Virus record (IMG/VR): IMGVR_UViG_3300030019_000001 | Origin: a virus | Lineage: Duplodnaviria; Heunggongvirae; Uroviricota; Caudoviricetes | DNA length: 64,000 nucleotides | Reading direction: 5' to 3' (one strand) | Part shown: piece after piece, positions 1 through 64,000 of the stretch | Layout of the letters: every line of letters begins with the position of its first letter | How positions within the stretch are numbered: the first letter of the stretch is position 1 | Translations under genes and position numbers: made by a program | The notes under the pieces: generated by a model | Database searches by the model: none | Seen by the model: only the letters and a program-made list of their open reading frames with translations | Told to the model about the DNA's origin: nothing

Positions 1-281
1 GGATTGTGTGTTTTATTATTTAGTTGTAATGAAAAAATAAATTATGATGGTAAAGTGTTTGATAATTATGATATGTATGCTGATTATTCATTAAATAAGT
101 TAAAACCACCAGTTGTTATAAAACAATTCATTTATCAATAGATAAGAGCGGTAGTGTACCTGATACATCATATTCAATCGTAGTTAAAGATTCAGAAAAA
201 ACAATTAAGTATTATAAATATGATTCAAATTTGGCTAATATTATAGGAAAAACTCATAACGTTGGTGATACAATACGATAA
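1..281 (+). pseudogene. partial putative lipoprotein with apparent frameshift near 118-125
   Basis: Frame 1 reads ..LLFSCNEK (lipobox-like) to TAG at 139-141; coding-like text continues in another frame to TAA 279-281. Confidence 0.4.
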
Positions 282-282
282 T

Positions 283-564
283 ATGGTATTAACTAAAGAA
301 ATGATTTACAGACCAATTACAGATTTTTTAGAAGAGAATGACTTCAATAAAATTGATGATTATAATTATAGTAATGACAAATGTGATGTTATTATAGTTA
401 ATGATGTAGATAATCCTTTTTATAGAATTATTGATAATGATAAAGAAAATTTAGAACATGATGTGTATATTGATAGTCATGATTTAAGTCTATATTGGCT
501 CATTGGATATTTAACTTATTATAAATTAATGAATAAAAACTATAAACAATTAAATCATGGATGA
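283..564 (+). CDS. hypothetical protein
   Basis: ORF track 262..564; ATG at 283 preferred. Confidence 0.65.
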   Translation: MVLTKEMIYRPITDFLEENDFNKIDDYNYSNDKCDVIIVNDVDNPFYRIIDNDKENLEHDVYIDSHDLSLYWLIGYLTYYKLMNKNYKQLNHG

Positions 565-693
565 TATATTAGTATTATGTATTTGTGTTCCATTTACCAT
601 ATTATTCATATATATGGCAATTAGCACATTTCTAGATAAAGGTGGATATAATATACCAAAGCCACCAAAATTTAAATAATTAAACAAAAAAAC

Positions 694-1038
694 ATGGATT
701 ACACAGCAGTTTATTATGATAAGAATTTAAAGGTTATTTCTTGTGAAATTTTAAGAGATAGACATTCAAGTAATGTTAAAGCCGAAGCAGATACAAATAA
801 GTCAGTTAACTGTAGAAAAGTTATTGTACGTGATGGCACAAACGTATCAGAAGCAGAGAAAGTAGCAAGTCTTATCTATATGTACAAAGGAGGTGCATCA
901 ACCAGATATGAAAGAGGAGTACTTAAATTAGCAATACTTCAGCTTAAACATGGATGGAAAGCAAAAGAAGTTGAATCTTGGGTTTGTGAAACATTGATGA
1001 GATTTAGAAATTATTATAAATCAGAACAAGTCAAGTAA
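694..1038 (+). CDS. hypothetical protein
   Basis: Intact ORF; no motif recognised. Confidence 0.7.
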   Translation: MDYTAVYYDKNLKVISCEILRDRHSSNVKAEADTNKSVNCRKVIVRDGTNVSEAEKVASLIYMYKGGASTRYERGVLKLAILQLKHGWKAKEVESWVCETLMRFRNYYKSEQVK

Positions 1039-1509
1039 ATTAAAAAACTTCTTTTCTGTCAATTTGGATCTTAATCTATTTAATTGGATTAAGAATTCAC
1101 TTTTTGTCATTAATGTGTTAGTTTTGCCAGATTTACCAATAGTGTGATCTAATTTATAAGGTATTGATTCTTTTAAACTGTTTCTGAAAGATTCATTTTG
1201 TTCAAATAAACAATCATATGATCGTTTTATTAGTTCATCATATTCTTCAGATTGTCTATTGATTGGTGTAGATATCCAATATAATTCTTGAGTATCTATC
1301 CAATCTAAACATTGACCAGCTGACCATGCTTCAAACCCTGATAGTTTCCATATACTCTCTTTAATTTGTATGTCTGGAGTTCTTAATGACTGTATAAAGC
1401 CTTCATATGAAGCCACAGATACGCCATCAATCTCGAATTCATATGGATATAAATTCGATAGTTTTTTTTCTAAGCCTTCCATTCTAAATTTAATATCTAA
1501 TATTTCCAT
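1021..1509 (-). CDS. T4 gp30.3-like protein (NADAR superfamily)
   Basis: LSNLYPYEFEIDG..SYEGFIQS..LSG..A..AG..LYW..Y..QN..FR..L..L.H..G..T..T..EF...L..LR follows T4 gp30.3 as recalled. Confidence 0.75.
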   Translation of the reverse strand: MEILDIKFRMEGLEKKLSNLYPYEFEIDGVSVASYEGFIQSLRTPDIQIKESIWKLSGFEAWSAGQCLDWIDTQELYWISTPINRQSEEYDELIKRSYDCLFEQNESFRNSLKESIPYKLDHTIGKSGKTNTLMTKSEFLIQLNRLRSKLTEKKFFNLLDLF

Positions 1510-1547
1510 GTTATATTATATGATAAAAAAATAAAAAAGTTACAAAA

Positions 1548-1796
1548 ATGAGATATAGCGAATCAAAAGAAATTATCAATAAGATAAAAGAATCTATAGT
1601 TGAGATAAATAAATATGGAAATATTGACAACTATGTTAATGAACATTATCAGATGTTTTTAAGAAGTGGTGAGCCTGATGATAATACATTAGACACATCA
1701 TATTATTATAAAATGTTGAAAGAGATTGAAGAAGATAAAGAATTTGAGTCTAAACTTGTATTTATACTTGAGTTTTTTGTTCAAGGTAAAATATAA
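1548..1796 (+). CDS. hypothetical protein
   Basis: ORF in co-oriented run. Confidence 0.65.
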   Translation: MRYSESKEIINKIKESIVEINKYGNIDNYVNEHYQMFLRSGEPDDNTLDTSYYYKMLKEIEEDKEFESKLVFILEFFVQGKI

Positions 1797-1800
1797 AATT

Positions 1801-2043
1801 ATGATAAATGAAAAAAATATACTATCAGAAATAAATTATTTTGAATCAGAATTACGTTATTTTGAAAAAATTAAACTAAATGAAGAATTTGAAATAACCA
1901 ATGAAGAAGATTATGATGAATATATTTATATTATGAAATCAATAGATGATTGTCACTCAAAGTATGCTCATGCTGTTGCATTTAATTTAAAAACTAAATT
2001 AAGAATAGATAAGTTAAATAAAATAACAGAATCAAATGATTAA
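1801..2043 (+). CDS. hypothetical protein, RKxKL-type tail
   Basis: ATG 1801 preferred over 1726; ends LRIDKLNKITESND. Confidence 0.65.
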   Translation: MINEKNILSEINYFESELRYFEKIKLNEEFEITNEEDYDEYIYIMKSIDDCHSKYAHAVAFNLKTKLRIDKLNKITESND

Positions 2044-2251
2044 TTATAATGATTATATTATTACTGAATTAGATCATAAAGCATATGATTTATATTGTGG
2101 TCAAGATGAAGATACACCTTATCGTGGTGTAAATCATACATTTTTTGATTTCCTGTTAGAACACGATAACTATTTAGAATATTATTCAAAAGCGAAGATA
2201 GAAATTAGAAAAGAGAAGTTAATACAATTATCAAAAAAAATTAATGATTGA
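2036..2251 (+). CDS. hypothetical protein, RKxKL tail
   Basis: Ends IRKEKLIQLSKKIND. Confidence 0.7.
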   Translation: MINYNDYIITELDHKAYDLYCGQDEDTPYRGVNHTFFDFLLEHDNYLEYYSKAKIEIRKEKLIQLSKKIND

Positions 2252-2684
2252 AATCAAAAAACTTGATACTAAGAAATATAATGATATGTTATATCGTAAT
2301 AGATTTCTTTTTTTAGTAGATATTCAGGCTATTGATGAAAGATATTCCCGTATTTTTTATCAATTATTAAATACTATAATTGAATATCAAAAAAATGATT
2401 ATAAATTTATTTCTTTATATGATTTGTCATTAAAATTAAAAGATGACTTACTACGAATAAAAAATGAAGAAATTTCTGATTTTTTTGATTTAATATTATT
2501 GATGTTTTATTTTTTTGATAAAGATTTTTTAGTTAGTCTTAGAGATTATAAAGTAAAACTAAATAAATATATTTCTGAGTTATCTGAATTGACATTAAAA
2601 GATTATATTAATATGTTAAATCATAATGGTAATTATAATTTATATTTAAGAAAGAAAAAACTAAATAAATTGAATAATATATGA
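2244..2684 (+). CDS. hypothetical protein, RKxKL tail
   Basis: Ends LRKKKLNKLNNI. Confidence 0.7.
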   Translation: MIEIKKLDTKKYNDMLYRNRFLFLVDIQAIDERYSRIFYQLLNTIIEYQKNDYKFISLYDLSLKLKDDLLRIKNEEISDFFDLILLMFYFFDKDFLVSLRDYKVKLNKYISELSELTLKDYINMLNHNGNYNLYLRKKKLNKLNNI

Positions 2685-2692
2685 ACAATTAA

Positions 2693-2723
2693 TTTGTGTA
2701 ATTGATTTTTTTTATTATCTTTG
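2693..2723 (+). promoter_or_regulatory. Bacteroidota-type housekeeping promoter
   Basis: TTTG(2693)-19 nt-TATCTTTG(2716) upstream of 2775. Confidence 0.75.
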
Positions 2724-2774
2724 TGTTTGAAATTAAAAATTATTTCAATTTTTGTGTAATTAAAAATTATTATT

Positions 2775-3881
2775 ATGAATTTATTAAATGTCACTCCAAC
2801 AAAAAATGTATCAGGTGCAGCAAAAAGCACTGAAAAGAGTCAATTATTAATTGATAAGCTAAAATTAATAGACTCTGATTTAAAAGAATTTATGTTAACA
2901 TTAAAAGTGTTAGAAAAAGCCAATATTATTAGATCTAATTCCTATTATGATGAAACCAAAACTAATTTTTCTACTAAAAGGGAAATTTTTAAACAGTTAG
3001 GATATTCAATCAACGAAAAAGTTACTGAATATAATAATATATTAGGCAGTTTGAAATCATATAATGTTAAGATTCCTGAAAACTTAATAAAATACAACTT
3101 GATAAAAAAAGAAAGAACTTCTTCAGGCGACAGATATGATCAAGTTGAAATTCAAATAGACAAAAATTACAATCAGTACCTTAACTCAAGATTAAATTCG
3201 AATCTTAGTTCTATTGTTCAAATTGCAGAGACTTTTGGATTTATGATTATTCCATTAGAATTAGCAAAAAATTCCATTCTGACTTGTGACCCAAAAAGGG
3301 CATCAAAAGATATTGAGTCTGCTATTAATAACTACAAAAATGCTAACTCAGAAAGAAACTTTTATATATTATGTCCTATTGGTTTTTATGATTTTGAAAA
3401 ACACGTAAAGAGTCAAAAATATTACGATGTATATTTTCCAAATTCATTATCAATGGTTAGTATGAATGTTGGTATGAATTTACCATTATTTAGAAGTATG
3501 TATGAAACAATGGTAAATCTTGGTAATAGAGTAGATGCACTTGAAAATTCAACAAAGATACTCAAAGAACAAGTAAAAGGAATCGAACAAAATATTGGTA
3601 GAATACAATCTGAACTTGAAAAAATATCAAAAGAACAAATTCGTCAACAGCAAATGGCTATACAGCAAGCAGAACAAATTAAAACATTGAAGCTTGAAGT
3701 TCAGCAAGCATTAGCAAGAAGGGAAGATCCTCTAATTTTTTCTACATCAAATATAATAACAGATTTTTCTGAAGATACTCATTGTGATGTTGGATTTGCA
3801 TGGGGTACAGAATTTCCAAAAGAATTCTTACAAATGATGAATGTAAAAGGAACAAATAAAACTAATTATTGGCTAAAATAA
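2775..3881 (+). CDS. hypothetical protein with C-terminal coiled coil
   Basis: 368 aa; heptad-like Q/E/K-rich segment at about aa 245-315. Confidence 0.75.
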   Translation: MNLLNVTPTKNVSGAAKSTEKSQLLIDKLKLIDSDLKEFMLTLKVLEKANIIRSNSYYDETKTNFSTKREIFKQLGYSINEKVTEYNNILGSLKSYNVKIPENLIKYNLIKKERTSSGDRYDQVEIQIDKNYNQYLNSRLNSNLSSIVQIAETFGFMIIPLELAKNSILTCDPKRASKDIESAINNYKNANSERNFYILCPIGFYDFEKHVKSQKYYDVYFPNSLSMVSMNVGMNLPLFRSMYETMVNLGNRVDALENSTKILKEQVKGIEQNIGRIQSELEKISKEQIRQQQMAIQQAEQIKTLKLEVQQALARREDPLIFSTSNIITDFSEDTHCDVGFAWGTEFPKEFLQMMNVKGTNKTNYWLK

Positions 3882-3888
3882 AAATGTT

Positions 3889-4188
3889 ATGAAATTAATT
3901 GACACTTGGGTAGTATATGATTTATGCGTATCTGAAATAATTGAAGTTTTTTCAGATAAAGATGAAGCAACTAAACTTTATGATATAAAGATTGAAGAAT
4001 ATTATATTAAAAATCGCAAATCATGCAATTTTTTTAAAAAAATGTCTGATGAACAATATGATGAACATTTTAAAACTCATATTTCAAGTATTGGTATTAA
4101 TGTTATTACGCTAGAAGAAGCTATTGATAATATTAAAGAAAGATTAACTGATAAATTTGAATCAATAATCTATCCAAATTATAATTAA
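3889..4188 (+). CDS. hypothetical protein
   Basis: ORF in co-oriented run. Confidence 0.65.
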   Translation: MKLIDTWVVYDLCVSEIIEVFSDKDEATKLYDIKIEEYYIKNRKSCNFFKKMSDEQYDEHFKTHISSIGINVITLEEAIDNIKERLTDKFESIIYPNYN

Positions 4189-4200
4189 AAATAAAAATAG

Positions 4201-4614
4201 ATGAATAGAACTTTTATACTAAGAGAGATAGAAAATATTAGAGAAGAAACTAATAATTTTACAGGTGATGAATTTAAAGATTTTTCATATGGAAATATTT
4301 GTAAAGATGCTAGTGATTTAGACTTTGTTAATATTGGTGATTATGAATTATTATTCTTTTATAAGAAATTAATAGATAGGTGGAATCCATCATTTTCTGA
4401 AAGTGGTGTTAGTAAATGTGTTTGTGGAGGTAATGCTGAAGTTAATTGTAGTCATACAGGATTAAATAATTGTGGTTATGCTTATGTTAAATGTAACACT
4501 TGTGGATTAGAAATGAGACAAAATTCTGAGGAATTAGTATATGATGATTTTACTCTTGATACATTGAGAGATGTTGTAATAAAAAGTTGGAACAAAACCA
4601 TGAATTGTAAATGA
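4201..4614 (+). CDS. protein with C-terminal Lar-like zinc ribbon
   Basis: CVCGGNAEV...VKCNTCG...SWN pattern. Confidence 0.45.
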   Translation: MNRTFILREIENIREETNNFTGDEFKDFSYGNICKDASDLDFVNIGDYELLFFYKKLIDRWNPSFSESGVSKCVCGGNAEVNCSHTGLNNCGYAYVKCNTCGLEMRQNSEELVYDDFTLDTLRDVVIKSWNKTMNCK

Positions 4615-4949
4615 TAGACAAAGAAAGATTAGAAGTCCACCTTAATAATGGTGAGATAGAATATGTTGTGTGTGCAGCAAATTGGATTGATGACGGAATT
4701 GATTATTTATATAAACCATATAATATAAATAAAGGAATTGTATATAGCGGTAATCGTCATCCTTCTATATTTGAACAAACAAATAGAATTTATCCATTTG
4801 AAAAATATGGTGAGTTAACAGTACAGGGATTTCTAACTACAAAAAATAGATTTCTAACAAGAGAAGAAGCATTAGAATTAGTTAAATCAAATGGGCAATT
4901 AAAAAATAAGTTATTAGGTAGTGAATTAACATCAGAAGATTTATGGTAA
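4611..4949 (+). CDS. conserved phage hypothetical protein
   Basis: VCAANW..GNRH..QGFLTTKNRFLTREEA resembles a widespread phage family. Confidence 0.6.
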   Translation: MIDKERLEVHLNNGEIEYVVCAANWIDDGIDYLYKPYNINKGIVYSGNRHPSIFEQTNRIYPFEKYGELTVQGFLTTKNRFLTREEALELVKSNGQLKNKLLGSELTSEDLW

Positions 4950-5203
4950 TAGATAAAGATAAAATAATAATTGGAGGTAGAAGAATAAAAATTGATAGTA
5001 TATTTGGCTACTATACTTATAATAATAAAAATCTTGTTATTGAACGTCTGTTACTGGATAATATAGACGAATTTGATATATCTTTTGAAAACGAATTAGA
5101 TTTGAAAATAACAATAGATGAATTAGATTCTTTGTTTGTTTTAAATATTAATAACTACAAAAGAAAAGAGAAACTTATTGAGTTAAATAAAGATGAAATG
5201 TAA
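4943..5203 (+). CDS. hypothetical protein, RKxKL tail; paralog of next gene
   Basis: IG.RR.KIDSIFGYY..ELD.L..RKEKL. Confidence 0.7.
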   Translation: MVIDKDKIIIGGRRIKIDSIFGYYTYNNKNLVIERLLLDNIDEFDISFENELDLKITIDELDSLFVLNINNYKRKEKLIELNKDEM

Positions 5204-5462
5204 AATAAAAAAGTGTATTAAAATTGGTATTTATAGATTAAATTTAAATAGCATATTTGCATATTATCCTTGCGATAGATTAAATTTTTGGAATATTATA
5301 GTTGAAAGGAAATCTAAAGATGGTATCTGTGAATTGATTATTGATTTTGATTCATCTGAAGAAGTAAATAAAGTTCTATCAGAATTAGATAAATTGCTTA
5401 CTATTGATCCAATGAATTTAAGAAAAGAAAAATTAGATGAAATTAATGAAAATAACAAATAA
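5193..5462 (+). CDS. hypothetical protein, RKxKL tail; paralog of previous gene
   Basis: IG.YRLNLNSIFAYY..ELD.L..RKEKL. Confidence 0.7.
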   Translation: MKCKIKKCIKIGIYRLNLNSIFAYYPCDRLNFWNIIVERKSKDGICELIIDFDSSEEVNKVLSELDKLLTIDPMNLRKEKLDEINENNK

Positions 5463-5464
5463 AC

Positions 5465-5698
5465 ATGAAAATAATTAAAATTTTATTGCTGATAATTAAA
5501 ATTTTATTGCTGATAATTTTAAGTATATTAAAAATGATATTTATTACAATTAATTATTGTATTATCGGTTTAGTATTATTTCCATTCGCAATCATTTTTA
5601 TGTTTTTATCAATATTTAATCATGACTATTTTTGGACTAAATTGTGGTGTGGCTCAATTTATTGGTTAGATAAAAATCATGCATTTCCTAAATATTAA
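5465..5698 (+). CDS. small membrane protein
   Basis: Hydrophobic; 21-bp tandem duplication gives IIKILLL twice. Confidence 0.6.
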   Translation: MKIIKILLLIIKILLLIILSILKMIFITINYCIIGLVLFPFAIIFMFLSIFNHDYFWTKLWCGSIYWLDKNHAFPKY

Positions 5699-5966
5699 AC
5701 ATATGGATAAATTTAAAATAATTAAACAAGTTCATACATATCAACATAATAAAACATATTTTGTAGTATATAAGAAGAATTTTATTGGTTGGGTGATAGC
5801 AAGTGATGTGAGTGTACATATGTTGATAAATTTTAATTATCATTATGATTCATTCTTTGAAGCTGAGATGGCTATATTTGACTATTTTAAAACTAAACAC
5901 GGTGGAATAATATCAATAGATGCTAATGTTTATGTATATTCGCCATTTAGTTTATCACTTCCTTAA
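5679..5966 (+). CDS. hypothetical protein
   Basis: ORF in co-oriented run. Confidence 0.6.
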   Translation: MHFLNIKHMDKFKIIKQVHTYQHNKTYFVVYKKNFIGWVIASDVSVHMLINFNYHYDSFFEAEMAIFDYFKTKHGGIISIDANVYVYSPFSLSLP

Positions 5967-5980
5967 AAATTATATAAAAA

Positions 5981-6271
5981 ATGACAGATAATAGATTAAT
6001 AAGAATTGAAACAATAACAAAACAAATTGAAATTGAATTGACATTTCATGAAATAAAAAAATTATTTATTGAAAAATCACCAACTGAAATTTTTGTAATT
6101 CCTTATAGTAGTTCTAAACCATGTATCAGTATTTCTAAGCCAATATTAGAAGGAGACACTGAAATTTGCATCATTTACGAATCTCATCACAATAAGAATC
6201 AATATTTTGTAACCTGGACAAGTTTTTATACCATATTAAAAAAATATGGCTTATCAAATATTAGATTTTAA
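5981..6271 (+). CDS. hypothetical protein
   Basis: ORF in co-oriented run. Confidence 0.65.
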   Translation: MTDNRLIRIETITKQIEIELTFHEIKKLFIEKSPTEIFVIPYSSSKPCISISKPILEGDTEICIIYESHHNKNQYFVTWTSFYTILKKYGLSNIRF

Positions 6272-6372
6272 AGTTAAACATAAAAAAAATATTACTATAT
6301 AAACAATATATCAATATTTTATTGTATCTTTGTGAAATGTTATATTAAACAAAAAATAATTTAAATTTTATT

Positions 6373-6855
6373 ATGGAAGAAAATGATTATTATGATTACA
6401 AGCAATCTAGGAGATTATCATCTTTTAAACACGCTCTAATTGTTGTAGGTATAGCGTTCGTTTCATTTATGTCTTTTCAATTTGGAACTATGATTAGTCA
6501 AGAATCAGAAAAAGAAGATTATGTAACTTTAATGACACCTACTATTAAACAAAAAATTGAAGTTGGTCAAACATGGAGTTATAATATTTATAAAAATGAT
6601 CCATTTAAACAAGAGATTAAAATAAATAAAAAAGTTATAGGAGTTAAAAATAACTATGTTTTATTCGTTCAAACTTATAATGATAGTACTCTTGATAAAG
6701 ATACTATCAGTGAAGATACTGAATATTTTTTAATTGGTTCTGAATTATTAAGTCCAATAGTTAATAATTTTAAACTTAAATATATTACAGTTGATAAAAA
6801 TGCATCTGAATATAAATTTAGAATAGATTTTAAAAATTTGTATTATGAAAAATGA
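6373..6855 (+). CDS. single-pass membrane protein
   Basis: N-terminal TM segment; TATCTTTG box upstream (about 6324-6331). Confidence 0.65.
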   Translation: MEENDYYDYKQSRRLSSFKHALIVVGIAFVSFMSFQFGTMISQESEKEDYVTLMTPTIKQKIEVGQTWSYNIYKNDPFKQEIKINKKVIGVKNNYVLFVQTYNDSTLDKDTISEDTEYFLIGSELLSPIVNNFKLKYITVDKNASEYKFRIDFKNLYYEK

Positions 6856-7061
6856 AAATTAAAATGAAAAAAACAACATATTTTAAATTATTTATACTTA
6901 TTATATCATTTGGAGTTTTAGGATATCTAATGTCTTATCCTTTTGATATTAAATTACAAATTGTAATCATATCAGTCTTTTTTTTAGCATATTTAAAATA
7001 TTTTTTATATTTAGAAAAAAAAACAACACAAAATAAAAACAAAAATAATGAACAAAAATAA
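6852..7061 (+). CDS. small two-helix membrane protein
   Basis: Two hydrophobic segments. Confidence 0.6.
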   Translation: MKIKMKKTTYFKLFILIISFGVLGYLMSYPFDIKLQIVIISVFFLAYLKYFLYLEKKTTQNKNKNNEQK

Positions 7062-7290
7062 TATTACTATTAAAGTTGAAGGAGCAACAGCTATAGGCAA
7101 ATCTACAGTTACATTAGCAATTGTAAAAGCTCTTAAAGAATTTGGACTTGAAGTTGATTTAGATTGTAATGGTTATAGGAATATAGATCATTTAGAACAT
7201 TCTATGGAACACGATATTTCATTATCTGAAAGAATGAATGTTATCAATGATAAAATCAAAGTAACAATAAAAGAAATTACAATAACATGA
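7048..7290 (+). CDS. small protein with Walker A-like motif
   Basis: VEGATAIGKST. Confidence 0.5.
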   Translation: MNKNNITIKVEGATAIGKSTVTLAIVKALKEFGLEVDLDCNGYRNIDHLEHSMEHDISLSERMNVINDKIKVTIKEITIT

Positions 7291-7589
7291 AAAGATATAG
7301 AAGATTAGAAGATATATTGGTGTTTCAATGGGTAGGAGATTTTGCAATTATTGATGAAATCAATAATGCAGTTGAATCATTCAATAAAACACACGAAGAT
7401 ACATTAAAAGCTGGAAAAGATATCTATGGAGATGAGAATGTTTTAATAATATCTCATCGAGGAGAATATGGTATGATAAGTGAATCAGTTGCAATGAATA
7501 ATTATATTATATTTGATGTGAATGAAATTGAAACATCATTAGGTTCTCATTCAGAAGAATATTTAAATGAAAATTTCATATTAATATAA
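7287..7589 (+). CDS. hypothetical protein
   Basis: ORF in co-oriented run. Confidence 0.65.
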   Translation: MKRYRRLEDILVFQWVGDFAIIDEINNAVESFNKTHEDTLKAGKDIYGDENVLIISHRGEYGMISESVAMNNYIIFDVNEIETSLGSHSEEYLNENFILI

Positions 7590-7765
7590 TGAAAAGGATA
7601 GAAATTGATTGTGTTTTTAAATTGATTATTGATGTTGAAGATACTAAAAATGTCGATGACGTATTAGACTCAATTGAAATAAGTGAATTCGATATAGATG
7701 AAGATGCTATTGTTGTAGCATGTAATATTATTAGTAGGGACATTTCAAATTTTATTATCAAATGA
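7589..7765 (+). CDS. small acidic protein (not in ORF track)
   Basis: MKRIEIDCVFK.., 58 aa, overlaps both neighbours. Confidence 0.6.
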   Translation: MKRIEIDCVFKLIIDVEDTKNVDDVLDSIEISEFDIDEDAIVVACNIISRDISNFIIK

Positions 7766-8463
7766 AAATTTTAAGTATAGGTGATATTCATGGTTTTGAT
7801 TCATGGAAGAAATTCGTTAAAGATATATCAGAATATGATAAAATTATATTTGTTGGAGATTATGTAGATGAATATAATCTAAGTAATATTACAATATTAA
7901 ATAATTTATTAGATATAATTGAATTTAAAAAACAATATCCAGATAAAGTTGTTTTATTATTAGGTAATCACGATTACCAATATGCAATACGCCCACCCCA
8001 AATGAAAATATTAGGATATTGTACTGGTTATAGAGCAGATATGCATTTCGATTTGTATGATATATTCCACATCAATTTAAAATTATTTCAAATGTCATAT
8101 CAATATGAAAATTATATTTGGACTCATGCTGGTATTCACCGTGGATGGTATGATAAATTTTTGAGAGAATTTAAAAAAATATCAGATTTTGAAGGTACAA
8201 TAGCAGAAAAATTAAATTTAGCACAAGAATTTGAATTGAGTTGTTTAGTTGATTGTGGATATATAAGAAACGGTCGTTTCCAGGTTGGCGGTCCATTGTG
8301 GGCTGATAAAACTGAAACATGGACTAAATCATTAAAAAATTATCATCAAATTTGTGGCCATACTCACTTAGATAAGATAGCTCATAATGAATCAAAAAAA
8401 GATAATACATCCATTACTTATATTGATGCTCTACCTGATTTTTGTTATATTTTAAATATTTAA
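7762..8463 (+). CDS. calcineurin-like metallophosphoesterase
   Basis: GDIHG, GDYVD, GNHD, HAG, GHT motifs. Confidence 0.9.
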   Translation: MKILSIGDIHGFDSWKKFVKDISEYDKIIFVGDYVDEYNLSNITILNNLLDIIEFKKQYPDKVVLLLGNHDYQYAIRPPQMKILGYCTGYRADMHFDLYDIFHINLKLFQMSYQYENYIWTHAGIHRGWYDKFLREFKKISDFEGTIAEKLNLAQEFELSCLVDCGYIRNGRFQVGGPLWADKTETWTKSLKNYHQICGHTHLDKIAHNESKKDNTSITYIDALPDFCYILNI

Positions 8464-8467
8464 TCAT

Positions 8468-8683
8468 ATGAAAATTAAAATATTTAAAAACCATGTGAGA
8501 GATTCATATGATTTGAGAGATTTTGAATCTGATATAACCAAATGGTTAAATTACAATAATGATATTGAAATTAAAGAATTTAAACAATCATTTAATGATA
8601 ATAACGAATTAATATACACATTTTTATATTATGATAAAAAAGAATTAAGAAAAGAAAAACTTGATAAAATTAATAAATTATGA
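8468..8683 (+). CDS. hypothetical protein, RKxKL tail
   Basis: Ends LRKEKLDKINKL. Confidence 0.7.
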   Translation: MKIKIFKNHVRDSYDLRDFESDITKWLNYNNDIEIKEFKQSFNDNNELIYTFLYYDKKELRKEKLDKINKL

Positions 8684-8886
8684 AAAATGAAAGATTATTA
8701 GAATTCTATATGTTAGGATTCAAAAATGAAATGGATTATTTTAATGTACCAAATAATGAAATGCTACAAAATGCATACTTAATAGGAAAGAAGCATTCTG
8801 ATGCAGGAGATACTCTAGAATCAACAGCATATTTAACAAACGATATTGTCGAATTTTTAATAGAAAAAGAGAGCTTAAATAATTGA
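8680..8886 (+). CDS. hypothetical protein
   Basis: ATGA overlap with previous gene. Confidence 0.6.
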   Translation: MKNERLLEFYMLGFKNEMDYFNVPNNEMLQNAYLIGKKHSDAGDTLESTAYLTNDIVEFLIEKESLNN

Positions 8887-8908
8887 TTAACAAAGAACTA
8901 TAAATTAT

Positions 8909-8932
8909 ATTTGCAATTTGCAAATTGCAAAT
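8909..8932. repeat. perfect 24-bp palindrome, operator-like
   Basis: ATTTGCAATTTGCAAATTGCAAAT equals its reverse complement; overlaps TATATTTG box at 8906-8913. Confidence 0.7.
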
Positions 8933-9192
8933 TTAAAATATTTATATATAGTTTATGATTGAATATTATTAATTTAATTTTCAATTAATTAAGCAAGAGA
9001 CACTTAACGATTTATCATTTACGTATAAAAATGATACAGATTGTACTATGGTTTAGTTAGTGCTAAATGGATTAGGAATAACCAATTCCCCATTTTTAGG
9101 TGACTTTTTTTATTCAGTAAGATGATTAAGTTGTTTTTTCAAAGTAAATAAAACATCGGTTACATCCATTCATCGTAGACTCAGGTGGAGAT

Positions 9193-9292
9193 AGTTAGGT
9201 GACGAAATGGTTAGACGTTTAGGATTAAAATCCTATTAATGAGGTATCTCAGAGATTAATTTCTCATGCGGGTTCGAGTCCCGCCTTAACTA
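9193..9292 (+). tRNA. tRNA-Leu(TAA)-like, degenerate
   Basis: 7-bp acceptor AGTTAGG/CTTAACT, perfect T arm GCGGG-TTCGAGT-CCCGC, AC stem TAGGA/TCCTA with only a 6-nt loop TTAAAA, about 32-nt variable arm, no CCA. Confidence 0.6.
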
Positions 9293-9340
9293 CAGTTAAA
9301 ATATTAATATACCAAAAATATTTAAAATACTTAAAAAAAT

Positions 9341-9418
9341 GGAATAACGGATTTTATAGCCATTAAAGCGTCAATTTTAAATTGATTAAACTTGGGTTCG
9401 ACTCCCATAATTCCACCA
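9341..9418 (+). tRNA. atypical tRNA-like element, apparent anticodon TTA
   Basis: GGAAT../..ATTCC-A-CCA, T loop TTCGACT, AC stem GTCAA/TTGAT with loop TTTTAAA; non-canonical D arm. Confidence 0.45.
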
Positions 9419-9422
9419 AATA

Positions 9423-9512
9423 GAAGAATGTAAGTTAATCGGTAAACTAGTAGCCAAAAAAGCATTTGTAAAAAATTATAAATTATTACTGGTTCGAATC
9501 CAGTCATTCTTC
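9423..9512 (+). tRNA. pseudo-tRNA, undetermined isotype
   Basis: GAAGAATG/CATTCTTC acceptor, D stem AGTT/AACT, perfect T arm ACTGG-TTCGAAT-CCAGT; anticodon arm disrupted. Confidence 0.5.
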
Positions 9513-9704
9513 CTACAAAATTAAAAATATGAAAACTCATACTCAAAAAAAACAATACTTTATTTAAATTTATATTTGCTGACTATACAGATGTTAGAAT
9601 TGTATATACATTACAAGGTTATAGATATTTAAGAATTTTAGGATATTTATATTTGAAAATAGGTAGACACGGCGGTTATTATGCTGAATAATAAATTTTA
9701 AATT

Positions 9705-9983
9705 ATGAAAACAGAAGAATTAGATTTTAGTAGTTTTTTTGATATAGAAAATCAAAAAATAGAAGAATACACAGAAGAAGATGCTATTCTTGAGAGAACA
9801 TTTATGTTAGATTGTTGCTGTACATGTAAAAATTTTAAAAATTATTATGCATCTGCAGGAATATGCTTATTAGATAAAAACACAAAATCTAAGATAACTA
9901 GATTTGTAGATTATGACGGTCCTAAATGTAATAAATGGGAAGTTTGCGATCAAGATAAAGATTTTTTTGAATCTTTGAAATAA
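9705..9983 (+). CDS. Cys-rich hypothetical protein
   Basis: CCCTCKN..C..C..W. Confidence 0.65.
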   Translation: MKTEELDFSSFFDIENQKIEEYTEEDAILERTFMLDCCCTCKNFKNYYASAGICLLDKNTKSKITRFVDYDGPKCNKWEVCDQDKDFFESLK

Positions 9984-10005
9984 TATTAAAATATTAGATT
10001 TTTTA

Positions 10006-10037
10006 TTTGGTTAATCCATAATATAGTTGTATATTTG
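10006..10037 (+). promoter_or_regulatory. Bacteroidota-type promoter
   Basis: TTTG(10006)-20 nt-TATATTTG(10030). Confidence 0.75.
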
Positions 10038-10065
10038 TACATTATATTATGGATTTATTATTAAT

Positions 10066-10503
10066 ATGAAAATTAAGAATATGAAATATAGACTACAAAC
10101 ATGGAAATTGACAGTAGAAGGTGAATATTTAACAGAAATTGAAGCAATATTAGATTTATCTGATAAATATTTGAGATGTTCAAAATGCGATTTACCTGGA
10201 GAATCATTATCAGAATTATTAAGTAAAGATTTTAATGTTGTGCATGGCAATTCACCAACAATGGTAAAACTTGTTAATGATATAGAGAATGTTAATTTTG
10301 AAGTTTCCACAAATAAAAAGACAAGAACAATTACAGATATTTCAAAAACTGTTTGGTTATATACAGAAGAAATTATATATAACAGACCTCAATGGATAGA
10401 AAAACAACAAATTCGGATATATCCATTTAAAACTGAACATTGGTGGGATACTCCTTCTGATTTTACATATAATGTAGATGCTAAATATGAAATCTTAAAT
10501 TAA
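10066..10503 (+). CDS. hypothetical protein
   Basis: ATG 10066 preferred because the promoter overlaps the 10027 start. Confidence 0.65.
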   Translation: MKIKNMKYRLQTWKLTVEGEYLTEIEAILDLSDKYLRCSKCDLPGESLSELLSKDFNVVHGNSPTMVKLVNDIENVNFEVSTNKKTRTITDISKTVWLYTEEIIYNRPQWIEKQQIRIYPFKTEHWWDTPSDFTYNVDAKYEILN

Positions 10504-10551
10504 ATATAAATTTTATAAAAAATATCTAATTAATTAAAAAACTATACAATT

Positions 10552-10812
10552 ATGAATTTTTTTAAAAAATTATTTACTAAAAGTAAATATAAAACTGTTT
10601 ATTCTGTATCATGTAAAGTTAACTTAGGAAACATGTGGGGACATTCAGAAAAAGTGGATGCCAATCTAATTCTTAAAGTTGATGACGTTCATGACACATA
10701 TAGATGTTATTTAACAGATGGTGAACACGAGACAGAATATGATATAGCTTTGTTAGCTATTAATCGTCCTGATTCTATTCCAATTTTAGAAAAATATAAA
10801 ATATCTTACTAA
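10552..10812 (+). CDS. hypothetical protein
   Basis: ORF in co-oriented run. Confidence 0.65.
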   Translation: MNFFKKLFTKSKYKTVYSVSCKVNLGNMWGHSEKVDANLILKVDDVHDTYRCYLTDGEHETEYDIALLAINRPDSIPILEKYKISY

Positions 10813-10816
10813 TCCT

Positions 10817-11050
10817 ATGAAACCAGGTGATAAGATTGTTTGTATATTGAATAAAAGAGGTGCATATGATCCTAAACCAAGATTGTATGTAGATAGAGTT
10901 TATACTCTAAAAGATTATCATATAGTAGGATTTACAAGATATGATATTTATATTGAGGAACATCCAGAGTTTACATATTCAGAGGATTGTTTTATAACTA
11001 ATACTGAATATAGAAAAAAAAAATTAAATAATATCAAAAAAATAGTATGA
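10817..11050 (+). CDS. hypothetical protein, GD.IVC start and RKxKL tail
   Basis: MKPGDKIVCI..FITNTEYRKKKL; similar to 19874. Confidence 0.7.
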   Translation: MKPGDKIVCILNKRGAYDPKPRLYVDRVYTLKDYHIVGFTRYDIYIEEHPEFTYSEDCFITNTEYRKKKLNNIKKIV

Positions 11051-11268
11051 AAGAAAAATTTTATTTAGATACTAAAAATGGCATGGTGTGTGGAGTTTGC
11101 TCTGGATTGTCGAAATATTTTAATGTTGATTTATTATTAATCAGAATCTTATTCTTAATGTTTATAAATGTTACATTATATCCATATATTTTAATCGCAT
11201 TAATAAAAACTGACAAAGACAAGACTGAAGATAATTTTAATAATCAAACTGATGAACAGTCAAACTAA
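11047..11268 (+). CDS. pspC: PspC-domain protein
   Basis: GMVCGVCSGLSKYFNVD..LIRILF. Confidence 0.8.
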   Translation: MKEKFYLDTKNGMVCGVCSGLSKYFNVDLLLIRILFLMFINVTLYPYILIALIKTDKDKTEDNFNNQTDEQSN

Positions 11269-11653
11269 AAAACTAAAAGTTTCATTTGATTTCGATAGTA
11301 CATTATCAAAAACTGATATTCAGGAATATGCTAAATCTTTAATCGAAAAAGGAATAGAAGTTCATATTGTTACTGATAGATTTGAAGATACTACTAAATG
11401 TGCATATAATAATAAATATTTATTTGAAGTTGTAAATAAATTGGGCATTGATAAAAACAATATTCATTTTCTTAATATGAAAGATAAATATAAATTTTTT
11501 TTAGATAATCCAGAATTTATTTGGCATCTTGATGATGATGATGATGCCATGGAATTTATTAATGATGAAACAAAAGTCATGTGCATATTTAATGATAAAA
11601 CAATTAACTGGAAAGATATTTGTGAATCATTATTAAAATTGTATCTAAAATGA
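11252..11653 (+). CDS. HAD-superfamily hydrolase
   Basis: SFDFDSTL motif I; IVTDR; HLDDD. Confidence 0.75.
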   Translation: MNSQTKKLKVSFDFDSTLSKTDIQEYAKSLIEKGIEVHIVTDRFEDTTKCAYNNKYLFEVVNKLGIDKNNIHFLNMKDKYKFFLDNPEFIWHLDDDDDAMEFINDETKVMCIFNDKTINWKDICESLLKLYLK

Positions 11654-11877
11654 AAATAGTCAAAAAAATGAAGTTATTATTCTATTATTTATTGATGTTA
11701 GTAATAACATATCTATTAATAGATATGATATCTTATTATGTATTAGGTGTTGAGATTAAAATTAAATTTTTATTATTTAACATAGCATTATTGACATATT
11801 GGACTTGTGTTTTTTGTTATTCAATATTAAATAAAGAAGAAAAAGTCAAACAAACCAACATTAAAAATATAGAATAA
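11650..11877 (+). CDS. small membrane protein
   Basis: Two hydrophobic segments. Confidence 0.6.
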   Translation: MKIVKKMKLLFYYLLMLVITYLLIDMISYYVLGVEIKIKFLLFNIALLTYWTCVFCYSILNKEEKVKQTNIKNIE

Positions 11878-12263
11878 TGAAATATGAAACATTAATAAAA
11901 AGATACAAGATTTTAGGATATGAACCAAAAGGACTGGAAAGTTATTTAGAAGTTGAATCAATAATTAAATGGCTATATGACAACTTTAATATTTATATTT
12001 GTACTAGCTACTGTTCAATGGATTTTAAAAATGGAAGTTTTAAAAAATTTTGTGGATATCAAATATCAAAAGTAAGGGGAAAAGATAATCATGATTTTAC
12101 ATATCATTGTGATAAACATTTCACTAATCCATTTGATGCTAAATTTGACGGACTTGTGCAATGTTATTCTGGATTAAAATTCTCTGATTTCATGTTGGGT
12201 AAAAAAGTCAACGGAATTTATATAAGAGATACTGAGGTTGAAAAATTAAAAAGATTAAAATAA
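11877..12263 (+). CDS. hypothetical protein
   Basis: ORF in co-oriented run. Confidence 0.65.
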   Translation: MKYETLIKRYKILGYEPKGLESYLEVESIIKWLYDNFNIYICTSYCSMDFKNGSFKKFCGYQISKVRGKDNHDFTYHCDKHFTNPFDAKFDGLVQCYSGLKFSDFMLGKKVNGIYIRDTEVEKLKRLK

Positions 12264-12264
12264 A

Positions 12265-12594
12265 ATGGAAAGCAAATTAACAAAGGAAGAATTACAAGAT
12301 CAATTGTATTCAATTAAAGAAAAGGAAAAAGAGTTGACAGATGAACTCTTATGTCAAAATTATTTAAATTTGTCATATTTTGAAATATGGAAAAAATGTA
12401 ATAATTGGAAAAAAATGATTTATTGGAGTATAATTTATGATGTTCTTATTTTTTTATTGAATGATAATAATAAGATTCAATCATTGTGGCTTATGCTTAT
12501 ATTACCTTTTTTGTTTTTTATTGCATCTTTATCAAACGCATTAGAAATTAAAAATAGTATTATTTATATTAAAAAGAAAAAACAAATAAATTAA
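12265..12594 (+). CDS. membrane protein
   Basis: Two C-terminal hydrophobic segments. Confidence 0.6.
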   Translation: MESKLTKEELQDQLYSIKEKEKELTDELLCQNYLNLSYFEIWKKCNNWKKMIYWSIIYDVLIFLLNDNNKIQSLWLMLILPFLFFIASLSNALEIKNSIIYIKKKKQIN

Positions 12595-12599
12595 ATAAA

Positions 12600-12770
12600 A
12601 TGAAAAAAGCAACGTATTGTGTGGGGGTAAATGAAATTGGAATCAATTCATATGTAGAACATGAAATTCCTGAAACTGAAGTAACTGAATCAACTGTATT
12701 GACACCTGATGTTGATATTAATGAATCTTATAATGAAACAGAAGAAGATTCAATTGATAATGTTAAATAA
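12600..12770 (+). CDS. small acidic protein (not in ORF track)
   Basis: MKKATYCVGVNE.., 56 aa, fills the gap. Confidence 0.55.
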   Translation: MKKATYCVGVNEIGINSYVEHEIPETEVTESTVLTPDVDINESYNETEEDSIDNVK

Positions 12771-12779
12771 ATTATAGAA

Positions 12780-13175
12780 ATGAAAAGAATAATAACAATT
12801 TTCATATTTGTATCAGGTATATTTTTAAATATATATCCTATCAACAAATATATTATTGATAGTGTTAAAGTAAGAGTCAATAATGTTAAATATGAAAATT
12901 GTTATTCTCTATATAATTGGCAACCTTGGCAAAAGATAAATGGACAATTGTATATTGACAAAGATAATAGAAAAATAACTTTAGCATTAAATAATACTAC
13001 TGTCTATTATTATTTAAATGAGAAACTTGAAAATTATAGTAATAATATAAGTCTAGATAGCTTCTATACAGATGATATTTATACATTATCAATTTATGAA
13101 TATAAAAATGATAGATATTTTTATATTATTGATGATTACAATAAAATTGAAATAATTTACAAATTAAATAAATAA
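12780..13175 (+). CDS. putative exported protein
   Basis: Signal-peptide-like N-terminus. Confidence 0.6.
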   Translation: MKRIITIFIFVSGIFLNIYPINKYIIDSVKVRVNNVKYENCYSLYNWQPWQKINGQLYIDKDNRKITLALNNTTVYYYLNEKLENYSNNISLDSFYTDDIYTLSIYEYKNDRYFYIIDDYNKIEIIYKLNK

Positions 13176-13417
13176 TGGAAGAATTAAAAAAACCAACAGA
13201 AGAAAAATCATTTGTATCTTTTGATTATAAATTAAATGAAAAAGAGATGGACACTGAAGATGATATGCATTACAAATGTTTTCATATCGATTTGGATGAA
13301 AATGCTGATAATGGTATGTTTATAAAATTGTGCTCTTGGGATGAAAACTTAGAGCATAAAGATTTTGATAAATTTATAGGTAAAAAAGTTAAAATAACTA
13401 TTGAAGAAATAGACTAA
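13175..13417 (+). CDS. hypothetical protein
   Basis: ORF in co-oriented run. Confidence 0.65.
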   Translation: MEELKKPTEEKSFVSFDYKLNEKEMDTEDDMHYKCFHIDLDENADNGMFIKLCSWDENLEHKDFDKFIGKKVKITIEEID

Positions 13418-13420
13418 ATT

Positions 13421-13807
13421 ATGAAAAAAAACATTATTGAAGGAAATAAACTGATTTCAAAATTCATTGGTATATCATATGATATAGAAAAAGAATTATA
13501 TATTATATCAGAATCTGAATGGGGTAACGGTTATGATGATGCATTATTACATTTAGATAATATCGCAAATTCATTGGAAAATAATAATGGAGAAGATAAT
13601 CCACTACTTTTTAATGCTAAATGGGATTTATTTATGCCTGTTTGTAAAAAATGGGACGTAATTAATGATAAAGATATTTTAGTAATACAATATTATAGTG
13701 AATACGAAAAATTGTGCGATAAATTAGATAATGAGGTATCATGCTATGAAATAGATGATGCCTGGAAACAGTTAGTTGAAAATATTAAATGGTATAATAA
13801 TCTATAA
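13421..13807 (+). CDS. hypothetical protein
   Basis: EGNKLISKFIG..F..KWD..MPV..K pattern. Confidence 0.65.
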   Translation: MKKNIIEGNKLISKFIGISYDIEKELYIISESEWGNGYDDALLHLDNIANSLENNNGEDNPLLFNAKWDLFMPVCKKWDVINDKDILVIQYYSEYEKLCDKLDNEVSCYEIDDAWKQLVENIKWYNNL

Positions 13808-13880
13808 TTTTCTGTTAATAAATTATAATTTAGTTTTAATGTAATATTTATTTATTACTTTTGTATTTAATAACATTAAA

Positions 13881-14102
13881 ATGTTCAATATGAAATCAAT
13901 TGTAAATAAACGTGAACAACGCAGAAACAAATCTGCAGAAGATATTTGTAGAGAAGTTAGGTTTCAACTGGCTAATTATGGCGGAATATCTGACAATGAA
14001 AGATTATTTCATTTTCTTCAATATTGGATTACTGATGCAAAAAAGAATAAATATTCAAGACCTAAATATAATAAAAAAACTAAAAATGTAAATTATAAAT
14101 AA
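13881..14102 (+). CDS. small basic protein
   Basis: TACTTTTG box upstream. Confidence 0.6.
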   Translation: MFNMKSIVNKREQRRNKSAEDICREVRFQLANYGGISDNERLFHFLQYWITDAKKNKYSRPKYNKKTKNVNYK

Positions 14103-14279
14103 ATGAAAACTGACATAATTGGAATTTCTATATCAACTGTATTCATTTGGTCTGCTATTTTTATTTTGTATATTTGTGACAAAGGACAATCTTCTATTCT
14201 TATTGCTGCTGGAATTATTCTTCCTATACTATTGATTATTAATATTTTTTCGTATAACAATTATAAAAAACTTAAATAA
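14103..14279 (+). CDS. small membrane protein (not in ORF track)
   Basis: MKTDIIGISI.., 58 aa, two hydrophobic segments. Confidence 0.55.
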   Translation: MKTDIIGISISTVFIWSAIFILYICDKGQSSILIAAGIILPILLIINIFSYNNYKKLK

Positions 14280-14280
14280 C

Positions 14281-14490
14281 ATGAAAAAATTTTTAAAACT
14301 ATATTTTTCAGTTATGCTGGAAATGAAATATACCATATTAACAACATGGTTATTCTTTTTTCTTTTATCATTAGTTGGTAAATCACCTTTTAGTGTATTA
14401 GATTTAGCGATAATATCATTTATTTTTTCTTTTGTGATTTTTTCAGGCGGTATAGTATTTATTATATTGTCAATAAAAAAAATTAAATAA
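14281..14490 (+). CDS. small membrane protein
   Basis: Hydrophobic. Confidence 0.6.
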   Translation: MKKFLKLYFSVMLEMKYTILTTWLFFFLLSLVGKSPFSVLDLAIISFIFSFVIFSGGIVFIILSIKKIK

Positions 14491-14492
14491 TC

Positions 14493-14723
14493 ATGGCAAA
14501 TTCAGAAAGTTTTTACATCGACAAGAATGATAATTTGAATGTGTTAAATAATAATCCACGTGAACTTTGGATAAGAGGAGGAGAATTAGAAGGTAAGGCT
14601 AAAGTGGCAATTGAAGTTTTTACTTCATATAATCATGAAGAAGAAGCAATGAAAGTTTACAACGCACTGAAAAATGCTGGGTTAGAAAATTGTTATTATA
14701 AAATAAGAATTGAATTAAAATAA
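14493..14723 (+). CDS. hypothetical protein
   Basis: ORF in co-oriented run. Confidence 0.65.
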   Translation: MANSESFYIDKNDNLNVLNNNPRELWIRGGELEGKAKVAIEVFTSYNHEEEAMKVYNALKNAGLENCYYKIRIELK

Positions 14724-14728
14724 ACAAT

Positions 14729-14956
14729 ATGAAAATAGGTGAATTAATAGATTTAAACATAGAAGCTCATGAAATTGTAAATTCTGACTTGAGCTGGAAT
14801 GCTAAATATGATTTGATTTTTTCTGATGATATGTCAATGAAAGTCAAATTGGATTATTATGATCCAGATACATCATATGAAGAAGATGTATATGCTTGGA
14901 TGACAGCATTTGATAACTATTTAGGTGAATATAAAAATATATCATGGAAGAAATAA
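14729..14956 (+). CDS. hypothetical protein
   Basis: ORF in co-oriented run. Confidence 0.65.
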   Translation: MKIGELIDLNIEAHEIVNSDLSWNAKYDLIFSDDMSMKVKLDYYDPDTSYEEDVYAWMTAFDNYLGEYKNISWKK

Positions 14957-15450
14957 AAAATTTCATTATACTAATTTTTGAAGAATTGTTAATGCATAAT
15001 ATTTTTTCTGATGATAAATCAACATATCATTTTAGTATAAATGGAGAAAATATAGTTAGAGATTATGATTGTGTTAAATTTAACACTTTAGTATTAGATG
15101 ATATTAAAAATATACTCAATAATTCAATTGTTAGTAGTTTTAATATTACTTTGACATTAAAAGACTCCACTGAGAAATATAGAGAAGATTATCCATTAAA
15201 TTGGTTTGCATCGAATATTATATTTTGTGGTGGAAAATATGATGATGATTGTAAAAATGAACATGAAAATATTGGATTGATGAGTTTTAGCTCTAATAAT
15301 ATTTCTTTAGTATATAGTAAGAATAAAGAAAAAAAATTATCAACCAAATCAGATTTGGAAATTTTTGTTGATGATTTAGTTGATTTACATAAATTTTATG
15401 TATCAACAAATAATGAAATTTCAGTAAAACTCAATAACATATTCAAATGA
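14944..15450 (+). CDS. hypothetical protein
   Basis: ORF in co-oriented run. Confidence 0.65.
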   Translation: MEEIKNFIILIFEELLMHNIFSDDKSTYHFSINGENIVRDYDCVKFNTLVLDDIKNILNNSIVSSFNITLTLKDSTEKYREDYPLNWFASNIIFCGGKYDDDCKNEHENIGLMSFSSNNISLVYSKNKEKKLSTKSDLEIFVDDLVDLHKFYVSTNNEISVKLNNIFK

Positions 15451-16064
15451 AAAATGTTGCACTTTTTTTTGGTAGCTACAATCCTTGCCATAATACACAC
15501 GTTAAGATAGCTGAGTATATATATAAGCTAAATTATATTGACGAAGTACAATTAGTAGTATCACCACAAAATCCTTTCAAATATGACTTGGCTGATTATT
15601 TGGATAGATGTAATATGTGTAAATTAGCTGTAGAAGACTATGATAATATTAGTGTCAATACCGTTGAACAGTATTTACCTTTGCCATCATATACAATTAA
15701 TGCATTAACTTCACTAAGTAATTCTAATCCAGATACTAATTATTATATGATAATGGGATTAGATATTTGGCTAGATATAGATAAATGGAAAAATTTTAAA
15801 GTTATATGTAAAAACTATCCTTTTTTAGTTTTACCAAGAGATTTTGATAATGAAACAAATGAAAAATGTTTTGAATATAAAAAATCTGAATTACTTAGTG
15901 ATAATGTAATTATAAATAAAGATACTGTTTTTCTTAAAGATTTTAAAATATCATCATTATCATCAACAAAAATAAGAAATAATGTTGCCAATTCAGAAGA
16001 TATTAGTATCTTTGTACCATTAGATGTTGATAAATACATACATCAAAATAATTTATATCACTAA
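15447..16064 (+). CDS. nadD: nicotinate/nicotinamide-nucleotide adenylyltransferase
   Basis: FFGSYNPCHNTH (HxGH-like), SPQNPFK, SYTIN, IMGLD, SSTKIR. Confidence 0.85.
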   Translation: MKNVALFFGSYNPCHNTHVKIAEYIYKLNYIDEVQLVVSPQNPFKYDLADYLDRCNMCKLAVEDYDNISVNTVEQYLPLPSYTINALTSLSNSNPDTNYYMIMGLDIWLDIDKWKNFKVICKNYPFLVLPRDFDNETNEKCFEYKKSELLSDNVIINKDTVFLKDFKISSLSSTKIRNNVANSEDISIFVPLDVDKYIHQNNLYH

Positions 16065-16079
16065 TTAAAATATTTTAAT

Positions 16080-16391
16080 ATGATTTGTATAACAAGTAGA
16101 TATTCAGATTATTATAGCTATATTGAAAGTGTTTGGGATGTAAATTTTGATAATGTAGAAGAACTTTATGCTGAATTTATTATTGAAAAATCAGTAGAAA
16201 TGAATATTGTCATAAATAAACATTGGTTTAATATTATGAATTATGATGATCATAATAAACATTTAACAAAAACACAATATAATAATTTATCTAAAAAGTG
16301 GAAGAAGTTTTTAATTTTATGGAATAAAGATAAATTTATTTCTGAAAAATTGAATGGTATAAAATTAGAATTTAAAAATTTACACTATTAA
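16080..16391 (+). CDS. hypothetical protein
   Basis: ORF in co-oriented run. Confidence 0.65.
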   Translation: MICITSRYSDYYSYIESVWDVNFDNVEELYAEFIIEKSVEMNIVINKHWFNIMNYDDHNKHLTKTQYNNLSKKWKKFLILWNKDKFISEKLNGIKLEFKNLHY

Positions 16392-16394
16392 AAT

Positions 16395-16760
16395 ATGCAT
16401 AATTTCAGTGAACTATTGAACTTTGATAAAGTAGAAGAAGGACAGAAAAATTTGGATAAAGCCATTGAAATTCGAGATATGATGGGCGGTAATTTATATT
16501 GGAGCATAGCCAATGATGATTGTGTAGAAATACAAAGTAAGTTATCTAACCTTAGGTTTAAAATAGATATAATCAATAAATCACTTAAAGGTATGAGTAT
16601 TAAAAATATTGAATCTTTTTTAAGAATTAAGAAATTGGAATGTTTAGATGAATCTTTAATTAGTAAAGAAAATGATAATCCAATATATAGTGTTCTTGAA
16701 AGTATAGAATTAAAATATATTGAAGAATTTTTAAATGAATATAAAAATGAAAATAAATAA
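16395..16760 (+). CDS. hypothetical protein
   Basis: Internal LRIKKL segment. Confidence 0.65.
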   Translation: MHNFSELLNFDKVEEGQKNLDKAIEIRDMMGGNLYWSIANDDCVEIQSKLSNLRFKIDIINKSLKGMSIKNIESFLRIKKLECLDESLISKENDNPIYSVLESIELKYIEEFLNEYKNENK

Positions 16761-16762
16761 AA

Positions 16763-16945
16763 ATGAAAACTTATAAAGGTATTATTAATACAAAATTTTA
16801 TAGAATAATTCCATTTGTAATCGGAGTGAGCATAACTAAATTTAGTAATAAATCAAGCATTTATTCTTTACAGATTACACCATTCTTAGAAATTATGATT
16901 GGTTATAAAGGAACAAGACATGGTTGCATTGAAATAAAAAAATAA
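16763..16945 (+). CDS. hypothetical protein
   Basis: ORF in co-oriented run. Confidence 0.55.
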   Translation: MKTYKGIINTKFYRIIPFVIGVSITKFSNKSSIYSLQITPFLEIMIGYKGTRHGCIEIKK

Positions 16946-16948
16946 ATC

Positions 16949-17124
16949 ATGAATATTAAATTTTTTCTGAAAATATTAAGAATAATCCAGGAGATTGGAC
17001 AGCAAAACAACTAGAATTTTTATTTATGCAATATGGTTGGAATGTTCTTGGTGATATGAAACTGAAAGATATTGAGGATTATGTAAGAAAAAAGAAATTA
17101 GAACAATTAAACAAAATAAAATAA
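16949..17124 (+). pseudogene. frameshifted small gene with RKxKL tail
   Basis: ATG 16949 frame shifts in the T6 run at 16961-66 into ..NNPGDWTAKQ..VRKKKLEQLNKIK*. Confidence 0.55.
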
Positions 17125-17133
17125 AATAAAATA

Positions 17134-17493
17134 ATGAAAGATTTTAAAGATTACCCAGTTATTACAAGTGAAAAATCAAAAGATTTTTATATGATTATAG
17201 ACACTCTTGATATTTTCTATAAAGAACATATTAAAAATAGTAAAGAGGCAATAAATATTGTTTTACATTTCTTTGAAAAATTCTCAAAAGAAAATAATGT
17301 TCCTTGTGGAAATTTATATGTATCATCAGATAAATATGATGGAGAAGTATGCTATTTTGGTGTTTGCGATGGTATGCCAGACAATTGTAATGAATTAATT
17401 GAAAAATATGGTACTGATTACTCAGTAGAATTTGAAGATTATTGTGATAAAAATGGTTTAGATTTGGATTATTATATTGAAGATAATGATTAA
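17134..17493 (+). CDS. hypothetical acidic protein
   Basis: ORF in co-oriented run. Confidence 0.65.
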   Translation: MKDFKDYPVITSEKSKDFYMIIDTLDIFYKEHIKNSKEAINIVLHFFEKFSKENNVPCGNLYVSSDKYDGEVCYFGVCDGMPDNCNELIEKYGTDYSVEFEDYCDKNGLDLDYYIEDND

Positions 17494-17932
17494 TTTAGAT
17501 AAAATTAATGGAAATTAAATTATAGATTTCCTAAATAATTCATCTGATGAGTTTTATGATTGTTCACTTGGATTACCATTTAAATTTGAAAGTCAAAGAA
17601 TTTTCAATGAAAGATATGAATTAAGATTTATGTCATATTATAATAATTGGGGTACACTTCAACCAATATCTGATAATGTTATTGCTATTGATGATAAAAA
17701 TAATATTATTTTAGGATTGGAAGAACCATTTGATGGTGATGAAAGTTGTGATGTATTAGAAGATGTACTCAAAAAATGGTTTCCAACTCATAATTTCATA
17801 TATCAATCAGAAAATTTTGATAATTTAATTAATGATGTTTATAAAAAAATACCAGGACTACACAGTAACAACATCATTCAAATGGAACAAATAATTAAAG
17901 AATTAGTTGAAGCAAAAACAATGATGAAATAA
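17486..17932 (+). pseudogene. hypothetical gene with in-frame TAA at 17516-17518
   Basis: ATG 17486 overlaps the previous stop and is in frame with ORF 17630..17932, broken by one TAA. Confidence 0.55.
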
Positions 17933-17933
17933 T

Positions 17934-18152
17934 ATGAATACTACTGAAATAGTAACAAGTCGAGAAGAATTTAAAAATAAATTAAAATATTTATTCATTC
18001 CTTCATGTATAAAGGATTTTGGTACTACAGAGCCATTCAATATAGGATATGCAATGAAAAACTGGACATTTTTTTATTATTCTGTTGAAAATAGTGAAAT
18101 TCACACAGTAGAATTAATTGAAAAATGTAATAATTGTACTTTAATTAAATAA
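17934..18152 (+). CDS. hypothetical protein
   Basis: ORF in co-oriented run. Confidence 0.6.
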   Translation: MNTTEIVTSREEFKNKLKYLFIPSCIKDFGTTEPFNIGYAMKNWTFFYYSVENSEIHTVELIEKCNNCTLIK

Positions 18153-18153
18153 T

Positions 18154-18561
18154 ATGAAAAAACAATTCACATCACCTTTTACAGGTGAAACGTATGAAAA
18201 AGAGTTTAATCAGCATGATATTAGCAAATATGATGTTTTATACCATGTAACTACTGAAGATAGAATAGAAAATATTGAAAAAGAAGGACTAAAAATTAAC
18301 CAACCACAACACAAATCAATTGTTGATACAGGAATGTTGTTCTTTTCGTATCCTATTAAACATACAACTGGCGATATGTTTAGGTATTATGATGATTCAT
18401 TTATAGTTGCACTTGATACACAAGAATTAATTAAAGATGGTATAACTTTTTATGATGATAACTTCTCAAACCAAGATATGTCATCTAATAGAAATCATTT
18501 GTGTTGTGAAGTTGATATACCAGTTAAATATATTAAGAAAATTATAGAACCATTCGACTAA
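18154..18561 (+). CDS. ADP-ribosyltransferase/KptA(Tpt1)-fold protein
   Basis: LYHVT..I.KEGL..FFS..C.VDIP.KYI pattern. Confidence 0.55.
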   Translation: MKKQFTSPFTGETYEKEFNQHDISKYDVLYHVTTEDRIENIEKEGLKINQPQHKSIVDTGMLFFSYPIKHTTGDMFRYYDDSFIVALDTQELIKDGITFYDDNFSNQDMSSNRNHLCCEVDIPVKYIKKIIEPFD

Positions 18562-18565
18562 TAAT

Positions 18566-18874
18566 ATGAAAAAGAAAATTAAAAAAATAATTTTTTCTAA
18601 AACTTCTGATAATAATATTACTTGGAAAGAATTGAAACATATACAATTTCAGGATGATGATATAATCATTTGTGAATATATAGAACCTGAGTGTACAACA
18701 AAATATGAACATGATGGATATTTCGATGTCGAAATTAGTAGAATGATAGAAGAAACTGATGAGCAATATAATCAAAGAATGATTGAAAAGGTGAAAACAG
18801 ACGAAAGGTTGAAACAAAATAGATTAGAACGATATCTTGAGTTGAAAAAGGAATTTGATATAGATAATAAGTAA
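18566..18874 (+). CDS. hypothetical protein
   Basis: ETDEQYNQR..ERYLELKKEF. Confidence 0.65.
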   Translation: MKKKIKKIIFSKTSDNNITWKELKHIQFQDDDIIICEYIEPECTTKYEHDGYFDVEISRMIEETDEQYNQRMIEKVKTDERLKQNRLERYLELKKEFDIDNK

Positions 18875-18877
18875 AAT

Positions 18878-19369
18878 ATGTTTGAAGAATTATTAACGAC
18901 ATCCATGACTAAATACATTGATAAGGTGTTTACCAATTCTTTTAAAAAAGAATGGTATACAACTTATTGGGTTATAGATTTGCATTCAACTGTAATTAAA
19001 CCAAGTTATAACTTGAATGATAAAACTATTGAGTTCTATCCTTTCGCAAAAGAAGTACTTCAAATATTAACTAATAGAAATGATATTCATATAATAATGT
19101 GGACATCATCATATCAAAATGAAATTAGTAATTATATAAAAGAGTTTGATAATAATTTTATACATTTTGATAATATAAATGAAAATCCAAACATATCATC
19201 TAATAATGGAAATTTCGGATTCTATGATAAGAAGATGTATTTCAACGTGATCCTGGATGATAAGGCAGCGTTTTTTCCAGATTCAGATTGGGAACCACTT
19301 TATAAACTATTAAAAAAATATGAAGAGGTTAATTATTTACCTAATCCAAAATGGACAACAAAATTTTAA
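18878..19369 (+). CDS. phage HAD-like protein
   Basis: VIDLHSTVI, IMWTSS, KMYFNVILDDKA. Confidence 0.6.
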   Translation: MFEELLTTSMTKYIDKVFTNSFKKEWYTTYWVIDLHSTVIKPSYNLNDKTIEFYPFAKEVLQILTNRNDIHIIMWTSSYQNEISNYIKEFDNNFIHFDNINENPNISSNNGNFGFYDKKMYFNVILDDKAAFFPDSDWEPLYKLLKKYEEVNYLPNPKWTTKF

Positions 19370-19377
19370 ACAAATAA

Positions 19378-19698
19378 ATGAGTTCAATTTTAAAATTCAA
19401 AAAAGGAGATAGCATAGTTAGAACAGAAAGATCACATGGAGATGATGGTTCTTATTTAGGAGAAGAAATGATATTTTTAGGAATACTTAATAATAGAATC
19501 TATGTTATATTTACTAAAAGTAAAATTTTTATGGATCTTCATCATGACTTTAATTTACATGAGTGGGCTGACGGATGGGAATACTATATGAATCCTAAGG
19601 CTTTAATTGATGATAAATTTTTAGATACAATTGGTGTTGATGTTATTGAAAAATATTTAAGAAGAAAAAAAGTTAAAAATTTAAAACCAAAAATATAA
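19378..19698 (+). CDS. hypothetical protein, RRKK tail
   Basis: FKKGD start; ends YLRRKKVKNL. Confidence 0.65.
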   Translation: MSSILKFKKGDSIVRTERSHGDDGSYLGEEMIFLGILNNRIYVIFTKSKIFMDLHHDFNLHEWADGWEYYMNPKALIDDKFLDTIGVDVIEKYLRRKKVKNLKPKI

Positions 19699-19877
19699 TG
19701 GAAACCGAAAAAAAATTATATAATCTTGAAATATCTGGAACAGATAATATGAGAATTGAGAGATATTTAACAGTTTCTGAATATGAACTAATTAGTAGCA
19801 TTTTTGATGAACTTCAAACAAAGTATGAAAGTGTTTATATTGAAGAAGGACCAATTGATTGGACAATAGGATTATGA
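19698..19877 (+). CDS. small acidic protein (not in ORF track)
   Basis: METEKKLYNLE.., 59 aa, coupled at both ends. Confidence 0.55.
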   Translation: METEKKLYNLEISGTDNMRIERYLTVSEYELISSIFDELQTKYESVYIEEGPIDWTIGL

Positions 19878-20098
19878 AAATAGGTGATATAGTAATTTGT
19901 ACTAATAATAAAGTTATGAATAATGATTTTCCACTTTTTAAACCATTACATATTATTTGTATTGGTAATAATGAAACTGCTTTTGAATTTCTTGAATTTA
20001 AAGATGTTGTTTTTATAACTGAATATCATGAATTTATAACATTATCAGAATATAGAAAACGTAAATTAAATAAAATATCAAATGAAAAAATTTTTTGA
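19874..20098 (+). CDS. hypothetical protein, GD.VIC start and RKxKL tail
   Basis: MKIGDIVICT..FITLSEYRKRKL. Confidence 0.7.
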   Translation: MKIGDIVICTNNKVMNNDFPLFKPLHIICIGNNETAFEFLEFKDVVFITEYHEFITLSEYRKRKLNKISNEKIF

Positions 20099-20375
20099 TT
20101 ATATCTTTAATATGATATGCGAGATGAGAATTAAAATTACTCTTTTAAAATACAAAAATGATACTGAATCATTTGAGAATGGTAGAAAGTTAGGGTATTC
20201 AAAAGGATTTATTGATGGTACAGAATTGAGAGCACAAAAATCAAAAGAAGTATCAGCAGAAGAATATAATGGATTAATTAGATATTTAGTTACTCATAAT
20301 CTGGAAATATATTATTGCTTAAATTCTCCAAGTGGTACTGGATTGATGATTAGACACAAAGAAAAAACAACATAA
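20082..20375 (+). CDS. hypothetical protein
   Basis: ORF in co-oriented run. Confidence 0.6.
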   Translation: MKKFFDYIFNMICEMRIKITLLKYKNDTESFENGRKLGYSKGFIDGTELRAQKSKEVSAEEYNGLIRYLVTHNLEIYYCLNSPSGTGLMIRHKEKTT

Positions 20376-20377
20376 TT

Positions 20378-20779
20378 ATGGGACTTGATATAACATTTTA
20401 TAAAACAAAGGATTCATATAAGGAAGTTACTCCAGTTATATATGAAGATGTAGAATATAGTGATGAACAAAAAAAAGATTCAATCATATTTGAAGACTTT
20501 GAGAAATTAGTAACAGAGATTTACTATCTTAGAAATAATTGGGTTCTTCTATCTTATTTGATTGGAGAGTATGGAATTATAAAAGATGATAAAGAATCTT
20601 TCTATAAAAATAATGAACTCAATGATTGTATTGTAAATATGAAAGAGAGCGATATTATAAACATAAAAAGTTTAATGAAAGAAAATAAGCATTGGACTGA
20701 TGAAGAACATGCAGAATTTATAGATATTCTTAAAAAAGCCATAGTAAGAAATAGCGTTTTAATACATATTAGTTATTAA
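20378..20779 (+). CDS. phage hypothetical protein (MGLD-type N-terminus)
   Basis: MGLDITFY..YYLRNN. Confidence 0.65.
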   Translation: MGLDITFYKTKDSYKEVTPVIYEDVEYSDEQKKDSIIFEDFEKLVTEIYYLRNNWVLLSYLIGEYGIIKDDKESFYKNNELNDCIVNMKESDIINIKSLMKENKHWTDEEHAEFIDILKKAIVRNSVLIHISY

Positions 20780-20797
20780 TAATATTATTTAACTTTT

Positions 20798-20834
20798 AAG
20801 ATACCACATATATTAATTATATGTGGTATCTTTG
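20798..20834 (+). promoter_or_regulatory. 14-bp inverted repeat overlapping a TATCTTTG promoter box
   Basis: AAGATACCACATAT-7 nt-ATATGTGGTATCTT then TG. Confidence 0.55.
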
Positions 20835-20872
20835 TATTCAATTAAGTCAAACAATTAAAAAACACTATAATT

Positions 20873-21253
20873 ATGTCAGTAGCAGTTTATCCACCAGAAG
20901 AAGAATTAACAATTGATACTCACCAAATAGAGTTTAATGGTATTGTTCGTAATATTGTTGAAAGGAAGCTTATAGAATATGCATTAAAGGAAGTGAGTGA
21001 GATTAACAATACTTACTTACAACCTGATTTGAGAACACACTTTTGTCTTGCTAATATATCTATGATAACTCATAAAATTTTTGGTGGTTATGATTATTTT
21101 AATGTACCAAGGACTAAGTATAAATTAGAAGAGTTTGATGGTATTTCAATTGGTTTAGAAGCATTATATCAAAATAGATTAGAGTTCATTAATTCTATAA
21201 GGAAATGTGATGATATTTTAAATTTTTTATTTTTTAACTTTAGCTTTAATTAA
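20873..21253 (+). CDS. hypothetical protein
   Basis: Intact ORF behind promoter box. Confidence 0.65.
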   Translation: MSVAVYPPEEELTIDTHQIEFNGIVRNIVERKLIEYALKEVSEINNTYLQPDLRTHFCLANISMITHKIFGGYDYFNVPRTKYKLEEFDGISIGLEALYQNRLEFINSIRKCDDILNFLFFNFSFN

Positions 21254-21359
21254 TAAATATAAATTATTAAAGTATTATTATTGTAAAGTTATGTTATTCA
21301 TTTTGTTGAAATTACAACAAGCGATACCATACTGTCTTGGTGATTTTATGATATTATAT

Positions 21360-21480
21360 TTGTAAGACGAAGTGGAACTACGATGCCATTGAAAAACGAT
21401 AGCAAGTTCGTCGCAGGACTAAAAAAATTAATAGGTCTAAGTTACAGAGGGATCCAAAAAAGAACTGAAGTATGCCATTT
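21360..21480. ncRNA. candidate small structured RNA
   Basis: GC-richer ORF-free patch with nested stems GAACT/AGTTC and GCCATTG/CGATAGC. Confidence 0.25.
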
Positions 21481-21510
21481 TATAAATAAATACCTGTAAT
21501 AATTTATAAA

Positions 21511-21550
21511 AAAAGATTGAATGATTACTCATTCAATCTTTTGTTTTTTT
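21511..21550. terminator. bidirectional intrinsic terminator
   Basis: AAAAGATTGAATGA-TTAC-TCATTCAATCTTTT between convergent genes. Confidence 0.75.
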
Positions 21551-21569
21551 ATACTTAATGCGTGATTAC

Positions 21570-21785
21570 TCATTCATTTTCTATACTAATATTTATTAAT
21601 TCTTCTGTAAATTCAAAACATCTACCACCGTTCCATCTAATATCAACTTCATTGTCATTCATCTCAAATGGAGGTTCCATAACAATACCAATTCCAATTC
21701 CTCTACCCCAACCATCAAAATCATTACTTATCCAGATTTCTTTATTTTTAATTACATTATCTCCAATTTTAAATTTTTCCATCAC
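21570..21785 (-). CDS. small SH3/KOW-like protein
   Basis: FKIGDNV..GIGIV..VDIRW. Confidence 0.6.
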   Translation of the reverse strand: MMEKFKIGDNVIKNKEIWISNDFDGWGRGIGIGIVMEPPFEMNDNEVDIRWNGGRCFEFTEELINISIENE

Positions 21786-21908
21786 ATTTATTATTTATAT
21801 AATCTTCTAATAATTTTGAACTTTTCAATATATTGTCTTCTTAATTCATGAAATTCATCATCTTTAATTTTATTAAAATTACTTAACATATACAGCAGTA
21901 ATCAAATT

Positions 21909-21948
21909 CGTCAACTTAAACTTGTACAATTTTGTACATGAAGTGACG
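21909..21948 (-). mobile_element. IS200/IS605-type right-end / reRNA hairpin
   Basis: CGTCACTT-CATGTACA-AAAT-TGTACAAG..AAGTTGACG hairpin at the tnpB 3' end. Confidence 0.5.
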
Positions 21949-23371
21949 TTTGAACTTCTTTTGATGAAATTCCTTGCCAGAGCACACTATTCTTTAAATA
22001 TTTAAAGAAATCGTAGTCGCATTTAATTTTAACTGGATTACACAGTTTAAACATATAATTTTCCAACCAAGAAAAATTATTATTTTTGTTTGATTTTTTT
22101 ATATGATTGACAGCACCGTTCAAATCAGCATTCATTGTTTTATTTATTAGTTTATCAGTAAATAAATCTCTTTTAGAACGAACACCATTTAGTTCTTTAT
22201 CTAACGGATCATTCACATTATCACTAATACATGAGCACTTTGATGTGTAAGATTCATCAATTATATCTACTTGAATTCCAACTTCATTACTTTTATATTG
22301 AATGTAATTTAGTAGTTTTATGAAAGGAATTTGTATGAAATTTTGTTTTACTTTTTTATTTAATTTACAATCACCATTATATTTTAATCTAGCTAGATTG
22401 TATGAAATTGTTAGATTGTTTACAGAATTTAATTTCAATAATTCAACCACACGTTTACTAACTTTATGAAATTGATCATAAAAATAACGATTTCTTTTTT
22501 CATAAATAAATGTCTTATATTTACGTAATTCTATTCCTCTTTTAGTCCACTTAACTGCATATTTAGTACCAGTATTACTGAGTTTAAATTCTATGACTTC
22601 TTTAGAAATTGATTCATTAAGTTTAGACAAGAACCTGTTGAATTTTGAATTATAAGTTTTAAAAATATTTCCGTCAACAATTATTGATTTAGATGTTTTA
22701 TCATCAATAAATATAGCTAATAAATTATTAATACCTACATCTATTCCTGCTTCTTTTATTAATGAATTATTTGTGTTTAATATATCTTCAGTCAAGTAAT
22801 TAAAATGTAAATAAACTTCTTTATTTGAGTAAACGACTTTAAGACTTTGTATATTATCTGGTAATATTTTATGCTTAAAATCAATATAAAACATTTTATT
22901 ACTCAAGTTGATTCCAATTTTATCCTTTTTCTTTATTGAAAATGCAATTTTATCAACTAGAATGGAATATTTAGTCAATAGTGATAACTTTTTTGTACAT
23001 GGAACGTTGGCTTTAACTTTATTTCTTATTTTAGTGAAAAAAGATTTATAATTTGATTTTACTCTTTTAATCAAATCTGAAATATTATGTATTTTAAGAC
23101 TTTTTGATAAAATAATTAATTCATTCATTTTATCATTTTCTTTATATTTATATCTAATAAAATCAACTTCATTTTTATCTTTACCTCCAGTAGTTTCCGC
23201 AAGAATAGCTCTCATTACTTTATAATTAGATAAAAAATTAAAATCATCCTTATTCTCTTTTAATATTATAAGATATAAGTTTTCGAATTGACGATATTTA
23301 AAAATATAATCAATTAATAATTTTTTGTATTTATCTTCTTTTATATGTAATATGAAGTTTCTATTATTCAT
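21911..23371 (-). CDS. tnpB: TnpB RNA-guided endonuclease (IS200/IS605 family), no tnpA seen
   Basis: GIDVGINN, FHKVSK, QNFIQIPF, DESYTSKCS, NADLNGA. Confidence 0.9.
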   Translation of the reverse strand: MNNRNFILHIKEDKYKKLLIDYIFKYRQFENLYLIILKENKDDFNFLSNYKVMRAILAETTGGKDKNEVDFIRYKYKENDKMNELIILSKSLKIHNISDLIKRVKSNYKSFFTKIRNKVKANVPCTKKLSLLTKYSILVDKIAFSIKKKDKIGINLSNKMFYIDFKHKILPDNIQSLKVVYSNKEVYLHFNYLTEDILNTNNSLIKEAGIDVGINNLLAIFIDDKTSKSIIVDGNIFKTYNSKFNRFLSKLNESISKEVIEFKLSNTGTKYAVKWTKRGIELRKYKTFIYEKRNRYFYDQFHKVSKRVVELLKLNSVNNLTISYNLARLKYNGDCKLNKKVKQNFIQIPFIKLLNYIQYKSNEVGIQVDIIDESYTSKCSCISDNVNDPLDKELNGVRSKRDLFTDKLINKTMNADLNGAVNHIKKSNKNNNFSWLENYMFKLCNPVKIKCDYDFFKYLKNSVLWQGISSKEVQTSLHVQNCTSLS

Positions 23372-23389
23372 TTAATTATTATTTAATTA

Positions 23390-24283
23390 TTATTTTTTTA
23401 TTTTAATATACTCATTTATAGATAGTTGACCACAAGATGCTCCAATTGTGAGTCCAGGAGGTACATAGTATTCATGTTTTATTCCTACAAGACTAAATAT
23501 ATCAACAAAGTTTCTAATTTTAGAAATGTTAGATGGTTCAGCGTCTATATTATCTTTCTTGTTATAGAATAAAAATTTAACATTATAACCTTTACCTTTA
23601 ATAAGATTGCTTAATCTCATAGCATCTTCTGATTTATCATTAACATTCTCTATTAGTGCATAATGTATTTCAACATCATTTCCTGTAGTTGCTTTATAGT
23701 AATCAACTGCTGCAATAGTTGGTTCAATTTTCATTGACATTGGCATCCATTGACTTCTTAATTCATCTGTTGTATAATGTAATGATAGATGCAACTTAAC
23801 AGGTAAATTATTCTCTGCAATTTTATTTGTCAATTTGAAAAACTCGATTTTGTGAGATTCAGGTAAAGATGTTGCAAATGCAAATCTAACATATATATCT
23901 TTAAGATAAGTATTTTGAATATTTATCATTGATTCTACAACTTCATCAACATTGGTTACAATTTCACCAATACCCATGGAGCTTATCAATAAAGTTTTTG
24001 GGTTTTCAGATAGTTTCAAATCATTATAAATATAATCAACTCCATTTGAAATCTCTAATGATGTTAGGTTTCTATTTTTAATTTTACCAATATATTCTGC
24101 TGTGTGACAAAATTTGCAGCCTATATTACAAAATGTTGAAACTGGACAGCAAATAATATTTTTACCATCATTCTTATTGATATAAGAAAATTCAACTATC
24201 AATTTATCTTCAGTATAAAAAATATACTTGATAGTGTTGTCTATAGTTGAATGTACTAATTTTTTTAATTCTAATTCTTTCAT
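23390..24283 (-). CDS. RlmN/Cfr-family radical SAM RNA methyltransferase
   Basis: CNIGCKFC, SMGIGE, LSLH, YALI..VND, ASCGQL. Confidence 0.85.
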   Translation of the reverse strand: MKELELKKLVHSTIDNTIKYIFYTEDKLIVEFSYINKNDGKNIICCPVSTFCNIGCKFCHTAEYIGKIKNRNLTSLEISNGVDYIYNDLKLSENPKTLLISSMGIGEIVTNVDEVVESMINIQNTYLKDIYVRFAFATSLPESHKIEFFKLTNKIAENNLPVKLHLSLHYTTDELRSQWMPMSMKIEPTIAAVDYYKATTGNDVEIHYALIENVNDKSEDAMRLSNLIKGKGYNVKFLFYNKKDNIDAEPSNISKIRNFVDIFSLVGIKHEYYVPPGLTIGASCGQLSINEYIKIKK

Positions 24284-24383
24284 AGTTTATTTTATTGTAT
24301 CAAAAATTATATGAAAGTTTATTATTAAAATGTTATTTAACCAAAAATATTTTGTATCTTTGTTTGATATAAAATTAATAGAT

Positions 24384-24665
24384 ATGAATAAGCTTGATTT
24401 AAGTGTAGGAGATATTCTAATATCATTAGATGATTGGACAAAATATGATTTAGGTTTTCAAAATCACACATTTATAAAAGGTAATAAATATAAATATGCA
24501 CATTATTGCCTTGAATATAAATGTTATACAGTAGAATCAGAAATATATATTTATTCTAATCGTAATTGTAATTTAGCCTTATTAACTGAAGAAGAAATAA
24601 TTGAGCATTTTGATTATAAATCAATTCAAAGAAAGAGGAAGTTAGAAAAATTAAATATTTTATAA
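24384..24665 (+). CDS. hypothetical protein, RKxKL tail
   Basis: ATG 24384 behind TATCTTTG(24355); ends QRKRKLEKLNIL. Confidence 0.7.
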   Translation: MNKLDLSVGDILISLDDWTKYDLGFQNHTFIKGNKYKYAHYCLEYKCYTVESEIYIYSNRNCNLALLTEEEIIEHFDYKSIQRKRKLEKLNIL

Positions 24666-24971
24666 ATTATATTTGTTTATATCATTTTTACATTTAACAA
24701 ATTCTTTATCTTTATCAAATGCTAATACATTCTTACTATCAATATAATATCCGTTAATATGTTCATCGTCATATAAATCAATTAGATATATTTGTCTGTT
24801 TCCTGATACTATTTTACTGTCAATTATTTTATATACATTATCAGTTAACATTTTCTTGTAAATATTACCTATATTATCATTGCTGAATTTTAGATTATTC
24901 ACATTAATAATAACATAATCTCCAACTTCTGCATATTCATAATTATTTTCAAATGTTTTAATGTGTTTCAT
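24660..24971 (-). CDS. doubly tagged cassette protein (array 1), GDYV type
   Basis: MKHIKTFE..NKYNL. Confidence 0.8.
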   Translation of the reverse strand: MKHIKTFENNYEYAEVGDYVIINVNNLKFSNDNIGNIYKKMLTDNVYKIIDSKIVSGNRQIYLIDLYDDEHINGYYIDSKNVLAFDKDKEFVKCKNDINKYNL

Positions 24972-25249
24972 AAATTAAATTTGTTTGCTTGTAGAATTTC
25001 TTCTAATTCTTTCTTATCACTTGACCAATATAATATATCTTTTCTATTTGTTAAATATATTGAATATGGATCAATATAATCATAATCTATTCTATATTGA
25101 TTAGGTAAATGATTTATTAATACTCCAATGTTGTTTGATATAAATTTTGCGAATTTACTATCCCATGTATTATTACCACCACAAATAACATAATCACCTT
25201 TTTCTGGTATATAATAATTAATTCTTTCAAATGTTTTTATATATTTCAT
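24968..25249 (-). CDS. doubly tagged cassette protein (array 1), GDYV type
   Basis: MKYIKTFE..NKFNL. Confidence 0.8.
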   Translation of the reverse strand: MKYIKTFERINYYIPEKGDYVICGGNNTWDSKFAKFISNNIGVLINHLPNQYRIDYDYIDPYSIYLTNRKDILYWSSDKKELEEILQANKFNL

Positions 25250-25539
25250 ATGTTAAATTTATTTGATTGTAATAATACTTCTAAATCTTCTTTGTTTTTT
25301 GATAAATGCATTATTTCATAATTGGATAAATACCAGTCATCTAATTGATTATCATTCAATTTTACTTTAATGATATATAAAAAACCACCCATATTTCTTT
25401 CTTTTGTTCCTATTATTTGATATACATGATTATTAATTTTATTGTCAATAAGATGATTCAATGTTTCTACATTTGGAATAATGTAATCACCAATTTCTGG
25501 AGTATTTTCAATATCTTCAAATTTTTTTAAGTATTTCAT
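25246..25539 (-). CDS. doubly tagged cassette protein (array 1), GDYV type
   Basis: MKYLKKFE..NKFNI. Confidence 0.8.
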   Translation of the reverse strand: MKYLKKFEDIENTPEIGDYIIPNVETLNHLIDNKINNHVYQIIGTKERNMGGFLYIIKVKLNDNQLDDWYLSNYEIMHLSKNKEDLEVLLQSNKFNI

Positions 25540-25847
25540 AAGTTGAATTTATTTGTTTCTGATTTAATCTTACAATAATCTATTTCTGATTCAGTCATTT
25601 TTTTAGAAATGAAATATATATTACCAGATATTTTTTGTTTAGTGATTAATGTTTCAAACACAATAAATATATTATCAATATCACTATTATTATGATTCGT
25701 CAAAAAATTCATTTCTATTATTTTTACAAATAAATTATCTTCAATTCTTTCTATATGACTTACATAATCAGGAATTATTTTTATTTTAACACAATCTCCT
25801 ACCTCATATTCTAAATTTTTATTTTTGAATGATTTTATGTATTTCAT
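25536..25847 (-). CDS. doubly tagged cassette protein (array 1)
   Basis: MKYIKSFK..GDCV..NKFNL. Confidence 0.8.
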   Translation of the reverse strand: MKYIKSFKNKNLEYEVGDCVKIKIIPDYVSHIERIEDNLFVKIIEMNFLTNHNNSDIDNIFIVFETLITKQKISGNIYFISKKMTESEIDYCKIKSETNKFNL

Positions 25848-26212
25848 ATATTAAATTTGTTAATGTTATTTTTAAGTTCTATTTTATATTTTAATTCTTC
25901 TATTGTTTTTCCAAATGCATTTATATCTTCATAATTAAATATTTTATTGTAACCTCCATAAGGTTTATCATATTGTAAAAATTTTTTTACATCTTCTGGA
26001 ACATCAAAACCATATGTCACACCTATTCTTTTATCATTAAAGGTACTATGAATTTTTCCAGGAAAATTAAGAAGATATTTTTTCAAATTAACAATATCTT
26101 TATCATCATAGTATCTTCTTAAATGATTAATAAATTTTTTACCTATTATAGATACATAATCTCCAACTTCAGGCTCATTTATATTATCTTCAAATTTTTT
26201 CAAGTATTTCAT
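25844..26212 (-). CDS. doubly tagged cassette protein (array 1), GDYV type
   Basis: MKYLKKFE..NKFNI. Confidence 0.8.
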   Translation of the reverse strand: MKYLKKFEDNINEPEVGDYVSIIGKKFINHLRRYYDDKDIVNLKKYLLNFPGKIHSTFNDKRIGVTYGFDVPEDVKKFLQYDKPYGGYNKIFNYEDINAFGKTIEELKYKIELKNNINKFNI

Positions 26213-26532
26213 ATATTGAATTTATTTGCGCTTATTTTAATTTTTAAATCTTCTTTATTTTTTGAAAATGCATATATCTCTTTATATTGAAAATTTTTAT
26301 AATATCCATGTTTTTTTGTATACCCTAATATTTCTGTCATATTATCAGGAATATTATCTCCATATGATATATTTACACCTTGACGATATTTTCCTATTGT
26401 AAAAAATTTAATTATTTTACCTGGATAATTAAGATAAAAATCTGAATTTTTATCATAACTAATATTCATTAAGACATAATCTCCAACTTTTGGGCTATCT
26501 TCAATCATTTCAAATTTCTTAATGTATTTCAT
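26209..26532 (-). CDS. doubly tagged cassette protein (array 1), close paralog of 26843
   Basis: MKYIKKFE..PKVGDYVL..NKFNI. Confidence 0.8.
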   Translation of the reverse strand: MKYIKKFEMIEDSPKVGDYVLMNISYDKNSDFYLNYPGKIIKFFTIGKYRQGVNISYGDNIPDNMTEILGYTKKHGYYKNFQYKEIYAFSKNKEDLKIKISANKFNI

Positions 26533-26846
26533 ATGTTAAATTTGTTTGCATCAATTTCATAATCTTCAACAGTTATTTCTATTACAGTCTCATTTGCTTT
26601 ATTTATGTTATTTGTCCAACTCCATTGATATTTTTTAGTATAATCATTGTATGTGTTATTTAAATATATAAATTTAAAATGTGAGTTATTCCAATATTGA
26701 GCGTATTTATTATTAATCCAATGAGATATTTCATCTTGTGTCATACCAATTTTAGTTATTGCAATAAAATATACTTCTAACGGATATGCTGGAATTTTAT
26801 AATGAATTGTATTATTTATTTTTTCAAATGATTTTATATATTTCAT
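26529..26846 (-). CDS. doubly tagged cassette protein (array 1), paralog of 62000
   Basis: MKYIKSFE..KIG..W..YEIDANKFNI. Confidence 0.8.
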   Translation of the reverse strand: MKYIKSFEKINNTIHYKIPAYPLEVYFIAITKIGMTQDEISHWINNKYAQYWNNSHFKFIYLNNTYNDYTKKYQWSWTNNINKANETVIEITVEDYEIDANKFNI

Positions 26847-27166
26847 AAGTTAAATTTATTTGATGCTATTTTTAGTTTTAAATCTTCTTTATTTTTAGAA
26901 AATATGAAGATATCTTCATAGTCAAAAATTTTATAATAACCACATCTTTTATTAAGTAATAATATATTTTTCATGTTATCAGGAATGTTTTTACCATATG
27001 ATATCATAACTGTAAACCTATATTTTTGTAGAGTAAAAAATTTAATAATTTGTCCTGGATTATTAGAGTAAAAATCATTTTCTTCATCATTATCAATTGA
27101 TATCAATACATAATCACCAACTTTTGGTTTATCTTCAGTATTTTCAAATTTCTTTATATATTTCAT
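26843..27166 (-). CDS. doubly tagged cassette protein (array 1 leader)
   Basis: MKYIKKFE..PKVGDYVL..NKFNL. Confidence 0.8.
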   Translation of the reverse strand: MKYIKKFENTEDKPKVGDYVLISIDNDEENDFYSNNPGQIIKFFTLQKYRFTVMISYGKNIPDNMKNILLLNKRCGYYKIFDYEDIFIFSKNKEDLKLKIASNKFNL

Positions 27167-27170
27167 ACTT

Positions 27171-27179
27171 TATATATTA
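27171..27179 (-). promoter_or_regulatory. TAATATATA motif, putative phage late promoter
   Basis: Ends 4 nt upstream of the array 1 ATG. Confidence 0.55.
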
Positions 27180-27252
27180 AAAAAACTTAATTAAATTCTT
27201 CAATTGAAATAATTGTTGTATTTTTGTGGACAATATTTAAAAAAGTAAAATT

Positions 27253-27777
27253 ATGGAATTCAAAGTTGTAGATTATAAGATATATTTTATTGAGAAATTT
27301 GCTGAACATTTCAGAGAAGTTGCGATAGTTTATGATTATGCATTAAAAAGTAAACTTTGGGCAGAAGATTTTGAAGGAATGATTGACTCAAAGTTTAATT
27401 GTTATAGCGATGCTCCTAATAGCATTGGTTGGAATAAACGTTTGTGGAAAACTGTTTTTGTAGGAGAAAAATTTGATATAAATGAGCTTTATGCGAAATG
27501 TAAAATTCCTTATGAAATTTTAGGAGGTAAAATAAAAAAATTATATAAAACAAATGATGTCACAGATGAAATAATCAAATCCCATTTCGAAATTATCAAA
27601 CCTGAAAAACCAAAAACTTATCCAAAATATAGTAATGAAGTTAAATTCAATTATGATAAAAAGAATGTCATAATAGAAAAAATGTACTTTGATGGATATG
27701 ATTGGCTATATAAATTGAAAAATATTGGACATGTTTATGATTATATATCTGAAAAAAACATTAATAAATATAATTAA
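27253..27777 (+). CDS. hypothetical protein
   Basis: Intact ORF. Confidence 0.7.
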   Translation: MEFKVVDYKIYFIEKFAEHFREVAIVYDYALKSKLWAEDFEGMIDSKFNCYSDAPNSIGWNKRLWKTVFVGEKFDINELYAKCKIPYEILGGKIKKLYKTNDVTDEIIKSHFEIIKPEKPKTYPKYSNEVKFNYDKKNVIIEKMYFDGYDWLYKLKNIGHVYDYISEKNINKYN

Positions 27778-28046
27778 GTTGTGAAAAAAATATAAATAGT
27801 ATTTTATTTTTTGGAACACAGTAAAAAAAATAGTAGTTTTGCATCATAATTAAAAATGATATGCAAAAGACTGAAGAAAAAAACAATAAATTATTATTAT
27901 CAGACTATTATAAAAAAGTATTTGATGTGTTCAATACAGATTTTATAAATACAGATTTTATTTATAAAGCAATTCAATCAAGAAAAGAAGTAGAAAATAA
28001 AATATGTACGCCTAAATCATAAAAGTATTATTCAATTCAATAAAAT

Positions 28047-28256
28047 ATGAACTTATTTGAAATGTTGTTTGGTAATAAAAAAAAGGATATAAAGAAAGAA
28101 AACAAAATGTACTATTGTGGTGCGGTTTGTTTTCATTCTGCTCTTTGTAAAAGATATGTCGGTTTTGCTATACCAACAGTAGGATATTTTAGTTCAAGAG
28201 AAGGTAATATTAAAGATGCTAAAGAAAAATGTTGTAATTTTTTAGAAAAAAAATAA
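28047..28256 (+). CDS. small Cys-containing protein
   Basis: YCGAVC..LCKRY..CCNF. Confidence 0.55.
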   Translation: MNLFEMLFGNKKKDIKKENKMYYCGAVCFHSALCKRYVGFAIPTVGYFSSREGNIKDAKEKCCNFLEKK

Positions 28257-28259
28257 AAT

Positions 28260-28889
28260 ATGCTACCAGAATACGAAAATATAATACAAATATTAGCATC
28301 ATTAGCTGCTGGATCTATATTAGGAATAGAAAGAGGATTTCATGGTAAACCTGCAGGTTTCAAAACAATGATATTGATTTGCGTTAGTTCATGCTTGTTT
28401 ACTATACTATCAGTTAATTTGATTAGTGGCGATAGAATAGCTTCAAATATTGTAACAGGAATTGGCTTCATTGGTGCTGGGGTTGTTTTTAAAGAAGGAG
28501 GAAATGTTCGTGGTATAACTTCTGCCGCTATCATTTGGATGGCATCAGCAATAGGTATGTGCATAGGATATCAACATTATTCATTAGCTCTATTCGTTCT
28601 ATTAGTTGTGCTAATAGTTATGATTGTATTATTTAAGTTTGAGAAAATATTTGATACTTTTCATCATTCTAAATTATATGTTGTTCATTTTTTATCTACT
28701 GATTATTCAATAGAAGATTTAGAAAAAGAAATGTCAGGACTTGAAATACAATATAAAAGATATAAAATAGGAAAAAAGAATAACGTGGTTGGAGTTGAAT
28801 ATGATGTTGTAATTTATCCACTTAAAAATATGAAAAAAATTGATGATTTCTTGATTAATAATACTCATATAAATGGATTTGATGTATAA
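28260..28889 (+). CDS. mgtC: MgtC/SapB family membrane protein
   Basis: ILGIERG..KPAGFKTMILI..RIASNIVTGIGFIGAGV..GITSAAIIW..AIG. Confidence 0.9.
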   Translation: MLPEYENIIQILASLAAGSILGIERGFHGKPAGFKTMILICVSSCLFTILSVNLISGDRIASNIVTGIGFIGAGVVFKEGGNVRGITSAAIIWMASAIGMCIGYQHYSLALFVLLVVLIVMIVLFKFEKIFDTFHHSKLYVVHFLSTDYSIEDLEKEMSGLEIQYKRYKIGKKNNVVGVEYDVVIYPLKNMKKIDDFLINNTHINGFDV

Positions 28890-28912
28890 AAATAACCTAA
28901 AAATTAAATACT

Positions 28913-29590
28913 ATGTGGAATTTTTTAAAAAGTAGTGCACGTAAAGAACGTGATAGAATTAAATCTGATATAGTTAAACAGGAAGAGATTTCTAAAAAAC
29001 TTGAAGATGATAGATTACATGCACTTTATTTAATAGAAAGTGAGCGTTTAAATGATAAAATATTTGAAGAAAAAACAAATTATGAAATTCAAGAAAATAA
29101 AAGAGTCAAGCACGAAAATGAAACATGTCCAAAATGTAAATCCAATAAAGTGGTTGATAAAATATGTCAATTGAAAGGTAATATTGAAGCTTCATCATCA
29201 TCAACAAATTTACCTAATTTCATATCTTCTTCATCAATTAGTGGTAGTATAGATACAGTTGAAATTAATAAATGTAATGAATGTAATAATGAATGGAAAA
29301 AAATAACATATAATAAAGCAGATATATCATGGGATTCTAAAATGAGAAGTTTGAGAAAGATGTTGATTCCTACTACTGAATTTCCAACTAAAGAATATCT
29401 TAATGAAATTGAAATTACTAAAGAATTCTGGATTGGAACTAAAATAGAAATTCTACCATTATTAATTGAAAATGAAAATTTTGGACGTAATAACGTAGGA
29501 TATGAAGGAAATTTTGCAAAAGAATCTACAATTCAATTAATTAAAGGTAAAGATGAATTTTTAATAGAACTACTTGGATTTATAAAATAA
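28913..29590 (+). CDS. zinc-ribbon-containing hypothetical protein
   Basis: CPKCKS..CNECNNEW. Confidence 0.65.
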   Translation: MWNFLKSSARKERDRIKSDIVKQEEISKKLEDDRLHALYLIESERLNDKIFEEKTNYEIQENKRVKHENETCPKCKSNKVVDKICQLKGNIEASSSSTNLPNFISSSSISGSIDTVEINKCNECNNEWKKITYNKADISWDSKMRSLRKMLIPTTEFPTKEYLNEIEITKEFWIGTKIEILPLLIENENFGRNNVGYEGNFAKESTIQLIKGKDEFLIELLGFIK

Positions 29591-29766
29591 ATATTATAAC
29601 ATTTTTTGTTAAATATTGTAAATATAATTTTTTATATAAATAATTATAATTATCTTTGCATATAATTTAAAAACAATAAAATGTAAAATAAAATAATTAT
29701 ATCAGAACTTTTTAATTCTAAATGCAAATAAATATTAATAAAAACAATTAAAAATTTTTTAAAAAA

Positions 29767-30306
29767 ATGAAAAAAATTATTATTCTCACTGTTGTAGGAA
29801 TTGTTGCACTGTTAGCAATTTCAGTATTTTTTACTTATGTATCAGTAAATAACAATGCAATTCAAAAGTACAAAGCTTGTGGAGCGCAGAACGGTAACAT
29901 TGAAGCAGTTCATAATGAAATGTGGACAATTCTTAAAGATCAAGCAAAAGTTCCTGCAGCATATGCAGACAATTTTGATAAAATTTATACTGATATGATT
30001 GGTGGACGTTATTCAAAAGGTGATGGTACATTAATGAAATGGATTCAAGAATCTAATCCTAAATTTGATAATACTCTCTATGTAACTTTAATGAATAGTA
30101 TTGAAATTCAACGTACAAACTTCGCTAATCAGCAAAAAAGAATGATTGATATGAAACGTGATTATGATACATATATAACTCAAATACCAGCAAAATGGTT
30201 TGTAACAAAAGAAAATTCTAAACAATTTGTATATGTTCCAATTTCTTGCTCAGTAACAAAAGAAGTAATGAAGACTCGAGTAGATGATAATGAGATTTCT
30301 CTATAA
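29767..30306 (+). CDS. LemA-like membrane-anchored protein
   Basis: N-terminal TM then YVSVNN..; helical body with R..F...Q..MID..R.Y. Confidence 0.5.
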   Translation: MKKIIILTVVGIVALLAISVFFTYVSVNNNAIQKYKACGAQNGNIEAVHNEMWTILKDQAKVPAAYADNFDKIYTDMIGGRYSKGDGTLMKWIQESNPKFDNTLYVTLMNSIEIQRTNFANQQKRMIDMKRDYDTYITQIPAKWFVTKENSKQFVYVPISCSVTKEVMKTRVDDNEISL

Positions 30307-30324
30307 TAAAAATTAAATTTATTT

Positions 30325-30363
30325 AAAAAAAGTCACTTATTTGTATATAAGTGACTTTTTTTT
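30325..30363 (+). terminator. intrinsic terminator abutting the next promoter
   Basis: AAAAAAGTCACTTAT-6 nt-ATAAGTGACTTTTTTTT, then TATCTTTG at 30366. Confidence 0.75.
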
Positions 30364-30397
30364 ATTATCTTTGTACACAATTTAAAACTCAATCAAT

Positions 30398-30817
30398 ATG
30401 GATAACTCTGGATTTTTAACTGTAGATTATGATGATTCATTACAATCATCATATGTGGCTCTTATTCTATATTATGGTGATAAGAAAGAAATGAGATTTG
30501 ATACTGGTAATCCTTTGATTGACTGGTACGATTTCTGTAAAATTGTATTTGATGGAGAAGAAAAAGAAAAATATAATATTTCAAGTGTTAGTTTTTCATC
30601 ATCTGTTGATCATTGGTTTATGGATGGAGATGAATATTTAGAGAAGTATTTGAAATTAAATGAGAATAATGAATATGAATTTATACCAAATAATGAATTC
30701 TCCGATTTTTCTTTATCAGAATTACAATCTTATAAAAGATGTGTTATTCACAAAGATATGAAATCTTTTGAAGAATTGAAAAAATATTATTCAGAACATA
30801 AAAATAAATATATTTAA
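30398..30817 (+). CDS. hypothetical protein
   Basis: Intact ORF. Confidence 0.7.
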   Translation: MDNSGFLTVDYDDSLQSSYVALILYYGDKKEMRFDTGNPLIDWYDFCKIVFDGEEKEKYNISSVSFSSSVDHWFMDGDEYLEKYLKLNENNEYEFIPNNEFSDFSLSELQSYKRCVIHKDMKSFEELKKYYSEHKNKYI

Positions 30818-30841
30818 TTTAAAAACTAAAATTTTAAAATT

Positions 30842-32053
30842 ATGACAACATTCATTTATTTCATTCCAATTTTAATTGCTATCTTAATTTTTATTTTTTT
30901 CAGAACAAAAGTTGTTTGGTGGGAATATCTCATTGTTATTGTACCATCTATATTACTAACTTTACTTATTAGTACTATAATGATTCATAGTAAGACACAA
31001 GCAACTGAGTATTTTGGTAACTATGTTACTGAGGCACATTATTATGAATTTTGGGATGAATGGATTACAGAAACTTGTTCAAGAACAGTAGATGATGGTA
31101 ATGGTAAATCTCACAGTGAATCATATGATTGTTCTCATAGAGACGATCATCCTGAACATTGGTCACAAGTATTATCAAATGGTAAAGAGCAAGAAATCTC
31201 AAAAAATGAATATTATAGATTGTTGAAATCTTGGAATGCTCAAAAAATATTTGTAGATATGAACAGAGATTTTTATAATCATGATGGTAATATGTATAAT
31301 ATCAAATGGGACAATAATATTTATAGTTCAAAAACAATAACAACTGAACATACATACACGAATAAAATAAATAGTTCATATTCTATATTTGGATTTTCAA
31401 AAATTTCTAAAGAGGATGCAAAAATAGATGGATTATATGATTATCCAAAATTATATTCAAATAATGATGGTGATAGTGGTATGTTTTCAGGAAGCAGTAC
31501 AACTGAGCAATCTCCTTTTTTAGGTTATAAACCAACATTAAAAGAATTGAAATCTTGGCAATATATCAATGGCTATTATGGTCCAAGAAATCAGATAAGA
31601 GTATTTTTAATGTTTTATTATAATAAATCTCGTTCAATAGTAAAAGAACAACAAAGCTATTGGTTAGGTGGTAATAAGAATGAACTCATATTATGTTTTG
31701 GTATGGACTCAGTATCAAAAAAACTACAGTGGGTAGATGCATTCTCATGGAGTGATAAACCAACATTTGAAGTTAATTTTAGAAGTTACTATAATGGTAA
31801 AGATAAATTAAATCTAGAAGAATTAGCAAATTGGACAGAAAGCAATATACCAAAATACTGGCAAAGAAAGCAATTTAAAGATTTTGATTATATTGATGTA
31901 GATTTAAGTGGAACACAGCAAATTTGGTTATTTATTATTATACTTATAGTATCATTAGGATTATCTACTTATGTAATTATTAATAACTATTATTATGATA
32001 ACAATGGAAAAATTGTAGATGAAAATGATAAATGGAATAATTATAGATATTAA
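30842..32053 (+). CDS. membrane protein with large extracytoplasmic domain
   Basis: Two N-terminal and one C-terminal TM segments; YYLGGNKNE-like (YWLGGNKNE), FSWS, WQRKQFKDF. Confidence 0.65.
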   Translation: MTTFIYFIPILIAILIFIFFRTKVVWWEYLIVIVPSILLTLLISTIMIHSKTQATEYFGNYVTEAHYYEFWDEWITETCSRTVDDGNGKSHSESYDCSHRDDHPEHWSQVLSNGKEQEISKNEYYRLLKSWNAQKIFVDMNRDFYNHDGNMYNIKWDNNIYSSKTITTEHTYTNKINSSYSIFGFSKISKEDAKIDGLYDYPKLYSNNDGDSGMFSGSSTTEQSPFLGYKPTLKELKSWQYINGYYGPRNQIRVFLMFYYNKSRSIVKEQQSYWLGGNKNELILCFGMDSVSKKLQWVDAFSWSDKPTFEVNFRSYYNGKDKLNLEELANWTESNIPKYWQRKQFKDFDYIDVDLSGTQQIWLFIIILIVSLGLSTYVIINNYYYDNNGKIVDENDKWNNYRY

Positions 32054-32065
32054 ATAGTAATAAAT

Positions 32066-32410
32066 ATGGGTGCATTTGGTAAAATGTTGATTGAACACTG
32101 GGGAGGTGACATGAAAACATATGAAGGCCATACTTCAAAAACAACTAAGACTGAAATTTTAGAAACAGAAGAAGAATTACAAGAACAAAAAAGTAAATTC
32201 GTAAAACAAAGAATATTATCATATGCCAGGGAGCATCTTGATAGATTAACAACTAATATTATATATAAAAACGAAATTTCTGACAAAATAACTGAAGAAT
32301 TATTTATAAAGTCATATAAGGATATAGGATATTCTACTGATGTTTCAAGTGTGATGTGGTTAGAATATTGTGATTTTATAAAAAAAATATCAAAAAATGA
32401 TAAAAGATAA
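32066..32410 (+). CDS. hypothetical protein
   Basis: ORF in co-oriented run. Confidence 0.65.
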   Translation: MGAFGKMLIEHWGGDMKTYEGHTSKTTKTEILETEEELQEQKSKFVKQRILSYAREHLDRLTTNIIYKNEISDKITEELFIKSYKDIGYSTDVSSVMWLEYCDFIKKISKNDKR

Positions 32411-33335
32411 AAAATTAGTTATAACTTGTGGATTACCAGCAGCAGGAAAATCAAGTATTGTTGAAAAATGGGTTGATTATAAGTGTACATTACTTTCAAG
32501 AGATATTGAAGGTGGTACATTAAGTTCACTCAACAAAAAACTTGAAAACTTGATGATAGATGGAGTAGATATTATCTTAGATGGTACATATTCTACTAAG
32601 TTATCTAGGGCTGATGCTATTGCATTAGCAAAAAAATATGGCTACTATGTATTGTGTCTTTATTTCACAACAAAAATTGAAGATTGTATGTTCAATGCTG
32701 TTACCAGAATGATAAAAACTCAAGGTAGGTTGTTTACAAATTTAAGTGATTATTCTAAAGTTAATGATCCACATATGTTTCCTGTTGCAGCACTTTATAA
32801 AATTAATAAACATTTTGAAGCACCAGAACTATCAGAAGGAATTGATGATATAGAAAAAATTGATTTTAAACGTAAACCATCAGAATATACAAATAAAGCT
32901 ATTTTATTTGATTATGACGGTACTTTAAGAGTAACTAAAAGTGGAGGACATTTCCCTACTGATGTGAATGATATAGAAATTATTCCTGGTAGAACAGAAA
33001 AACTTTTAGAATTACAGAAACAAGGTTATATACTACTAGGGGTTTCAAATCAAAGCGGTATAGCAAAAGGCTTATTAACTCATGAAACTGCAATAGCTTG
33101 TTTTGAAAAAACAAATGAAATGTTAGGAGTTAATATTGATTATAAATATTGTGGACATTCAGTACCTCCAATAATTTGTTATTGTAGAAAACCAGGTGTA
33201 GGATTAGGTGTAGATTTTATTGAAAAATATAAACTTGACTCATCACAATGTACAATGGTTGGAGATTTGACAAGTGATAAAACATTCGCTAAAAGATGTG
33301 GATTCAAATATGTTGACGCTTCCAATTTTTTCTAA
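32397..33335 (+). CDS. polynucleotide 5'-kinase / 3'-phosphatase (P-loop plus HAD IIIA)
   Basis: GLPAAGKS, ILDGT; FDYDGTL, SNQSG, CRKP, MVGD. Confidence 0.85.
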   Translation: MIKDKKLVITCGLPAAGKSSIVEKWVDYKCTLLSRDIEGGTLSSLNKKLENLMIDGVDIILDGTYSTKLSRADAIALAKKYGYYVLCLYFTTKIEDCMFNAVTRMIKTQGRLFTNLSDYSKVNDPHMFPVAALYKINKHFEAPELSEGIDDIEKIDFKRKPSEYTNKAILFDYDGTLRVTKSGGHFPTDVNDIEIIPGRTEKLLELQKQGYILLGVSNQSGIAKGLLTHETAIACFEKTNEMLGVNIDYKYCGHSVPPIICYCRKPGVGLGVDFIEKYKLDSSQCTMVGDLTSDKTFAKRCGFKYVDASNFF

Positions 33336-33357
33336 TTAGTATTAAAATATATTAAAT

Positions 33358-33401
33358 AAAGTCTTGAATATTTTTTATTCAAGGCTTTTTATATACCTTT
33401 G
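33358..33401 (+). terminator. intrinsic terminator followed by a TACCTTTG promoter box
   Basis: AAAGTCTTGAATA-5 nt-TATTCAAGGCTTTTT. Confidence 0.65.
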
Positions 33402-33427
33402 TATTGTAATTATAAATAATCAACTAT

Positions 33428-33700
33428 ATGAATAAAGAACCTGAAGATATTATTAGTATTCCTACAATTGAGAATCTTGATTTATATTATTCTAATGCTG
33501 ATAAAGCAGATAGTATGAATATGGATCATTGTCCATGTTGCGGTAGAATATTAAAAGAGCCAAAATATTTCATCAATTCAATATTTGGTGGTGGAATGTA
33601 TAAAGCAGATGATAAAGAAACTTATGATAATGCATGGGTTATGGGAGTTGGTTCAGAATGTAGAAAGAAGTTTCCAGAAGGTTATGTATTTAAACTATAA
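33428..33700 (+). CDS. small zinc-binding protein
   Basis: CPCCGR..VGSECRKK. Confidence 0.65.
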   Translation: MNKEPEDIISIPTIENLDLYYSNADKADSMNMDHCPCCGRILKEPKYFINSIFGGGMYKADDKETYDNAWVMGVGSECRKKFPEGYVFKL

Positions 33701-33708
33701 ATAATATT

Positions 33709-33942
33709 ATGGTGAAAAAAATTTTTAATATAGTTTTTAATTTTTTGTTATTGATTGGATACGGATACATGTTATATTATATAATTGATGGAATTAAAAT
33801 GACACATTATCTATATGATGTTAATTATTATTCATTAAATAAATGTATAGAGAATTATATTTTTTTTGGAATAGGAACAATTATCACTCTTTTTTTAATT
33901 ATTATAATATTAATTTTTTCATATAAGATATTAAAAAAATAA
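33709..33942 (+). CDS. small membrane protein
   Basis: Two hydrophobic segments. Confidence 0.6.
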   Translation: MVKKIFNIVFNFLLLIGYGYMLYYIIDGIKMTHYLYDVNYYSLNKCIENYIFFGIGTIITLFLIIIILIFSYKILKK

Positions 33943-34116
33943 AAAAAAATAATATGAGATTCATAATAACATTATTGAGATTATTAGCTTTATTAATAGG
34001 CTTCATTGGTATTTTTACTTGTGTTATATTAATAGGCTTCTTATTAATAGCATTATCAGAAGATATTAATGAATTCGCTGATAAAATAGAAGATAAACAT
34101 ATAAATAAAAAAAGAT

Positions 34117-34347
34117 ATGAACATTAAATTTTTTAAAATTTTCGGTACAATAGCAGTATCAGCTATGTATATGTATCTTATTTCAATGTCAATTAAAGTT
34201 ATTATGATAATTTATAATTCAAATATAAATAATCATAATGTAGATTTTACTAGTATTTGTATTATACTAGGTGTGTTTATTTTGTTTCTTCTAAGTGTGT
34301 ATATATATTCGATTTACAGTATGTGGTTTAAAAAATATAAAAAATAA
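34117..34347 (+). CDS. small membrane protein
   Basis: Two hydrophobic segments. Confidence 0.6.
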   Translation: MNIKFFKIFGTIAVSAMYMYLISMSIKVIMIIYNSNINNHNVDFTSICIILGVFILFLLSVYIYSIYSMWFKKYKK

Positions 34348-34352
34348 AAATC

Positions 34353-34916
34353 ATGAGAGATTACAAATATCACCCTAATGCAGGAATTGTCCATCAGGCA
34401 GTTCAAGATAAGAAAACTACTCCTGAATATTTTGAGAAAGTATTAAAAGAGTTATCACTAGATGATAGGTATTGTCTTCATGAGAATCATATTAGTTTAC
34501 ATTCTCTTCTTTGTCATGGTAATTATTGTTCCAAGAACGTAATACTATTTGACATGTATAACTTAGATATTGATATGTATGGGGCTTATGTATATTTAAA
34601 GTTTACTGATCCAAACACACTCAATTCAGTATTGGATAATACAAAGAGGTTACCTATTGTAATAGGTTCTGTAATTAAGGATTACAAGTTAGAAGATATT
34701 AAAACTTCAATACTAGAAACGTTACTCAATCACAATAATATAAAAGGTATAGAAGTTAACAGTACTTTAAAATCGGAAATAGAAGATAGAAGATATGCTG
34801 AGGAAGTTAAAACTTATAATTACTACCACAACCATGTTAATAATTACACAGATTCCGAAAGACACTCATTAGCTGTATGGGCTCAAAAGACTTTTGGTGG
34901 ATTACCTATAGATTGA
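34353..34916 (+). CDS. hypothetical protein
   Basis: Intact ORF. Confidence 0.65.
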   Translation: MRDYKYHPNAGIVHQAVQDKKTTPEYFEKVLKELSLDDRYCLHENHISLHSLLCHGNYCSKNVILFDMYNLDIDMYGAYVYLKFTDPNTLNSVLDNTKRLPIVIGSVIKDYKLEDIKTSILETLLNHNNIKGIEVNSTLKSEIEDRRYAEEVKTYNYYHNHVNNYTDSERHSLAVWAQKTFGGLPID

Positions 34917-34932
34917 TTTTTTAACTTAAAGA

Positions 34933-34964
34933 TTTGCTAGTATCAATTATTCTCCATATCTTTG
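34933..34964 (+). promoter_or_regulatory. Bacteroidota-type promoter
   Basis: TTTG(34933)-20 nt-TATCTTTG(34957). Confidence 0.75.
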
Positions 34965-34988
34965 TGAGAATTAAATAAAAATAAAAAT

Positions 34989-35711
34989 ATGCCAAAAATT
35001 TATGAAGTGGGAGGAGCGGTTCGTGACCGTATTTTAGGAGTTGATTGTAAAGACATTGACTTTACTTTTGTATTAGATGATATGAATCAATCAGTTGAAT
35101 CTGGATTTATGGATATGGAGTTATGGCTACGTAAAAATGGTTACACTATATACAATTCAACACCAAGATGTTTTACTATCAAAGCAAAATTTCCAAAAGG
35201 ACATAAGCATGAAGGATTGACAGCAGATTTTGTAATGGCAAGAAAGGAAATTGGCTATTATGAAGGTACAAGACGTCCAATTTTAGAACTTGGTACACTA
35301 GAAGATGATTTAATAAGACGTGATTTCACATTAAATGCTATGGCTGTTGATGAGAATGGTACTTTGATTGACTTGTTTGATGGTGTGAAAGATTTAAAAA
35401 TGGGAATTCTTAGAACTCCAAGACCATGTGAACTTACATTTGATGAGGACAGCCTACGGATTTTGAGATGCGTCCGTTTTTGTATCACAAAAGGATTCAG
35501 AATGACTGATGATATTGAAATCGCTATCAAAAATTATGATTATGAATCAAAAATGAAAGTAGTTTCTAATGAAAGAATTCAAGATGAACTTACAAAGTGT
35601 TTTAAGTATGATACATTAAAAACAATTTTGATGCTGAATGAATTTCCAGAATTAAGAGATTATATTTTTAAACACACAAAAATGTGGCTGAAACCATCAT
35701 TTCAGAAATAA
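34989..35711 (+). CDS. cca: tRNA nucleotidyltransferase (class II CCA enzyme), head/neck only
   Basis: VGGAVRDRILG, DIDF, RRDFTLNAMA, DLFDG, EDSLRILR, SNERI. Confidence 0.9.
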   Translation: MPKIYEVGGAVRDRILGVDCKDIDFTFVLDDMNQSVESGFMDMELWLRKNGYTIYNSTPRCFTIKAKFPKGHKHEGLTADFVMARKEIGYYEGTRRPILELGTLEDDLIRRDFTLNAMAVDENGTLIDLFDGVKDLKMGILRTPRPCELTFDEDSLRILRCVRFCITKGFRMTDDIEIAIKNYDYESKMKVVSNERIQDELTKCFKYDTLKTILMLNEFPELRDYIFKHTKMWLKPSFQK

Positions 35712-35715
35712 AAAT

Positions 35716-35750
35716 AAAAGAGTTATGATTTAAATCATAACTCTTTTTTT
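35716..35750. terminator. bidirectional intrinsic terminator
   Basis: AAAAGAGTTATGATT-TA-AATCATAACTCTTTT. Confidence 0.8.
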
Positions 35751-35946
35751 ATTTATTTAACCTTTTGCTTAAAATTGTACTTAGAACAGAATTTATATCT
35801 TTATTTGTTGGTTTATATCCTTCAATTGTAGTAGATTTAAAATCTTCAATTGATTTATTTAATCCAATCAAAATTTGAAGAGTTAATTCTTCTTTTATTC
35901 TCCATTTTTCAAAATCCTTTATTTCTTTTTCTTTTTCGTTTTTCAT
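35749..35946 (-). CDS. hypothetical protein
   Basis: Intact small ORF. Confidence 0.55.
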   Translation of the reverse strand: MKNEKEKEIKDFEKWRIKEELTLQILIGLNKSIEDFKSTTIEGYKPTNKDINSVLSTILSKRLNK

Positions 35947-35950
35947 AATA

Positions 35951-36289
35951 TTAATAGCAGTGTTTCATATAATTTTTTAAATAGCAATCAATATTTTCTC
36001 TTCCTACTGTATTAGCTGATTGCATAGCATATAAAGGTAGTTTTAATTTTTTGTTGTCACAGTATCTACATAACCATTTGGCACACTCATATCCATCACC
36101 ATTACCTGTACCCAAGTCATGATCAAAACATATTGCATCAGGTAATCCATTAATCATAATACAATCTTCAAATTCAGTTTGAGTCATAACCCAACTCACT
36201 TCTACATCTTTTCCAATTGGACTAAAAACTAACCAATCATTTTCTAATGGATTACGAGAATCATCCAACCATAGTAATTTTTTTTTCAT
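35951..36289 (-). CDS. cyclic-phosphate-processing receiver-like domain protein
   Basis: LWLDDSR..ICFDHDLG..DGYECAKWL..SANTVG..I. Confidence 0.75.
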   Translation of the reverse strand: MKKKLLWLDDSRNPLENDWLVFSPIGKDVEVSWVMTQTEFEDCIMINGLPDAICFDHDLGTGNGDGYECAKWLCRYCDNKKLKLPLYAMQSANTVGRENIDCYLKNYMKHCY

Positions 36290-36443
36290 TTTTTCTTTTG
36301 ATTTTATTCTTAATTGATTTATATGTTATTCTCAAAAAAGTTTTAATTAATGATAATATAATTATTACACACAATGATAAGGCTAACCAAAGCAAAGCAA
36401 AAAATAAGAATAATTTATTTATAATATCTAATATTTTTGTCAT
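36261..36443 (-). CDS. small membrane protein
   Basis: Hydrophobic segment then basic tail. Confidence 0.5.
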   Translation of the reverse strand: MTKILDIINKLFLFFALLWLALSLCVIIILSLIKTFLRITYKSIKNKIKRKNEKKITMVG

Positions 36444-36477
36444 TTTATCTATTTATTTTTATCTACGAATATAATCA

Positions 36478-36512
36478 AAAAAAATGAATTATAATAAATA
36501 ATTCATTTTTTT
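36478..36512 (-). terminator. intrinsic terminator after array 2
   Basis: AAAAAAATGAATTAT-5 nt-ATAATTCATTTTTTT. Confidence 0.7.
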
Positions 36513-36525
36513 ATTGTTAAATATA

Positions 36526-36744
36526 TTAATCATTTCTGTAATATGTCATATTCGGTAAATTATTATCATCAGCGTATTTTTTTGCTATCTCAATAATTTC
36601 ATCTTCTGATATATCTTTAAAATTATATTCAAATCCATTTTCATCACACCATCTTTTATAATAAGAATAATATTTATCTAATGATGTACCTGGTATCTGA
36701 TTAGTATCAGCTTCATTTAATTCTTTAAATTTTTTAATTTTCAT
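36526..36744 (-). CDS. N-tag-only protein
   Basis: MKIKKFKELNE; TAATATATA at 36749-57. Confidence 0.7.
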   Translation of the reverse strand: MKIKKFKELNEADTNQIPGTSLDKYYSYYKRWCDENGFEYNFKDISEDEIIEIAKKYADDNNLPNMTYYRND

Positions 36745-36762
36745 ATTCTATATATTATTTTA

Positions 36763-37095
36763 TTATCCTGTTGTTTCAATAAATTCAATATCTTTATTTG
36801 GAATATCTTCAATATTTGGTTTAGATTTACATCTTGCTCTATGAGTAAATACAAAAAATCCATTTTTATCTGCACCTAAGCTTACTAATTTAAATGATTT
36901 ACCTTCGATTTTAGGTATATGTAAATCAAAAATTCTACCATTTTTGTATTTTGTATTACCAGGAATAATCAAAGGTAATATTTTTTCCTTCATTTCTTTC
37001 GATAACTTTTTACTTCTGTTAACTTTACCTGTGACATCTTCACGTTCATCTTCATATTTATTTTCTAAAATGAAGTCATTATATTTACTTATCAT
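36763..37095 (-). CDS. N-tag-only protein
   Basis: MISKYNDFILE; TAATATATA at 37101-09. Confidence 0.7.
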   Translation of the reverse strand: MISKYNDFILENKYEDEREDVTGKVNRSKKLSKEMKEKILPLIIPGNTKYKNGRIFDLHIPKIEGKSFKLVSLGADKNGFFVFTHRARCKSKPNIEDIPNKDIEFIETTG

Positions 37096-37099
37096 ATTC

Positions 37100-37420
37100 T
37101 TATATATTATATTTATCTGATGAATTTTTTATTTCTAGCGTTTCATATTCTTCTTTTGTTATAGTTTTATGTATTTCATAATCTCCAGTCCATACTACTT
37201 TTTTATCTGGTAATTTAATAACCCAATAAAACATATTATTATTTTCTGAAATGTCTATTATTTTACCTATAAGATATGTGTAATTATCACTTATATCTGG
37301 AAAATAAAGCTTATTCAAAATCACATAATCACTTAATTCGTATTCTGATGAATCATATGTTTTTATCCTTTTATTATCGTTCCAGACTTCAACTGTTTCA
37401 TATGCTTTAATATATTTCAT
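37100..37420 (-). CDS. doubly tagged cassette protein (array 2)
   Basis: MKYIKAYE..SDYVI..DKYNI. Confidence 0.8.
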   Translation of the reverse strand: MKYIKAYETVEVWNDNKRIKTYDSSEYELSDYVILNKLYFPDISDNYTYLIGKIIDISENNNMFYWVIKLPDKKVVWTGDYEIHKTITKEEYETLEIKNSSDKYNI

Positions 37421-37908
37421 AAGTTAAATTTGTTTGCAGTTTTTTTCATTAAATATTCTTTGTATTCTTCTGGATAATTATCTATTATATATTGAAGAAT
37501 AAAAGGATTTGATTCTTGAATATTATCAAAAATATCAACATCACTTTTATTTTTATTGTTTAAATTTATTCCAGATGAAATTAATAAATCAATTATATTA
37601 TTAATTTTATTTTTATATTTAGTATAAGTATATGTGTTTTGATTAACAATATAAAATATACAATTTTTATTGTTTTTATTTACTAAATTTATATCAGCAC
37701 CATTTTCTATTAACAATTTAATTGTACTATAATTTAGTTGTTGTGATGCGTTAATTAATGGCGTGTTATATCTGATACGATCAAAACAATTAACGTTAGC
37801 TCCATCTGTTATCAATTCTCTTACTTTTTGCAAAGATGCCTGTTTTGCTGAATATTTCAACAAATTATCATCCAATTCTTTCTGAGTATATGTTTTTATA
37901 TGTTTCAT
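37417..37908 (-). CDS. doubly tagged ankyrin-repeat protein
   Basis: GANVN..TPLINA..LLIENGADIN; ends KTANKFNL. Confidence 0.85.
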   Translation of the reverse strand: MKHIKTYTQKELDDNLLKYSAKQASLQKVRELITDGANVNCFDRIRYNTPLINASQQLNYSTIKLLIENGADINLVNKNNKNCIFYIVNQNTYTYTKYKNKINNIIDLLISSGINLNNKNKSDVDIFDNIQESNPFILQYIIDNYPEEYKEYLMKKTANKFNL

Positions 37909-38420
37909 AAATTGAATTTGTTCGTGTTGTTTTTCATGTTATACAATTCATATTGTTCTGGATATTTATGAATAATTTTTTCAAAATGTTCATCACTCAA
38001 ATATTCATGAAATTCATGATGGAATACATCCATAATATTCCAATCTGCGCCATTTTCAATTAATAGTTCCATTACATCAAAATGTCCTCTATCTGTAGCC
38101 CATATTAAAGCACTTCTGTTATCTTTATCTATATGATTTATATTAGCTCCTGAATTAATTAGTTCTTTTGCTATTTGCTCAAATATATTTCTATATTTAG
38201 ACTGGGTTTTTATATGACAGTCTAAAACAGCGCATGTAATTAAAGGAGTTCTTTCCATCCAATGTATATTAATATTATCAATAACACAATCATTGTCAAT
38301 AGCATATTTCACTTTTTTTAATAATTTTATTGCATCTGAATCACTATATACATCATCTTCTAAAATATAATTTAAATCTAAAGATGCATTATATTTTTCA
38401 AATTTTTTTAAATATCTCAT
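37905..38420 (-). CDS. doubly tagged ankyrin-repeat protein
   Basis: TPLITC..GANIN..SALIWA..GH..LLIENGADWN; ends NKFNL. Confidence 0.85.
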   Translation of the reverse strand: MRYLKKFEKYNASLDLNYILEDDVYSDSDAIKLLKKVKYAIDNDCVIDNINIHWMERTPLITCAVLDCHIKTQSKYRNIFEQIAKELINSGANINHIDKDNRSALIWATDRGHFDVMELLIENGADWNIMDVFHHEFHEYLSDEHFEKIIHKYPEQYELYNMKNNTNKFNL

Positions 38421-38923
38421 AAGTTGAATTTTTTTGCTTGTTTTCTTTCTGGATTTCTATCATAAAACCAATCCCAATATCCATTCAAATCTTCATATGG
38501 TAAATTATTATACTTACAACTAAATTGAGTTACAGTTTCTGGCATTTCTGGTAATTCAGATAAATTATTATTATCACATAAAAAATATACTAAATTATTT
38601 GGTAATTTTGGTATTTCAGTTAAATTATTATGCCCACATGAAAAATTTATCAATGAATCTGGTAGATCTGGCAATTCTGTCAAATCATTATGATGAATCA
38701 TTAAATTTGTTATTGTGTTTGGTAAAGTTGGCAATTTTTTTAACTCATTATCGCCACAAAACAATTCTTCTAATGTAGTTGGTAATTCTGGTAGATATCT
38801 TAATTTATTATGATGACATCCCAAATTCTTTAATGTATCAGGCAACTCAGGTAAAGAAGTTAATCCTTTACTTGAGTAATTCAATTCTGTTATTATACTT
38901 TCAAATCTTTTTATATATTTCAT
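38417..38923 (-). CDS. doubly tagged leucine-rich-repeat protein
   Basis: About five 20-aa LPELP..L..L.C..N.L repeats; MKYIKRFE..KKFNL. Confidence 0.9.
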   Translation of the reverse strand: MKYIKRFESIITELNYSSKGLTSLPELPDTLKNLGCHHNKLRYLPELPTTLEELFCGDNELKKLPTLPNTITNLMIHHNDLTELPDLPDSLINFSCGHNNLTEIPKLPNNLVYFLCDNNNLSELPEMPETVTQFSCKYNNLPYEDLNGYWDWFYDRNPERKQAKKFNL

Positions 38924-39279
38924 AAGTTGAATTTATTTATATCATTAATGTATGGTAATTCTTCTTTACTTGTTGGCGTCCAACCTTTGTCTGATTTTAC
39001 AATACTTCTAATTTTATCAAGTGACATATTTGGATTTATTAGTTCTTGTGATTTTTTATTTATTTTGAATTCAATTGATATAAGAAAATTATACTCACTT
39101 ATAGAATAAGCATAAGCATCTATTTTAATGAATTTATTATGATAAGATATATCATAATCTATTCTATTTTCATCTAATATCTCAATTTGTTTATACACAT
39201 TTTCAAATTTAAAATATACTTTGAAAAATATAGTACATCCAACATTGCTCATTTCATTAAATTGTTGATATGTTTTCAT
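38920..39279 (-). CDS. doubly tagged protein with T4 CTS-like N-terminus
   Basis: MKTYQQFNE..NKFNL. Confidence 0.8.
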   Translation of the reverse strand: MKTYQQFNEMSNVGCTIFFKVYFKFENVYKQIEILDENRIDYDISYHNKFIKIDAYAYSISEYNFLISIEFKINKKSQELINPNMSLDKIRSIVKSDKGWTPTSKEELPYINDINKFNL

Positions 39280-39707
39280 ATATTAAATTTATTTGAATTT
39301 ATAATAACATATAAGTCTTCTTTATTTATGATTGAAAAATTTTTATTTCTTTTTTTAATTGCATCTAAAACTTCATCTAAATTTTCACCATTGTATTCTA
39401 TGTTAATTTTAGTATTATAAGAAAAATTCATATTATAATAAGTTATATCTCTCTGTTCTTTATTTTTTGGTAATGCATAAATTTTAAACATTGTTTGAAA
39501 TTGTGTAGAGTTAATATAATTGTCTGTTGTACTAATTATAATATAATAAATATTATTTTCTTCTAATTTTTTGATATCTCGTTCTAAAAGAGGAAAATCA
39601 TTTTCTTCGTCATTATAAGAATAAAGGTTAAGAGTTATTCTATTTGTATTACTGTACATTGGTTCTCCATAATTTTCAGTTTCATTGAACTGTATAAATG
39701 TTTTCAT
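39276..39707 (-). CDS. doubly tagged protein, paralog of neighbours
   Basis: MKTFIQFNE..NSNKFNI. Confidence 0.8.
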   Translation of the reverse strand: MKTFIQFNETENYGEPMYSNTNRITLNLYSYNDEENDFPLLERDIKKLEENNIYYIIISTTDNYINSTQFQTMFKIYALPKNKEQRDITYYNMNFSYNTKINIEYNGENLDEVLDAIKKRNKNFSIINKEDLYVIINSNKFNI

Positions 39708-40090
39708 ATATTAAATTTATTTGAATTTATTATTAAATTTACATCTTCTAAATTTATAATATTCGCATTTTTTGATGTTTTTATTAATTCTATATTTTCT
39801 TCTGTTGTTAAGTCTTCATTAAATATACTTGATAGATTAAACATACCTATTAACTCAGAACTAATAATTTTAGATTCATTTTCATTACATGGAAATAAAT
39901 ATAAGTAAAAGAACTCATCTCCTTTAGTGGTATTATTAAATAGAACATATTCAATACTATATTTATTTGCTTGTTCAATGTCGTAATATATATCTGATAT
40001 TTTATATCTACCTGATTCATAATATCTTCTAAAATATATAGGAAAATGTTTATTTTTTATAGATTCATTGTATTGATTGAATGTTTTCAT
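39704..40090 (-). CDS. doubly tagged protein, paralog of neighbours
   Basis: MKTFNQYNE..NSNKFNI. Confidence 0.8.
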   Translation of the reverse strand: MKTFNQYNESIKNKHFPIYFRRYYESGRYKISDIYYDIEQANKYSIEYVLFNNTTKGDEFFYLYLFPCNENESKIISSELIGMFNLSSIFNEDLTTEENIELIKTSKNANIINLEDVNLIINSNKFNI

Positions 40091-40518
40091 AAGTTAAATT
40101 TATCTGTGACTTTATTTAATTCCCATTGATAATATGTAGTTTCTTTCAATTCTTCAAATTTATCTTGAGATGTTTTTAATGACGATGACAAAAATAATCT
40201 TTCAAACGTTGAATGATTTGGATTTATTATTTGTTTTCCAGTCTTTATTTTTTCATCTTCCCTTAATTCATGTTGTTCTAATTCACAAAAATAAGATAGA
40301 ATATCTATGTTTAATCTTAGATCCACTTCATCAAAAACTTCTGGATTTATAATTCTACATAATACTATATATTCATTGTATCTATGTTGCTTCCAATGAT
40401 AAGTATTAGATTTATATATCATGTAATATCCTGGTATATACTCATTTATCATATTATTGAATTTGTTCTTTGAATTCATTTTATCTTTATAATTATCATA
40501 TATTTTTAAATGGTTCAT
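40087..40518 (-). CDS. doubly tagged protein (divergent N-tag)
   Basis: MNHLKIYD..DKFNL. Confidence 0.75.
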   Translation of the reverse strand: MNHLKIYDNYKDKMNSKNKFNNMINEYIPGYYMIYKSNTYHWKQHRYNEYIVLCRIINPEVFDEVDLRLNIDILSYFCELEQHELREDEKIKTGKQIINPNHSTFERLFLSSSLKTSQDKFEELKETTYYQWELNKVTDKFNL

Positions 40519-40856
40519 AAGTTAAATTTGTTTGCTGTTTTTTTCATTAAATATTCTTTATATTCATCAGGATATTTTTTCATAATATAATCAAATTGTT
40601 TATCACTTAATAAATATGTAAAATCATATCCTTTGTTGTTAATAATATTCCAATCCGCTCCTGCTTCAATAAGTATATTAACAATACTCATAAAATCATG
40701 ATTTGCTGCATAAAATAATGGAGTTCTACCTTCAGCATCTTGAATGTTTATATCAGCATTAAGTCTAATTAAATATTCAACTCTTTTTGTGTTGTCATTT
40801 ACAATAGCATTAAATAAATCTACTTCTTTAGATTCAAACTTTTTTAAATATTTCAT
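40515..40856 (-). CDS. doubly tagged ankyrin-repeat protein
   Basis: ADINIQD..GRTPLFYAA..LIEAGADWN; ends KTANKFNL. Confidence 0.85.
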   Translation of the reverse strand: MKYLKKFESKEVDLFNAIVNDNTKRVEYLIRLNADINIQDAEGRTPLFYAANHDFMSIVNILIEAGADWNIINNKGYDFTYLLSDKQFDYIMKKYPDEYKEYLMKKTANKFNL

Positions 40857-41260
40857 AAATTAAATTTATTTGCTTCTCTAAACATATCAAAATTCTTTTT
40901 TGTTATCTGTTCTTCGATATCTAGAGTATTTCCTGATATCTTAAAGTTGTATATGTGATGATCAATATTTATTAAATTTAATCCATTGATAGTTTCTAAA
41001 TATTCTTCAATAATCTTAAAATTATTATGGTATTTTTTAAAAATTAATTCATCATTTGTTATTTCAATACAAAATTTTAAACCCTCAGAATTTATATCTT
41101 TGTTATAAAAAAATATCTCATTTCTAGAGTATTTTTTATTGTAATTTGTGGTTAAGTCATAATCTAAAGATGTTATGAAATTAATCATAAATTCTATAAA
41201 TATAGGATTATCTGATGTGTCTAATTTGTTTAACATTTCATATTTTTTTAAATATTTCAT
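40853..41260 (-). CDS. doubly tagged cassette protein (array 2)
   Basis: MKYLKKYE..ANKFNL. Confidence 0.8.
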   Translation of the reverse strand: MKYLKKYEMLNKLDTSDNPIFIEFMINFITSLDYDLTTNYNKKYSRNEIFFYNKDINSEGLKFCIEITNDELIFKKYHNNFKIIEEYLETINGLNLINIDHHIYNFKISGNTLDIEEQITKKNFDMFREANKFNL

Positions 41261-41264
41261 AATA

Positions 41265-42908
41265 TCATTTAGTATTTAATTTATCAATAGCTTCATCTTT
41301 AATATCATCTGTTATTCCTAATTCATGAGTAGTTTTAACAATGTGTTTTTTGCTAAATACTTCATATAAGTCATGCTTATTATCGTCAATAATAATAAAA
41401 TTACTAACTGATTTATTATTCTTTAACCAATCTTTTATATCAGATCCACGTTTTTTAGATTTGTCATTTGGAACAACGTCATATATTTTATATTTAAATC
41501 CAGCAGTTTTCATCATCTTTTCTATTTCGCTTAATGGTTTATCATCTCTATATGAAGAAGATAATACTACTTTTGCTTCTGTCTTTTCAATAATATTGTT
41601 TAAATTGCTCATAGCAGTCTTACTCCATTTTTCTGGATCATTAAAAAATTTATGATAGTCGGTATCTGAATTTTTATCATATGGAATTAATGGTCCATCT
41701 AAATCTTCAAATATTACTTTTATTCCACCCTCTTTGATGTTTGATTTATCTTTTTCTATTGATTTTATTATACTATTGAAAGATTCTAATCTTGAATAAT
41801 TTTCATCATCAGCATCTATTATTATCCAAGGAGAATCTTTAGTATTTGTTTTTTTGAAAATCTCATTTATATATTTAGTAAATTCATCCCATTTGTCTAA
41901 TGTTTGCTCATCATTCTTACTAAACTTCCAGTATTTCAATGGATTAGATTTTCTTAATTCAAATCTCATTTTTTGTACATCTTGAGATATGGAGAACCAT
42001 ATTTTTATAAGTATGATGTCATCATCTATTAATTTATCTTCAAAGTTATTGACTTCTTTCATAAATTTATTATATTTATCTTCAGTTGAATATTTCATCA
42101 CTGGTTCAACATAACCTCTTGTATACCAAGATCTATCAAAAAAAACAATTTCTCCATTTTTAGGTAAAGATTTTTCATATCTATCAAACCAATTATTACT
42201 CTCTTCTTCTGTAGGTATACCAAATGTCTGTACTCTAAAATGCTTTGGATCTAGAAATCTTGTGATATTTCTAATCGCTGAACCTTTTCCTGCAGCATCC
42301 CTACCTTCAAATATAATCAATACTTTTTTATTGTTGTATGTAATCCATTCTTGTAATTTTAATAACTCAATTTGATATTTGTATTTTGTTTTTTGATATT
42401 CATCAATAGGGACTTTATTTATTTTAATATCAATTTTATTATATGGTTCATATGATTTATCAGTCTCAATCTTATTGTAGAAAAAATCATATGTGTTGTC
42501 TATATATCTATCAACATTATCAAGATAAGCTTTAAACACACTATTTACATTCTTTATGTTAATATCAAAAGAATTATTAATAGAATATATCTTTAATATA
42601 TCATTAGCAAATTTACCTAATTTCATATGCTTAATTATGTCATTATCTACATTATTTAAAAATTCTTTAAACAAATCTTTAAATTTACTAATTGTATTTT
42701 TATTGTAATTATTCAATATATTTATTTTATATGATTCTAAATCCTCTTTGATTTGAGTTTTATAGAAATCTAATGTATATTTTTTATCTATTGATTGTTT
42801 TAGATTTATAATCAAGCTTTTAAATGAATGTATGAGATTTTCTAACTCATCTTTACTACGATGAAAGAAAGCCTCATTCAATTTATTATAATCATCATAT
42901 TTTAACAT
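41265..42908 (-). CDS. ppk2: N-tagged polyphosphate kinase 2 fused to a C-terminal HAD (Swiss-army-knife type) domain
   Basis: FEGRDAAGKG, LDPK, FDRSWY, PLKYWKFS..D; then EDLDG, LSSSYR, IIDD. Confidence 0.85.
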   Translation of the reverse strand: MLKYDDYNKLNEAFFHRSKDELENLIHSFKSLIINLKQSIDKKYTLDFYKTQIKEDLESYKINILNNYNKNTISKFKDLFKEFLNNVDNDIIKHMKLGKFANDILKIYSINNSFDINIKNVNSVFKAYLDNVDRYIDNTYDFFYNKIETDKSYEPYNKIDIKINKVPIDEYQKTKYKYQIELLKLQEWITYNNKKVLIIFEGRDAAGKGSAIRNITRFLDPKHFRVQTFGIPTEEESNNWFDRYEKSLPKNGEIVFFDRSWYTRGYVEPVMKYSTEDKYNKFMKEVNNFEDKLIDDDIILIKIWFSISQDVQKMRFELRKSNPLKYWKFSKNDEQTLDKWDEFTKYINEIFKKTNTKDSPWIIIDADDENYSRLESFNSIIKSIEKDKSNIKEGGIKVIFEDLDGPLIPYDKNSDTDYHKFFNDPEKWSKTAMSNLNNIIEKTEAKVVLSSSYRDDKPLSEIEKMMKTAGFKYKIYDVVPNDKSKKRGSDIKDWLKNNKSVSNFIIIDDNKHDLYEVFSKKHIVKTTHELGITDDIKDEAIDKLNTK

Positions 42909-42972
42909 ATATAATTGTGCTGTTTTATTGTTTATATTATATATAAAAAAATAAGATTGTTATTTTTATTTT

Positions 42973-42981
42973 TAATATATA
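42973..42981 (+). promoter_or_regulatory. TAATATATA motif, putative late promoter
   Basis: Upstream of the plus-strand tagged genes at 43015. Confidence 0.5.
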
Positions 42982-43014
42982 GTATATCAAAAATATAAAT
43001 TATAAAATATAATT

Positions 43015-43314
43015 ATGAAATATATAAAAAAATATGAATTTGTTAATAACCAGATAGAAATACCTGTTGATTATTATGTTATACCTGTTCTTAAAGGAAT
43101 AAATTATGATATTCAATATAAAACCAAAATAAGCAATAATATTTTTAAAATAATAAATAAAAGTAAATCACAATATAAAATTGATTTTAAAGATTATTAT
43201 CATGAAGATGGTTTTTGGATAGATAAAAAAGATGTATACAAATACTCATCAGTTAGAAAAATATTAGAAGATAGACTGAAATTAATTAATAAATCCAACA
43301 ATTTTAATGTATGA
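43015..43314 (+). CDS. doubly tagged cassette protein (plus-strand sub-array)
   Basis: MKYIKKYE..NNFNV. Confidence 0.75.
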   Translation: MKYIKKYEFVNNQIEIPVDYYVIPVLKGINYDIQYKTKISNNIFKIINKSKSQYKIDFKDYYHEDGFWIDKKDVYKYSSVRKILEDRLKLINKSNNFNV

Positions 43315-43664
43315 TAACAGATTTTAAAATATATGAAAAAAATAAAAAATCATCAATACTACCATCTATTGGAGATTATGTTATATGTGAAAGTATTGAT
43401 TTTACTGAACTAAATAGTTTTACATTAAGTAATATAGGACAGATAATAGAAATTATTGATATTAAATATCGTTGGGATAGATTTATAGTTCAATTTGATT
43501 ATATTCCTGATTATTTAGAATCATATCAAATTTATCATAGCGAAATAGATTATAGCAAAAAATATAAAAATGCCATGTCTTTTTCATTAGAAGAATTGAT
43601 TCATATATCTGATGATAAATCAAAATTAGAATTTTTAACACAAACTAATAAATTTAATATATGA
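43311..43664 (+). CDS. doubly tagged cassette protein, GDYV type
   Basis: MITDFKIYE..IGDYVIC..NKFNI. Confidence 0.8.
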   Translation: MITDFKIYEKNKKSSILPSIGDYVICESIDFTELNSFTLSNIGQIIEIIDIKYRWDRFIVQFDYIPDYLESYQIYHSEIDYSKKYKNAMSFSLEELIHISDDKSKLEFLTQTNKFNI

Positions 43665-44008
43665 TAACAAATTTTAAAATATATGAAGTACAACATGATA
43701 ATCCTGATTACTTAAATGATTTAAAAATAGGTGATGAAATTATATATATTGGACTTCAGAGTAATTATTTGAAATATGGTGAGATATATATTATTGATTC
43801 TATTTTAAAATATTCAGAATATAATGGTAAGAGATCTTATAATAATGTTTATAAAATAGGTGATGGAGATATAATAACACTTAGAGATAAAAAAGGATAT
43901 ATTATTTGTGATAAAGATGACGGAGATAGTAAATACTTTTTTCCAAATAAATTTACAACAGAAGAGTTTTATAATATAATTAATGCATCAAAAAAATTCA
44001 ACTTATAA
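43661..44008 (+). CDS. doubly tagged cassette protein
   Basis: MITNFKIYE..KIGDEI..KKFNL. Confidence 0.8.
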   Translation: MITNFKIYEVQHDNPDYLNDLKIGDEIIYIGLQSNYLKYGEIYIIDSILKYSEYNGKRSYNNVYKIGDGDIITLRDKKGYIICDKDDGDSKYFFPNKFTTEEFYNIINASKKFNL

Positions 44009-44548
44009 TTTATATAAAATATATTTCATTGCATTTGCATTATCTGATTGATTATCAAATGCTTCTATTTCCCAAGGTCTTTGATTATAATCCATATTTG
44101 ATATATCTATAACATCACCAAGCCATAAATAAACTCCTGTTCTACTAATTAATAACATTTTGTCATAATATTGTCTTAAATGAATTAATTCATGAGATAA
44201 TATTGTAATACTTTCATTTCTACTATAGTCACCAATAAATATATAATATGTATCGTTATTAACTACTATATATGCTTTCAAATCAATATCTTCGCCATTA
44301 ATTACTATTGATGATTTATCAATATTTTTAATAACAACAGTAACAGTATCAATTTTAAGTGATTGTAATCCTGATTCTACAATTGTATCTAGATAAGTTC
44401 TATTTGTTAAGTTATATAGATGATGATAATTAACAATTTCAATTTTACTAAAAGGATAATCTTTAGTTGGTATGAATATTTCATATGCTATAAAAATAAG
44501 TATAAAACTAAATAATATTATACCTATTATTTTAATTGGTTTGCTCAT
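44003..44548 (-). CDS. membrane-anchored zincin-like metallopeptidase
   Basis: N-terminal TM; HELIHLRQ..PWEIEAF. Confidence 0.7.
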   Translation of the reverse strand: MSKPIKIIGIILFSFILIFIAYEIFIPTKDYPFSKIEIVNYHHLYNLTNRTYLDTIVESGLQSLKIDTVTVVIKNIDKSSIVINGEDIDLKAYIVVNNDTYYIFIGDYSRNESITILSHELIHLRQYYDKMLLISRTGVYLWLGDVIDISNMDYNQRPWEIEAFDNQSDNANAMKYILYKL

Positions 44549-45072
44549 TTGTGTGTTATTTTATTTAATGATTCAATAGTTAAATTTATATTACTATTTA
44601 TCCAACCACATAGTTGATTGGATATTTTATTTTCTGTTTCTCTGTCTTTTTTTGCCATATTCAACCAAAATGATAATGGCTTTACTATTAAATCATATTT
44701 TTTTCCTCCTAACCACAAAGTATTTATTGTAGCTGAGTATTTATTTGTAGATCTATTTATACCATTTTGATTAACTTCAATATTTTTTATAACATCAAAT
44801 ATTGTATTTGAAGTATCTGATTTTTTTAATTGAGTTATCATAGCATCATCTTCAATAATTTCATCATTAATAATTCTATTTAATGAATTTATTGATTCAA
44901 TTGACCTTGTGACAACTTGCTCAGTTAATTTACCAACAGGTAATAATAAATTTTTAAGTTGATATATTATTCTATTTGCTTTTATACCTGCATTATACCT
45001 TGCATTCTCAGGAGTAAAACCATCAGTTAGTACATCTTCATTGTATTTATCAAAACTTTTTATATTTTTCAT
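44545..45072 (-). CDS. N-tag-only protein
   Basis: MKNIKSFDKYNE; TAATATATA at 45082-90. Confidence 0.7.
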   Translation of the reverse strand: MKNIKSFDKYNEDVLTDGFTPENARYNAGIKANRIIYQLKNLLLPVGKLTEQVVTRSIESINSLNRIINDEIIEDDAMITQLKKSDTSNTIFDVIKNIEVNQNGINRSTNKYSATINTLWLGGKKYDLIVKPLSFWLNMAKKDRETENKISNQLCGWINSNINLTIESLNKITHK

Positions 45073-45107
45073 TATATCATATATATATTAAAAAATAAAA
45101 TAAAAAT

Positions 45108-45452
45108 ATGATTAAAGTTTATATAGCTTCACCATATACAAAAGGTGATGTTGCTGTTAATGTTAAAATACAAATGGACACAGCAGATGAATTAATGAAT
45201 AAAGGTTTTGTGCCATTTACACCATTATATTCACATTTTCAGCATATGGCTCATCCTAGACCATATGAAGATTGGCTTAAAATTGATTTTGAGTGGATTC
45301 CAGTATGTGATTGTATATTGAGATTACCAGGAGAATCAAGTGGTGCAGATAAGGAAGTTGAATTTGCAATAAAAAATAATATATTAGTTTTCTATTCAAT
45401 TGAAAATATGTGTAGTTATTACAAAACATTGGAAGATTTTAAAAATAATTGA
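45108..45452 (+). CDS. DUF4406/nucleoside 2-deoxyribosyltransferase-like protein
   Basis: VYIASPYT..CDCILRLPGES.GA..E. Confidence 0.7.
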   Translation: MIKVYIASPYTKGDVAVNVKIQMDTADELMNKGFVPFTPLYSHFQHMAHPRPYEDWLKIDFEWIPVCDCILRLPGESSGADKEVEFAIKNNILVFYSIENMCSYYKTLEDFKNN

Positions 45453-45527
45453 AAAATTAACTTGTGAATGTTTGGTAGTATGAAAATCTTTTTGTAATTT
45501 TGTAATTCAGTTTAAAAACATAAATAT

Positions 45528-45866
45528 ATGAGTAAAACTATTATTACAAAAAGTGGTATTAAGTTTATAACAAGCATAAATAGAGAACATCTAATTGAAA
45601 CTTTATGTAGAGAAATTGGTGCGAAATTTCAAGATAATGAATATTGTCAAAATGAGCACTATGCAGATATGGCTCATGAAATGTCAAAAGATGATGCATT
45701 AGATACTGCAACAAAATTAAAATTGTTTTATAATAGAGGAGATGAGATTTTAGAAAAATATCATTATTTCTTTTCAAAAGATTATACAAGTAAAAACTTT
45801 AATGATTTTTTATTGGAAATTATTGAAACACTTGAGAATTCAGATGGATATGAATGCGTATATTAA
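45528..45866 (+). CDS. hypothetical protein
   Basis: Intact ORF behind the first promoter unit. Confidence 0.7.
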   Translation: MSKTIITKSGIKFITSINREHLIETLCREIGAKFQDNEYCQNEHYADMAHEMSKDDALDTATKLKLFYNRGDEILEKYHYFFSKDYTSKNFNDFLLEIIETLENSDGYECVY

Positions 45867-46172
45867 AACTGAAACTTTAACATTAAATATTTGGTAGTAT
45901 CAAAAACTTTTATTAATTTTGTACTACAATAAAAAACAAAAAACTTCAAGTAAGAGTACTTGAAAAAGTTCAAAACTTTAACATTAAATATTTGGTAAAA
46001 CAAAAAACTTTTTGTAATTTTGCACTACAATATCAAAAGAAATATAATCACAAAAATTAAATTTCAATTGAAAAAAAGTTCAAAACTTTAACATTAAATA
46101 TTTGGTAAAACAAAAAACTTTTTGTAATTTTGAACTACAATAAAAACAAATCAAATTTCAGATTGAAAAAAA

Positions 46173-47922
46173 TCTAATGGTATAAAAACCTCTCAAAGCT
46201 TGCAAGAGAATGATAGTGCAAATGAACACACTTAGATTAAAGTAATCACAATTTAGTAGTAAGGAAACCACCCTTAATCTTGAACAAGATTATAGTGAAA
46301 CTGAAAATACATAAATTTAATGTTACAGAAGTAAATATAACAAATGAAAAAATGTTATTTCTAATCTGTGAAGATAAAAAGAACTGAAAAATGATTTGAT
46401 TTTTTAAAACTCTTGTAAACGTACTTGAGTAAAAAATGTAGAAAAAATATCAAAAAATATTTGGTAAAACAAAAAACTTTTTGTATATTTGTACTACAAT
46501 AATTTAAATCAAAAAATCAGATTTAAACAAGAAATATCAGCAATATCTGAAATCAGAGTGTATATGTTTGTAACAAAATATATATGAACCAGATGAATTT
46601 GATGCTAATAGTGGTGAGTTAATGATAATGAAAATTATCAAAGATGAAAAGTCCATTGAAATAGATATGAGAACTGTAGAACTTATCTTGTTATAAATGT
46701 AAATAGTAACTACACCGTGGAAATTACCTATCAAATTAATTTTTGATGATGTGTGAACCTAATGTCAGATGATCAGTGACTGACTGCTATTATTTCTCTA
46801 CAAGGACTGACTATTGATTAAATTATAAAAATGATGAAGATAAGCACACAGGGTGCAGCACGATTCGAATTGTGCAGAAGGCAAGTGTTACTGACACTGG
46901 GTTCAACTCCATCTATCTTCACTATGAATATTAATTTTAACACTGAAACACTGACTTGTCAGAAGAAGTAAGTTCCTTGATTATTATTCATAACAAAAAC
47001 AAGTAGGAGTACTTGAAAAAATAGTTCAAACTTTAACATTAAATATTTGGTAAAACAAAAAACTTTTTGTAATTTTGAACTACAATAAAAAAGCAAAACA
47101 TATATCAGATTTAATAGATAATCTAATGGTATAAAATACCACCTTGAAGCTTGCAAAAGGAGATAGTGCAAATGAACACACTTAGATTGATAATAATACA
47201 TTTCGCAGATTTGTAAAGTTACAAGAATAAATATGACAAATGAAAGTTTATTTTTCTAAGCTGAGAAGCTAACAGAACTTATAAATGACTTGGTTTTTTA
47301 ATACTCATTCAAGTAAGAGTACTTGAAAAAGTTCAAAACTTTAACATTAAATATTTGGTAAAACAAAAAACTTTTTGTAATTTTGAACTACAATAATGAA
47401 ACAAATCAAATTTCAGATTGAAGCAATGAAAAATGTAATGGTATAAAATACCACCTTGAAGCTTGCAAAAGGAGATAGTGCAAATGAACACACTTACATA
47501 TTAATTATCTTGCTTATACAATGAGAAATATAATGGTATAGAAACCACCTTGAAGCTTGCAAAAGGAGATAGTGCAAATGAACACACTTATATATTTCAA
47601 ATACAATGAAAAATGTTGATACAGAAATCACCTTGAAGCTTGCAATAGGTGTATAACTATAAATGAACACATGTAGAAATAAACTAAATTGTAAATGAAA
47701 CTGAAAATCTAATGGTATAGAAACCACCTTGAAGCTTGCAAAAGGAGATAGTGCAATTAAACACACTTAGATAGTAAAAGCAATGAAAAATCTAATGGTA
47801 CAGAAACCACCTTGAAGCTTGCAAAAGGAGATAGTGCAACTAAACACACTTAGATATTAATGAAATTGAAAAAGTAATAAAAATAATCAAAGGCAAAAGC
47901 CAACTTGAAGCTTGCAAAAGTG
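46173..47922 (+). repeat. eight copies of a roughly 60-65 bp structured repeat
   Basis: Consensus AATGGTATAGAAACCACCTTGAAGCTTGCAAAAGGAGATAGTGCAAATGAACACACTTAG at 46173, 47122, 47434, 47531, 47614, 47708, 47791 and partial 47899. Confidence 0.85.
46835..46922 (+). ncRNA. tRNA-like cloverleaf with 8-bp acceptor and long variable arm
   Basis: TGAAGATA/TATCTTCA; GCAC/GTGC; GCACG/TGTGC; AGTGT/ACACT; TTCAACT loop with weak T stem. Confidence 0.35.
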
Positions 47923-48429
47923 TACGATTAATATTACAGAAGTAAATGTTGCAAATGTAATACAAATTTAAGGATTTATATTATAACAGTAAATATAATG
48001 AACATACCAAATGTTTATTGTTCCACTGAAAAAAGTTCTGAAAAGAAAAAAATGGACTGAAATAGATTTGTGTCATTTTTCAAGTAAACGTACTTGAAAC
48101 AACAAGAAACAACACATTTAGATTGATTAGTATATATAACTATGAAAATGGTTAATTTACAAGTTTAAAAGGTTAATTCCTTTTATTAGAACTAACTTCT
48201 TTTAGTTAAGAAGTGATAGTATAAATTTTTACTACAATCTAAATGTTTGTTTTTTATTAAAAGCGTTCTTTGTAAAAATTGAAAATATTTGGCTGTCTGT
48301 AGTCATTAAATAAACTACGAAAGTAGGATAAAGTGAATATGTAGTTGTTTCTATATATTTGCGACATTAAATTATTTATTAATCAACAGATACAACAATT
48401 ATTAATTTGACACATTTTTTTGTGTGTAA

Positions 48430-49275
48430 TTGATTTTGCTTCGGTAAGATTCTTCACATACTCATTAATATGAATAGTTAATAGTTAGTTAATTTGTTAT
48501 TAATACATTATTTAGTGTTTGAGCAGACAATCAGGATATCATTAAACCTTAATTATCGAGGGTAACACTGTAGAGAAAGTGGTTTAATGCAAAGGCTATG
48601 TGGGTAGTCTAAGTGAGATGGGAACATCAATAAGAATAACCTGAAGGATTATTGCAAGAAATACGATTTCCAGTTGTATAATTGCGTTGTCCATTATGAG
48701 AGTTAGCTTAAAACCGAAAGGTAATATTAGATTGTAATACAATGTACAGGTGGTGCTGTTATTAAGGTTACCTTAGCATTACCAAGTGCTATGAGAGTAT
48801 CTTAGTTGACTTAAAATATGGAGATAGGGATATCTCAGAGAGTAGTTTAGTATATTTCCGTTCAAAAGATGGAGACGCTGGTTGTCGAACCACTACTTTC
48901 ATTATCCACAAAACAAACTTTAAATTGCAAATTTAATGCACAATTAAAATAAAACAAATAAAGGAAAAGTGTTCGACTGTTGTTGATGAAAGGTGACTAC
49001 TAGTTATGAGATGAAAATCGTCGTAGCCGTGAAGAACCCCAAGTTTGACATGATTTTCAGAAAAATTCCTTAAATCTGTAGCAAGATTGAGTTTGGGTGG
49101 CAACCTAGATAGGTAATAAGTACTGAGAGAGTAATTAACAACAAAAGGATTAGTTAATCTAATTGACTGTCATTGAGAATTACTAATGTTAGGGAAACCA
49201 ATATTAGTGGAAAGAAAGTAGAAACAATAATAACTTTTTAAGATTCTTCTGTATAAGGTATATTTCTCAGCCTAT
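48430..49275 (+). ncRNA. large structured ncRNA candidate (GOLLD/ROOL size class)
   Basis: ORF-free, GC-richer, one UUCG- and four GNRA-capped hairpins, followed by a terminator; boundaries approximate. Confidence 0.65.
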
Positions 49276-49282
49276 TACAAAT

Positions 49283-49322
49283 AAAAACACTACTTAATTC
49301 AATATTAAGTAGTGTTTTTTTT
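49283..49322 (+). terminator. intrinsic terminator
   Basis: 16-bp stem AAAAACACTACTTAAT/ATTAAGTAGTGTTTTT plus T run. Confidence 0.85.
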
Positions 49323-49614
49323 CATTTATTTATTTTTAATAAAAAAATATTAAAATAGGGTTGAGTTCACCCAAATTAACGCTTCAGGAGAGTAAATCCA
49401 TTAGATCCTCTATGAATGAAGAAAAAAAAGTAAAATATTAATTAAAATTTAATGAATTTAATTATTTTTTATCATTTTACCGAACTATCTAACAACAAAA
49501 GAAGTTTAATTATTTCTTAGATTGTATTAGAAGAATACTAATTCAAATGTTAGTGAGAAAAAAATAATAGTTTCTAAAGTTCTTCTCTATAATGCTGTAT
49601 TCTCAAGCAATATT

Positions 49615-49656
49615 AAAAAAAATCCTATCTAATTGAAAAATTAGATAGGATTTTTT
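49615..49656. terminator. bidirectional intrinsic terminator
   Basis: AAAAAATCCTATCTAAT-6 nt-ATTAGATAGGATTTTTT. Confidence 0.8.
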
Positions 49657-49657
49657 C

Positions 49658-49710
49658 GTTATAAGCTATTTCACTTATAAACATAAGTTATAAGCTATTT
49701 CACTTATAAA
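49658..49710. repeat. 24-bp direct repeat, each copy a 7-8-7 inverted repeat
   Basis: GTTATAAGCTATTTCACTTATAAA at 49658 and 49687. Confidence 0.75.
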
Positions 49711-50009
49711 TTGAATTTTTTTATATCTTTTTTGAAATTGTGATCTTTAATGAATTTATCAACATCATCATCAATTACTGTATATTCATTGTTTTTTAGT
49801 GATACCCTATCATATTTATATTTACCTTTTTCATCTAAGAATACACCAACATCACCATAACCAAATGGATGTGTCAAAGTACCAGTTAAATACTCACCAT
49901 CATCTTTAAATTTAATTTTGGTGCCTACTGGGTATTTAGATTTACCTGCATATACAATATCATCATCAAATGTTGTAAAATTATGCTCATTAAATTTTTC
50001 TACTTTCAT
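49704..50009 (-). CDS. doubly tagged SH3-like protein (array 3)
   Basis: MKVEKFNE..YPVGTKI..KKFNL. Confidence 0.8.
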   Translation of the reverse strand: MKVEKFNEHNFTTFDDDIVYAGKSKYPVGTKIKFKDDGEYLTGTLTHPFGYGDVGVFLDEKGKYKYDRVSLKNNEYTVIDDDVDKFIKDHNFKKDIKKFNL

Positions 50010-50011
50010 AT

Positions 50012-50389
50012 TTATAAATTAAATTTTTCTGATTTTTTTATCATTAAATACTCATTGTATTTAACAGGATATTTTTTTGTTATTTTTTCTATTACTTTAT
50101 CTCCATCTATATGATCATTTATATAGTCAATAAAATCATATTTTGAAATATCTTTTATGTACCAATCAGGATTATATTTTAATATTAGAAATAAAATATT
50201 CCATTCTCCTTTATAAGAAGCATATAATAATGCAGAATTTCTTCCATCTATATTACTATTAACATCAAAGCCAGAATCTAATAATTTTTTAGTTTTAGAA
50301 TAATTACCATGATATACAGCATTAATTAATTCATTTTTAATTGTATAAAATTCATTCTTTTTACGTTCAAATTTTTTTATATATTTCAT
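50012..50389 (-). CDS. doubly tagged ankyrin-repeat protein
   Basis: AVYHGN..LLDSGFDVN..SALLYAS; ends EKFNL. Confidence 0.85.
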   Translation of the reverse strand: MKYIKKFERKKNEFYTIKNELINAVYHGNYSKTKKLLDSGFDVNSNIDGRNSALLYASYKGEWNILFLILKYNPDWYIKDISKYDFIDYINDHIDGDKVIEKITKKYPVKYNEYLMIKKSEKFNL

Positions 50390-50859
50390 ATGTTAAATTT
50401 TTTTGTCGACTTATAATAATCAAAATCAGAGCTATTTATTTTATTTATTATTTCAGGTAATTTATCTAGTGGTATCCAATATCTATTATCTCCAGCAGAT
50501 GAAACATCTTCAATAGAACTATTCTTTACAATATTTCCTAAATAGTCTTTAATATCTTCCATAAAATTCATTATTGGATGGTAACAATATAAAATAGAAT
50601 TTCTATCATAATTATAATGCAATTCCAAAACTTCAGCAGCATCATCTATATCATGTGGGTCAATAAAAATTCTTACAACATCATAATATTTTTTATTACT
50701 ACTTTCATATGTATTTGAATAAACATCCCATTCCATATCAATATTTTTCTCTATAAATTTAGTTAATACATCACCAAAATTAATAACTTCGTGAGGTAAT
50801 TTCTTCCTTTTTTTAAATATGTCAGTGAATGCATTTTCAAACGTTTTAATGTGTTTCAT
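50386..50859 (-). CDS. doubly tagged cassette protein (array 3)
   Basis: MKHIKTFE..KKFNI. Confidence 0.8.
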   Translation of the reverse strand: MKHIKTFENAFTDIFKKRKKLPHEVINFGDVLTKFIEKNIDMEWDVYSNTYESSNKKYYDVVRIFIDPHDIDDAAEVLELHYNYDRNSILYCYHPIMNFMEDIKDYLGNIVKNSSIEDVSSAGDNRYWIPLDKLPEIINKINSSDFDYYKSTKKFNI

Positions 50860-51257
50860 AGATTAAATTTATTTGTGTGTTTTAGAGCAGGTATATAATC
50901 TAATAAATCCTGTAAATTATCTGAATCTGTCATTATATAACCAAGTTTATATTTATTTAAATTGTAATGCTTATCTTTTCTTTTTTCATTTTTCAATTTA
51001 TCTGTGTTCAAATTATATGTATATAATTTGTTAGTCACAATAAAAAGGTTAGTGTGATCATATACTGCTTCCATTCTATCTTTTTCTAATATAAAATATG
51101 TTCCATTATCTATATTACCCGTTCTATCTTTAAAAAATAAATATTTCTTCATATCTTTATATCTTTGTCTAAGATAATTATCTTCCGCTTTTTGACTATC
51201 CAAAATAGCTTTCTCATCATCTGATATTTCACTTTCAAATTTTTTTATATATTTCAT
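50856..51257 (-). CDS. doubly tagged cassette protein (array 3)
   Basis: MKYIKKFE..NKFNL. Confidence 0.8.
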   Translation of the reverse strand: MKYIKKFESEISDDEKAILDSQKAEDNYLRQRYKDMKKYLFFKDRTGNIDNGTYFILEKDRMEAVYDHTNLFIVTNKLYTYNLNTDKLKNEKRKDKHYNLNKYKLGYIMTDSDNLQDLLDYIPALKHTNKFNL

Positions 51258-51832
51258 AAATTGAATTTTTTTATATCATTTTTAAAATTATATTCTTTAA
51301 TAAATTCTTCATATTTATCTGGATATTTTTCTATTATTTTTTTCATATATGCAGGTTGTAAATGCATCAAAAAAGTATTATTATAATTATCAGATATATT
51401 CCAATCTGCACCACTTTCAATTAAGTTTTCAATTATTTTAAAAGCCTTTTTATCTGTGTAGCTAGAAATCATAATTAATGCAGTTTCGCCGTCATCATTT
51501 TTAATATTCAAATCTGCGTGAGCATCTATTAAATCTTGAACAAATTCTTCTTTTTTATTTCTTGCTGCTATCATCAATGGAGTGACTCCATTAGTACATG
51601 TACAATTTACATCTGCTCCTGATTCTATCAAAAATTTAAACACGTTATATAAACTAAACCTAACTGACTGAAGCAAAGGTGTTTCACCAGTACTATCTTT
51701 AATATTAAGATTAATATTAGGTATTTCAGATACTAATTCTTTAATTTTAGGTAAATTAATATTATGGATATACCAAAATATATCTTTTTCATCATAAAAA
51801 GTTGATAATTCAAATGTTTTTATATATTTCAT
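51254..51832 (-). CDS. doubly tagged ankyrin-repeat protein (about 4 repeats)
   Basis: GETPLL, GVTPLMIAA, GETALI; ends KKFNL. Confidence 0.9.
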   Translation of the reverse strand: MKYIKTFELSTFYDEKDIFWYIHNINLPKIKELVSEIPNINLNIKDSTGETPLLQSVRFSLYNVFKFLIESGADVNCTCTNGVTPLMIAARNKKEEFVQDLIDAHADLNIKNDDGETALIMISSYTDKKAFKIIENLIESGADWNISDNYNNTFLMHLQPAYMKKIIEKYPDKYEEFIKEYNFKNDIKKFNL

Positions 51833-52143
51833 ATGTTGAATTTTTTTGTTGATAATTCTAATTCTAATTTTTCTTTTGAGATAGCATAAGAGTAAACATC
51901 TTCTAAGTTTAACTCTATTTGATATATATAATATACTCTAGATTTATAAAAATATTCCTTGATTTCTTCTGGTACATATTTATAACCAAATTTAATCCAT
52001 ATTCCTCTTACTTCGATAATTTTACTAATATTATTTTGAAAAAATTCTGTAACTCCAGGATTAGTTGTTTTAAAATCGATTATAGCATAATCTCCTTTTT
52101 TTATTTTTCTATCTAATTTTTCAAATGTTTTTATATATTTCAT
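51829..52143 (-). CDS. doubly tagged cassette protein, GDY type
   Basis: MKYIKTFE..KKGDYA..KKFNI. Confidence 0.8.
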   Translation of the reverse strand: MKYIKTFEKLDRKIKKGDYAIIDFKTTNPGVTEFFQNNISKIIEVRGIWIKFGYKYVPEEIKEYFYKSRVYYIYQIELNLEDVYSYAISKEKLELELSTKKFNI

Positions 52144-52574
52144 AAATTATATTTATTTGTATTTTTATATAAATTAAGCTCTTTTACTATATCTGGATAT
52201 TTATCGTCAAACCATTTTTTTAATTTATCATTAGTAATCAAATCATAAAATGTATCACCTCCAAACTCGAGCTTATAATTAACTCCATTATCCAATAATA
52301 ATTCAATCATTTTCTTTTTTTCATATAAATCAATATCTCGTATTATAACCTCAATTAATACATTCTTTCCATCATAAATATTATTTATTTTATTTTTATA
52401 TATTGGTAATAAATATTCAAATCTTTTAAGATTTCCAGCATGTACAGCCCCAATGAGTTTATTATATCCATATTCGGTTTCTAACTCAGTTTCTATATAT
52501 TCATCCCACATATCTACATCTTTAGATTTAAATACGTTAGTTAATCTATTTTCAAATTTTTTTAAATATTTCAT
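52140..52574 (-). CDS. doubly tagged ankyrin-like protein
   Basis: AVHAGN..LLLDNGVN; ends NKYNL. Confidence 0.75.
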   Translation of the reverse strand: MKYLKKFENRLTNVFKSKDVDMWDEYIETELETEYGYNKLIGAVHAGNLKRFEYLLPIYKNKINNIYDGKNVLIEVIIRDIDLYEKKKMIELLLDNGVNYKLEFGGDTFYDLITNDKLKKWFDDKYPDIVKELNLYKNTNKYNL

Positions 52575-52921
52575 ATGTTGTATTTCAATGCTTCTTTTTT
52601 TCTGTTGAACTCTTCTATCTCATTTGTATTTAGCTTTCTTATTATTTCATCTGACTCAACACCATAAGAATCATTTTTTTCATTATTATAATTATAAAAA
52701 GTTACACTATATAAATAAAGTCCATTATTTAATTCAACAGTCTTATCCTTTATTAATGCAAATTCATCAATTGGTATAGAATTGCCATATTCATCAACTT
52801 CATCCATTTCATAATCATTATCTTTGTTATTAGATTTTATTTTAATTAAATCAAGTAGTACGTAATCTCCAGCCTTATAATCACTATATAATAATGATTC
52901 AAATGTTTTTAAGTATTTCAT
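52571..52921 (-). CDS. doubly tagged cassette protein (array 3 leader)
   Basis: ATG 52921 MKYLKTFE..KAGDYVL..LKYNI; TAATATATA at 52929-37. Confidence 0.8.
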   Translation of the reverse strand: MKYLKTFESLLYSDYKAGDYVLLDLIKIKSNNKDNDYEMDEVDEYGNSIPIDEFALIKDKTVELNNGLYLYSVTFYNYNNEKNDSYGVESDEIIRKLNTNEIEEFNRKKEALKYNI

Positions 52922-53041
52922 ATGACTATATATATTAAATATAATCATTAAAAATAAAATTTAAAAAAACAAATAATATTTTTTTATTCGAATTATATTT
53001 AGTATCTTTGCATTCTAATAATCTCTAATAATATAAATATT

Positions 53042-53377
53042 ATGAATGTAACAGATGTAATGTTAAATGCTATTGCTTTATTTGATAAAGAAGAAAAAAT
53101 AAATTCTGAACATTATAGTAATGGTAGTGAAACTGGACCAATATTAGATTATGATGTAACTTTTGATAATATTATTGAAGCAACTTATGGTTGGACTGAT
53201 TATGAAGAAGGAGAAACTACTCAAGTCAAAATTATTTTCACATCAGATAATATAAAAATAGAAAAAAATACATCTGGTTCAAGTGTTATGTGTGAATTTC
53301 CATATGATGAAGATTCTATTTTGTCTTTTTCAAATGAAGAAGATTTTTTAAATTGGTTAAAAGATGAAATTCAATGA
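53042..53377 (+). CDS. acidic hypothetical protein
   Basis: TATCTTTG box upstream. Confidence 0.65.
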   Translation: MNVTDVMLNAIALFDKEEKINSEHYSNGSETGPILDYDVTFDNIIEATYGWTDYEEGETTQVKIIFTSDNIKIEKNTSGSSVMCEFPYDEDSILSFSNEEDFLNWLKDEIQ

Positions 53378-53670
53378 ACTACGACGAAACATTTGAAAAA
53401 AGATCAAAATTAATAATTAAAGCTGATTCTATTACAGAACAATATTTAGAATTGGCTACTGAAATTTTAAATAAATCTGGTCAATTTGGAAAATATTCTA
53501 GTATTATTCATGAAAATATTGAAGATGACGGAATATCATTTGAATTATGGCTTGATCAGTGTGATTATACCGCAGGAAGAGGTAGTTATTTTGTTAGTAA
53601 ACAACTTCTTGATATGAAAATTGAGCAATTTTTGAGAAGGAAAAAATTAAATAAATTAAATAAATTATGA
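53374..53670 (+). CDS. hypothetical protein, RKxKL-type tail
   Basis: Ends LRRKKLNKLNKL. Confidence 0.7.
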   Translation: MNYDETFEKRSKLIIKADSITEQYLELATEILNKSGQFGKYSSIIHENIEDDGISFELWLDQCDYTAGRGSYFVSKQLLDMKIEQFLRRKKLNKLNKL

Positions 53671-54083
53671 AAAACTTTAAATTAATCATTGTATTGTTAT
53701 TTATATCAATTTCAATGTTTTCACAAAATGATCAGACTAAGTTAATCACAAAATTATCATACTCTAGCAAATCAGTTGGTGTAGATTTTGGATATATTTC
53801 TGAAAAATCAATTTATCAATGTTTAAGCATATCATTACCAGTTGATGATAGACTACCAGATTATTTTAATTATGGAATAGGTTATGTTTTTGATTCTAAT
53901 TTTTATATTATGGGGTTAGCTGGTATGTGTGCAACACCTCAAAATGATATTAAATTAGTAAGTAATAAACAATTATTTAGTGGAGGAGCAGAGATAGGAT
54001 ATATTTATGAAAATACATTGATTACTAGTGTATTTTATACTAATAGCACAGGAATTGGTATCAAATTTGGATTTATATTATAA
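53667..54083 (+). CDS. putative exported beta-strand-rich protein
   Basis: Signal peptide; alternating aromatic/Gly strands; ends GIKFGFIL. Confidence 0.55.
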   Translation: MKNFKLIIVLLFISISMFSQNDQTKLITKLSYSSKSVGVDFGYISEKSIYQCLSISLPVDDRLPDYFNYGIGYVFDSNFYIMGLAGMCATPQNDIKLVSNKQLFSGGAEIGYIYENTLITSVFYTNSTGIGIKFGFIL

Positions 54084-54084
54084 T

Positions 54085-54411
54085 ATGAAAAAACCAGATA
54101 AAAATGAATATTATAAACTATTTAGTCATGTTATAGTAGGATATTCAGGAACAAGTTCAATATTATGTAACAACTGCAAAACTCATAAACAAGAATTTTC
54201 AGTTTTTCTTGGTGATGATACTAGAATGAGTACATTGTGGTCATACTGTTGTGAAGAATGCTTAAAAGATGTTGTTAAAGAAGCAAATGAGAAAGGACGG
54301 CAGAATGTAGAAACTTTTTATAATAGAGATTGTAAAAAATATTATGATGAATGTGTTCAGTATGTAAGAAAGACTAAGTTAGATAAATTAGGTAATATAA
54401 TAGAAGAATAG
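54085..54411 (+). CDS. Cys-containing protein, RKxKL tail
   Basis: ATG 54085; CNNC..CCEEC; ends VRKTKLDKL. Confidence 0.65.
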   Translation: MKKPDKNEYYKLFSHVIVGYSGTSSILCNNCKTHKQEFSVFLGDDTRMSTLWSYCCEECLKDVVKEANEKGRQNVETFYNRDCKKYYDECVQYVRKTKLDKLGNIIEE

Positions 54412-54505
54412 TATAAAAAATATTAAAACTTTTTATGTTTTTTCCATATGTGACTAATTATTTGTACTTTTGTATTATAAATTAATCATTTAAAGTTATA
54501 AATAT

Positions 54506-54892
54506 ATGAGAATCTTCAATATTGAAAATTTATTAAGAGTAGATGCAATTGAATTTTTACGTAATGAACTAACTGGCAAAGTAGAGTATCTTGATGTATC
54601 AAAGGCTAGCATTGGTAAAGATACTATTATGTTGACTTTATCTTTTGATAAAAAAGAAAATTGGCATTATGGCTATATTCAAAATTCAAACTATTTGAGA
54701 TTTTGTATTGAACAATCTGGTGAAGTAGAAGTATTTGAATGTTCTTTACATCAAAAAAATTCATCAAGTAGAGATAGATTAAATTCTAAATTCAGAAAAT
54801 GTACAGTCAAATCAATAGAAAAAGTTGTAGAAAAAATATTAATTTTCGTTGAAAAAGTTAATTCAGAATTACAAATATGTGAAATTAATTAA
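54506..54892 (+). CDS. hypothetical protein
   Basis: TACTTTTG box upstream. Confidence 0.65.
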   Translation: MRIFNIENLLRVDAIEFLRNELTGKVEYLDVSKASIGKDTIMLTLSFDKKENWHYGYIQNSNYLRFCIEQSGEVEVFECSLHQKNSSSRDRLNSKFRKCTVKSIEKVVEKILIFVEKVNSELQICEIN

Positions 54893-54896
54893 TATT

Positions 54897-55154
54897 ATGG
54901 CTATAGAAATTCATAACATAGTAACAAATAGTGGATATTTATCATCTTTTTATGATAAATTAAATTTTCTCACAGAAGAAGAAATAAAAGAATTTAACTG
55001 TATAGGTTATTCAGGAAAAAATTCAAAAGGAGAAGAATCAAATTTTTCTAAATACTTAAATTCTTTAAATAAAGGAGAATTTCAAGTTGAAAAAACAAAG
55101 CATGATAATGGTGATTTTTCTGAAAAATTTACTATTGTAAGAGTAACTAAATAA
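54897..55154 (+). CDS. hypothetical protein
   Basis: ATG 54897 preferred. Confidence 0.6.
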   Translation: MAIEIHNIVTNSGYLSSFYDKLNFLTEEEIKEFNCIGYSGKNSKGEESNFSKYLNSLNKGEFQVEKTKHDNGDFSEKFTIVRVTK

Positions 55155-55159
55155 TAATC

Positions 55160-55381
55160 ATGAGAAACGACTCAACTCAAAACGTCTCACAAACTTATAG
55201 TCCTGAATATTATTCATTAATTGACAGATTAAAACGTCATTCAGAATGGAAATATTCAAATAGATTATGGAGGTTAGAATTCTACAATAACGTAGCTTAC
55301 ATGTGGAAAGATAAAAAAGAAGCTCTTGAAGAAAGAGTTTTAAAATTAGAAGATGATATGAGGACATCAGGAGCATTATAA
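55160..55381 (+). CDS. hypothetical protein
   Basis: ORF in co-oriented run. Confidence 0.6.
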   Translation: MRNDSTQNVSQTYSPEYYSLIDRLKRHSEWKYSNRLWRLEFYNNVAYMWKDKKEALEERVLKLEDDMRTSGAL

Positions 55382-55411
55382 AAAAATGAGAGATTTTTAA
55401 TCTCTCTTTTT
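55381..55411. terminator. bidirectional intrinsic terminator
   Basis: GAGAGATT-TTT-AATCTCTC with A/T flanks between convergent genes. Confidence 0.65.
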
Positions 55412-56266
55412 GTTTTTTATTGATTTAATCCAATCATCTAATTTGTGTTCTGGTACCCAATTTAATTCTCTTTCTGTATCAGTTTCAAATTCTTCTGAAT
55501 TATATCTTTCTCCTCTTCTTTTAGACACAAATTCAAATTCTCCAAACATTTTAGCAACATCTATAATGCTAGTATTTATTCCAGAACGTAAATACCATTC
55601 ATGATTCATATTTGTAAAAGATGATAATACTACACCTCTAACAATGTCCTCAATGTGGGTAAAGTCTCTGCTCTGAGTACCTGGCTCAACAACTGTACAT
55701 TTGTTACCTTCTGAGTATTGATGCTCAAATATGCCTATTACAGTAGCATAATCTCCTGTCATTATTTGACCTTCACCATACACGTTAAAAAAATAGCAAA
55801 TTTCATATTGTAAATTATACCATTTATTGTAATTTTTTATAAGTTCAACAATCTTTGCTTTCATCCATGAATAAGGAGCTAAATTTTCATTTTCACCATT
55901 ATTTCCAAATTTAGAAGATGAAGCAGAATATATTAATTTTGCATTCCATTCTCTACACAATTCCATTATTATTGGTGTGCCATATAAAATTGTTTTTTCG
56001 ACATATTTAATATCATCAAATGATTTTACAATTCTAGAGTATTCTCCAAAATGAAAAACTGTATCAAATTTCTTATTTTTTAATATTTCAGGAGCATCCC
56101 ATGTATTACCATTGTAATATGTAACATCATCTACATGATTTTCTTCTTTACCTGTGAAGTAATTGTCTAATGATGATATTTCAATACCTTTATAATTTTT
56201 ATTTAAATATTTAATAAGATTAGTTCCTACAAATCCAGAACCTCCTGTTACTAATACTCTTTGCAT
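55397..56266 (-). CDS. NAD-dependent nucleotide-sugar epimerase/dehydratase
   Basis: VLVTGGSGFVG, LDNYFTG, SASSS, YSWMK, FFNVYG, RDFTHI.D. Confidence 0.9.
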   Translation of the reverse strand: MQRVLVTGGSGFVGTNLIKYLNKNYKGIEISSLDNYFTGKEENHVDDVTYYNGNTWDAPEILKNKKFDTVFHFGEYSRIVKSFDDIKYVEKTILYGTPIIMELCREWNAKLIYSASSSKFGNNGENENLAPYSWMKAKIVELIKNYNKWYNLQYEICYFFNVYGEGQIMTGDYATVIGIFEHQYSEGNKCTVVEPGTQSRDFTHIEDIVRGVVLSSFTNMNHEWYLRSGINTSIIDVAKMFGEFEFVSKRRGERYNSEEFETDTERELNWVPEHKLDDWIKSIKNKKRD

Positions 56267-56310
56267 TTTTTATTTTTTATTTATATATTAATATAATGAG
56301 TTATAAAACA

Positions 56311-56340
56311 AAAAAGATAATACCTAAGTATTATCTTTTT
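56311..56340. terminator. intrinsic terminator
   Basis: AAAAAGATAATAC-CTAA-GTATTATCTTTTT. Confidence 0.7.
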
Positions 56341-56423
56341 CTGAATATGACTGATTTTACAGTATCTCTTGAGTATAATTGTTTTCCTTTTTTGGGTATC
56401 AAGTGTGTTAATTACACTACATA

Positions 56424-57176
56424 TTATTTTCTAAATGTATTAATATATTTAATAGCATCTTCTTCAGTCCATTCACCTGATTTTATTTTTTCATCAGTTA
56501 CTTTCTTTATGTCTCCAACCATTCTACCAGTAGTAATTTCTAACATTTTCATTATTATAATACCTGTGATTGGAGAACGCCATTTAGATTCTTTGTCTTT
56601 CTCACGAACCTCTAATATTCTATTCTTTATTTCATCTAATCCTGAAACAATACGTTGACGCTTATCATCATATTTAGTTGTTATGTCACACTTACAGAAC
56701 TCTATTAACTCTAATACTATATCATGTCCAACTTCTACATCTAACCTTCTTATAGCTGATTCTGTTACATCCCTGTGCATCTTTACCCTACCATGATACT
56801 TTACCATTCTGTAAATATAATCAACAGTTTTCTTATTAGTTATATTGAATCTTTTTAAAATTTTATGTATCATTTTTGCACCTACATTTTCATGATCATG
56901 AAATGTCCAATTTCCTTCATTGTTTTTTGTTCTAACAGAAATCTTTCCAATGTCGTGTAATAAAGCGACAATCTTCATTTTTAAGTTATCATTATCATAT
57001 TCAATCACGTTGTTAAGTACTCCTAATGTATGATAAAAATTATTTTTATGACCATTAGTAGTAGTATGTAATTTACATAATTCAGGTAGAATTTTTTCTA
57101 ATTCACCATCTTTATATAAATTGCTTACAATATCACTCAATTTTCTTGTTTGTAATATGTTTAACTTATTTTTCAT
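56424..57176 (-). CDS. HD-domain protein resembling the C-terminal half of CCA/poly(A) nucleotidyltransferases
   Basis: ILPEL..HKNNFYHTL.V..ALLHDIGK..WTFHDHE.VGA..SAIRRL..CDITTK..PITG..IM. Confidence 0.75.
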   Translation of the reverse strand: MKNKLNILQTRKLSDIVSNLYKDGELEKILPELCKLHTTTNGHKNNFYHTLGVLNNVIEYDNDNLKMKIVALLHDIGKISVRTKNNEGNWTFHDHENVGAKMIHKILKRFNITNKKTVDYIYRMVKYHGRVKMHRDVTESAIRRLDVEVGHDIVLELIEFCKCDITTKYDDKRQRIVSGLDEIKNRILEVREKDKESKWRSPITGIIIMKMLEITTGRMVGDIKKVTDEKIKSGEWTEEDAIKYINTFRK

Positions 57177-57178
57177 TT

Positions 57179-57982
57179 TTAATATATTAAATTATAATCA
57201 CTAAAAACATTTTTGAAAATCTCATAATTATTACCAACTGAGTTTTTATCATTGATGATTGCAAATATTACTTTCTCAAAATATTTAGAATATCCTTCAT
57301 TTACTAATAATTTTTTAAACATTTTAGCCATTGTTTCAGGAACATTTTGGAAAACACCACAACCGAATGAACCTAATACAATAATATCAACATCATTTTT
57401 AATTGCAAGTGATAACATTAATCTTATTTTTTCCTTTGTTAATTCTTCATAATCATGCCTTGATATTTTTGCTCCATCAGAATTTATTGATGATATGTTA
57501 TCTTTCGATATTGTATCAAAATTACTATTAACCTCAATATTTTTAAGATTTAGTGCTGCAATTGTTATGACATCAGATTTAACCTCATCCATATAGTTAT
57601 AATATACATCCTTAAAAAATACTGCATCCTTTGTATATAAAGCTTTATCATCTCCTAATGGATAGTTATCAGTATTAATAAGATGAGTCAAATTTGAGCA
57701 CCTAAATAAGCATTCTTCTTGTGCTTTTGAGCCTTTTGCAACTCCACCACCTGGACGTTTAAATGATGCCATATTAAGAACACAAGTTTTCCCTAATTTG
57801 CTATATTCTGTAATAGCAGATACACTATCAGAATTAATAACCTGTATGTTTTGACTACAAGGAATACTAACATCTGACATTAATCTGTCATCAAATGAAT
57901 GATATGTTGTTTCAGATTTCAATATACCTTCACTGTGTAGTTTAGTATCTTCAAATACCTGTATTAATTCTTCTTTGATCAT
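57179..57982 (-). CDS. microbial PARG-like macrodomain protein (TIGR02452 type)
   Basis: LNMAS..PGGG..GS.AQEE.L.RCS, VLGSFGCGVF.N. Confidence 0.85.
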   Translation of the reverse strand: MIKEELIQVFEDTKLHSEGILKSETTYHSFDDRLMSDVSIPCSQNIQVINSDSVSAITEYSKLGKTCVLNMASFKRPGGGVAKGSKAQEECLFRCSNLTHLINTDNYPLGDDKALYTKDAVFFKDVYYNYMDEVKSDVITIAALNLKNIEVNSNFDTISKDNISSINSDGAKISRHDYEELTKEKIRLMLSLAIKNDVDIIVLGSFGCGVFQNVPETMAKMFKKLLVNEGYSKYFEKVIFAIINDKNSVGNNYEIFKNVFSDYNLIY

Positions 57983-57983
57983 A

Positions 57984-58745
57984 TTAAATATTTTTTATAG
58001 ATTTGATGCTTAAAACTCTTAGATATTTATTACCAAAAGTTTTATCTTCTTCAGTAATTACTTCCATTTCAAGAACTTTATTTTTAATTCTTTTAGATTT
58101 TCCATTCATTAAAGGCAAGCCATAATCATATCCAGCATAACACTGTTGAGAAAATTCATTAAATCTAAATTCAAAAGAATTATCTCTATAATTTCCTTCA
58201 CTACTTAATGAATTATAAAAATTATATGAAAAAATACCAGATATTTTATATTTTTCATATGTTTCTATAATCATCTTTGAAATCTCAGCTTGCTTTTTGA
58301 TATGATCAGTATACTGGTTAAGTAATTCAATAGATTGAAATAATATATCATTATAAAAATAACATCCTAATTCAATTAATCTGTTTGTTGTTATTGTACG
58401 ACGCTCATCATAAACACCATTTTCAAAGTACCAAATCAGATAAGATTTATCTGTACACTCACTTATGAAACTTCCTTCATATTTACCAAAATGAAAACAT
58501 TCAGCAGGATATTGAATTTTTGGTTCAGTTGACCAACTTGCACTTTTACCTTTCAAATCATCATCAATTTTCACATTAGGATAAAGTTCTTTTACTTTAT
58601 CTAAATCAAAAGAAATATTCTTAATATAAGAATATATCTGTTTGACTCCATATTTATATGGTTGATTATTAACTGTAGTATATAACTCTTCTTCTGAATA
58701 ACTCCACAGAGTATAAAATTTATTTGCAAATCCAATTAATTTCAT
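57984..58745 (-). CDS. hypothetical protein
   Basis: FHFGKYEG..YLIW motif; TACTTTTG box upstream on minus strand. Confidence 0.65.
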   Translation of the reverse strand: MKLIGFANKFYTLWSYSEEELYTTVNNQPYKYGVKQIYSYIKNISFDLDKVKELYPNVKIDDDLKGKSASWSTEPKIQYPAECFHFGKYEGSFISECTDKSYLIWYFENGVYDERRTITTNRLIELGCYFYNDILFQSIELLNQYTDHIKKQAEISKMIIETYEKYKISGIFSYNFYNSLSSEGNYRDNSFEFRFNEFSQQCYAGYDYGLPLMNGKSKRIKNKVLEMEVITEEDKTFGNKYLRVLSIKSIKNI

Positions 58746-58897
58746 GTTGTTTGTGTTTTAATTAATGATACACAAAAGTACAACAAAAATCTGATATACA
58801 AAAATATATGTCAATTAATATCATTATTTTGTGGTTAAATATTCTTAAATATAAAACATACCAAATTAATAATCATATAAATTAAAAATAAAAAATT

Positions 58898-59101
58898 ATG
58901 GGATTCAACAAAAGATTTATATCAAAAGATTCACTTAAAAATATATCAAATTCAGGTGATTATTTGAATTTTTTTAAATATTTTAAAAGTGATGTAGTAT
59001 TATTTGAAGATTCATTCTCTTTAAATATAATGAATGATTTAAAAAAATATACTATCAATGACAAAGATGAAATATTAACAATAATGAATAAGTGCAAATG
59101 A
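58898..59101 (+). CDS. hypothetical protein
   Basis: MGFNKRFI start. Confidence 0.6.
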   Translation: MGFNKRFISKDSLKNISNSGDYLNFFKYFKSDVVLFEDSFSLNIMNDLKKYTINDKDEILTIMNKCK

Positions 59102-59316
59102 AATATCTATGCAAAAAAACATATTCAAAAGATATTATTATTGGAAAATTTTATGATTGTGTTATTTTAACTAATTCTAAAATGATTCAAATAAATAGTT
59201 TACTTTTTTTAACAGATGATAATAATCTATATTGTTCTCCAAAAATAAATGATTATTTTTATAGTGAAAAAGAAATACGAAAAATAAAATTAGAAATATT
59301 GTGTAATATTAAATAA
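59098..59316 (+). CDS. MKYLCKK paralog 1, RKxKL tail
   Basis: DYFYSEKEIRKIKL. Confidence 0.7.
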   Translation: MKYLCKKTYSKDIIIGKFYDCVILTNSKMIQINSLLFLTDDNNLYCSPKINDYFYSEKEIRKIKLEILCNIK

Positions 59317-59351
59317 TTTATTGTATCTTTGTTTTTACTTAAAATTATTAT

Positions 59352-59576
59352 ATGAGATATTTATGTAAAAAAACATATAGAAACATTAATGTTGGAAATT
59401 ATTGCAGTTGTGATGATATTATTCATTCTGATTATTTATTATCAGGTTCTTTTTTTAAATATATTAATCTAAAAGGATATAAATTTGTAATTGATGGAAT
59501 TGCAGAACCAAAATTAAAAGATTATTTTTATACTGAAAAAGAAATACGAAAAATAAAATTGAAAAAATTACAGTAG
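59352..59576 (+). CDS. MKYLCKK paralog 2, RKxKL tail
   Basis: EPKLKDYFYTEKEIRKIKL. Confidence 0.7.
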   Translation: MRYLCKKTYRNINVGNYCSCDDIIHSDYLLSGSFFKYINLKGYKFVIDGIAEPKLKDYFYTEKEIRKIKLKKLQ

Positions 59577-59583
59577 ATTACAT

Positions 59584-59847
59584 ATGAGATTAAAATGTAT
59601 AAAAACTTATTCTAGTTATATTAAATCAGGAGAATATTATCATAGTGATAATATTATTCATCTTAATAAATATAATCTAAGCAATATTAGATTGAAAAAT
59701 AAATATTTAGCATATGAATATATTTTTGTTTGTAATACCAAATTTGTTGTGTCTGGAAATTTAGAACCAAAATTAAAAGATTATTTTATTAATATTGGAG
59801 AAAACAGAAAACTTAAATTGAAAAAATTAAATGAAATATTTATGTAA
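59584..59847 (+). CDS. MKYLCKK paralog 3, RKxKL tail
   Basis: EPKLKDYF..NRKLKL. Confidence 0.7.
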   Translation: MRLKCIKTYSSYIKSGEYYHSDNIIHLNKYNLSNIRLKNKYLAYEYIFVCNTKFVVSGNLEPKLKDYFINIGENRKLKLKKLNEIFM

Positions 59848-60046
59848 AAAAGCATACAATGATAATTTTATAGTAGGAAAAATGTATTATGGCAAAAATG
59901 AGAATAATAACGGATTTATATTTATTAATGAATATTATTTTTATGATTTTGAAGAAATATTCATATCAAATATAAATAATTATTTTTATACTGAAAAAGA
60001 AATAAGAAAAAAAAAGTTAAAACAGTTAAACGAAATAAGTGAATAA
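59831..60046 (+). CDS. MKYLCKK paralog 4, RKxKL tail
   Basis: NYFYTEKEIRKKKL. Confidence 0.7.
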   Translation: MKYLCKKAYNDNFIVGKMYYGKNENNNGFIFINEYYFYDFEEIFISNINNYFYTEKEIRKKKLKQLNEISE

Positions 60047-60049
60047 ATC

Positions 60050-60742
60050 ATGAAAGTACAAATATCAGGCAAAAAAGAAGGATATGATTCTAAGTATGAA
60101 TGGAATTGTTTTTGTCAAGGAGGAGAACATGGAGTTGTTTTACCATCAGGTAGTTTAGATAAAATCTTTTCTGGTAATACTTTAGATGCATTATCTGATG
60201 AACTTTCAAATAAAGAATGTTATGAAACAGCATTCTTTGAAGCATTTCCAAAACAACCAGATTGTTTTATCAGAGGAGAAGGAAATACAATTGAAGAAGC
60301 TGAAGAAAATGCTTGGCAAAAATTTCAAAAAATTTCAGTGTGTGAACATGAAATGGAACGTAGAGATAGAACAGATGGATATGCATATTGTAAAAAATGC
60401 TCATATTCAGCTACTGTATTTGAACCACTAACAACTTGCTGTAAATGTGGTAAACCAACATCATATAGCACTGATTATAAAGACAATTATTATTGTAAAA
60501 AACATTCATACACAAAACCAAAAAATCCAAATCCTTCTCGTTGGGAAATGGTTAGAAAGAGATTACCAAGAAAGCGTAAGAAAATATTTAAAATTTGCGG
60601 TAAGAAAATGTTTGAGTATAATGAACATTATGGTAAAGTTAAATTCAAATATTCTGTGGACAAAATTCTTACTTGTGATGGATATAGATTTGATCTTTTA
60701 TTTAGAAAAAATGAAAAAGAATTTATTAAAAAATGGAAATAA
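60050..60742 (+). CDS. hypothetical protein with Cys/His zinc-binding motifs
   Basis: FFEAFP..FIRGEG..CEHE..CKKC..CCKC..CKKH. Confidence 0.7.
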   Translation: MKVQISGKKEGYDSKYEWNCFCQGGEHGVVLPSGSLDKIFSGNTLDALSDELSNKECYETAFFEAFPKQPDCFIRGEGNTIEEAEENAWQKFQKISVCEHEMERRDRTDGYAYCKKCSYSATVFEPLTTCCKCGKPTSYSTDYKDNYYCKKHSYTKPKNPNPSRWEMVRKRLPRKRKKIFKICGKKMFEYNEHYGKVKFKYSVDKILTCDGYRFDLLFRKNEKEFIKKWK

Positions 60743-60744
60743 AT

Positions 60745-60776
60745 AAAAACTCATCAATTTAATTGATGAGTTTTTT
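60745..60776. terminator. bidirectional intrinsic terminator
   Basis: AAAAACTCATCAATT-T-AATTGATGAGTTTTT. Confidence 0.75.
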
Positions 60777-61290
60777 ATATGTTAAATTTTGATGTAGCCA
60801 AATAGGTAGGTAAATTCTCTGTTATTTCATCATATAAAACTTTAAAATAATCAATTAAATCACCAATTGTTTCAGATTTTTTTATAATATCTTCTATCAT
60901 AGGAAAATATCTTTCATTCAATGCTGTGTAAGCTTTATCTGAAATATCTGATAGTTCTATTTTATTTCCATTTCTTATCAAGAAGTTATTTATAATAGAG
61001 GAATGATATTTAACCCTATTACTTTCATATTTTGGATCTAATGATAATATAGCAAAGTATTTTTCTGATTCTGTTATTTTAATATCTCGTAATTCAGTAT
61101 CATTTAAATATTTAGATTTGTTTTTTATTTCAAACATTATACCATAAATTGGAGATTTTGACATATAATCATTAAAATAAGTCATATTACCTTTATCATT
61201 TACTGTAATTGTAAAATCCTCATTTTTATATAATATAATATCTTCTTTTTCCTTTTCTTTTTGTTTCTCAAAAGTTTTTAAGTATTTCAT
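60775..61290 (-). CDS. doubly tagged cassette protein (array 4)
   Basis: MKYLKTFE..SKFNI. Confidence 0.8.
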   Translation of the reverse strand: MKYLKTFEKQKEKEKEDIILYKNEDFTITVNDKGNMTYFNDYMSKSPIYGIMFEIKNKSKYLNDTELRDIKITESEKYFAILSLDPKYESNRVKYHSSIINNFLIRNGNKIELSDISDKAYTALNERYFPMIEDIIKKSETIGDLIDYFKVLYDEITENLPTYLATSKFNI

Positions 61291-61293
61291 GAA

Positions 61294-61506
61294 TTATATT
61301 AAATTTTTAGATTGATTCGCAGTTATAAATAATATATAATCTCCTGCAGTTGTTGATATATTAAAAACAATCATTCCGTCCTTCAAAGCAGATAAAATAT
61401 CAAGATATTCATCGATTTGATCTAAATCTAATGTGTTTGATTCAGAAAGTTTATCTAATGCTATTTCTTTCGTGATTTGATTTAAATCGTTTATTTTAAC
61501 TTTCAT
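61294..61506 (-). CDS. untagged small protein within array 4
   Basis: TAATATATA at 61579-87 upstream. Confidence 0.6.
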   Translation of the reverse strand: MKVKINDLNQITKEIALDKLSESNTLDLDQIDEYLDILSALKDGMIVFNISTTAGDYILFITANQSKNLI

Positions 61507-61604
61507 AATTATAACTCTATATTAATTTTATCTTCATTTTTAAATAAAAAAATGATAAAATATTGATATGGTTATAATTATATATTAATTTTTTATTTTG
61601 GTTT

Positions 61605-62003
61605 TTATATGTTAAATTTATGCATAGAATTATATAACTCTCCTAATTCAATCACCTTTTTTATTGGTATTTTTATTGACATGCTTAACATTCTTTTATT
61701 AATAAAATTATCTTTTATGTCATAATAACTCTCTTTTATATCATTATCTAAATTGTTTTCAGTTAAGAACTCTTCAAATTTTTCAAAATCTTCCTCATCT
61801 TCAAAATACATAGTATCAAAATAAAATGTAAATTCAACATCGTTATCAACATCATAATCAATCCAATCAGTGGCTGACCATACGCATTCTTAAAATCCTT
61901 CTATTTTTGGTATAACTTCTTCTAAATAATAAGCAGTATTATTTAGTAATGTTTCTTTTTCTTCTTGATTTAAAGAACTTTCAAAAGTTTTTATGTATCT
62001 CAT
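61605..62003 (-). pseudogene. doubly tagged cassette interrupted by in-frame TAA (61892-61890)
   Basis: MRYIKTFE..PKIEGF*ECVW..MYFEDEE..HKFNI in one frame. Confidence 0.7.
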
Positions 62004-62338
62004 AAGTTAAATTTATCTGCATCTATTTCAAATTCTCTAAGTTTAATTCTACCTCCAAATATATATTTATCTCTGTCATCTTTATCTAGCTGCAATCTCC
62101 ATTCAGTTATAATATCATAGTCATCAATCAAACTATCATAATTTTTAATTTCTTCTTTATATACGTATACAATATGATCTTCATTTAAGTACTGTTCATC
62201 CCATTCCGCAATTAAATCATTTGGAACTCCGATTTTTCTTAATGATAAAATAAAATATGGACGTAACAATGTCACTTCCCAATATCTATTTTCATTATCC
62301 CACTGTTTATATATTTCAAATTTTTTTATATGTTTCAT
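62000..62338 (-). CDS. doubly tagged cassette protein, paralog of 26529
   Basis: MKHIKKFE..FEIDADKFNL. Confidence 0.8.
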   Translation of the reverse strand: MKHIKKFEIYKQWDNENRYWEVTLLRPYFILSLRKIGVPNDLIAEWDEQYLNEDHIVYVYKEEIKNYDSLIDDYDIITEWRLQLDKDDRDKYIFGGRIKLREFEIDADKFNL

Positions 62339-62670
62339 AAGTTAAATTTTCTTGCGTTTATTTTATATTCTAAATCTGTTTTGTTATCAGAAAATTCAAT
62401 TATACTACTCATTAAAAAAACTTTTATTCCTGTATTTTCATGATTTTTATAATCATTATATCCAAATAAGCTTGCAATTTCCATAGGAATATTTTCATAT
62501 TCAACTTCTACTGATATGAAACCACGTTTATCATCAATTTTTACGATTTTACCAACTTCATTATCAATAAATTCATTTAGATTAGGATTCATCATTGTAG
62601 AATTCATTAATACATAATCTCCTTCCTTTGGTTCACTATTTTTTTCTTCAAACTTCCTTATATATTTCAT
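62335..62670 (-). CDS. doubly tagged cassette protein, GDYV type
   Basis: MKYIRKFE..EGDYVL..YENIP..RKFNL. Confidence 0.8.
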   Translation of the reverse strand: MKYIRKFEEKNSEPKEGDYVLMNSTMMNPNLNEFIDNEVGKIVKIDDKRGFISVEVEYENIPMEIASLFGYNDYKNHENTGIKVFLMSSIIEFSDNKTDLEYKINARKFNL

Positions 62671-62996
62671 ATGTTAAATTTATTTGCTTCAATTTTATAT
62701 TTTAATGTTTCTAAATCTTTATCATAATCAACTATGCTAACAATATTAAATCTCTTTCTATCATCTATAAAAAAATTCTTTATATTTTCAGGAATGTTTT
62801 CATATTTTACACGAACATAATTATTATGTACACCAAATTCTAAGTCATCTACTACTATTCCTATGGTATTATCTATGAATTTTTTTAACTGATTAATAGA
62901 AGTATTTCTATCATTTTTTATGTCATATACTGTCAATATATAATCACCAATCTCAGGTATATTTGTATTCAATTCAAATTTTTTAATATATTTCAT
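62667..62996 (-). CDS. doubly tagged cassette protein, GDYV type
   Basis: MKYIKKFE..IGDYIL..YENIP..NKFNI. Confidence 0.8.
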   Translation of the reverse strand: MKYIKKFELNTNIPEIGDYILTVYDIKNDRNTSINQLKKFIDNTIGIVVDDLEFGVHNNYVRVKYENIPENIKNFFIDDRKRFNIVSIVDYDKDLETLKYKIEANKFNI

Positions 62997-63304
62997 AAGT
63001 TAAACTTATTTGCTTTTAATTTCATTTCTAACTCTTCTATTGTTTTACCATAAGCAACTAATAACTCCATATCAAATGTTATTGTGTCATCATGAAAAAA
63101 CAAAGCTATGTTGCCTGGTATATTTTCATATCTAACTCTAATTTTTGGATCTTTAGTCAATTTATCAATATAAGCATTAAGATATACTCCATAATTATGA
63201 GTTACAAAATATTCAACTTCAGATATTCCATAACTATTCATTAATACATAATCACCTCTTTCTGGTAAATCTATATTCTGTTCGAATTTTTTTATATATT
63301 TCAT
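62993..63304 (-). CDS. doubly tagged cassette protein, GDYV type
   Basis: MKYIKKFE..RGDYVL..YENIP..NKFNL. Confidence 0.8.
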   Translation of the reverse strand: MKYIKKFEQNIDLPERGDYVLMNSYGISEVEYFVTHNYGVYLNAYIDKLTKDPKIRVRYENIPGNIALFFHDDTITFDMELLVAYGKTIEELEMKLKANKFNL

Positions 63305-63654
63305 AAGTTAAATTTATTTGCGTTTATTTCAATTTCTAATTCTTCTTTATTTTCTGAAAATTTATAAATCATATACGAAGGAAATTTTATTTTATATGAG
63401 TTATGCTTTTTTTCTTTTGTAAACAAATCAATTTCACTTTTTGGTACACCATAATATCTAATATCAATATCATCGTATACTTTATATTTATTTCCTTCAT
63501 TTTTAGAATATACAGGAGTAATTTTAATTACTTCACCGATTGAATTGTTAATATAACTGGTGAAAATCACATCATTAGCCTTTGATATAGCCAAAACATA
63601 ATCTCCTATTTTTAGAATATTTTCAAATTTTTCAAATTTTTTTATATATTTCAT
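63301..63654 (-). CDS. doubly tagged cassette protein, GDYV type
   Basis: MKYIKKFE..IGDYVL..NKFNL. Confidence 0.8.
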   Translation of the reverse strand: MKYIKKFEKFENILKIGDYVLAISKANDVIFTSYINNSIGEVIKITPVYSKNEGNKYKVYDDIDIRYYGVPKSEIDLFTKEKKHNSYKIKFPSYMIYKFSENKEELEIEINANKFNL

Positions 63655-64000
63655 AAGTTAAATTTATCTATATTATTGTATAATCCAGGAGTACGATAAA
63701 GATTTTTGAATATGTGTGGACTATAATATTTCTCCTTTTTACAATCATAAACAAAAATCAGTTCAATCTTTCTGTAATCTTTAAAAAAAATATAAAGATC
63801 ACCAAATTCTGCTGATTCATCTTCTAAGTTTCCTTCATAATTTATGCCCAATACAAAATCTGGTCCTTCACTTGCAAAATCAAAAGAGTTGACAGTATTG
63901 ATGCCATCTTTTATTGATTGTAATGTTCCATCATACCAATCGCAATTCTCCTGAGCAACTTCATCGTATTCTTCATCTGTTGCACCGCCAATTGGCATTC
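63651..64000 (-). CDS. C-tagged cassette protein, 5' end outside window
   Basis: Open to the window edge; ends IDKFNL. Confidence 0.7.
   Translation of the reverse strand, partial: MPIGGATDEEYDEVAQENCDWYDGTLQSIKDGINTVNSFDFASEGPDFVLGINYEGNLEDESAEFGDLYIFFKDYRKIELIFVYDCKKEKYYSPHIFKNLYRTPGLYNNIDKFNL

What the first reader, a model, noticed from the sequence alone, without database searches (positions are those of the whole stretch)
24660..64000. Doubly tagged cassette arrays: 37 unrelated small proteins share an N-terminal capsid-targeting-like peptide and a C-terminal KFN[LI] signal
Seen: four arrays (24660-27166, 8 genes; 37100-41260, 10 genes, plus 43015-44008, 3 genes; 49704-52921, 8 genes; 60775-64000, 8 genes). 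These genes end in K-[FY]-N-[LI] (one ends NFNV). The 36 with a visible start begin with M-K-[YHT]-[ILF]-K-x-[FY]-E or a variant. The middles are ankyrin, LRR, SH3-like or unique. The C-tag varies synonymously (AAA/AAG, TTT/TTC, AAT/AAC) and is kept in genes whose stop does not overlap a start (24660, 37100, 44008, 49704, 50012, 60775, 61605), so selection appears to act on the peptide. Known: T4 internal proteins carry a 10-aa N-terminal capsid-targeting sequence (MKTYQEFIAE) that prohead protease removes after Glu; they are injected with the DNA, and IPI* blocks GmrSD restriction. Inference: a greatly expanded library of virion-packaged, co-injected effectors with a second C-terminal address (F-x-hydrophobic-COOH, PDZ class II-like) for docking, ejection order or turnover. 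I know of no described role for such a C-tag.
Basis: partly seen in the sequence, partly recalled or inferred. Interest (0 to 1): 0.92.

Follow-up and report, generated by a model that had tools for sequence, protein, structure and literature searches.

The report
Two-ended peptide tags on huge-phage cassettes
In a very large, AT-rich bacteriophage, about one gene in six encodes a small soluble protein that carries the same short flexible peptide at its start and another at its very end; these look like address or docking labels, and neither their reader nor their purpose has been described.

Summary
All 37 genes are there. The 330-kb record holds 103 ORFs ending K-[FY]-N-[LIVM], against 0.23 expected by chance. 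They fall into 60 unrelated sequence clusters.

Selection acts on the peptides, not the DNA. In 110 homologue pairs, dN/dS is 0.19 (N-tag) and 0.09 (C-tag) against 0.42 for the bodies, and dS is not reduced. In AlphaFold models of two unrelated folds, the tags are low-confidence ends outside the domain.

Points not in the summaries of earlier reports that I saw:
- Tagged genes never sit behind the host-type (Bacteroidota) promoter box. They sit behind a phage-specific motif.
- Their bodies are acidic, unlike the basic T4 internal proteins.
- The leader lacks the T4 protease site.
- N-tag variants swap between orthologues, and whole cassettes come and go at the junctions.
- The phage lineage encodes ClpS and ClpC, and a near relative encodes ClpP. 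This gives a second candidate reader.

Capsid loading in the T4 manner remains my first choice (about 35%) and is unproven. Docking to, or degradation by, the Clp machine is a serious rival (about 25%).

The scan had already reported this tag system from other windows of the same genome. I found no mention of it in the literature searched.

The parts
24660..27166 (-). Array 1: 8 tagged cassettes joined by ATGA overlaps (7 SH3-like, 1 unique).
27171..27187 (-). M1 promoter-like motif (T-run followed by AATATATA) 4 nt before the first ATG of array 1.
37100..41260 (-). Array 2: 10 tagged cassettes (ankyrin, LRR, three MKT[YF]-leader paralogues, unique folds). It lies directly downstream of the PPK2-HAD gene on the same strand.
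41265..42908 (-). Untagged PPK2 + HAD_SAK_2 gene that heads the transcription unit containing array 2. An M1 motif ends 29 nt upstream of its ATG.
42970..42982 (+). M1 promoter-like motif upstream of array 3, in a divergent promoter region.
43015..44008 (+). Array 3: 3 tagged cassettes. One ends NFNV. Two carry the MIT[DN]FKIYE leader variant.
49704..52921 (-). Array 4: 8 tagged cassettes.
52926..52939 (-). M1 promoter-like motif 4 nt before the true start (52921) of the array-4 head gene.
60775..61290 (-). Terminal tagged cassette of array 5. A bidirectional hairpin terminator at 60745-60775 follows it, overlapping the stop codon.
61605..62003 (-). One tagged cassette (MRYIKTFE ... HKFNI) interrupted by an in-frame TAA at codon 38. 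It is a probable pseudogene and is absent from the relative's array.
62000..64000 (-). Array 5, upstream part: 6 tagged cassettes. The last runs off the window; in the genome it is full length with an MKYIKRFE start.

Best explanation
Each cassette encodes a small, soluble, acidic binding-type domain (SH3/chromo-like barrel, ankyrin, LRR, or an unknown fold). The domain sits between two short flexible peptides that a common piece of phage machinery reads.

My preferred reading is capsid loading. In this reading, the N-terminal peptide (M-K-[YH]-[IL]-K-x-[FY]-E) works like the T4 capsid-targeting sequence. It docks the protein to the assembling prohead core, so that a large and fast-changing repertoire of binders is packed and delivered with the DNA. 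The C-terminal K-[FY]-N-[LI]-COOH is a second docking peptide. It could bind the capsid interior or portal, or a partner met after injection.

Shown here:
- The tags exist and sit only at the protein ends.
- They are under purifying selection as peptides.
- They lie outside the fold.
- The two tags are coupled to each other, and cassettes turn over at the junctions.
- The genes belong to a non-host promoter class.

For: - The tags sit at the termini and are far above chance.
- Selection is on the peptide: dN/dS is 0.19 and 0.09 in the tags against 0.42 in the bodies, with dS at least as high as in the bodies. Synonymous codons are mixed.
- The C-tag is kept in 50 genes without an ATGA overlap, many of them followed by terminators.
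- 43 untagged ATGA overlaps use other termini.
- AlphaFold models of two unrelated folds have bodies with block-mean pLDDT above 90 and tag ends at 41-55.
- The leader shares the overall shape of the T4 CTS MKTYQEFIAE (PMC8442874). The variant MKTYQQFNE at 38920-39279 is replaced by MKYIKEYE in the orthologue of a relative.
- Cassettes are gained and lost at the junctions between relatives of about 65% identity. This matches T-even internal proteins, which are diverse apart from the CTS (PMC3012670).
- By nearest promoter motif, 89 tagged genes sit behind the phage-specific M1 motif, 0 behind the host-type box, and 13 behind neither. M1 also precedes tail-fibre genes.
- Giant phages can carry more than 40 MDa of ejection proteins (abstract of PMC7411985).
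Against: - The leader has no L/I-x-E site. The residue three before the Glu is K or R in 60 of 60, and position 9 shows no preference for small residues.
- The cargo bodies are acidic (median pI 4.86, 89% below 7), whereas T4 internal proteins are highly basic (PMC8442874).
- About 18% of the genes in this record are tagged (102 of 576). That is far more kinds of protein than any known packaged set.
- M1 also drives the DNA polymerase, helicase and topoisomerase genes. It marks 'not host-type early', not 'late'.
- No head module was found in any available fragment, so no link to a prohead protease could be made.
- The C-tag has no counterpart in T4.
- The near-obligatory pairing of the two tags is not predicted by a leader that is simply cut off.
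Confidence: 0.35

Rival explanations
1. The tags are docking peptides or degrons for the phage's own ClpS-ClpC-ClpP machine. There are two versions. In one, the tagged proteins are short-lived and are cleared on schedule. In the other, they are adaptors: the variable domain binds a host protein and the constant tags hand it to the unfoldase, as the flexible C-terminal peptide of SspB docks on ClpX.
For: - A near relative, G001, carries 41 KFN tags. It encodes a bona fide ClpP (183 bits, intact Ser-His-Asp context) behind a host-type early promoter box. It also encodes an 844-aa Clp ATPase with a G-I-G-F-G ClpP-docking loop.
- A 92%-identical ClpC (P0280) sits in a cluster whose longest contig is 711,471 bp, the same length as the longest contig carrying this window's own protein. 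The copy of that locus I could read, on a 16.9-kb contig, has a ClpS homologue just upstream that keeps the N-D-D ... H binding motif.
- The tags are flexible terminal peptides, which is the form known Clp signals take (my knowledge: ssrA, the ClpX N- and C-motifs, the SspB XB peptide).
- Binder-type, soluble, acidic cargo fits cytoplasmic adaptors.
Against: - There is no sequence match to known degrons.
- ClpS needs an N-terminal F, L, W or Y, which would require an unknown cut after M-K.
- No ClpP on the 711-kb contig appeared among the 120 best ClpP homologues.
- Many phages and bacteria have Clp systems and no such tags.
- Nothing explains why both ends would be tagged.
Confidence: 0.25
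2. The tags address the proteins to some other phage-made assembly or route. Candidates are a cytoplasmic compartment, the GOLLD RNA nanocage encoded between arrays 3 and 4, or an export or ejection channel.
For: - There are two mutually exclusive tag systems in one genome: KFN-type and the RKxKLxxL helix, with 0 of 54 overlap. This suggests two destinations.
- A GOLLD RNA (243 bits) lies at 48838-49273, next to array 4, and is conserved in relatives.
- GOLLD forms a hollow 14-mer cage whose contents are unknown (PMC12286853).
Against: - GOLLD occurs in many phages that are not known to have these tags.
- Acidic cargo is a poor fit for an RNA cage.
- No evidence of a compartment or secretion gene is linked to the arrays.
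- The adjacency is a single observation.
Confidence: 0.12
3. The tags are structural. They would pair with each other within or between proteins, as a clasp, a head-to-tail chain, or a Lys-Asn isopeptide link as in HK97 capsids and pilins.
For: - Lys and Glu are conserved in the N-tag, and Asn is invariant and Lys nearly so in the C-tag.
- The two tags almost always occur together.
Against: - In both monomer models the two ends are unpaired and of low confidence.
- There is no significant covariation between N- and C-tag variants within proteins or across junctions.
Confidence: 0.05
4. The conserved junction is a nucleic-acid signal, either a recombination site or a translational coupling element, and the peptides are by-products.
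For: - 53 of 103 junctions are ATGA overlaps.
- Cassettes are exchanged exactly at the junctions.
- The final Ile codon is ATA in 23 of 25 non-overlapping genes, and the stop is TAA in 48 of 50.
Against: - dS in the tags is not reduced (0.61 and 0.83, against 0.57 in the bodies), while dN is 2-3 times lower.
- Third codon positions vary freely.
- The tags persist before terminators and after promoters.
- 43 untagged ATGA overlaps exist.
Confidence: 0.03

Closest known systems
T4 capsid-targeting sequence (CTS, MKTYQEFIAE) on internal proteins IPI, IPII, IPIII and Alt, and the polymorphic internal-protein loci of T-even phages
   Same: A short N-terminal leader starting M-K, with an aromatic residue and Phe at position 7 followed by Glu. 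It is shared by otherwise unrelated small proteins, in loci where whole genes are exchanged between related phages.
   Different: There is no L/I-x-E protease site. The cargo is acidic, not basic. There are 100 or more tagged genes per half genome rather than a handful. An obligatory second tag sits at the C-terminus. No T4-type head genes were seen in the DNA available.
Clp protease recognition signals and adaptor docking peptides (ssrA tag, ClpX N- and C-motifs, ClpS N-degrons, the C-terminal XB peptide of SspB)
   Same: Short, unstructured peptides at the extreme N- or C-terminus that an AAA+ machine reads. The phage lineage encodes ClpS, ClpC and (in a near relative) ClpP.
   Different: There is no sequence match to any described signal. 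The tags are at both ends. No binding has been shown.
Encapsulin cargo-loading peptides and bacterial microcompartment encapsulation peptides
   Same: A short terminal peptide on a flexible end directs diverse cargo into a protein shell. For encapsulins the shell has the HK97 fold and the peptide is C-terminal.
   Different: The motif differs. There is no shell gene in the same operon. The scale is hundreds of cargo genes.
Poxvirus ankyrin/PRANC (F-box-like) proteins and other variable-binder plus constant-docking-motif families
   Same: A large paralogous set of ankyrin and other binding domains, each ending in one constant C-terminal element. This layout suits substrate adaptors.
   Different: The constant element here is only 4-6 residues, not a folded domain. 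It is combined with an N-terminal tag, and the context is prokaryotic.

Membership tests
T4-type CTS internal proteins | Conserved leader of about 10 aa at the N-terminus, shared by unrelated proteins | tested here: met
T4-type CTS internal proteins | Leader ends in the gp21 site L/I-x-Glu | tested here: not met
   The residue three before the Glu is K (57) or R (3) of 60.
T4-type CTS internal proteins | Genome encodes an S77 prohead protease and a gp23-type head | tested here: inconclusive
   No S77 match in G000 or in 5 relatives' fragments. The one Gp23 match in G000 is below the cut-off (14.6 bits). The records are 30-46% complete.
T4-type CTS internal proteins | Cargo is small and highly basic | tested here: not met
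   Median pI 4.86, with 89% below 7. The T4 internal proteins are described as highly basic in PMC8442874.
T4-type CTS internal proteins | Polymorphic loci: genes are exchanged between related phages and the tag is kept | tested here: met
T4-type CTS internal proteins | Proteins are present in virions, cleaved, and injected | not testable with these tools
Clp degrons / adaptor docking peptides | Unstructured peptide at a protein terminus | tested here: met
Clp degrons / adaptor docking peptides | A matching AAA+ protease is available in the infected cell | tested here: met
   ClpC (IGF loop) and ClpP are in the near relative G001. A 92%-identical ClpC is in a cluster whose longest contig is 711,471 bp, and a ClpS homologue lies just upstream in the copy of that locus I read.
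Clp degrons / adaptor docking peptides | Sequence matches a described signal, or binding is shown | not tested
   No resemblance to ssrA (from my memory of that sequence).
PDZ class II ligands | Hydrophobic-x-hydrophobic-COOH, plus a PDZ reader | tested here: inconclusive
   F-N-[LI]-COOH fits the pattern. No PDZ_2 domain was found in 5 phage fragments. Host PDZ proteins were not examined.
Encapsulin cargo-loading peptide | C-terminal peptide with the known consensus, and cargo encoded next to the shell gene | tested here: not met
   The motif differs. No shell gene was identified among the genes next to the arrays that I scanned.
Integron-like cassette arrays | A conserved DNA recombination site between cassettes, plus an integrase | tested here: not met
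   Junction conservation is at the peptide level, and dS is not reduced. Among the genes I scanned, the only transposase-type gene is a TnpB-like ORF at 21911-23371, about 1.3 kb from array 1.

The most novel reading that the evidence does not exclude
The phage runs its own targeted-degradation system. More than a hundred fast-evolving binder proteins (ankyrin, LRR, SH3-like and unknown folds) each grip a different host protein, for example a defence protein. Their constant terminal tags plug into the phage-encoded ClpS-ClpC-ClpP machine, which destroys the captive. This would be a viral, PROTAC-like adaptor library.
Probability: 0.1. Interest if true: 0.95.

Novelty: new variant of a known kind. 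Interest (0 to 1): 0.78.

Why it matters
If the tags load cargo into the capsid, this phage group delivers an unusually large and rapidly shuffled set of proteins with its DNA. The 8-residue and 4-residue labels would then be simple handles for packing foreign proteins into huge-phage heads.

If the tags dock on the phage Clp machine instead, they would mark a virus-run system for selective proteolysis.

In either case:
- One SH3-like subfamily alone has 2,445 clusters (at 50% identity) in public metagenomes.
- Of the 154 members I could inspect, nearly all keep both tags.
- The literature searched does not mention them.
- They assign roughly one sixth of the genes in this phage record, otherwise 'hypothetical', to a single pathway that can now be tested.

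Tried and rejected
- Complex prediction with two copies of the SH3-like member gave no verdict. It is not used as evidence either way.
- I looked for a reader or head module. Peptidase_S77, Peptidase_S78, Terminase_6N and PDZ_2 gave no match. Gp23 gave one weak match below the cut-off. This covered G000 and up to 8 related fragments. PHROG scans of 30 large proteins found only tail-fibre-like, replication and metabolic genes.
- GenBank phages hold no DNA or protein match, so no cultured relative with virion proteomics is available.
- The sigma-70-type promoter scan is at chance level (181 found, 189 expected).
- F/Y and I/L variants do not covary between N- and C-tags, either within proteins or across junctions.
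- I tested whether AAC enrichment avoids creating the M1 motif. It does not: the AAC fraction in this genome is 0.53 before both ATA and TTA.
The vault gene was not located.
- Pfam scans of N-tag-only and larger tagged proteins found nothing beyond ankyrin.
- A literature search for the tag strings returned only chance matches.


Full report
**What is there.** The window is the minus strand of positions 266206-330205 of a 330-kb IMG/VR virus record, estimated 46% complete. A protein of the window also occurs on a contig of 711,471 bp. GC content is about 23%.

The arrays contain 8, 10+3, 8 and 8 genes.

Three details need correcting:
- The ORF at 61605-61811 is the distal part of a single cassette, 62003-61605. 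That cassette starts MRYIKTFE and has an in-frame TAA at codon 38. A relative lacks this cassette.
- The gene cut by the window end is complete in the genome and starts MKYIKRFE.
- The head gene of array 4 starts at 52921.

**More than chance.** In the whole record, 103 ORFs of 40 aa or more end K[FY]N[LIVM]. The internal frequency of that 4-mer predicts 0.23. Internal copies are few and mostly KYN.

A loose N-core motif (hydrophobic, K/R/Q, x, F/Y, E/N/D within the first 11 residues) is present in:
- 79 of 102 tagged genes
- 17 of 420 other genes
- 0 of 54 genes carrying the genome's other C-terminal tag, RKxKLxxL

The two tags of this system are therefore tightly coupled, and the two tag systems exclude each other.

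With the tags removed, the 103 proteins fall into 60 BLAST clusters: 23 SH3-like, 13 ankyrin, and the rest pairs or singletons. Pfam confirms ankyrin and LRR.

**Peptide or DNA?** Within the tags, first and second codon positions are nearly fixed while third positions vary:
- Asn: AAT 51, AAC 52
- Phe: TTT 73, TTC 20
- Tyr: TAT 33, TAC 14
- Several Ile and Leu codons are used

I paired 110 homologues from this genome and from related IMG/VR contigs.

| Region | dS | dN | dN/dS |
|---|---|---|---|
| N-tag | 0.61 | 0.11 | 0.19 |
| C-tag | 0.83 | 0.07 | 0.09 |
| Bodies | 0.57 | 0.24 | 0.42 |

Synonymous sites in the tags are thus as free as elsewhere, and replacement sites are 2-3 times more constrained.

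Further points against a nucleic-acid signal:
- Fifty tagged genes do not overlap the next start, and many are followed by hairpin terminators, yet they keep the tag.
- Forty-three ATGA overlaps between untagged genes use quite different termini, so the tags are not needed for translational coupling.

Two codon oddities remain unexplained:
- C-ending codons are enriched in the tags. AAC is about 50% in the C-tag against 13% in the bodies, and TAC is 30% in the N-tag against 10%.
- The last Ile codon is ATA in 23 of 25 non-overlapping genes, with TAA as the stop in 48 of 50.

**Structure.**
- The AlphaFold model of the SH3-like member 62993-63304 has a mean pLDDT of 85. Residue blocks 21-90 average 91-95, while residues 1-10 and 101-103 are below 50.
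- The ankyrin member 40515-40856 has a mean pLDDT of 90. Residues 1-6 are below 50 and the last three average 54.
- In two unrelated folds, then, the tags are flexible ends and do not pair with each other.
- Fold searches give only weak SH3/chromo/PsaE-like matches.
- The tagged bodies are acidic (median pI 4.86, 89% below 7) and none has a membrane segment.

**Spread.** A profile of the SH3-like subfamily finds 2,445 clusters (at 50% identity) at E below 0.001 in public metagenomes. Of 154 sequences fetched, 146 end [KR][FY]N[LIVM], mostly KYNL, and 143 have the leader. All those examined come from metagenomes, and none carries an informative name. GenBank phages hold no relative, and the papers searched do not mention the tags.

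**Evolution of the arrays.** Relatives with about 65% protein identity keep gene order but differ by whole cassettes inserted or lost exactly at the junctions. One relative has 4 cassettes where array 1 has 8.

The orthologue of 38920-39279, whose leader MKTYQQFNE is the closest to the T4 sequence, carries the ordinary MKYIKEYE. The orthologue of 40087 (MNHLKIYD) carries MKYIKIYE. The leader variants are therefore interchangeable.

**Transcription.** Two motifs are enriched upstream of operon heads.
- **M2** is TATCTTTG(T/C)A, about 25 nt before the ATG. It fits the Bacteroidota -7 box TAnnTTTG (from my own knowledge).
- **M1** is a T-run followed by (A/T)ATATATA, about 20 nt before the ATG.

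Genes classed by their nearest upstream motif:

| Gene class | M1 | M2 | neither |
|---|---|---|---|
| KFN-tagged | 89 | 0 | 13 |
| RKxKL-tagged | 14 | 18 | 22 |
| Other | 152 | 117 | 151 |

Eight of the 13 tagged genes classed 'neither' belong to array 4, which does have an M1 motif before its true start.

M1 also precedes tail-fibre-like genes as well as the polymerase, helicase and topoisomerase genes. So the arrays are not under host-type early promoters, but M1 is not late-specific.

**Comparison with T4.** PMC8442874 gives the CTS as MKTYQEFIAE, cut once by the head protease, on highly basic internal proteins. PMC3012670 describes internal proteins as diverse defence proteins sharing only the CTS.

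Shared with T4:
- A short M-K leader with an aromatic residue, Phe at position 7 and then Glu
- Unrelated cargo
- Polymorphic loci

Different from T4:
- No L/I-x-E site; the residue three before the Glu is K or R in 60 of 60
- Acidic cargo
- 18% of genes tagged
- An obligatory C-tag

No S77 or S78 protease, Gp23-type capsid protein above cut-off, or Terminase_6N-type large terminase was found. However, every record searched is a fragment.

**A second candidate reader.** The related record G001 is 235 kb and carries 41 KFN tags and 48 RKxKL tags. It shares only 13 of 305 genes with this record, so it represents a different part of the same kind of genome. It encodes:
- A genuine ClpP behind an M2 box
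- An 844-aa Clp ATPase with a Clp_N domain and the G-I-G-F-G ClpP-docking loop

A 92%-identical ClpC (P0280) belongs to a cluster whose longest contig is 711,471 bp, the same length as the longest contig carrying this window's own protein. The copy of that locus I could read lies on a 16.9-kb contig. There a 97-aa ClpS homologue that keeps N-D-D ... H sits just upstream. The same ClpS-ClpC pair occurs in a more distant 531-kb phage contig. Within 22 kb of that pair there are RKxKL-tagged proteins, a protein ending NKYNL and a protein starting MKILKTFE.

The best cellular ClpC match is from a Bacteroidia bacterium at 52% identity, which agrees with the promoter evidence for the host.

Known Clp signals and adaptor docking peptides are short, flexible terminal peptides (my knowledge), so a Clp reader is a real alternative. 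Against it:
- There is no sequence match to known signals.
- No ClpP on the 711-kb contig appears among the top 120 homologues.
- No binding test was possible.

**Verdict.** Capsid loading is still the single best-fitting model (about 0.35), but it fails two T4 membership features and is untested. Clp docking or degradation is at about 0.25. Another destination is at about 0.12. Structural pairing and nucleic-acid signals are unlikely.

Earlier agents of this scan reported the same tag system from other windows of this genome and also read it as CTS-like.

Noticed in passing
window 48838-49273 (+), with terminator 49283-49319: A GOLLD RNA (Rfam RF02032, 243 bits against a gathering score of 150) lies in an ORF-poor stretch between arrays 3 and 4. 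Its end is 430 nt from the end of array 4, and it is conserved in three relatives. GOLLD forms a hollow 14-mer RNA cage whose contents are unknown (PMC12286853).
   Followed up: partly
window 45872-46150 and 47516-47858: The ORF-poor region upstream of GOLLD holds tandem repeats of 110 nt (2.7 copies) and 83 nt (4 copies). No Rfam family reached its gathering score there. They may belong to the variable 5' half of GOLLD or be other RNAs.
   Followed up: no
window 1-21000, 53374-53670, 59092-60046 (+ strand genes): A second shared C-terminal tag, a basic helix of the form R-K-x-K-L-x-x-L, is found on 54 genes in the record. None of them has the KFN-system leader (0 of 54). These genes sit behind both promoter classes and have neutral to basic bodies.
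   Followed up: partly
L141:1408-4514 (a 16.9-kb contig carrying the 92%-identical ClpC, P0280); L127:9391-10146 and L133:14277-16811 (relative G001): The phage lineage encodes a ClpS homologue, a ClpC/ClpA-type unfoldase with an IGF loop and, in the relative, ClpP behind a host-type promoter box. Together these would make a complete N-degron-type protease system.
   Followed up: partly
whole record; for example window 27171-27187, 42970-42982, 52926-52939: There are two promoter-like motif classes. M2 is TATCTTTG(T/C)A, resembling the Bacteroidota -7 box. M1 is a T-run followed by (A/T)ATATATA. They split the genes into two sets.
   Followed up: partly
window 61605-62003 (-): A tagged cassette has a single in-frame TAA at codon 38. 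It is probably a young pseudogene.
   Followed up: partly
window 32397-33335, 34989-35711, 35951-36289, 41265-42908, 56424-57176, 57179-57982: An RNA-repair-type gene set lies between the arrays: polynucleotide kinase-phosphatase, a CCA/poly(A)-polymerase head domain, a cREC receiver domain, PPK2 fused to HAD_SAK_2, an HD domain and a microbial PARG-like domain.
   Followed up: no
window 21911-23371 (-): A TnpB/Cas12f-like ORF of 486 aa (OrfB_IS605 plus TNB domain) lies about 1.3 kb from array 1.
   Followed up: no
window 9193-9292 and 9424-9512 (+): There are two tRNA-like genes of about 90-100 nt (Rfam tRNA, 41 bits each). ARAGORN calls only the second, as tRNA-Phe with the unusual anticodon AAA.
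   Followed up: no
tag codons throughout the record: C-ending codons are enriched in the tags: AAC about 50% in the C-tag against 13% in gene bodies, and TAC 30% in the N-tag against 10%. The final Ile codon is almost always ATA, followed by TAA, even where no gene follows. The first may reflect accuracy selection. The second is unexplained.
   Followed up: partly
window 44003-44548 (-): An ORF of 181 aa has an N-terminal hydrophobic segment and an H-E-L-I-H motif, so it may be a membrane metalloprotease. It abuts array 3, overlapping its last codons on the opposite strand. It has no Pfam match.
   Followed up: no

What the first reader, a model, noticed from the sequence alone, without database searches (positions are those of the whole stretch)
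46173..47922. Eight-copy structured repeat with a covarying stem around a fixed AAGCTTGCA loop
Seen: the stem closing the loop is CCTT/AAGG in five copies, CTCT/AGAG at 46173, CACCT/AGGTG at 47614 and ACTT/AAGT at 47899 (compensatory changes). It is flanked by a TGGT/ACCA hairpin and a GTG/CAC hairpin whose loop varies. Spacers are AT-rich, uneven and partly related; no reading frame is conserved. Copies lie downstream of the orphan promoters. Known: phages express repeat RNAs as decoys (pseudo-ToxI against type III TA, solitary CRISPR repeat mimics). Inference: a multivalent decoy or sponge RNA against an RNA-binding defence or regulator.
Basis: partly seen in the sequence, partly recalled or inferred. 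Interest (0 to 1): 0.76.

Follow-up and report, generated by a model that had tools for sequence, protein, structure and literature searches.

The report
Modular phage RNA beside GOLLD
The repeats are real copies of an uncatalogued 66-base folded RNA domain, stacked one to five times inside three promoter-driven non-coding RNAs of a giant bacterial virus, right upstream of the enigmatic cage-forming GOLLD RNA; a role as a multi-site decoy is plausible, but no partner or expression has been shown.

Summary
Observation confirmed with corrections. The eight AAGCTTGCA copies are the third arm of a 66-67-nt four-way-junction module (P1-P4). Pairing survives shuffle, slide and tree-aware controls (5 double-change pair types against 0.6-1.4 expected). 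The modules are not free-standing: they are domains of three paralogous RNAs (about 265, 215 and 685 nt), each starting behind a Bacteroidota-type promoter, closed by a 5'/3' stem and ending in GNRA hairpins, upstream of a GOLLD gene in a ~711-kb phage. The same island occurs in four further phage lineages; the third RNA carries 1 to 5 full modules. The 'fixed loop' may be partly paired in cis (a 5-bp pseudoknot, kept in 19 modules without double changes). Not ToxI, CRISPR repeat, tRNA, CsrB, UG27 or iteron by the features tested; no Rfam match. Best guess: an abundant, early, dosage-tuned binding (decoy) RNA (0.4); rival: RNA-RNA assembly partner of GOLLD. Expression untested. This scan noted the unit before in other genomes (e1-1601237, e1-1609267, e1-1601542).

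The parts
46172..46237 (+). Module W1, full four-way junction (P3 TCTC/GAGA)
46250..46317 (+). Degenerate module; arm 3 refolded as a 7-bp tetraloop hairpin
   Evidence: CM 36 bits
47121..47187 (+). Module W2, full
47433..47499 (+). Module W3, full; P1 pair C-G changed to G-C
47528..47593 (+). Module W4, full; P1 pair C-G changed to A-U
47613..47672 (+). Module W5, P2 G-C changed to A-U, P4 lost
   Evidence: CM 61 bits
47707..47772 (+). Module W6, full
47790..47855 (+). Module W7, full
47884..47930 (+). Terminal three-arm module W8 (GGC/GCC, ACTT/AAGT, no P4); a terminal module is present in all five lineages
46138..46404 (+). RNA 1 (inferred transcript): leader 46142-61 pairs with tail 46384-404; GUGA hairpin 46365-74
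   Evidence: duplex 0/1000 shuffles
47083..47298 (+). RNA 2 (inferred): one module, GAGA hairpin 47260-69 with U-A to G-C change, weaker closing stem
   Evidence: 32/1000 shuffles
47391..48076 (+). RNA 3 (inferred): five modules plus terminal module, GAAA hairpin 48036-47, closing stem 47396-416 with 48057-76
   Evidence: 0/1000 shuffles
45890..46132 (+). Three stacked Bacteroidota sigma-A-type promoters (TTTG ... TAnnTTTG) ahead of RNA 1; -7 boxes at 45914, 46015, 46125
   Evidence: consensus in PMC7366714
47046..47077 (+). Promoter of RNA 2
47354..47385 (+). Promoter of RNA 3
45945..45964 (.). Palindrome CAAGTA-N4-TACTTG ahead of promoters (also 47000, 47310, 48081; half-site 46412); candidate operator
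46460..46990 (+). Interleaved fourth unit: promoter 46460, ~330-nt RNA, then a tRNA-shaped element at 46835-46924
48838..49273 (+). GOLLD RNA 3' domain (Rfam RF02032, 243 bits); conserved upstream sequence from about 48289 is probably its 5' domain

Best explanation
A family of three paralogous, modular non-coding RNAs of a Bacteroidota megaphage. Shown from sequence: a 66-67-nt domain with four helices, inserted 1-5 times into a scaffold closed by a 5'/3' stem with GNRA hairpins, each behind a consensus host promoter, beside GOLLD, in five phage lineages. Inferred: host RNA polymerase transcribes them early and strongly; the paired ends make them stable; each domain folds compactly (arm 3 either open, or pseudoknotted with the start of arm 4) and offers one binding surface; tandem gain and loss of domains tunes the dose. 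Most likely job: titrating a host RNA-binding factor (a defence RNase or an RNA/translation regulator) during takeover, working like pseudo-ToxI or CsrB without belonging to either family.
For: Pairing 95.7% with 5 pairs showing double changes, slid controls 31-50%; tree-aware null: 5 double-change types against 0.6-1.4, P<=0.007; scaffold hairpins covary too. Loop 3 varies only at two purines in 18 intact modules while its stem is swapped. Full modules in RNA 3: 5, 3, 3, 1 in lineages W, B, C, D with fixed scaffold, as dosage-dependent decoys expand (PMC3475682). Stacked perfect promoters; motif 54 in the record against 8-21 by chance; Shine-Dalgarno use 0.5%, so a Bacteroidota host is likely. 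A tRNA nucleotidyltransferase and a polynucleotide kinase lie within 14 kb, pointing to conflict over RNA.
Against: No expression data (one search failed). No host look-alike: exact pattern absent from GTDB species, no Rfam match. No partner protein identified. Loop invariance can be explained in cis by a 5-bp pseudoknot (98.9% paired) or a competing CUU-GNRA-RAG hairpin. Tandem repeats change copy number neutrally too. All five lineages are close relatives (about 70-90% protein identity), so independent changes are few.
Confidence: 0.4

Rival explanations
1. Architectural RNA: modules assemble with each other or with GOLLD through RNA-RNA contacts (self-complementary AAGCUU kissing, GNRA docking), forming a protein-free cage, cargo or condensate.
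For: AAGCUU kept in all 19 aligned modules, loop dimer -6.7 kcal/mol; GNRA hairpins with covarying stems in every RNA; invariant CU/AG pairs in P3, a known GUGA receptor (my knowledge); GOLLD, OLE and ROOL assemble through such palindromic kissing loops (PMC12286853); GOLLD follows the array in all five lineages.
Against: A 6-nt palindrome arises in 10% of shuffled loops; it is broken in degenerate copies and in one terminal copy; no covarying palindrome; variable module number fits a closed cage poorly; the only 7-nt complement in GOLLD (48652) appears to lie in stems by my reading of the sequence.
Confidence: 0.25
2. tRNA-shaped decoy or processing punctuation: the cloverleaf stands in for the tRNAs that usually flank GOLLD, soaking up anticodon nucleases or being cut out by RNase P/Z.
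For: Cloverleaf of tRNA size; the last seven loop bases read like an anticodon loop (CU-UGC-AA, variants CU-UGC-GA, CU-UGA-AA); a true tRNA-shaped element sits in the same island; tRNA repair genes nearby; GOLLD is usually near tRNA islands (PMC12286853).
Against: No D-loop GG, no T-loop UUCRA, 11-nt instead of 7-nt loop, 2-3 extra bases before the closing strand, no CCA; ARAGORN calls no module; the phage has a real tRNA cluster elsewhere.
Confidence: 0.15
3. Each module is a small ribozyme or a ligand aptamer; the array is a self-processing RNA or a small-molecule sponge.
For: Compact junction with an H-type pseudoknot and an A-rich linker, a geometry shared by small ribozymes and riboswitches (my knowledge).
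Against: No Rfam ribozyme or riboswitch match at E<=10; pseudoknot has no double change and 4% chance level; terminal modules keep the loop but lack the partner strand.
Confidence: 0.08
4. DNA-level or neutral repeats: iterons, cruciforms or by-products of a recombining promoter array.
For: Region is full of duplicated promoter blocks; single modules fold no better than shuffles (z -0.04 to -1.9); no expression shown.
Against: Double changes that swap sequence but keep pairing; G-U outnumber A-C on the + strand (about 18 to 6); GNRA loops on the promoter strand; spacing 83-96 bp without helical phase; palindrome AAGCTT is not avoided or enriched in the genome.
Confidence: 0.1

Closest known systems
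GOLLD RNA (Rfam RF02032; cryo-EM cages, PMC12286853, PMC12990946) and its tRNA islands
   Same: Same locus and strand; phage-borne, structured, function unknown; GNRA loops, possible pseudoknot and palindromic loop are the motifs GOLLD uses.
   Different: No sequence or model similarity to GOLLD; modular with variable copy number; no assembly shown.
ToxI antitoxins and phage pseudo-ToxI (PMC5086642, PMC3475682)
   Same: Intergenic repeat RNA in a phage whose copy number varies; possible H-type pseudoknot; A-rich spacers.
   Different: 66-67-nt units with spacers and paired ends inside a larger closed scaffold, against 34-36-nt contiguous repeats with free tails; no Rfam match; type III systems are mostly Firmicutes, Fusobacteria, Proteobacteria.
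CsrB/RsmZ multi-site sponge RNAs
   Same: One transcript, many copies of a hairpin unit (my knowledge).
   Different: GGA is at a stem end, not in a loop, and is absent from several copies.
UG27 reverse-transcriptase ncRNA arrays (bioRxiv 10.64898/2026.09.22.753630)
   Same: Arrays of structured units with gain and loss, in phages of Bacteroidota.
   Different: UG27 units are about 150 nt, sequence-diverse and next to an RT; here 66 nt, near-identical, no RT in the flanks or in five partial records.
tRNA
   Same: Four helices in cloverleaf order, similar size.
   Different: Lacks D-loop, T-loop, 7-nt anticodon loop and CCA.

Membership tests
Type III antitoxin / pseudo-ToxI | Contiguous tandem repeats of about 34-36 nt (ToxI family) | tested here: not met
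   Units 66-67 nt with 17-40-nt spacers; PMC5086642
Type III antitoxin / pseudo-ToxI | H-type pseudoknot flanked by single-stranded tails | tested here: inconclusive
   Pseudoknot possible, no double change; tails are paired in P1
Type III antitoxin / pseudo-ToxI | Similarity to a host antitoxin with a cognate toxin | not testable with these tools
   No Rfam match; host unknown, no GTDB handle; ToxN scan had no positive control
CRISPR repeat mimic (Racr) / mini-array | Repeat of CRISPR length matching a host array, with unrelated spacers of even length | tested here: not met
   Unit too long, spacers related and uneven; no Rfam CRISPR match
tRNA | Cloverleaf of four helices | tested here: met
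tRNA | D-loop GG, T-loop UUCRA, 7-nt anticodon loop, 3' NCCA | tested here: not met
   Alignment; ARAGORN
CsrB/RsmZ sponge | Repeated GGA in hairpin loops | tested here: not met
   GGA at stem end or absent
GOLLD/ROOL/OLE ornate RNAs | Match to the family covariance model | tested here: not met
   Only 48838-49273 and 49507-49608 match GOLLD
GOLLD/ROOL/OLE ornate RNAs | RNA-only homo-oligomer through covarying kissing loops | tested here: inconclusive
   Palindrome conserved but never covaries; 10% chance
UG27 or retron ncRNA | Adjacent reverse transcriptase | tested here: not met
   None among flanking genes; RVT_1 absent from five partial records
dsDNA iterons | Sequence-conserved repeats in helical phase, indifferent to strand pairing | tested here: not met
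   Compensatory changes; spacing 83, 83, 93, 94, 96
Expressed non-coding RNA | Transcripts with defined ends | not tested
   Read laying failed and used the cap

The most novel reading that the evidence does not exclude
A megaphage builds multi-arm RNAs from a switchable or pseudoknotted 66-nt domain whose number it tunes like an accordion, and these act as a protein-free multivalent decoy or assembly partner of the GOLLD cage, giving the first handle on what GOLLD islands do.
Probability: 0.2. Interest if true: 0.85.

Novelty: new variant of a known kind. Interest (0 to 1): 0.55.

Why it matters
GOLLD and ROOL have solved structures but no known job. A small, repeated, easily synthesised domain that always precedes GOLLD in this clade gives a tractable bait for pull-downs and co-assembly tests. 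If it is a decoy, it adds a new class to the very short list of phage anti-defence RNAs and the first from Bacteroidota megaphages; if it self-assembles, it is a natural counterpart of multi-arm kissing-loop RNAs. The reach is limited so far: five close lineages, none cultured.

Tried and rejected
Expression: two metatranscriptomes held 5-7% of the words, too little to count. Distant homologs: tandem-loop patterns gave only unrelated repeats; looser module and GOLLD patterns returned only lineages B and C; INPHARED phages had nothing; phages with 46-67% identical PPK2-HAD lack the island nearby. Host mimic: no exact GTDB match; model search of host genomes was not possible. Ro60/TROVE partner for a Y-RNA-like role: none in five partial records. 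G(CUUG)C mini-hairpin as the reason for the loop: closing pair is A-A in two variants and energy is unfavourable. Restriction-site decoy: AAGCTT is not depleted in the genome. Branch-wise parsimony counting split double changes and was replaced by a leaf-based null. Literature searches found no description of this module.

Full report
Setting. The window is the end of a 330-kb, 24% G+C virus record, 46% complete; the same proteins lie on a 711,471-base contig. Shine-Dalgarno motifs precede 0.5% of genes and the Bacteroidota promoter TTTG-N19/21-TAnnTTTG occurs 54 times against 8-21 in Markov simulations (consensus in PMC7366714), so the host is very probably Bacteroidota (inference). Positions 45870-49700 hold no conserved ORF and end in a GOLLD RNA (48838-49273, 243 bits).

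The observation. Eight exact AAGCTTGCA copies lie at the stated places, all on one strand. Each full copy is a 66-67-nt four-way junction: P1 ATCTAA/TTAGAT, P2 TGGT/ACCA, P3 CCTT/AAGG round an 11-nt loop, a 5-7-nt purine linker, P4 GTG/CAC. A covariance model finds modules nowhere else in this record or in four related records.

Is the structure real? In 19 modules from four lineages 95.7% of cells pair, 5 pairs show double changes, and slid controls give 31-50%. Because copies are related I ran a tree-aware null: 5 double-change pair types against 0.6-1.4 expected (P at most 0.007), although the number of pairs involved is only 3 (P 0.02-0.14) and the pairing fraction is partly circular. P1 and P3 carry the covariation; P2 has one double change and several breaks; P4 has none. 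Single modules are only marginally stable, as expected at this A+T content.

The modules are domains of larger RNAs. Behind the promoters at 46101, 47046 and 47354 begins a shared leader that pairs with a shared tail 265, 215 and 685 nt later (duplex better than 1000, 968 and 1000 of 1000 shuffles). Before each tail lie a GNRA hairpin with a U-A/G-C double change in 4 of 8 sequences and a second covarying hairpin. A palindrome CAAGTA-N4-TACTTG precedes the promoters and is nearly confined to this island. So the 'orphan' promoters most simply drive these RNAs (inference; no transcript data).

Distribution. The island, in the same order and always followed by GOLLD, occurs in lineages B and C from related metagenomes and in D (L162) and E (L164), reached through the flanking proteins. 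RNA 1 and RNA 2 carry one full module each; RNA 3 carries 5, 3, 3 and 1 in W, B, C, D, always followed by the three-arm terminal module. More distant phages lack it near the same marker.

The loop. In intact modules only two purines vary. Three cis readings compete. (a) Open 11-nt loop, favoured by ViennaRNA in most intact copies. (b) An H-type pseudoknot between UUGCA and UGCAA at the start of arm 4: 98.9% paired, three changes keep G-U, none is double; chance 4%, and stronger than P4. (c) A CUU-GNRA-RAG hairpin: the loop varies as G-N-R-A (GCAA, GCGA, GAAA), this form dominates in degenerate copies, and it would explain why only the CU/AG core of P3 never changes. In trans, AAGCUU could kiss (-6.7 kcal/mol), but such a palindrome arises in 10% of shuffles and is lost in degenerate copies. 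Terminal modules keep the loop without the pseudoknot partner, so (b) cannot be the whole reason for its conservation.

Mechanism. Shown: fold, modular layout, promoters, synteny with GOLLD, variable copy number. Inferred: early strong transcription, stability from paired ends, one binding surface per module. I favour titration of a host RNA-binding factor (0.4) because dose varies while the scaffold is fixed, as in pseudo-ToxI expansion (PMC3475682), and because a tRNA nucleotidyltransferase and a kinase nearby suggest conflict over RNA. Assembly with itself or GOLLD (0.25; PMC12286853), tRNA-like decoy or punctuation (0.15), DNA-level or neutral repeats (0.1) and ribozyme or aptamer (0.08) remain open.

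Comparison. Not ToxI (unit length, spacers, closed ends; PMC5086642), not a CRISPR repeat, tRNA, CsrB, UG27 array (bioRxiv 10.64898/2026.09.22.753630) or iteron by the features tested; no Rfam family matches at E up to 10; no paper found. It may work like a repeat decoy without being one of the known ones.

Verdict. A real, uncatalogued RNA family of narrow distribution and unknown partner: new variant of a known kind, interest 0.55. Earlier agents of this scan described the unit in other genomes as a cloverleaf beside GOLLD; added here are the enclosing closed RNAs, the copy-number series, the tree-aware test and the competing folds of arm 3. Main gap: expression (one search failed).

Noticed in passing
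window 46835-46924 (+); L011, L002, two copies in L162: tRNA-shaped element with covarying acceptor and D-like stems, T-loop GUUCAAC, long variable arm, freely changing anticodon arm and 3' CTA; missed by Rfam, seen by ARAGORN only at a relaxed score.
   Followed up: partly
window 46497-46830 (+): About 330-nt conserved RNA between promoter 46460 and the tRNA-shaped element; shares the leader start with RNAs 1-3 and has its own closing stem; duplicated in lineage D.
   Followed up: partly
window 45947, 47000, 47310, 48081, half-site 46412: Palindrome CAAGTA-N4-TACTTG about 45-60 bp ahead of the promoters in all five lineages and almost nowhere else in the record: candidate operator of an unknown regulator.
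   Followed up: partly
window 48289-48837 (+): Sequence conserved in all five lineages upstream of the Rfam GOLLD hit, probably a long 5' domain (whole RNA about 985 nt); no consensus promoter directly ahead of it.
   Followed up: partly
window 49507-49608 (+): Second, partial copy of the GOLLD 3' end (E 1.6e-5); lineages B, C and E have this version as their GOLLD end, suggesting a recombinational swap.
   Followed up: no
window 34989-35711, 32397-33335, 23390-24283: tRNA nucleotidyltransferase, polynucleotide kinase/phosphatase and an Fe-S (radical SAM-like) protein: an RNA repair and modification set near the island.
   Followed up: partly
window 21911-23371 (-): TnpB/Cas12f-like gene; a similar gene lies near GOLLD in L164.
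   Followed up: no
window 8683-9705: Second ORF-free stretch with two weak tRNA-like hits at 9193-9292 and 9424-9512.
   Followed up: no
G000 outside the window, 130915-132299 in window-oriented coordinates: 1.4-kb ORF-free, 29% G+C stretch between divergent promoters; not examined.
   Followed up: no
whole record G000: Strong avoidance of GAGCTC, GGTACC, GGATCC and CAGCTG (0.13-0.33 of expected), a hint to host restriction systems.
   Followed up: no

Follow-up and report, generated by a model that had tools for sequence, protein, structure and literature searches.

The env-38 GOLLD RNA, with a length of 833 nt, has been resolved by cryo-EM as a 14-mer with D7 symmetry (PDB 9MEE; Kretsch et al. 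2025, PMC12286853), and for the 700-nt GOLLD of Streptococcus agalactiae a dodecamer (PDB 9L0R) as well as a decamer of the 3' domain (9LMF) are described (review PMC12990946). During lysis the amount of GOLLD increases, and ribosomes are pulled down with it (PMC12286853); some GOLLDs carry an embedded tRNA (PMC12990946). ROOL is alike in its way of working, as a large phage RNA that forms an RNA-only cage, but it is unrelated to GOLLD in sequence and fold.

Here we analyzed a window of 64,000 nt (the whole stretch of DNA under study), taken from a 330-kb IMG/VR virus record that is estimated to be 46% complete and belongs to a very large, AT-rich phage. An earlier note, made from the letters of this DNA, had pointed to a non-coding RNA of roughly 850 nt beginning at 48430. 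We found that this gene-free stretch is a complete GOLLD RNA gene of the env-38 type, located on the plus strand at 48289-49273 (~985 nt). Taken as one claim, its identity as a GOLLD and its being a functional, cage-forming RNA are considered probable. The GOLLD family as such is known, and what is added here are minor variants: the copy is an otherwise ordinary member of the family, except for a very long helical arm (P5) and an apparently swapped tail end. The features discussed in the following are:

48222-48229, plus strand: degenerate Bacteroidota-type -7 element (single mismatch) that lies in register with the tail end of the promoter repeats further upstream (family D10)
48265-48273, plus strand: boxA-like motif in the leader, from homolog leaders
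48289-49273, plus strand: GOLLD RNA gene of the env-38 type, ~985 nt, from Rfam (3' half) and from homologs and collinearity with env-38 (5' half)
48289-48362, plus strand: 5' head (P1-P4) with the L3 GAAA loop (48319-48322), the donor of inter-chain bridge B1, from homolog identity and covarying helices
48363-48519, plus strand: P5 rod, 61 bp, irregular, with a UUCG cap (48440-48443), fold z -5.2
48520-48837, plus strand: remaining 5' cap domain (P6-P13) with the motifs of bridges B2 to B5, from covariation on alignment A2
48838-49273, plus strand: conserved 3' domain (P14-P27) with an A-rich linker at ~48900-48960, from RF02032
49040-49330, plus strand: GOLLD 3' end plus terminator as a putative foreign allele, with an L21a insertion and a longer P24, from the drop in identity to relatives
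49283-49319, plus strand: intrinsic terminator hairpin with 16 pairs and U-tract, 10 nt past the GOLLD end, from a terminator scan that scored both strands
49490-49612, plus strand: putative relic of the ancestral GOLLD 3' end (P22-P27), first ~70 nt decayed, from a second partial GOLLD match
49617-49656, strand unspecified: putative ancestral terminator hairpin with 18 perfect pairs (inverted repeat I12)

Identity and structure of the RNA

In the Rfam search RF02032 (GOLLD) matched 48838-49273 on the plus strand over its full length (model positions 1-416) with 243.3 bits and an E-value of 6.6e-68, the gathering score of the family being 150 bits. What the earlier note suspected to be a large, ornate phage RNA similar to GOLLD or ROOL is hence a GOLLD; the match confirms the RNA and takes away the novelty of its class. 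No match of the GOLLD model was obtained in 14 control genomes. As the model has 416 positions and covers only the 3' domain, the 550-nt 5' part falls outside of it. Homologs were gathered by short-pattern scans, and both halves of the RNA were matched in about 60 phage loci. These homologs share an extra block (48275-48365) located 5' of the start given before; about 50 of the phage homologs have the 5' head (48289-48362), and the env-38 GOLLD starts with the same 5' block (supplement of PMC12286853, machine-read and compared by eye), the residue numbers of the motif table being in agreement. Therefore the gene spans about 48289-49273. The boundary at 48430 falls inside a long rod that is tipped by the first hairpin of the earlier note, whereas the conserved RNA begins at ~48289, and ~850 nt is too small a size. 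Measured from anchor to anchor, the RNA is 980 nt long here compared to a median of 800 nt (range 782-848) among the remaining homologs. None of the viral contigs scanned was matched by a long gapped 3' pattern, a metagenome scan yielded only further copies of the two close relatives already found, and a further viral scan yielded one more copy (L262), which is identical to homolog L108. Weak snoRNA and plastid Rfam matches in the 5' region as well as cyanophage matches of 50 nt were rejected as chance.

The general character of the stretch had been described correctly. No ORF of at least 60 aa overlaps it, the longest Met-initiated frame in 48289-49322 having 37 aa, and the GC content is 31.5% compared to 24.1% in the contig, a value reached by only 2.6% of equal-sized genome windows. 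Compared to shuffled sequences, the fold of the plus strand is better (z -3.6) while that of the minus strand is not (z -1.3), which together with the orientation of the GOLLD match supports the proposed plus-strand RNA.

In the 5' head the columns 48283-48342 show 74-78% identity to homologs, and the L3 GAAA loop is kept in 34 of 35 of them. For the covariation analysis among homologs, which the earlier note had proposed for the case of no Rfam match, we used alignment A2, composed of 36 diverse 5' domains. The structure was derived from the same alignment that was used for the test, so the following values favour structure: in the consensus, 97.4% of the cells of 105 tested pairs are paired and 84 of these pairs change on both sides. 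None of 500 shuffles reached the observed value and slid controls gave 35-41%. The hairpins that had been picked out by eye at 48617 (GGAA loop 48621-24), 48713, 48774 and 48821 exist in the sequence and are consensus helices; their loops correspond to B3, L11a, B5 and B4, which in env-38 either form cage contacts or are conserved. In L10 one base is missing in this copy. In the 3' domain, the linker between P14 and P15 is A-rich and unpaired in the Rfam alignment, with a dip of conservation at 48913. The hairpin at 49073 and the 11-bp GAAA-capped stem at 49182-49208, the latter with one bulge, were found as described. For a further hairpin assumed at 49012/49052-49059 only the sequence complementarity holds: its pairing is absent from the family model and the two strands sit in separate helices of the Rfam alignment.

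Judged by sequence, most cage-contact motifs appear to be present in this copy. The B1 GAAA loop and the B9 motif are found by comparison with the published bridge table, and the B2 and B6 motifs are visible in alignments. Likewise present are the GGAA loop of B3, the loop 48751-54 with 48781-84 (B5) and the kissing pair 48963-64/49039-40 (B7), which covaries as GG:CC, GC:GC and UC:GA across homologs; for B4, 48669-71 pairs with 48828-30 and three of five pairs are kept. The copy appears to have the motifs of bridges B1-B7 and B9 in common with env-38, and it shares with it the 3' domain, a 5' domain of the same type that is collinear from the first conserved bases, and an A-rich linker without tRNA. 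It differs from env-38 in being ~150 nt longer, with a P5 rod of 61 bp compared to about 9 bp, in a longer GAAA-capped stem in place of L24 and a 3-nt insertion in L21a, in not lying downstream of tRNA-Met, and in a probably recombinant 3' end with a relic behind it. With the S. agalactiae GOLLD it shares the 3' domain and the L3, L14, L15/L20, L21 and L24 contacts as described in the review (compared by description), but the S. agalactiae RNA is without P9, P11a-c and P21b, while the copy analyzed here has the env-38 complement. By analogy to these solved relatives, we think it quite likely that the folded RNA would self-assemble into a hollow cage of 12 to 14 chains. A homolog in the 635-kb uncultured phage LR745206.1 (L003, Rfam match 287 bits) has in common the huge phage, the type of 5' domain, Bacteroidota-type promoters and a boxA-like leader; unlike the present copy it lies among tRNAs and has a short P5 and a canonical L24. 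By eye, the same tRNA-like sequence is apparently duplicated on either side of that GOLLD (about 3550-3650 and 4760-4845 of the locus). In another locus (L048), two inverted GOLLD copies with identical scores (4080-4890 and 9631-10441) lie on one 14.5-kb contig, probably due to an assembly palindrome.

Leader, transcription and host

boxA loads NusB-S10 for the antitermination of rRNA transcription. A boxA-like motif is present within 160 nt upstream of the GOLLD in 51 of 52 copies, compared to 7% of background windows, and it resembles the rrn boxA of B. subtilis, which binds NusB (PMC13753749). In many homologs a TANNTTTG element, which is the Bacteroidota -7 promoter consensus (PMC6847099), is found 35-36 nt above the boxA-like motif; it also occurs in the upstream repeats here. 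In about 50 homologous loci (e.g. L015, L050, L074, L092) the leader has a conserved architecture, in which the -7 promoter is followed after 35-36 nt by the boxA-like motif and a hairpin of variable length (0-80 nt) then precedes the GOLLD. By analogy to rRNA operons, the boxA-like leader suggests that GOLLD is made in the manner of rRNA by use of host Nus antitermination; in the literature searched, we found no paper stating Nus antitermination of these phage RNAs.

At the present locus the -7 element is degenerate, and the closest exact -7 element that is accompanied by a -33 element lies at 47378. Between 45870 and 47400 there are six near-identical Bacteroidota-type promoters (-33 and exact -7), none of which is followed by an ORF; the promoter repeats end at 47385. 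This six-promoter form is found nowhere else in the 330-kb contig and is conserved, with varying copy number, in the close relatives L081-L086 and L108. Fewer sites than in shuffled sequences were obtained in a sigma-70 promoter scan. No scored terminator lies between the promoter array and the GOLLD. Since the local -7 element is degenerate, six exact promoters lie upstream and no terminator precedes the GOLLD, the RNA may form the 3' portion of a longer non-coding transcript. The mechanism we propose starts with the host RNA polymerase, which would transcribe the gene from upstream Bacteroidota-type promoters, probably from the repeats ending at 47385 because the local promoter is degenerate. 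As in rRNA operons, the boxA leader would then bring in the Nus antitermination complex of the host and thereby let the long untranslated RNA escape Rho, and the transcript would end at the 16-bp terminator (49283-49319), which had been recognized before and is confirmed by our scan, and then fold.

The Bacteroidota -7 consensus and the rarity of Shine-Dalgarno-like words, which are found before no more than 5 of the contig's 387 starts, suggest that the host is probably a Bacteroidota bacterium. The 5'-head pattern matched nothing in GTDB genomes, so there is no prophage copy that would name the host, and a search of the amidase for a host clue was empty. In one permafrost metatranscriptome 0.22 of the sampled words were found, and its contigs cannot show strand or level; 23 RNA runs with a word share below 0.2 were excluded as evidence of expression or habitat.

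Several further elements were observed around the leader. A repeat of 60-70 nt, whose 11-nt loop is fixed, occurs eight to nine times between the promoters and the GOLLD (46171-47920) and is present in relatives as well. Its consensus fold consists of three small hairpins, in which covariation is weak (3 of 11 pairs). The repeat has no Rfam match, and its copies may be either a small RNA array or binding sites at the DNA level. An operator-like palindrome of 20 bp with a variable 4-nt centre is found just upstream of promoter copies at 45945, 46998, 47308 and 48079 (also at about 46410). Within the repeat array, a unique, GC-richer and ORF-free stretch (46530-46960) with a GC content of up to 33% is ~80-90% conserved in relatives; it is possibly a further structured RNA and has no Rfam match. 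An upstream ORF of 112 aa has no relative by tblastn. Between 37400 and 53000 there are many small minus-strand ORFs with the N-terminal motif MKY(I/L)K(K/T)FE and the C-terminal motif KFN(I/L), several of them with ankyrin-like repeats.

The long P5 arm and the possible role of the proposed cage

Nearly all of the extra length of this GOLLD is accounted for by P5, whose tip is the UUCG hairpin seen before at 48436. P5 has a length of 157-159 nt here and in L108, 63 nt in the close relative L081/L086 and 14-30 nt in the rest of the clade. In L108 it forms the same rod with 61 pairs (z -6.1) and 113 of 155 identical positions (73%), while in L086 it has 25 pairs with the same UUCG cap. The full 61-bp rod is known from two independent sequences only, as L262 is identical to L108. 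When the rod is compared with that of L108 by sequence alignment, two pairs show a two-sided change, eight a one-sided change and 11 are broken. From the pairing in the two rods, selection for the pairing of P5 is likely. Selection for its length would go further than two independent full rods and few two-sided changes allow. A-minor contacts are received by the base of P5 in env-38; this base is kept here, and none of the distal P5/L5 residues of env-38 (78-96) appears in the published motif or bridge tables; therefore P5 has grown at a free end. We infer that the extension is most simply tolerated growth that is kept base-paired for stability, so that each chain of the proposed cage would carry a rod of roughly 170 angstrom, grown distally away from all mapped contacts.

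What such a cage might do can be discussed by analogy. The reported rise during lysis, the ribosome pull-down and the association with tRNAs let us tentatively suggest a very abundant, nuclease-resistant scaffold of the infection stage that could protect or sequester the translation machinery (tRNAs, ribosomal particles) and thereby favour phage gene expression, a role to which we give somewhat less than even weight. The closeness to tRNAs that the earlier note mentioned as frequent for GOLLD and ROOL does not apply to this copy: no tRNA is present in or near it and the nearest tRNA-like genes are about 39 and 63 kb away, which weakens a role in tRNA storage. Likewise, 26 of 45 homologous loci are without tRNA or tmRNA within the DNA available per locus. 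Two tRNA-like genes at 9193-9512 have enlarged variable or anticodon regions, where ARAGORN reads short introns.

It is also conceivable, though unlikely, that the cage is a decoy, which together with its long AU-rich P5 rods would soak up anti-phage RNases, toxins or double-stranded-RNA-binding proteins of the host while infection proceeds. The graded growth of P5 (about 7, 25 and 61 pairs), the kept UUCG cap, the retention of pairing at 73% identity, the high multivalency of 12-14 rods per cage and the lack of a tRNA island at this locus would fit such a function. However, the 61-bp rod occurs in two independent sequences while about 50 other homologs do without it, the two-sided changes are few compared to the one-sided changes and broken pairs, and no binding partner is known. 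A more specific combination is quite improbable in our view, namely that P5 is selected in this phage lineage as a long double-stranded arm, so that a cage with 12-14 rods binds either a defence nuclease or a double-stranded-RNA-binding protein of the host, and that in addition the 3' ring is a module exchanged by recombination among phages, in which the cage halves touch through an alternative L24 contact.

The atypical 3' end and the partial copy behind it

Outside of P5, the identity to the two nearest relatives is 85-98% up to ~49040 and drops to 65-83% after this position. Both relatives are syntenic on both sides and have a single GOLLD 3' end each. In the window, the genome search returned a second GOLLD match at 49507-49608 (model positions 306-415, 30.8 bits), which belongs to the relic. 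The relic and the hairpin at 49617-49656 are 82-83% identical to the 3' end and terminator of the relatives, and the relic compares to the main copy with 58%. When aligned to L108, 43 of its first 71 nt are identical (61%), with the conserved motifs lost, followed by 52 of 52 identical positions. These last 52 nt (49561-49612) match L108 completely although adjacent genes are about 82% identical. The contrast between the decayed start and the identical end may be due to later recombination or to selection on the end of a convergent transcript; no further explanation was found. The hairpin at 49617-49656 is identical to L108 in 45 of 48 positions, where the GOLLD directly precedes it, and probably still ends the convergent minus-strand genes. 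Just past this hairpin, a 24-nt direct repeat in two copies (49658-49710) is present, as it is in the relatives. The idea of a mini-GOLLD with preserved structure was not supported for the relic: 13 of its pairs are broken, with 10.9 expected on average under the null (P 0.90, the alignment being imperfect). The relic also lacks its own exact -7 promoter.

The simplest reading of these sequences is that a piece of the GOLLD of another phage entered the locus by recombination, together with its terminator and 160 nt of flanking sequence, and displaced the ancestral end, which would have been left behind as the relic. A metagenome scan found no donor of the foreign 3' end. Two sites that form contacts between the cage halves are altered within this part: L21a (B8) carries the 3-nt insertion, and the donor of B10, L24, which is a pentaloop in all 21 aligned homologs, is replaced by the longer stem P24 (49182-49208).

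A mis-assembly of two co-occurring phage strains, which would make the foreign 3' end and the relic an artefact, is very unlikely. The record is a metagenomic assembly, and neither a donor nor another contig with the same arrangement was found; however, a mis-join would leave an intact copy, whereas the first 70 nt of the relic are without the conserved motifs, its 13 broken pairs are no better than random, and 160 nt of unrelated sequence separate the two 3' ends. Equally slight is the chance that the copy is decaying and no longer closes a cage. The degenerate local promoter, the altered L21a and L24, the missing base in L10 and the AT drift could be seen in this way, but the identity to relatives is 88-98% in the 5' core compared to 60-71% in the neighbouring rod and about 75-87% in flanking genes, the score of the full model is well above the cut-off, the replaced helices still pair and the terminator is intact. 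Another class of large RNA or a new one, for which only the size, the phage origin and the lack of an Rfam match in the 5' half could speak (no large-RNA family matched 45800-48900 at E-values up to 5), is refuted, because GOLLD is the sole Rfam match in the region and the 5' half, outside the 3'-only model, matches the env-38 GOLLD; at gathering score ROOL, OLE, group I/II introns (of which the earlier note had recognized neither a core nor flanking exons), RNase P and tmRNA have no match within the window, and no tmRNA was found by ARAGORN.

The question of GOLLD's role does not become testable through a further metagenomic copy of an uncultured phage, and the additions are modest. The series of P5 arms with about 7, 25 and 61 pairs marks a place where the cage tolerates an insertion of 140 nt, which is useful for the engineering of RNA cages, and the natural chimera with its apparently swapped 3' end and altered L21a and L24 is a ready test of the interchangeability of cage contacts. 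For the family, the presence of a boxA-like leader in 51 of 52 copies points to an rRNA-like production of these phage RNAs.
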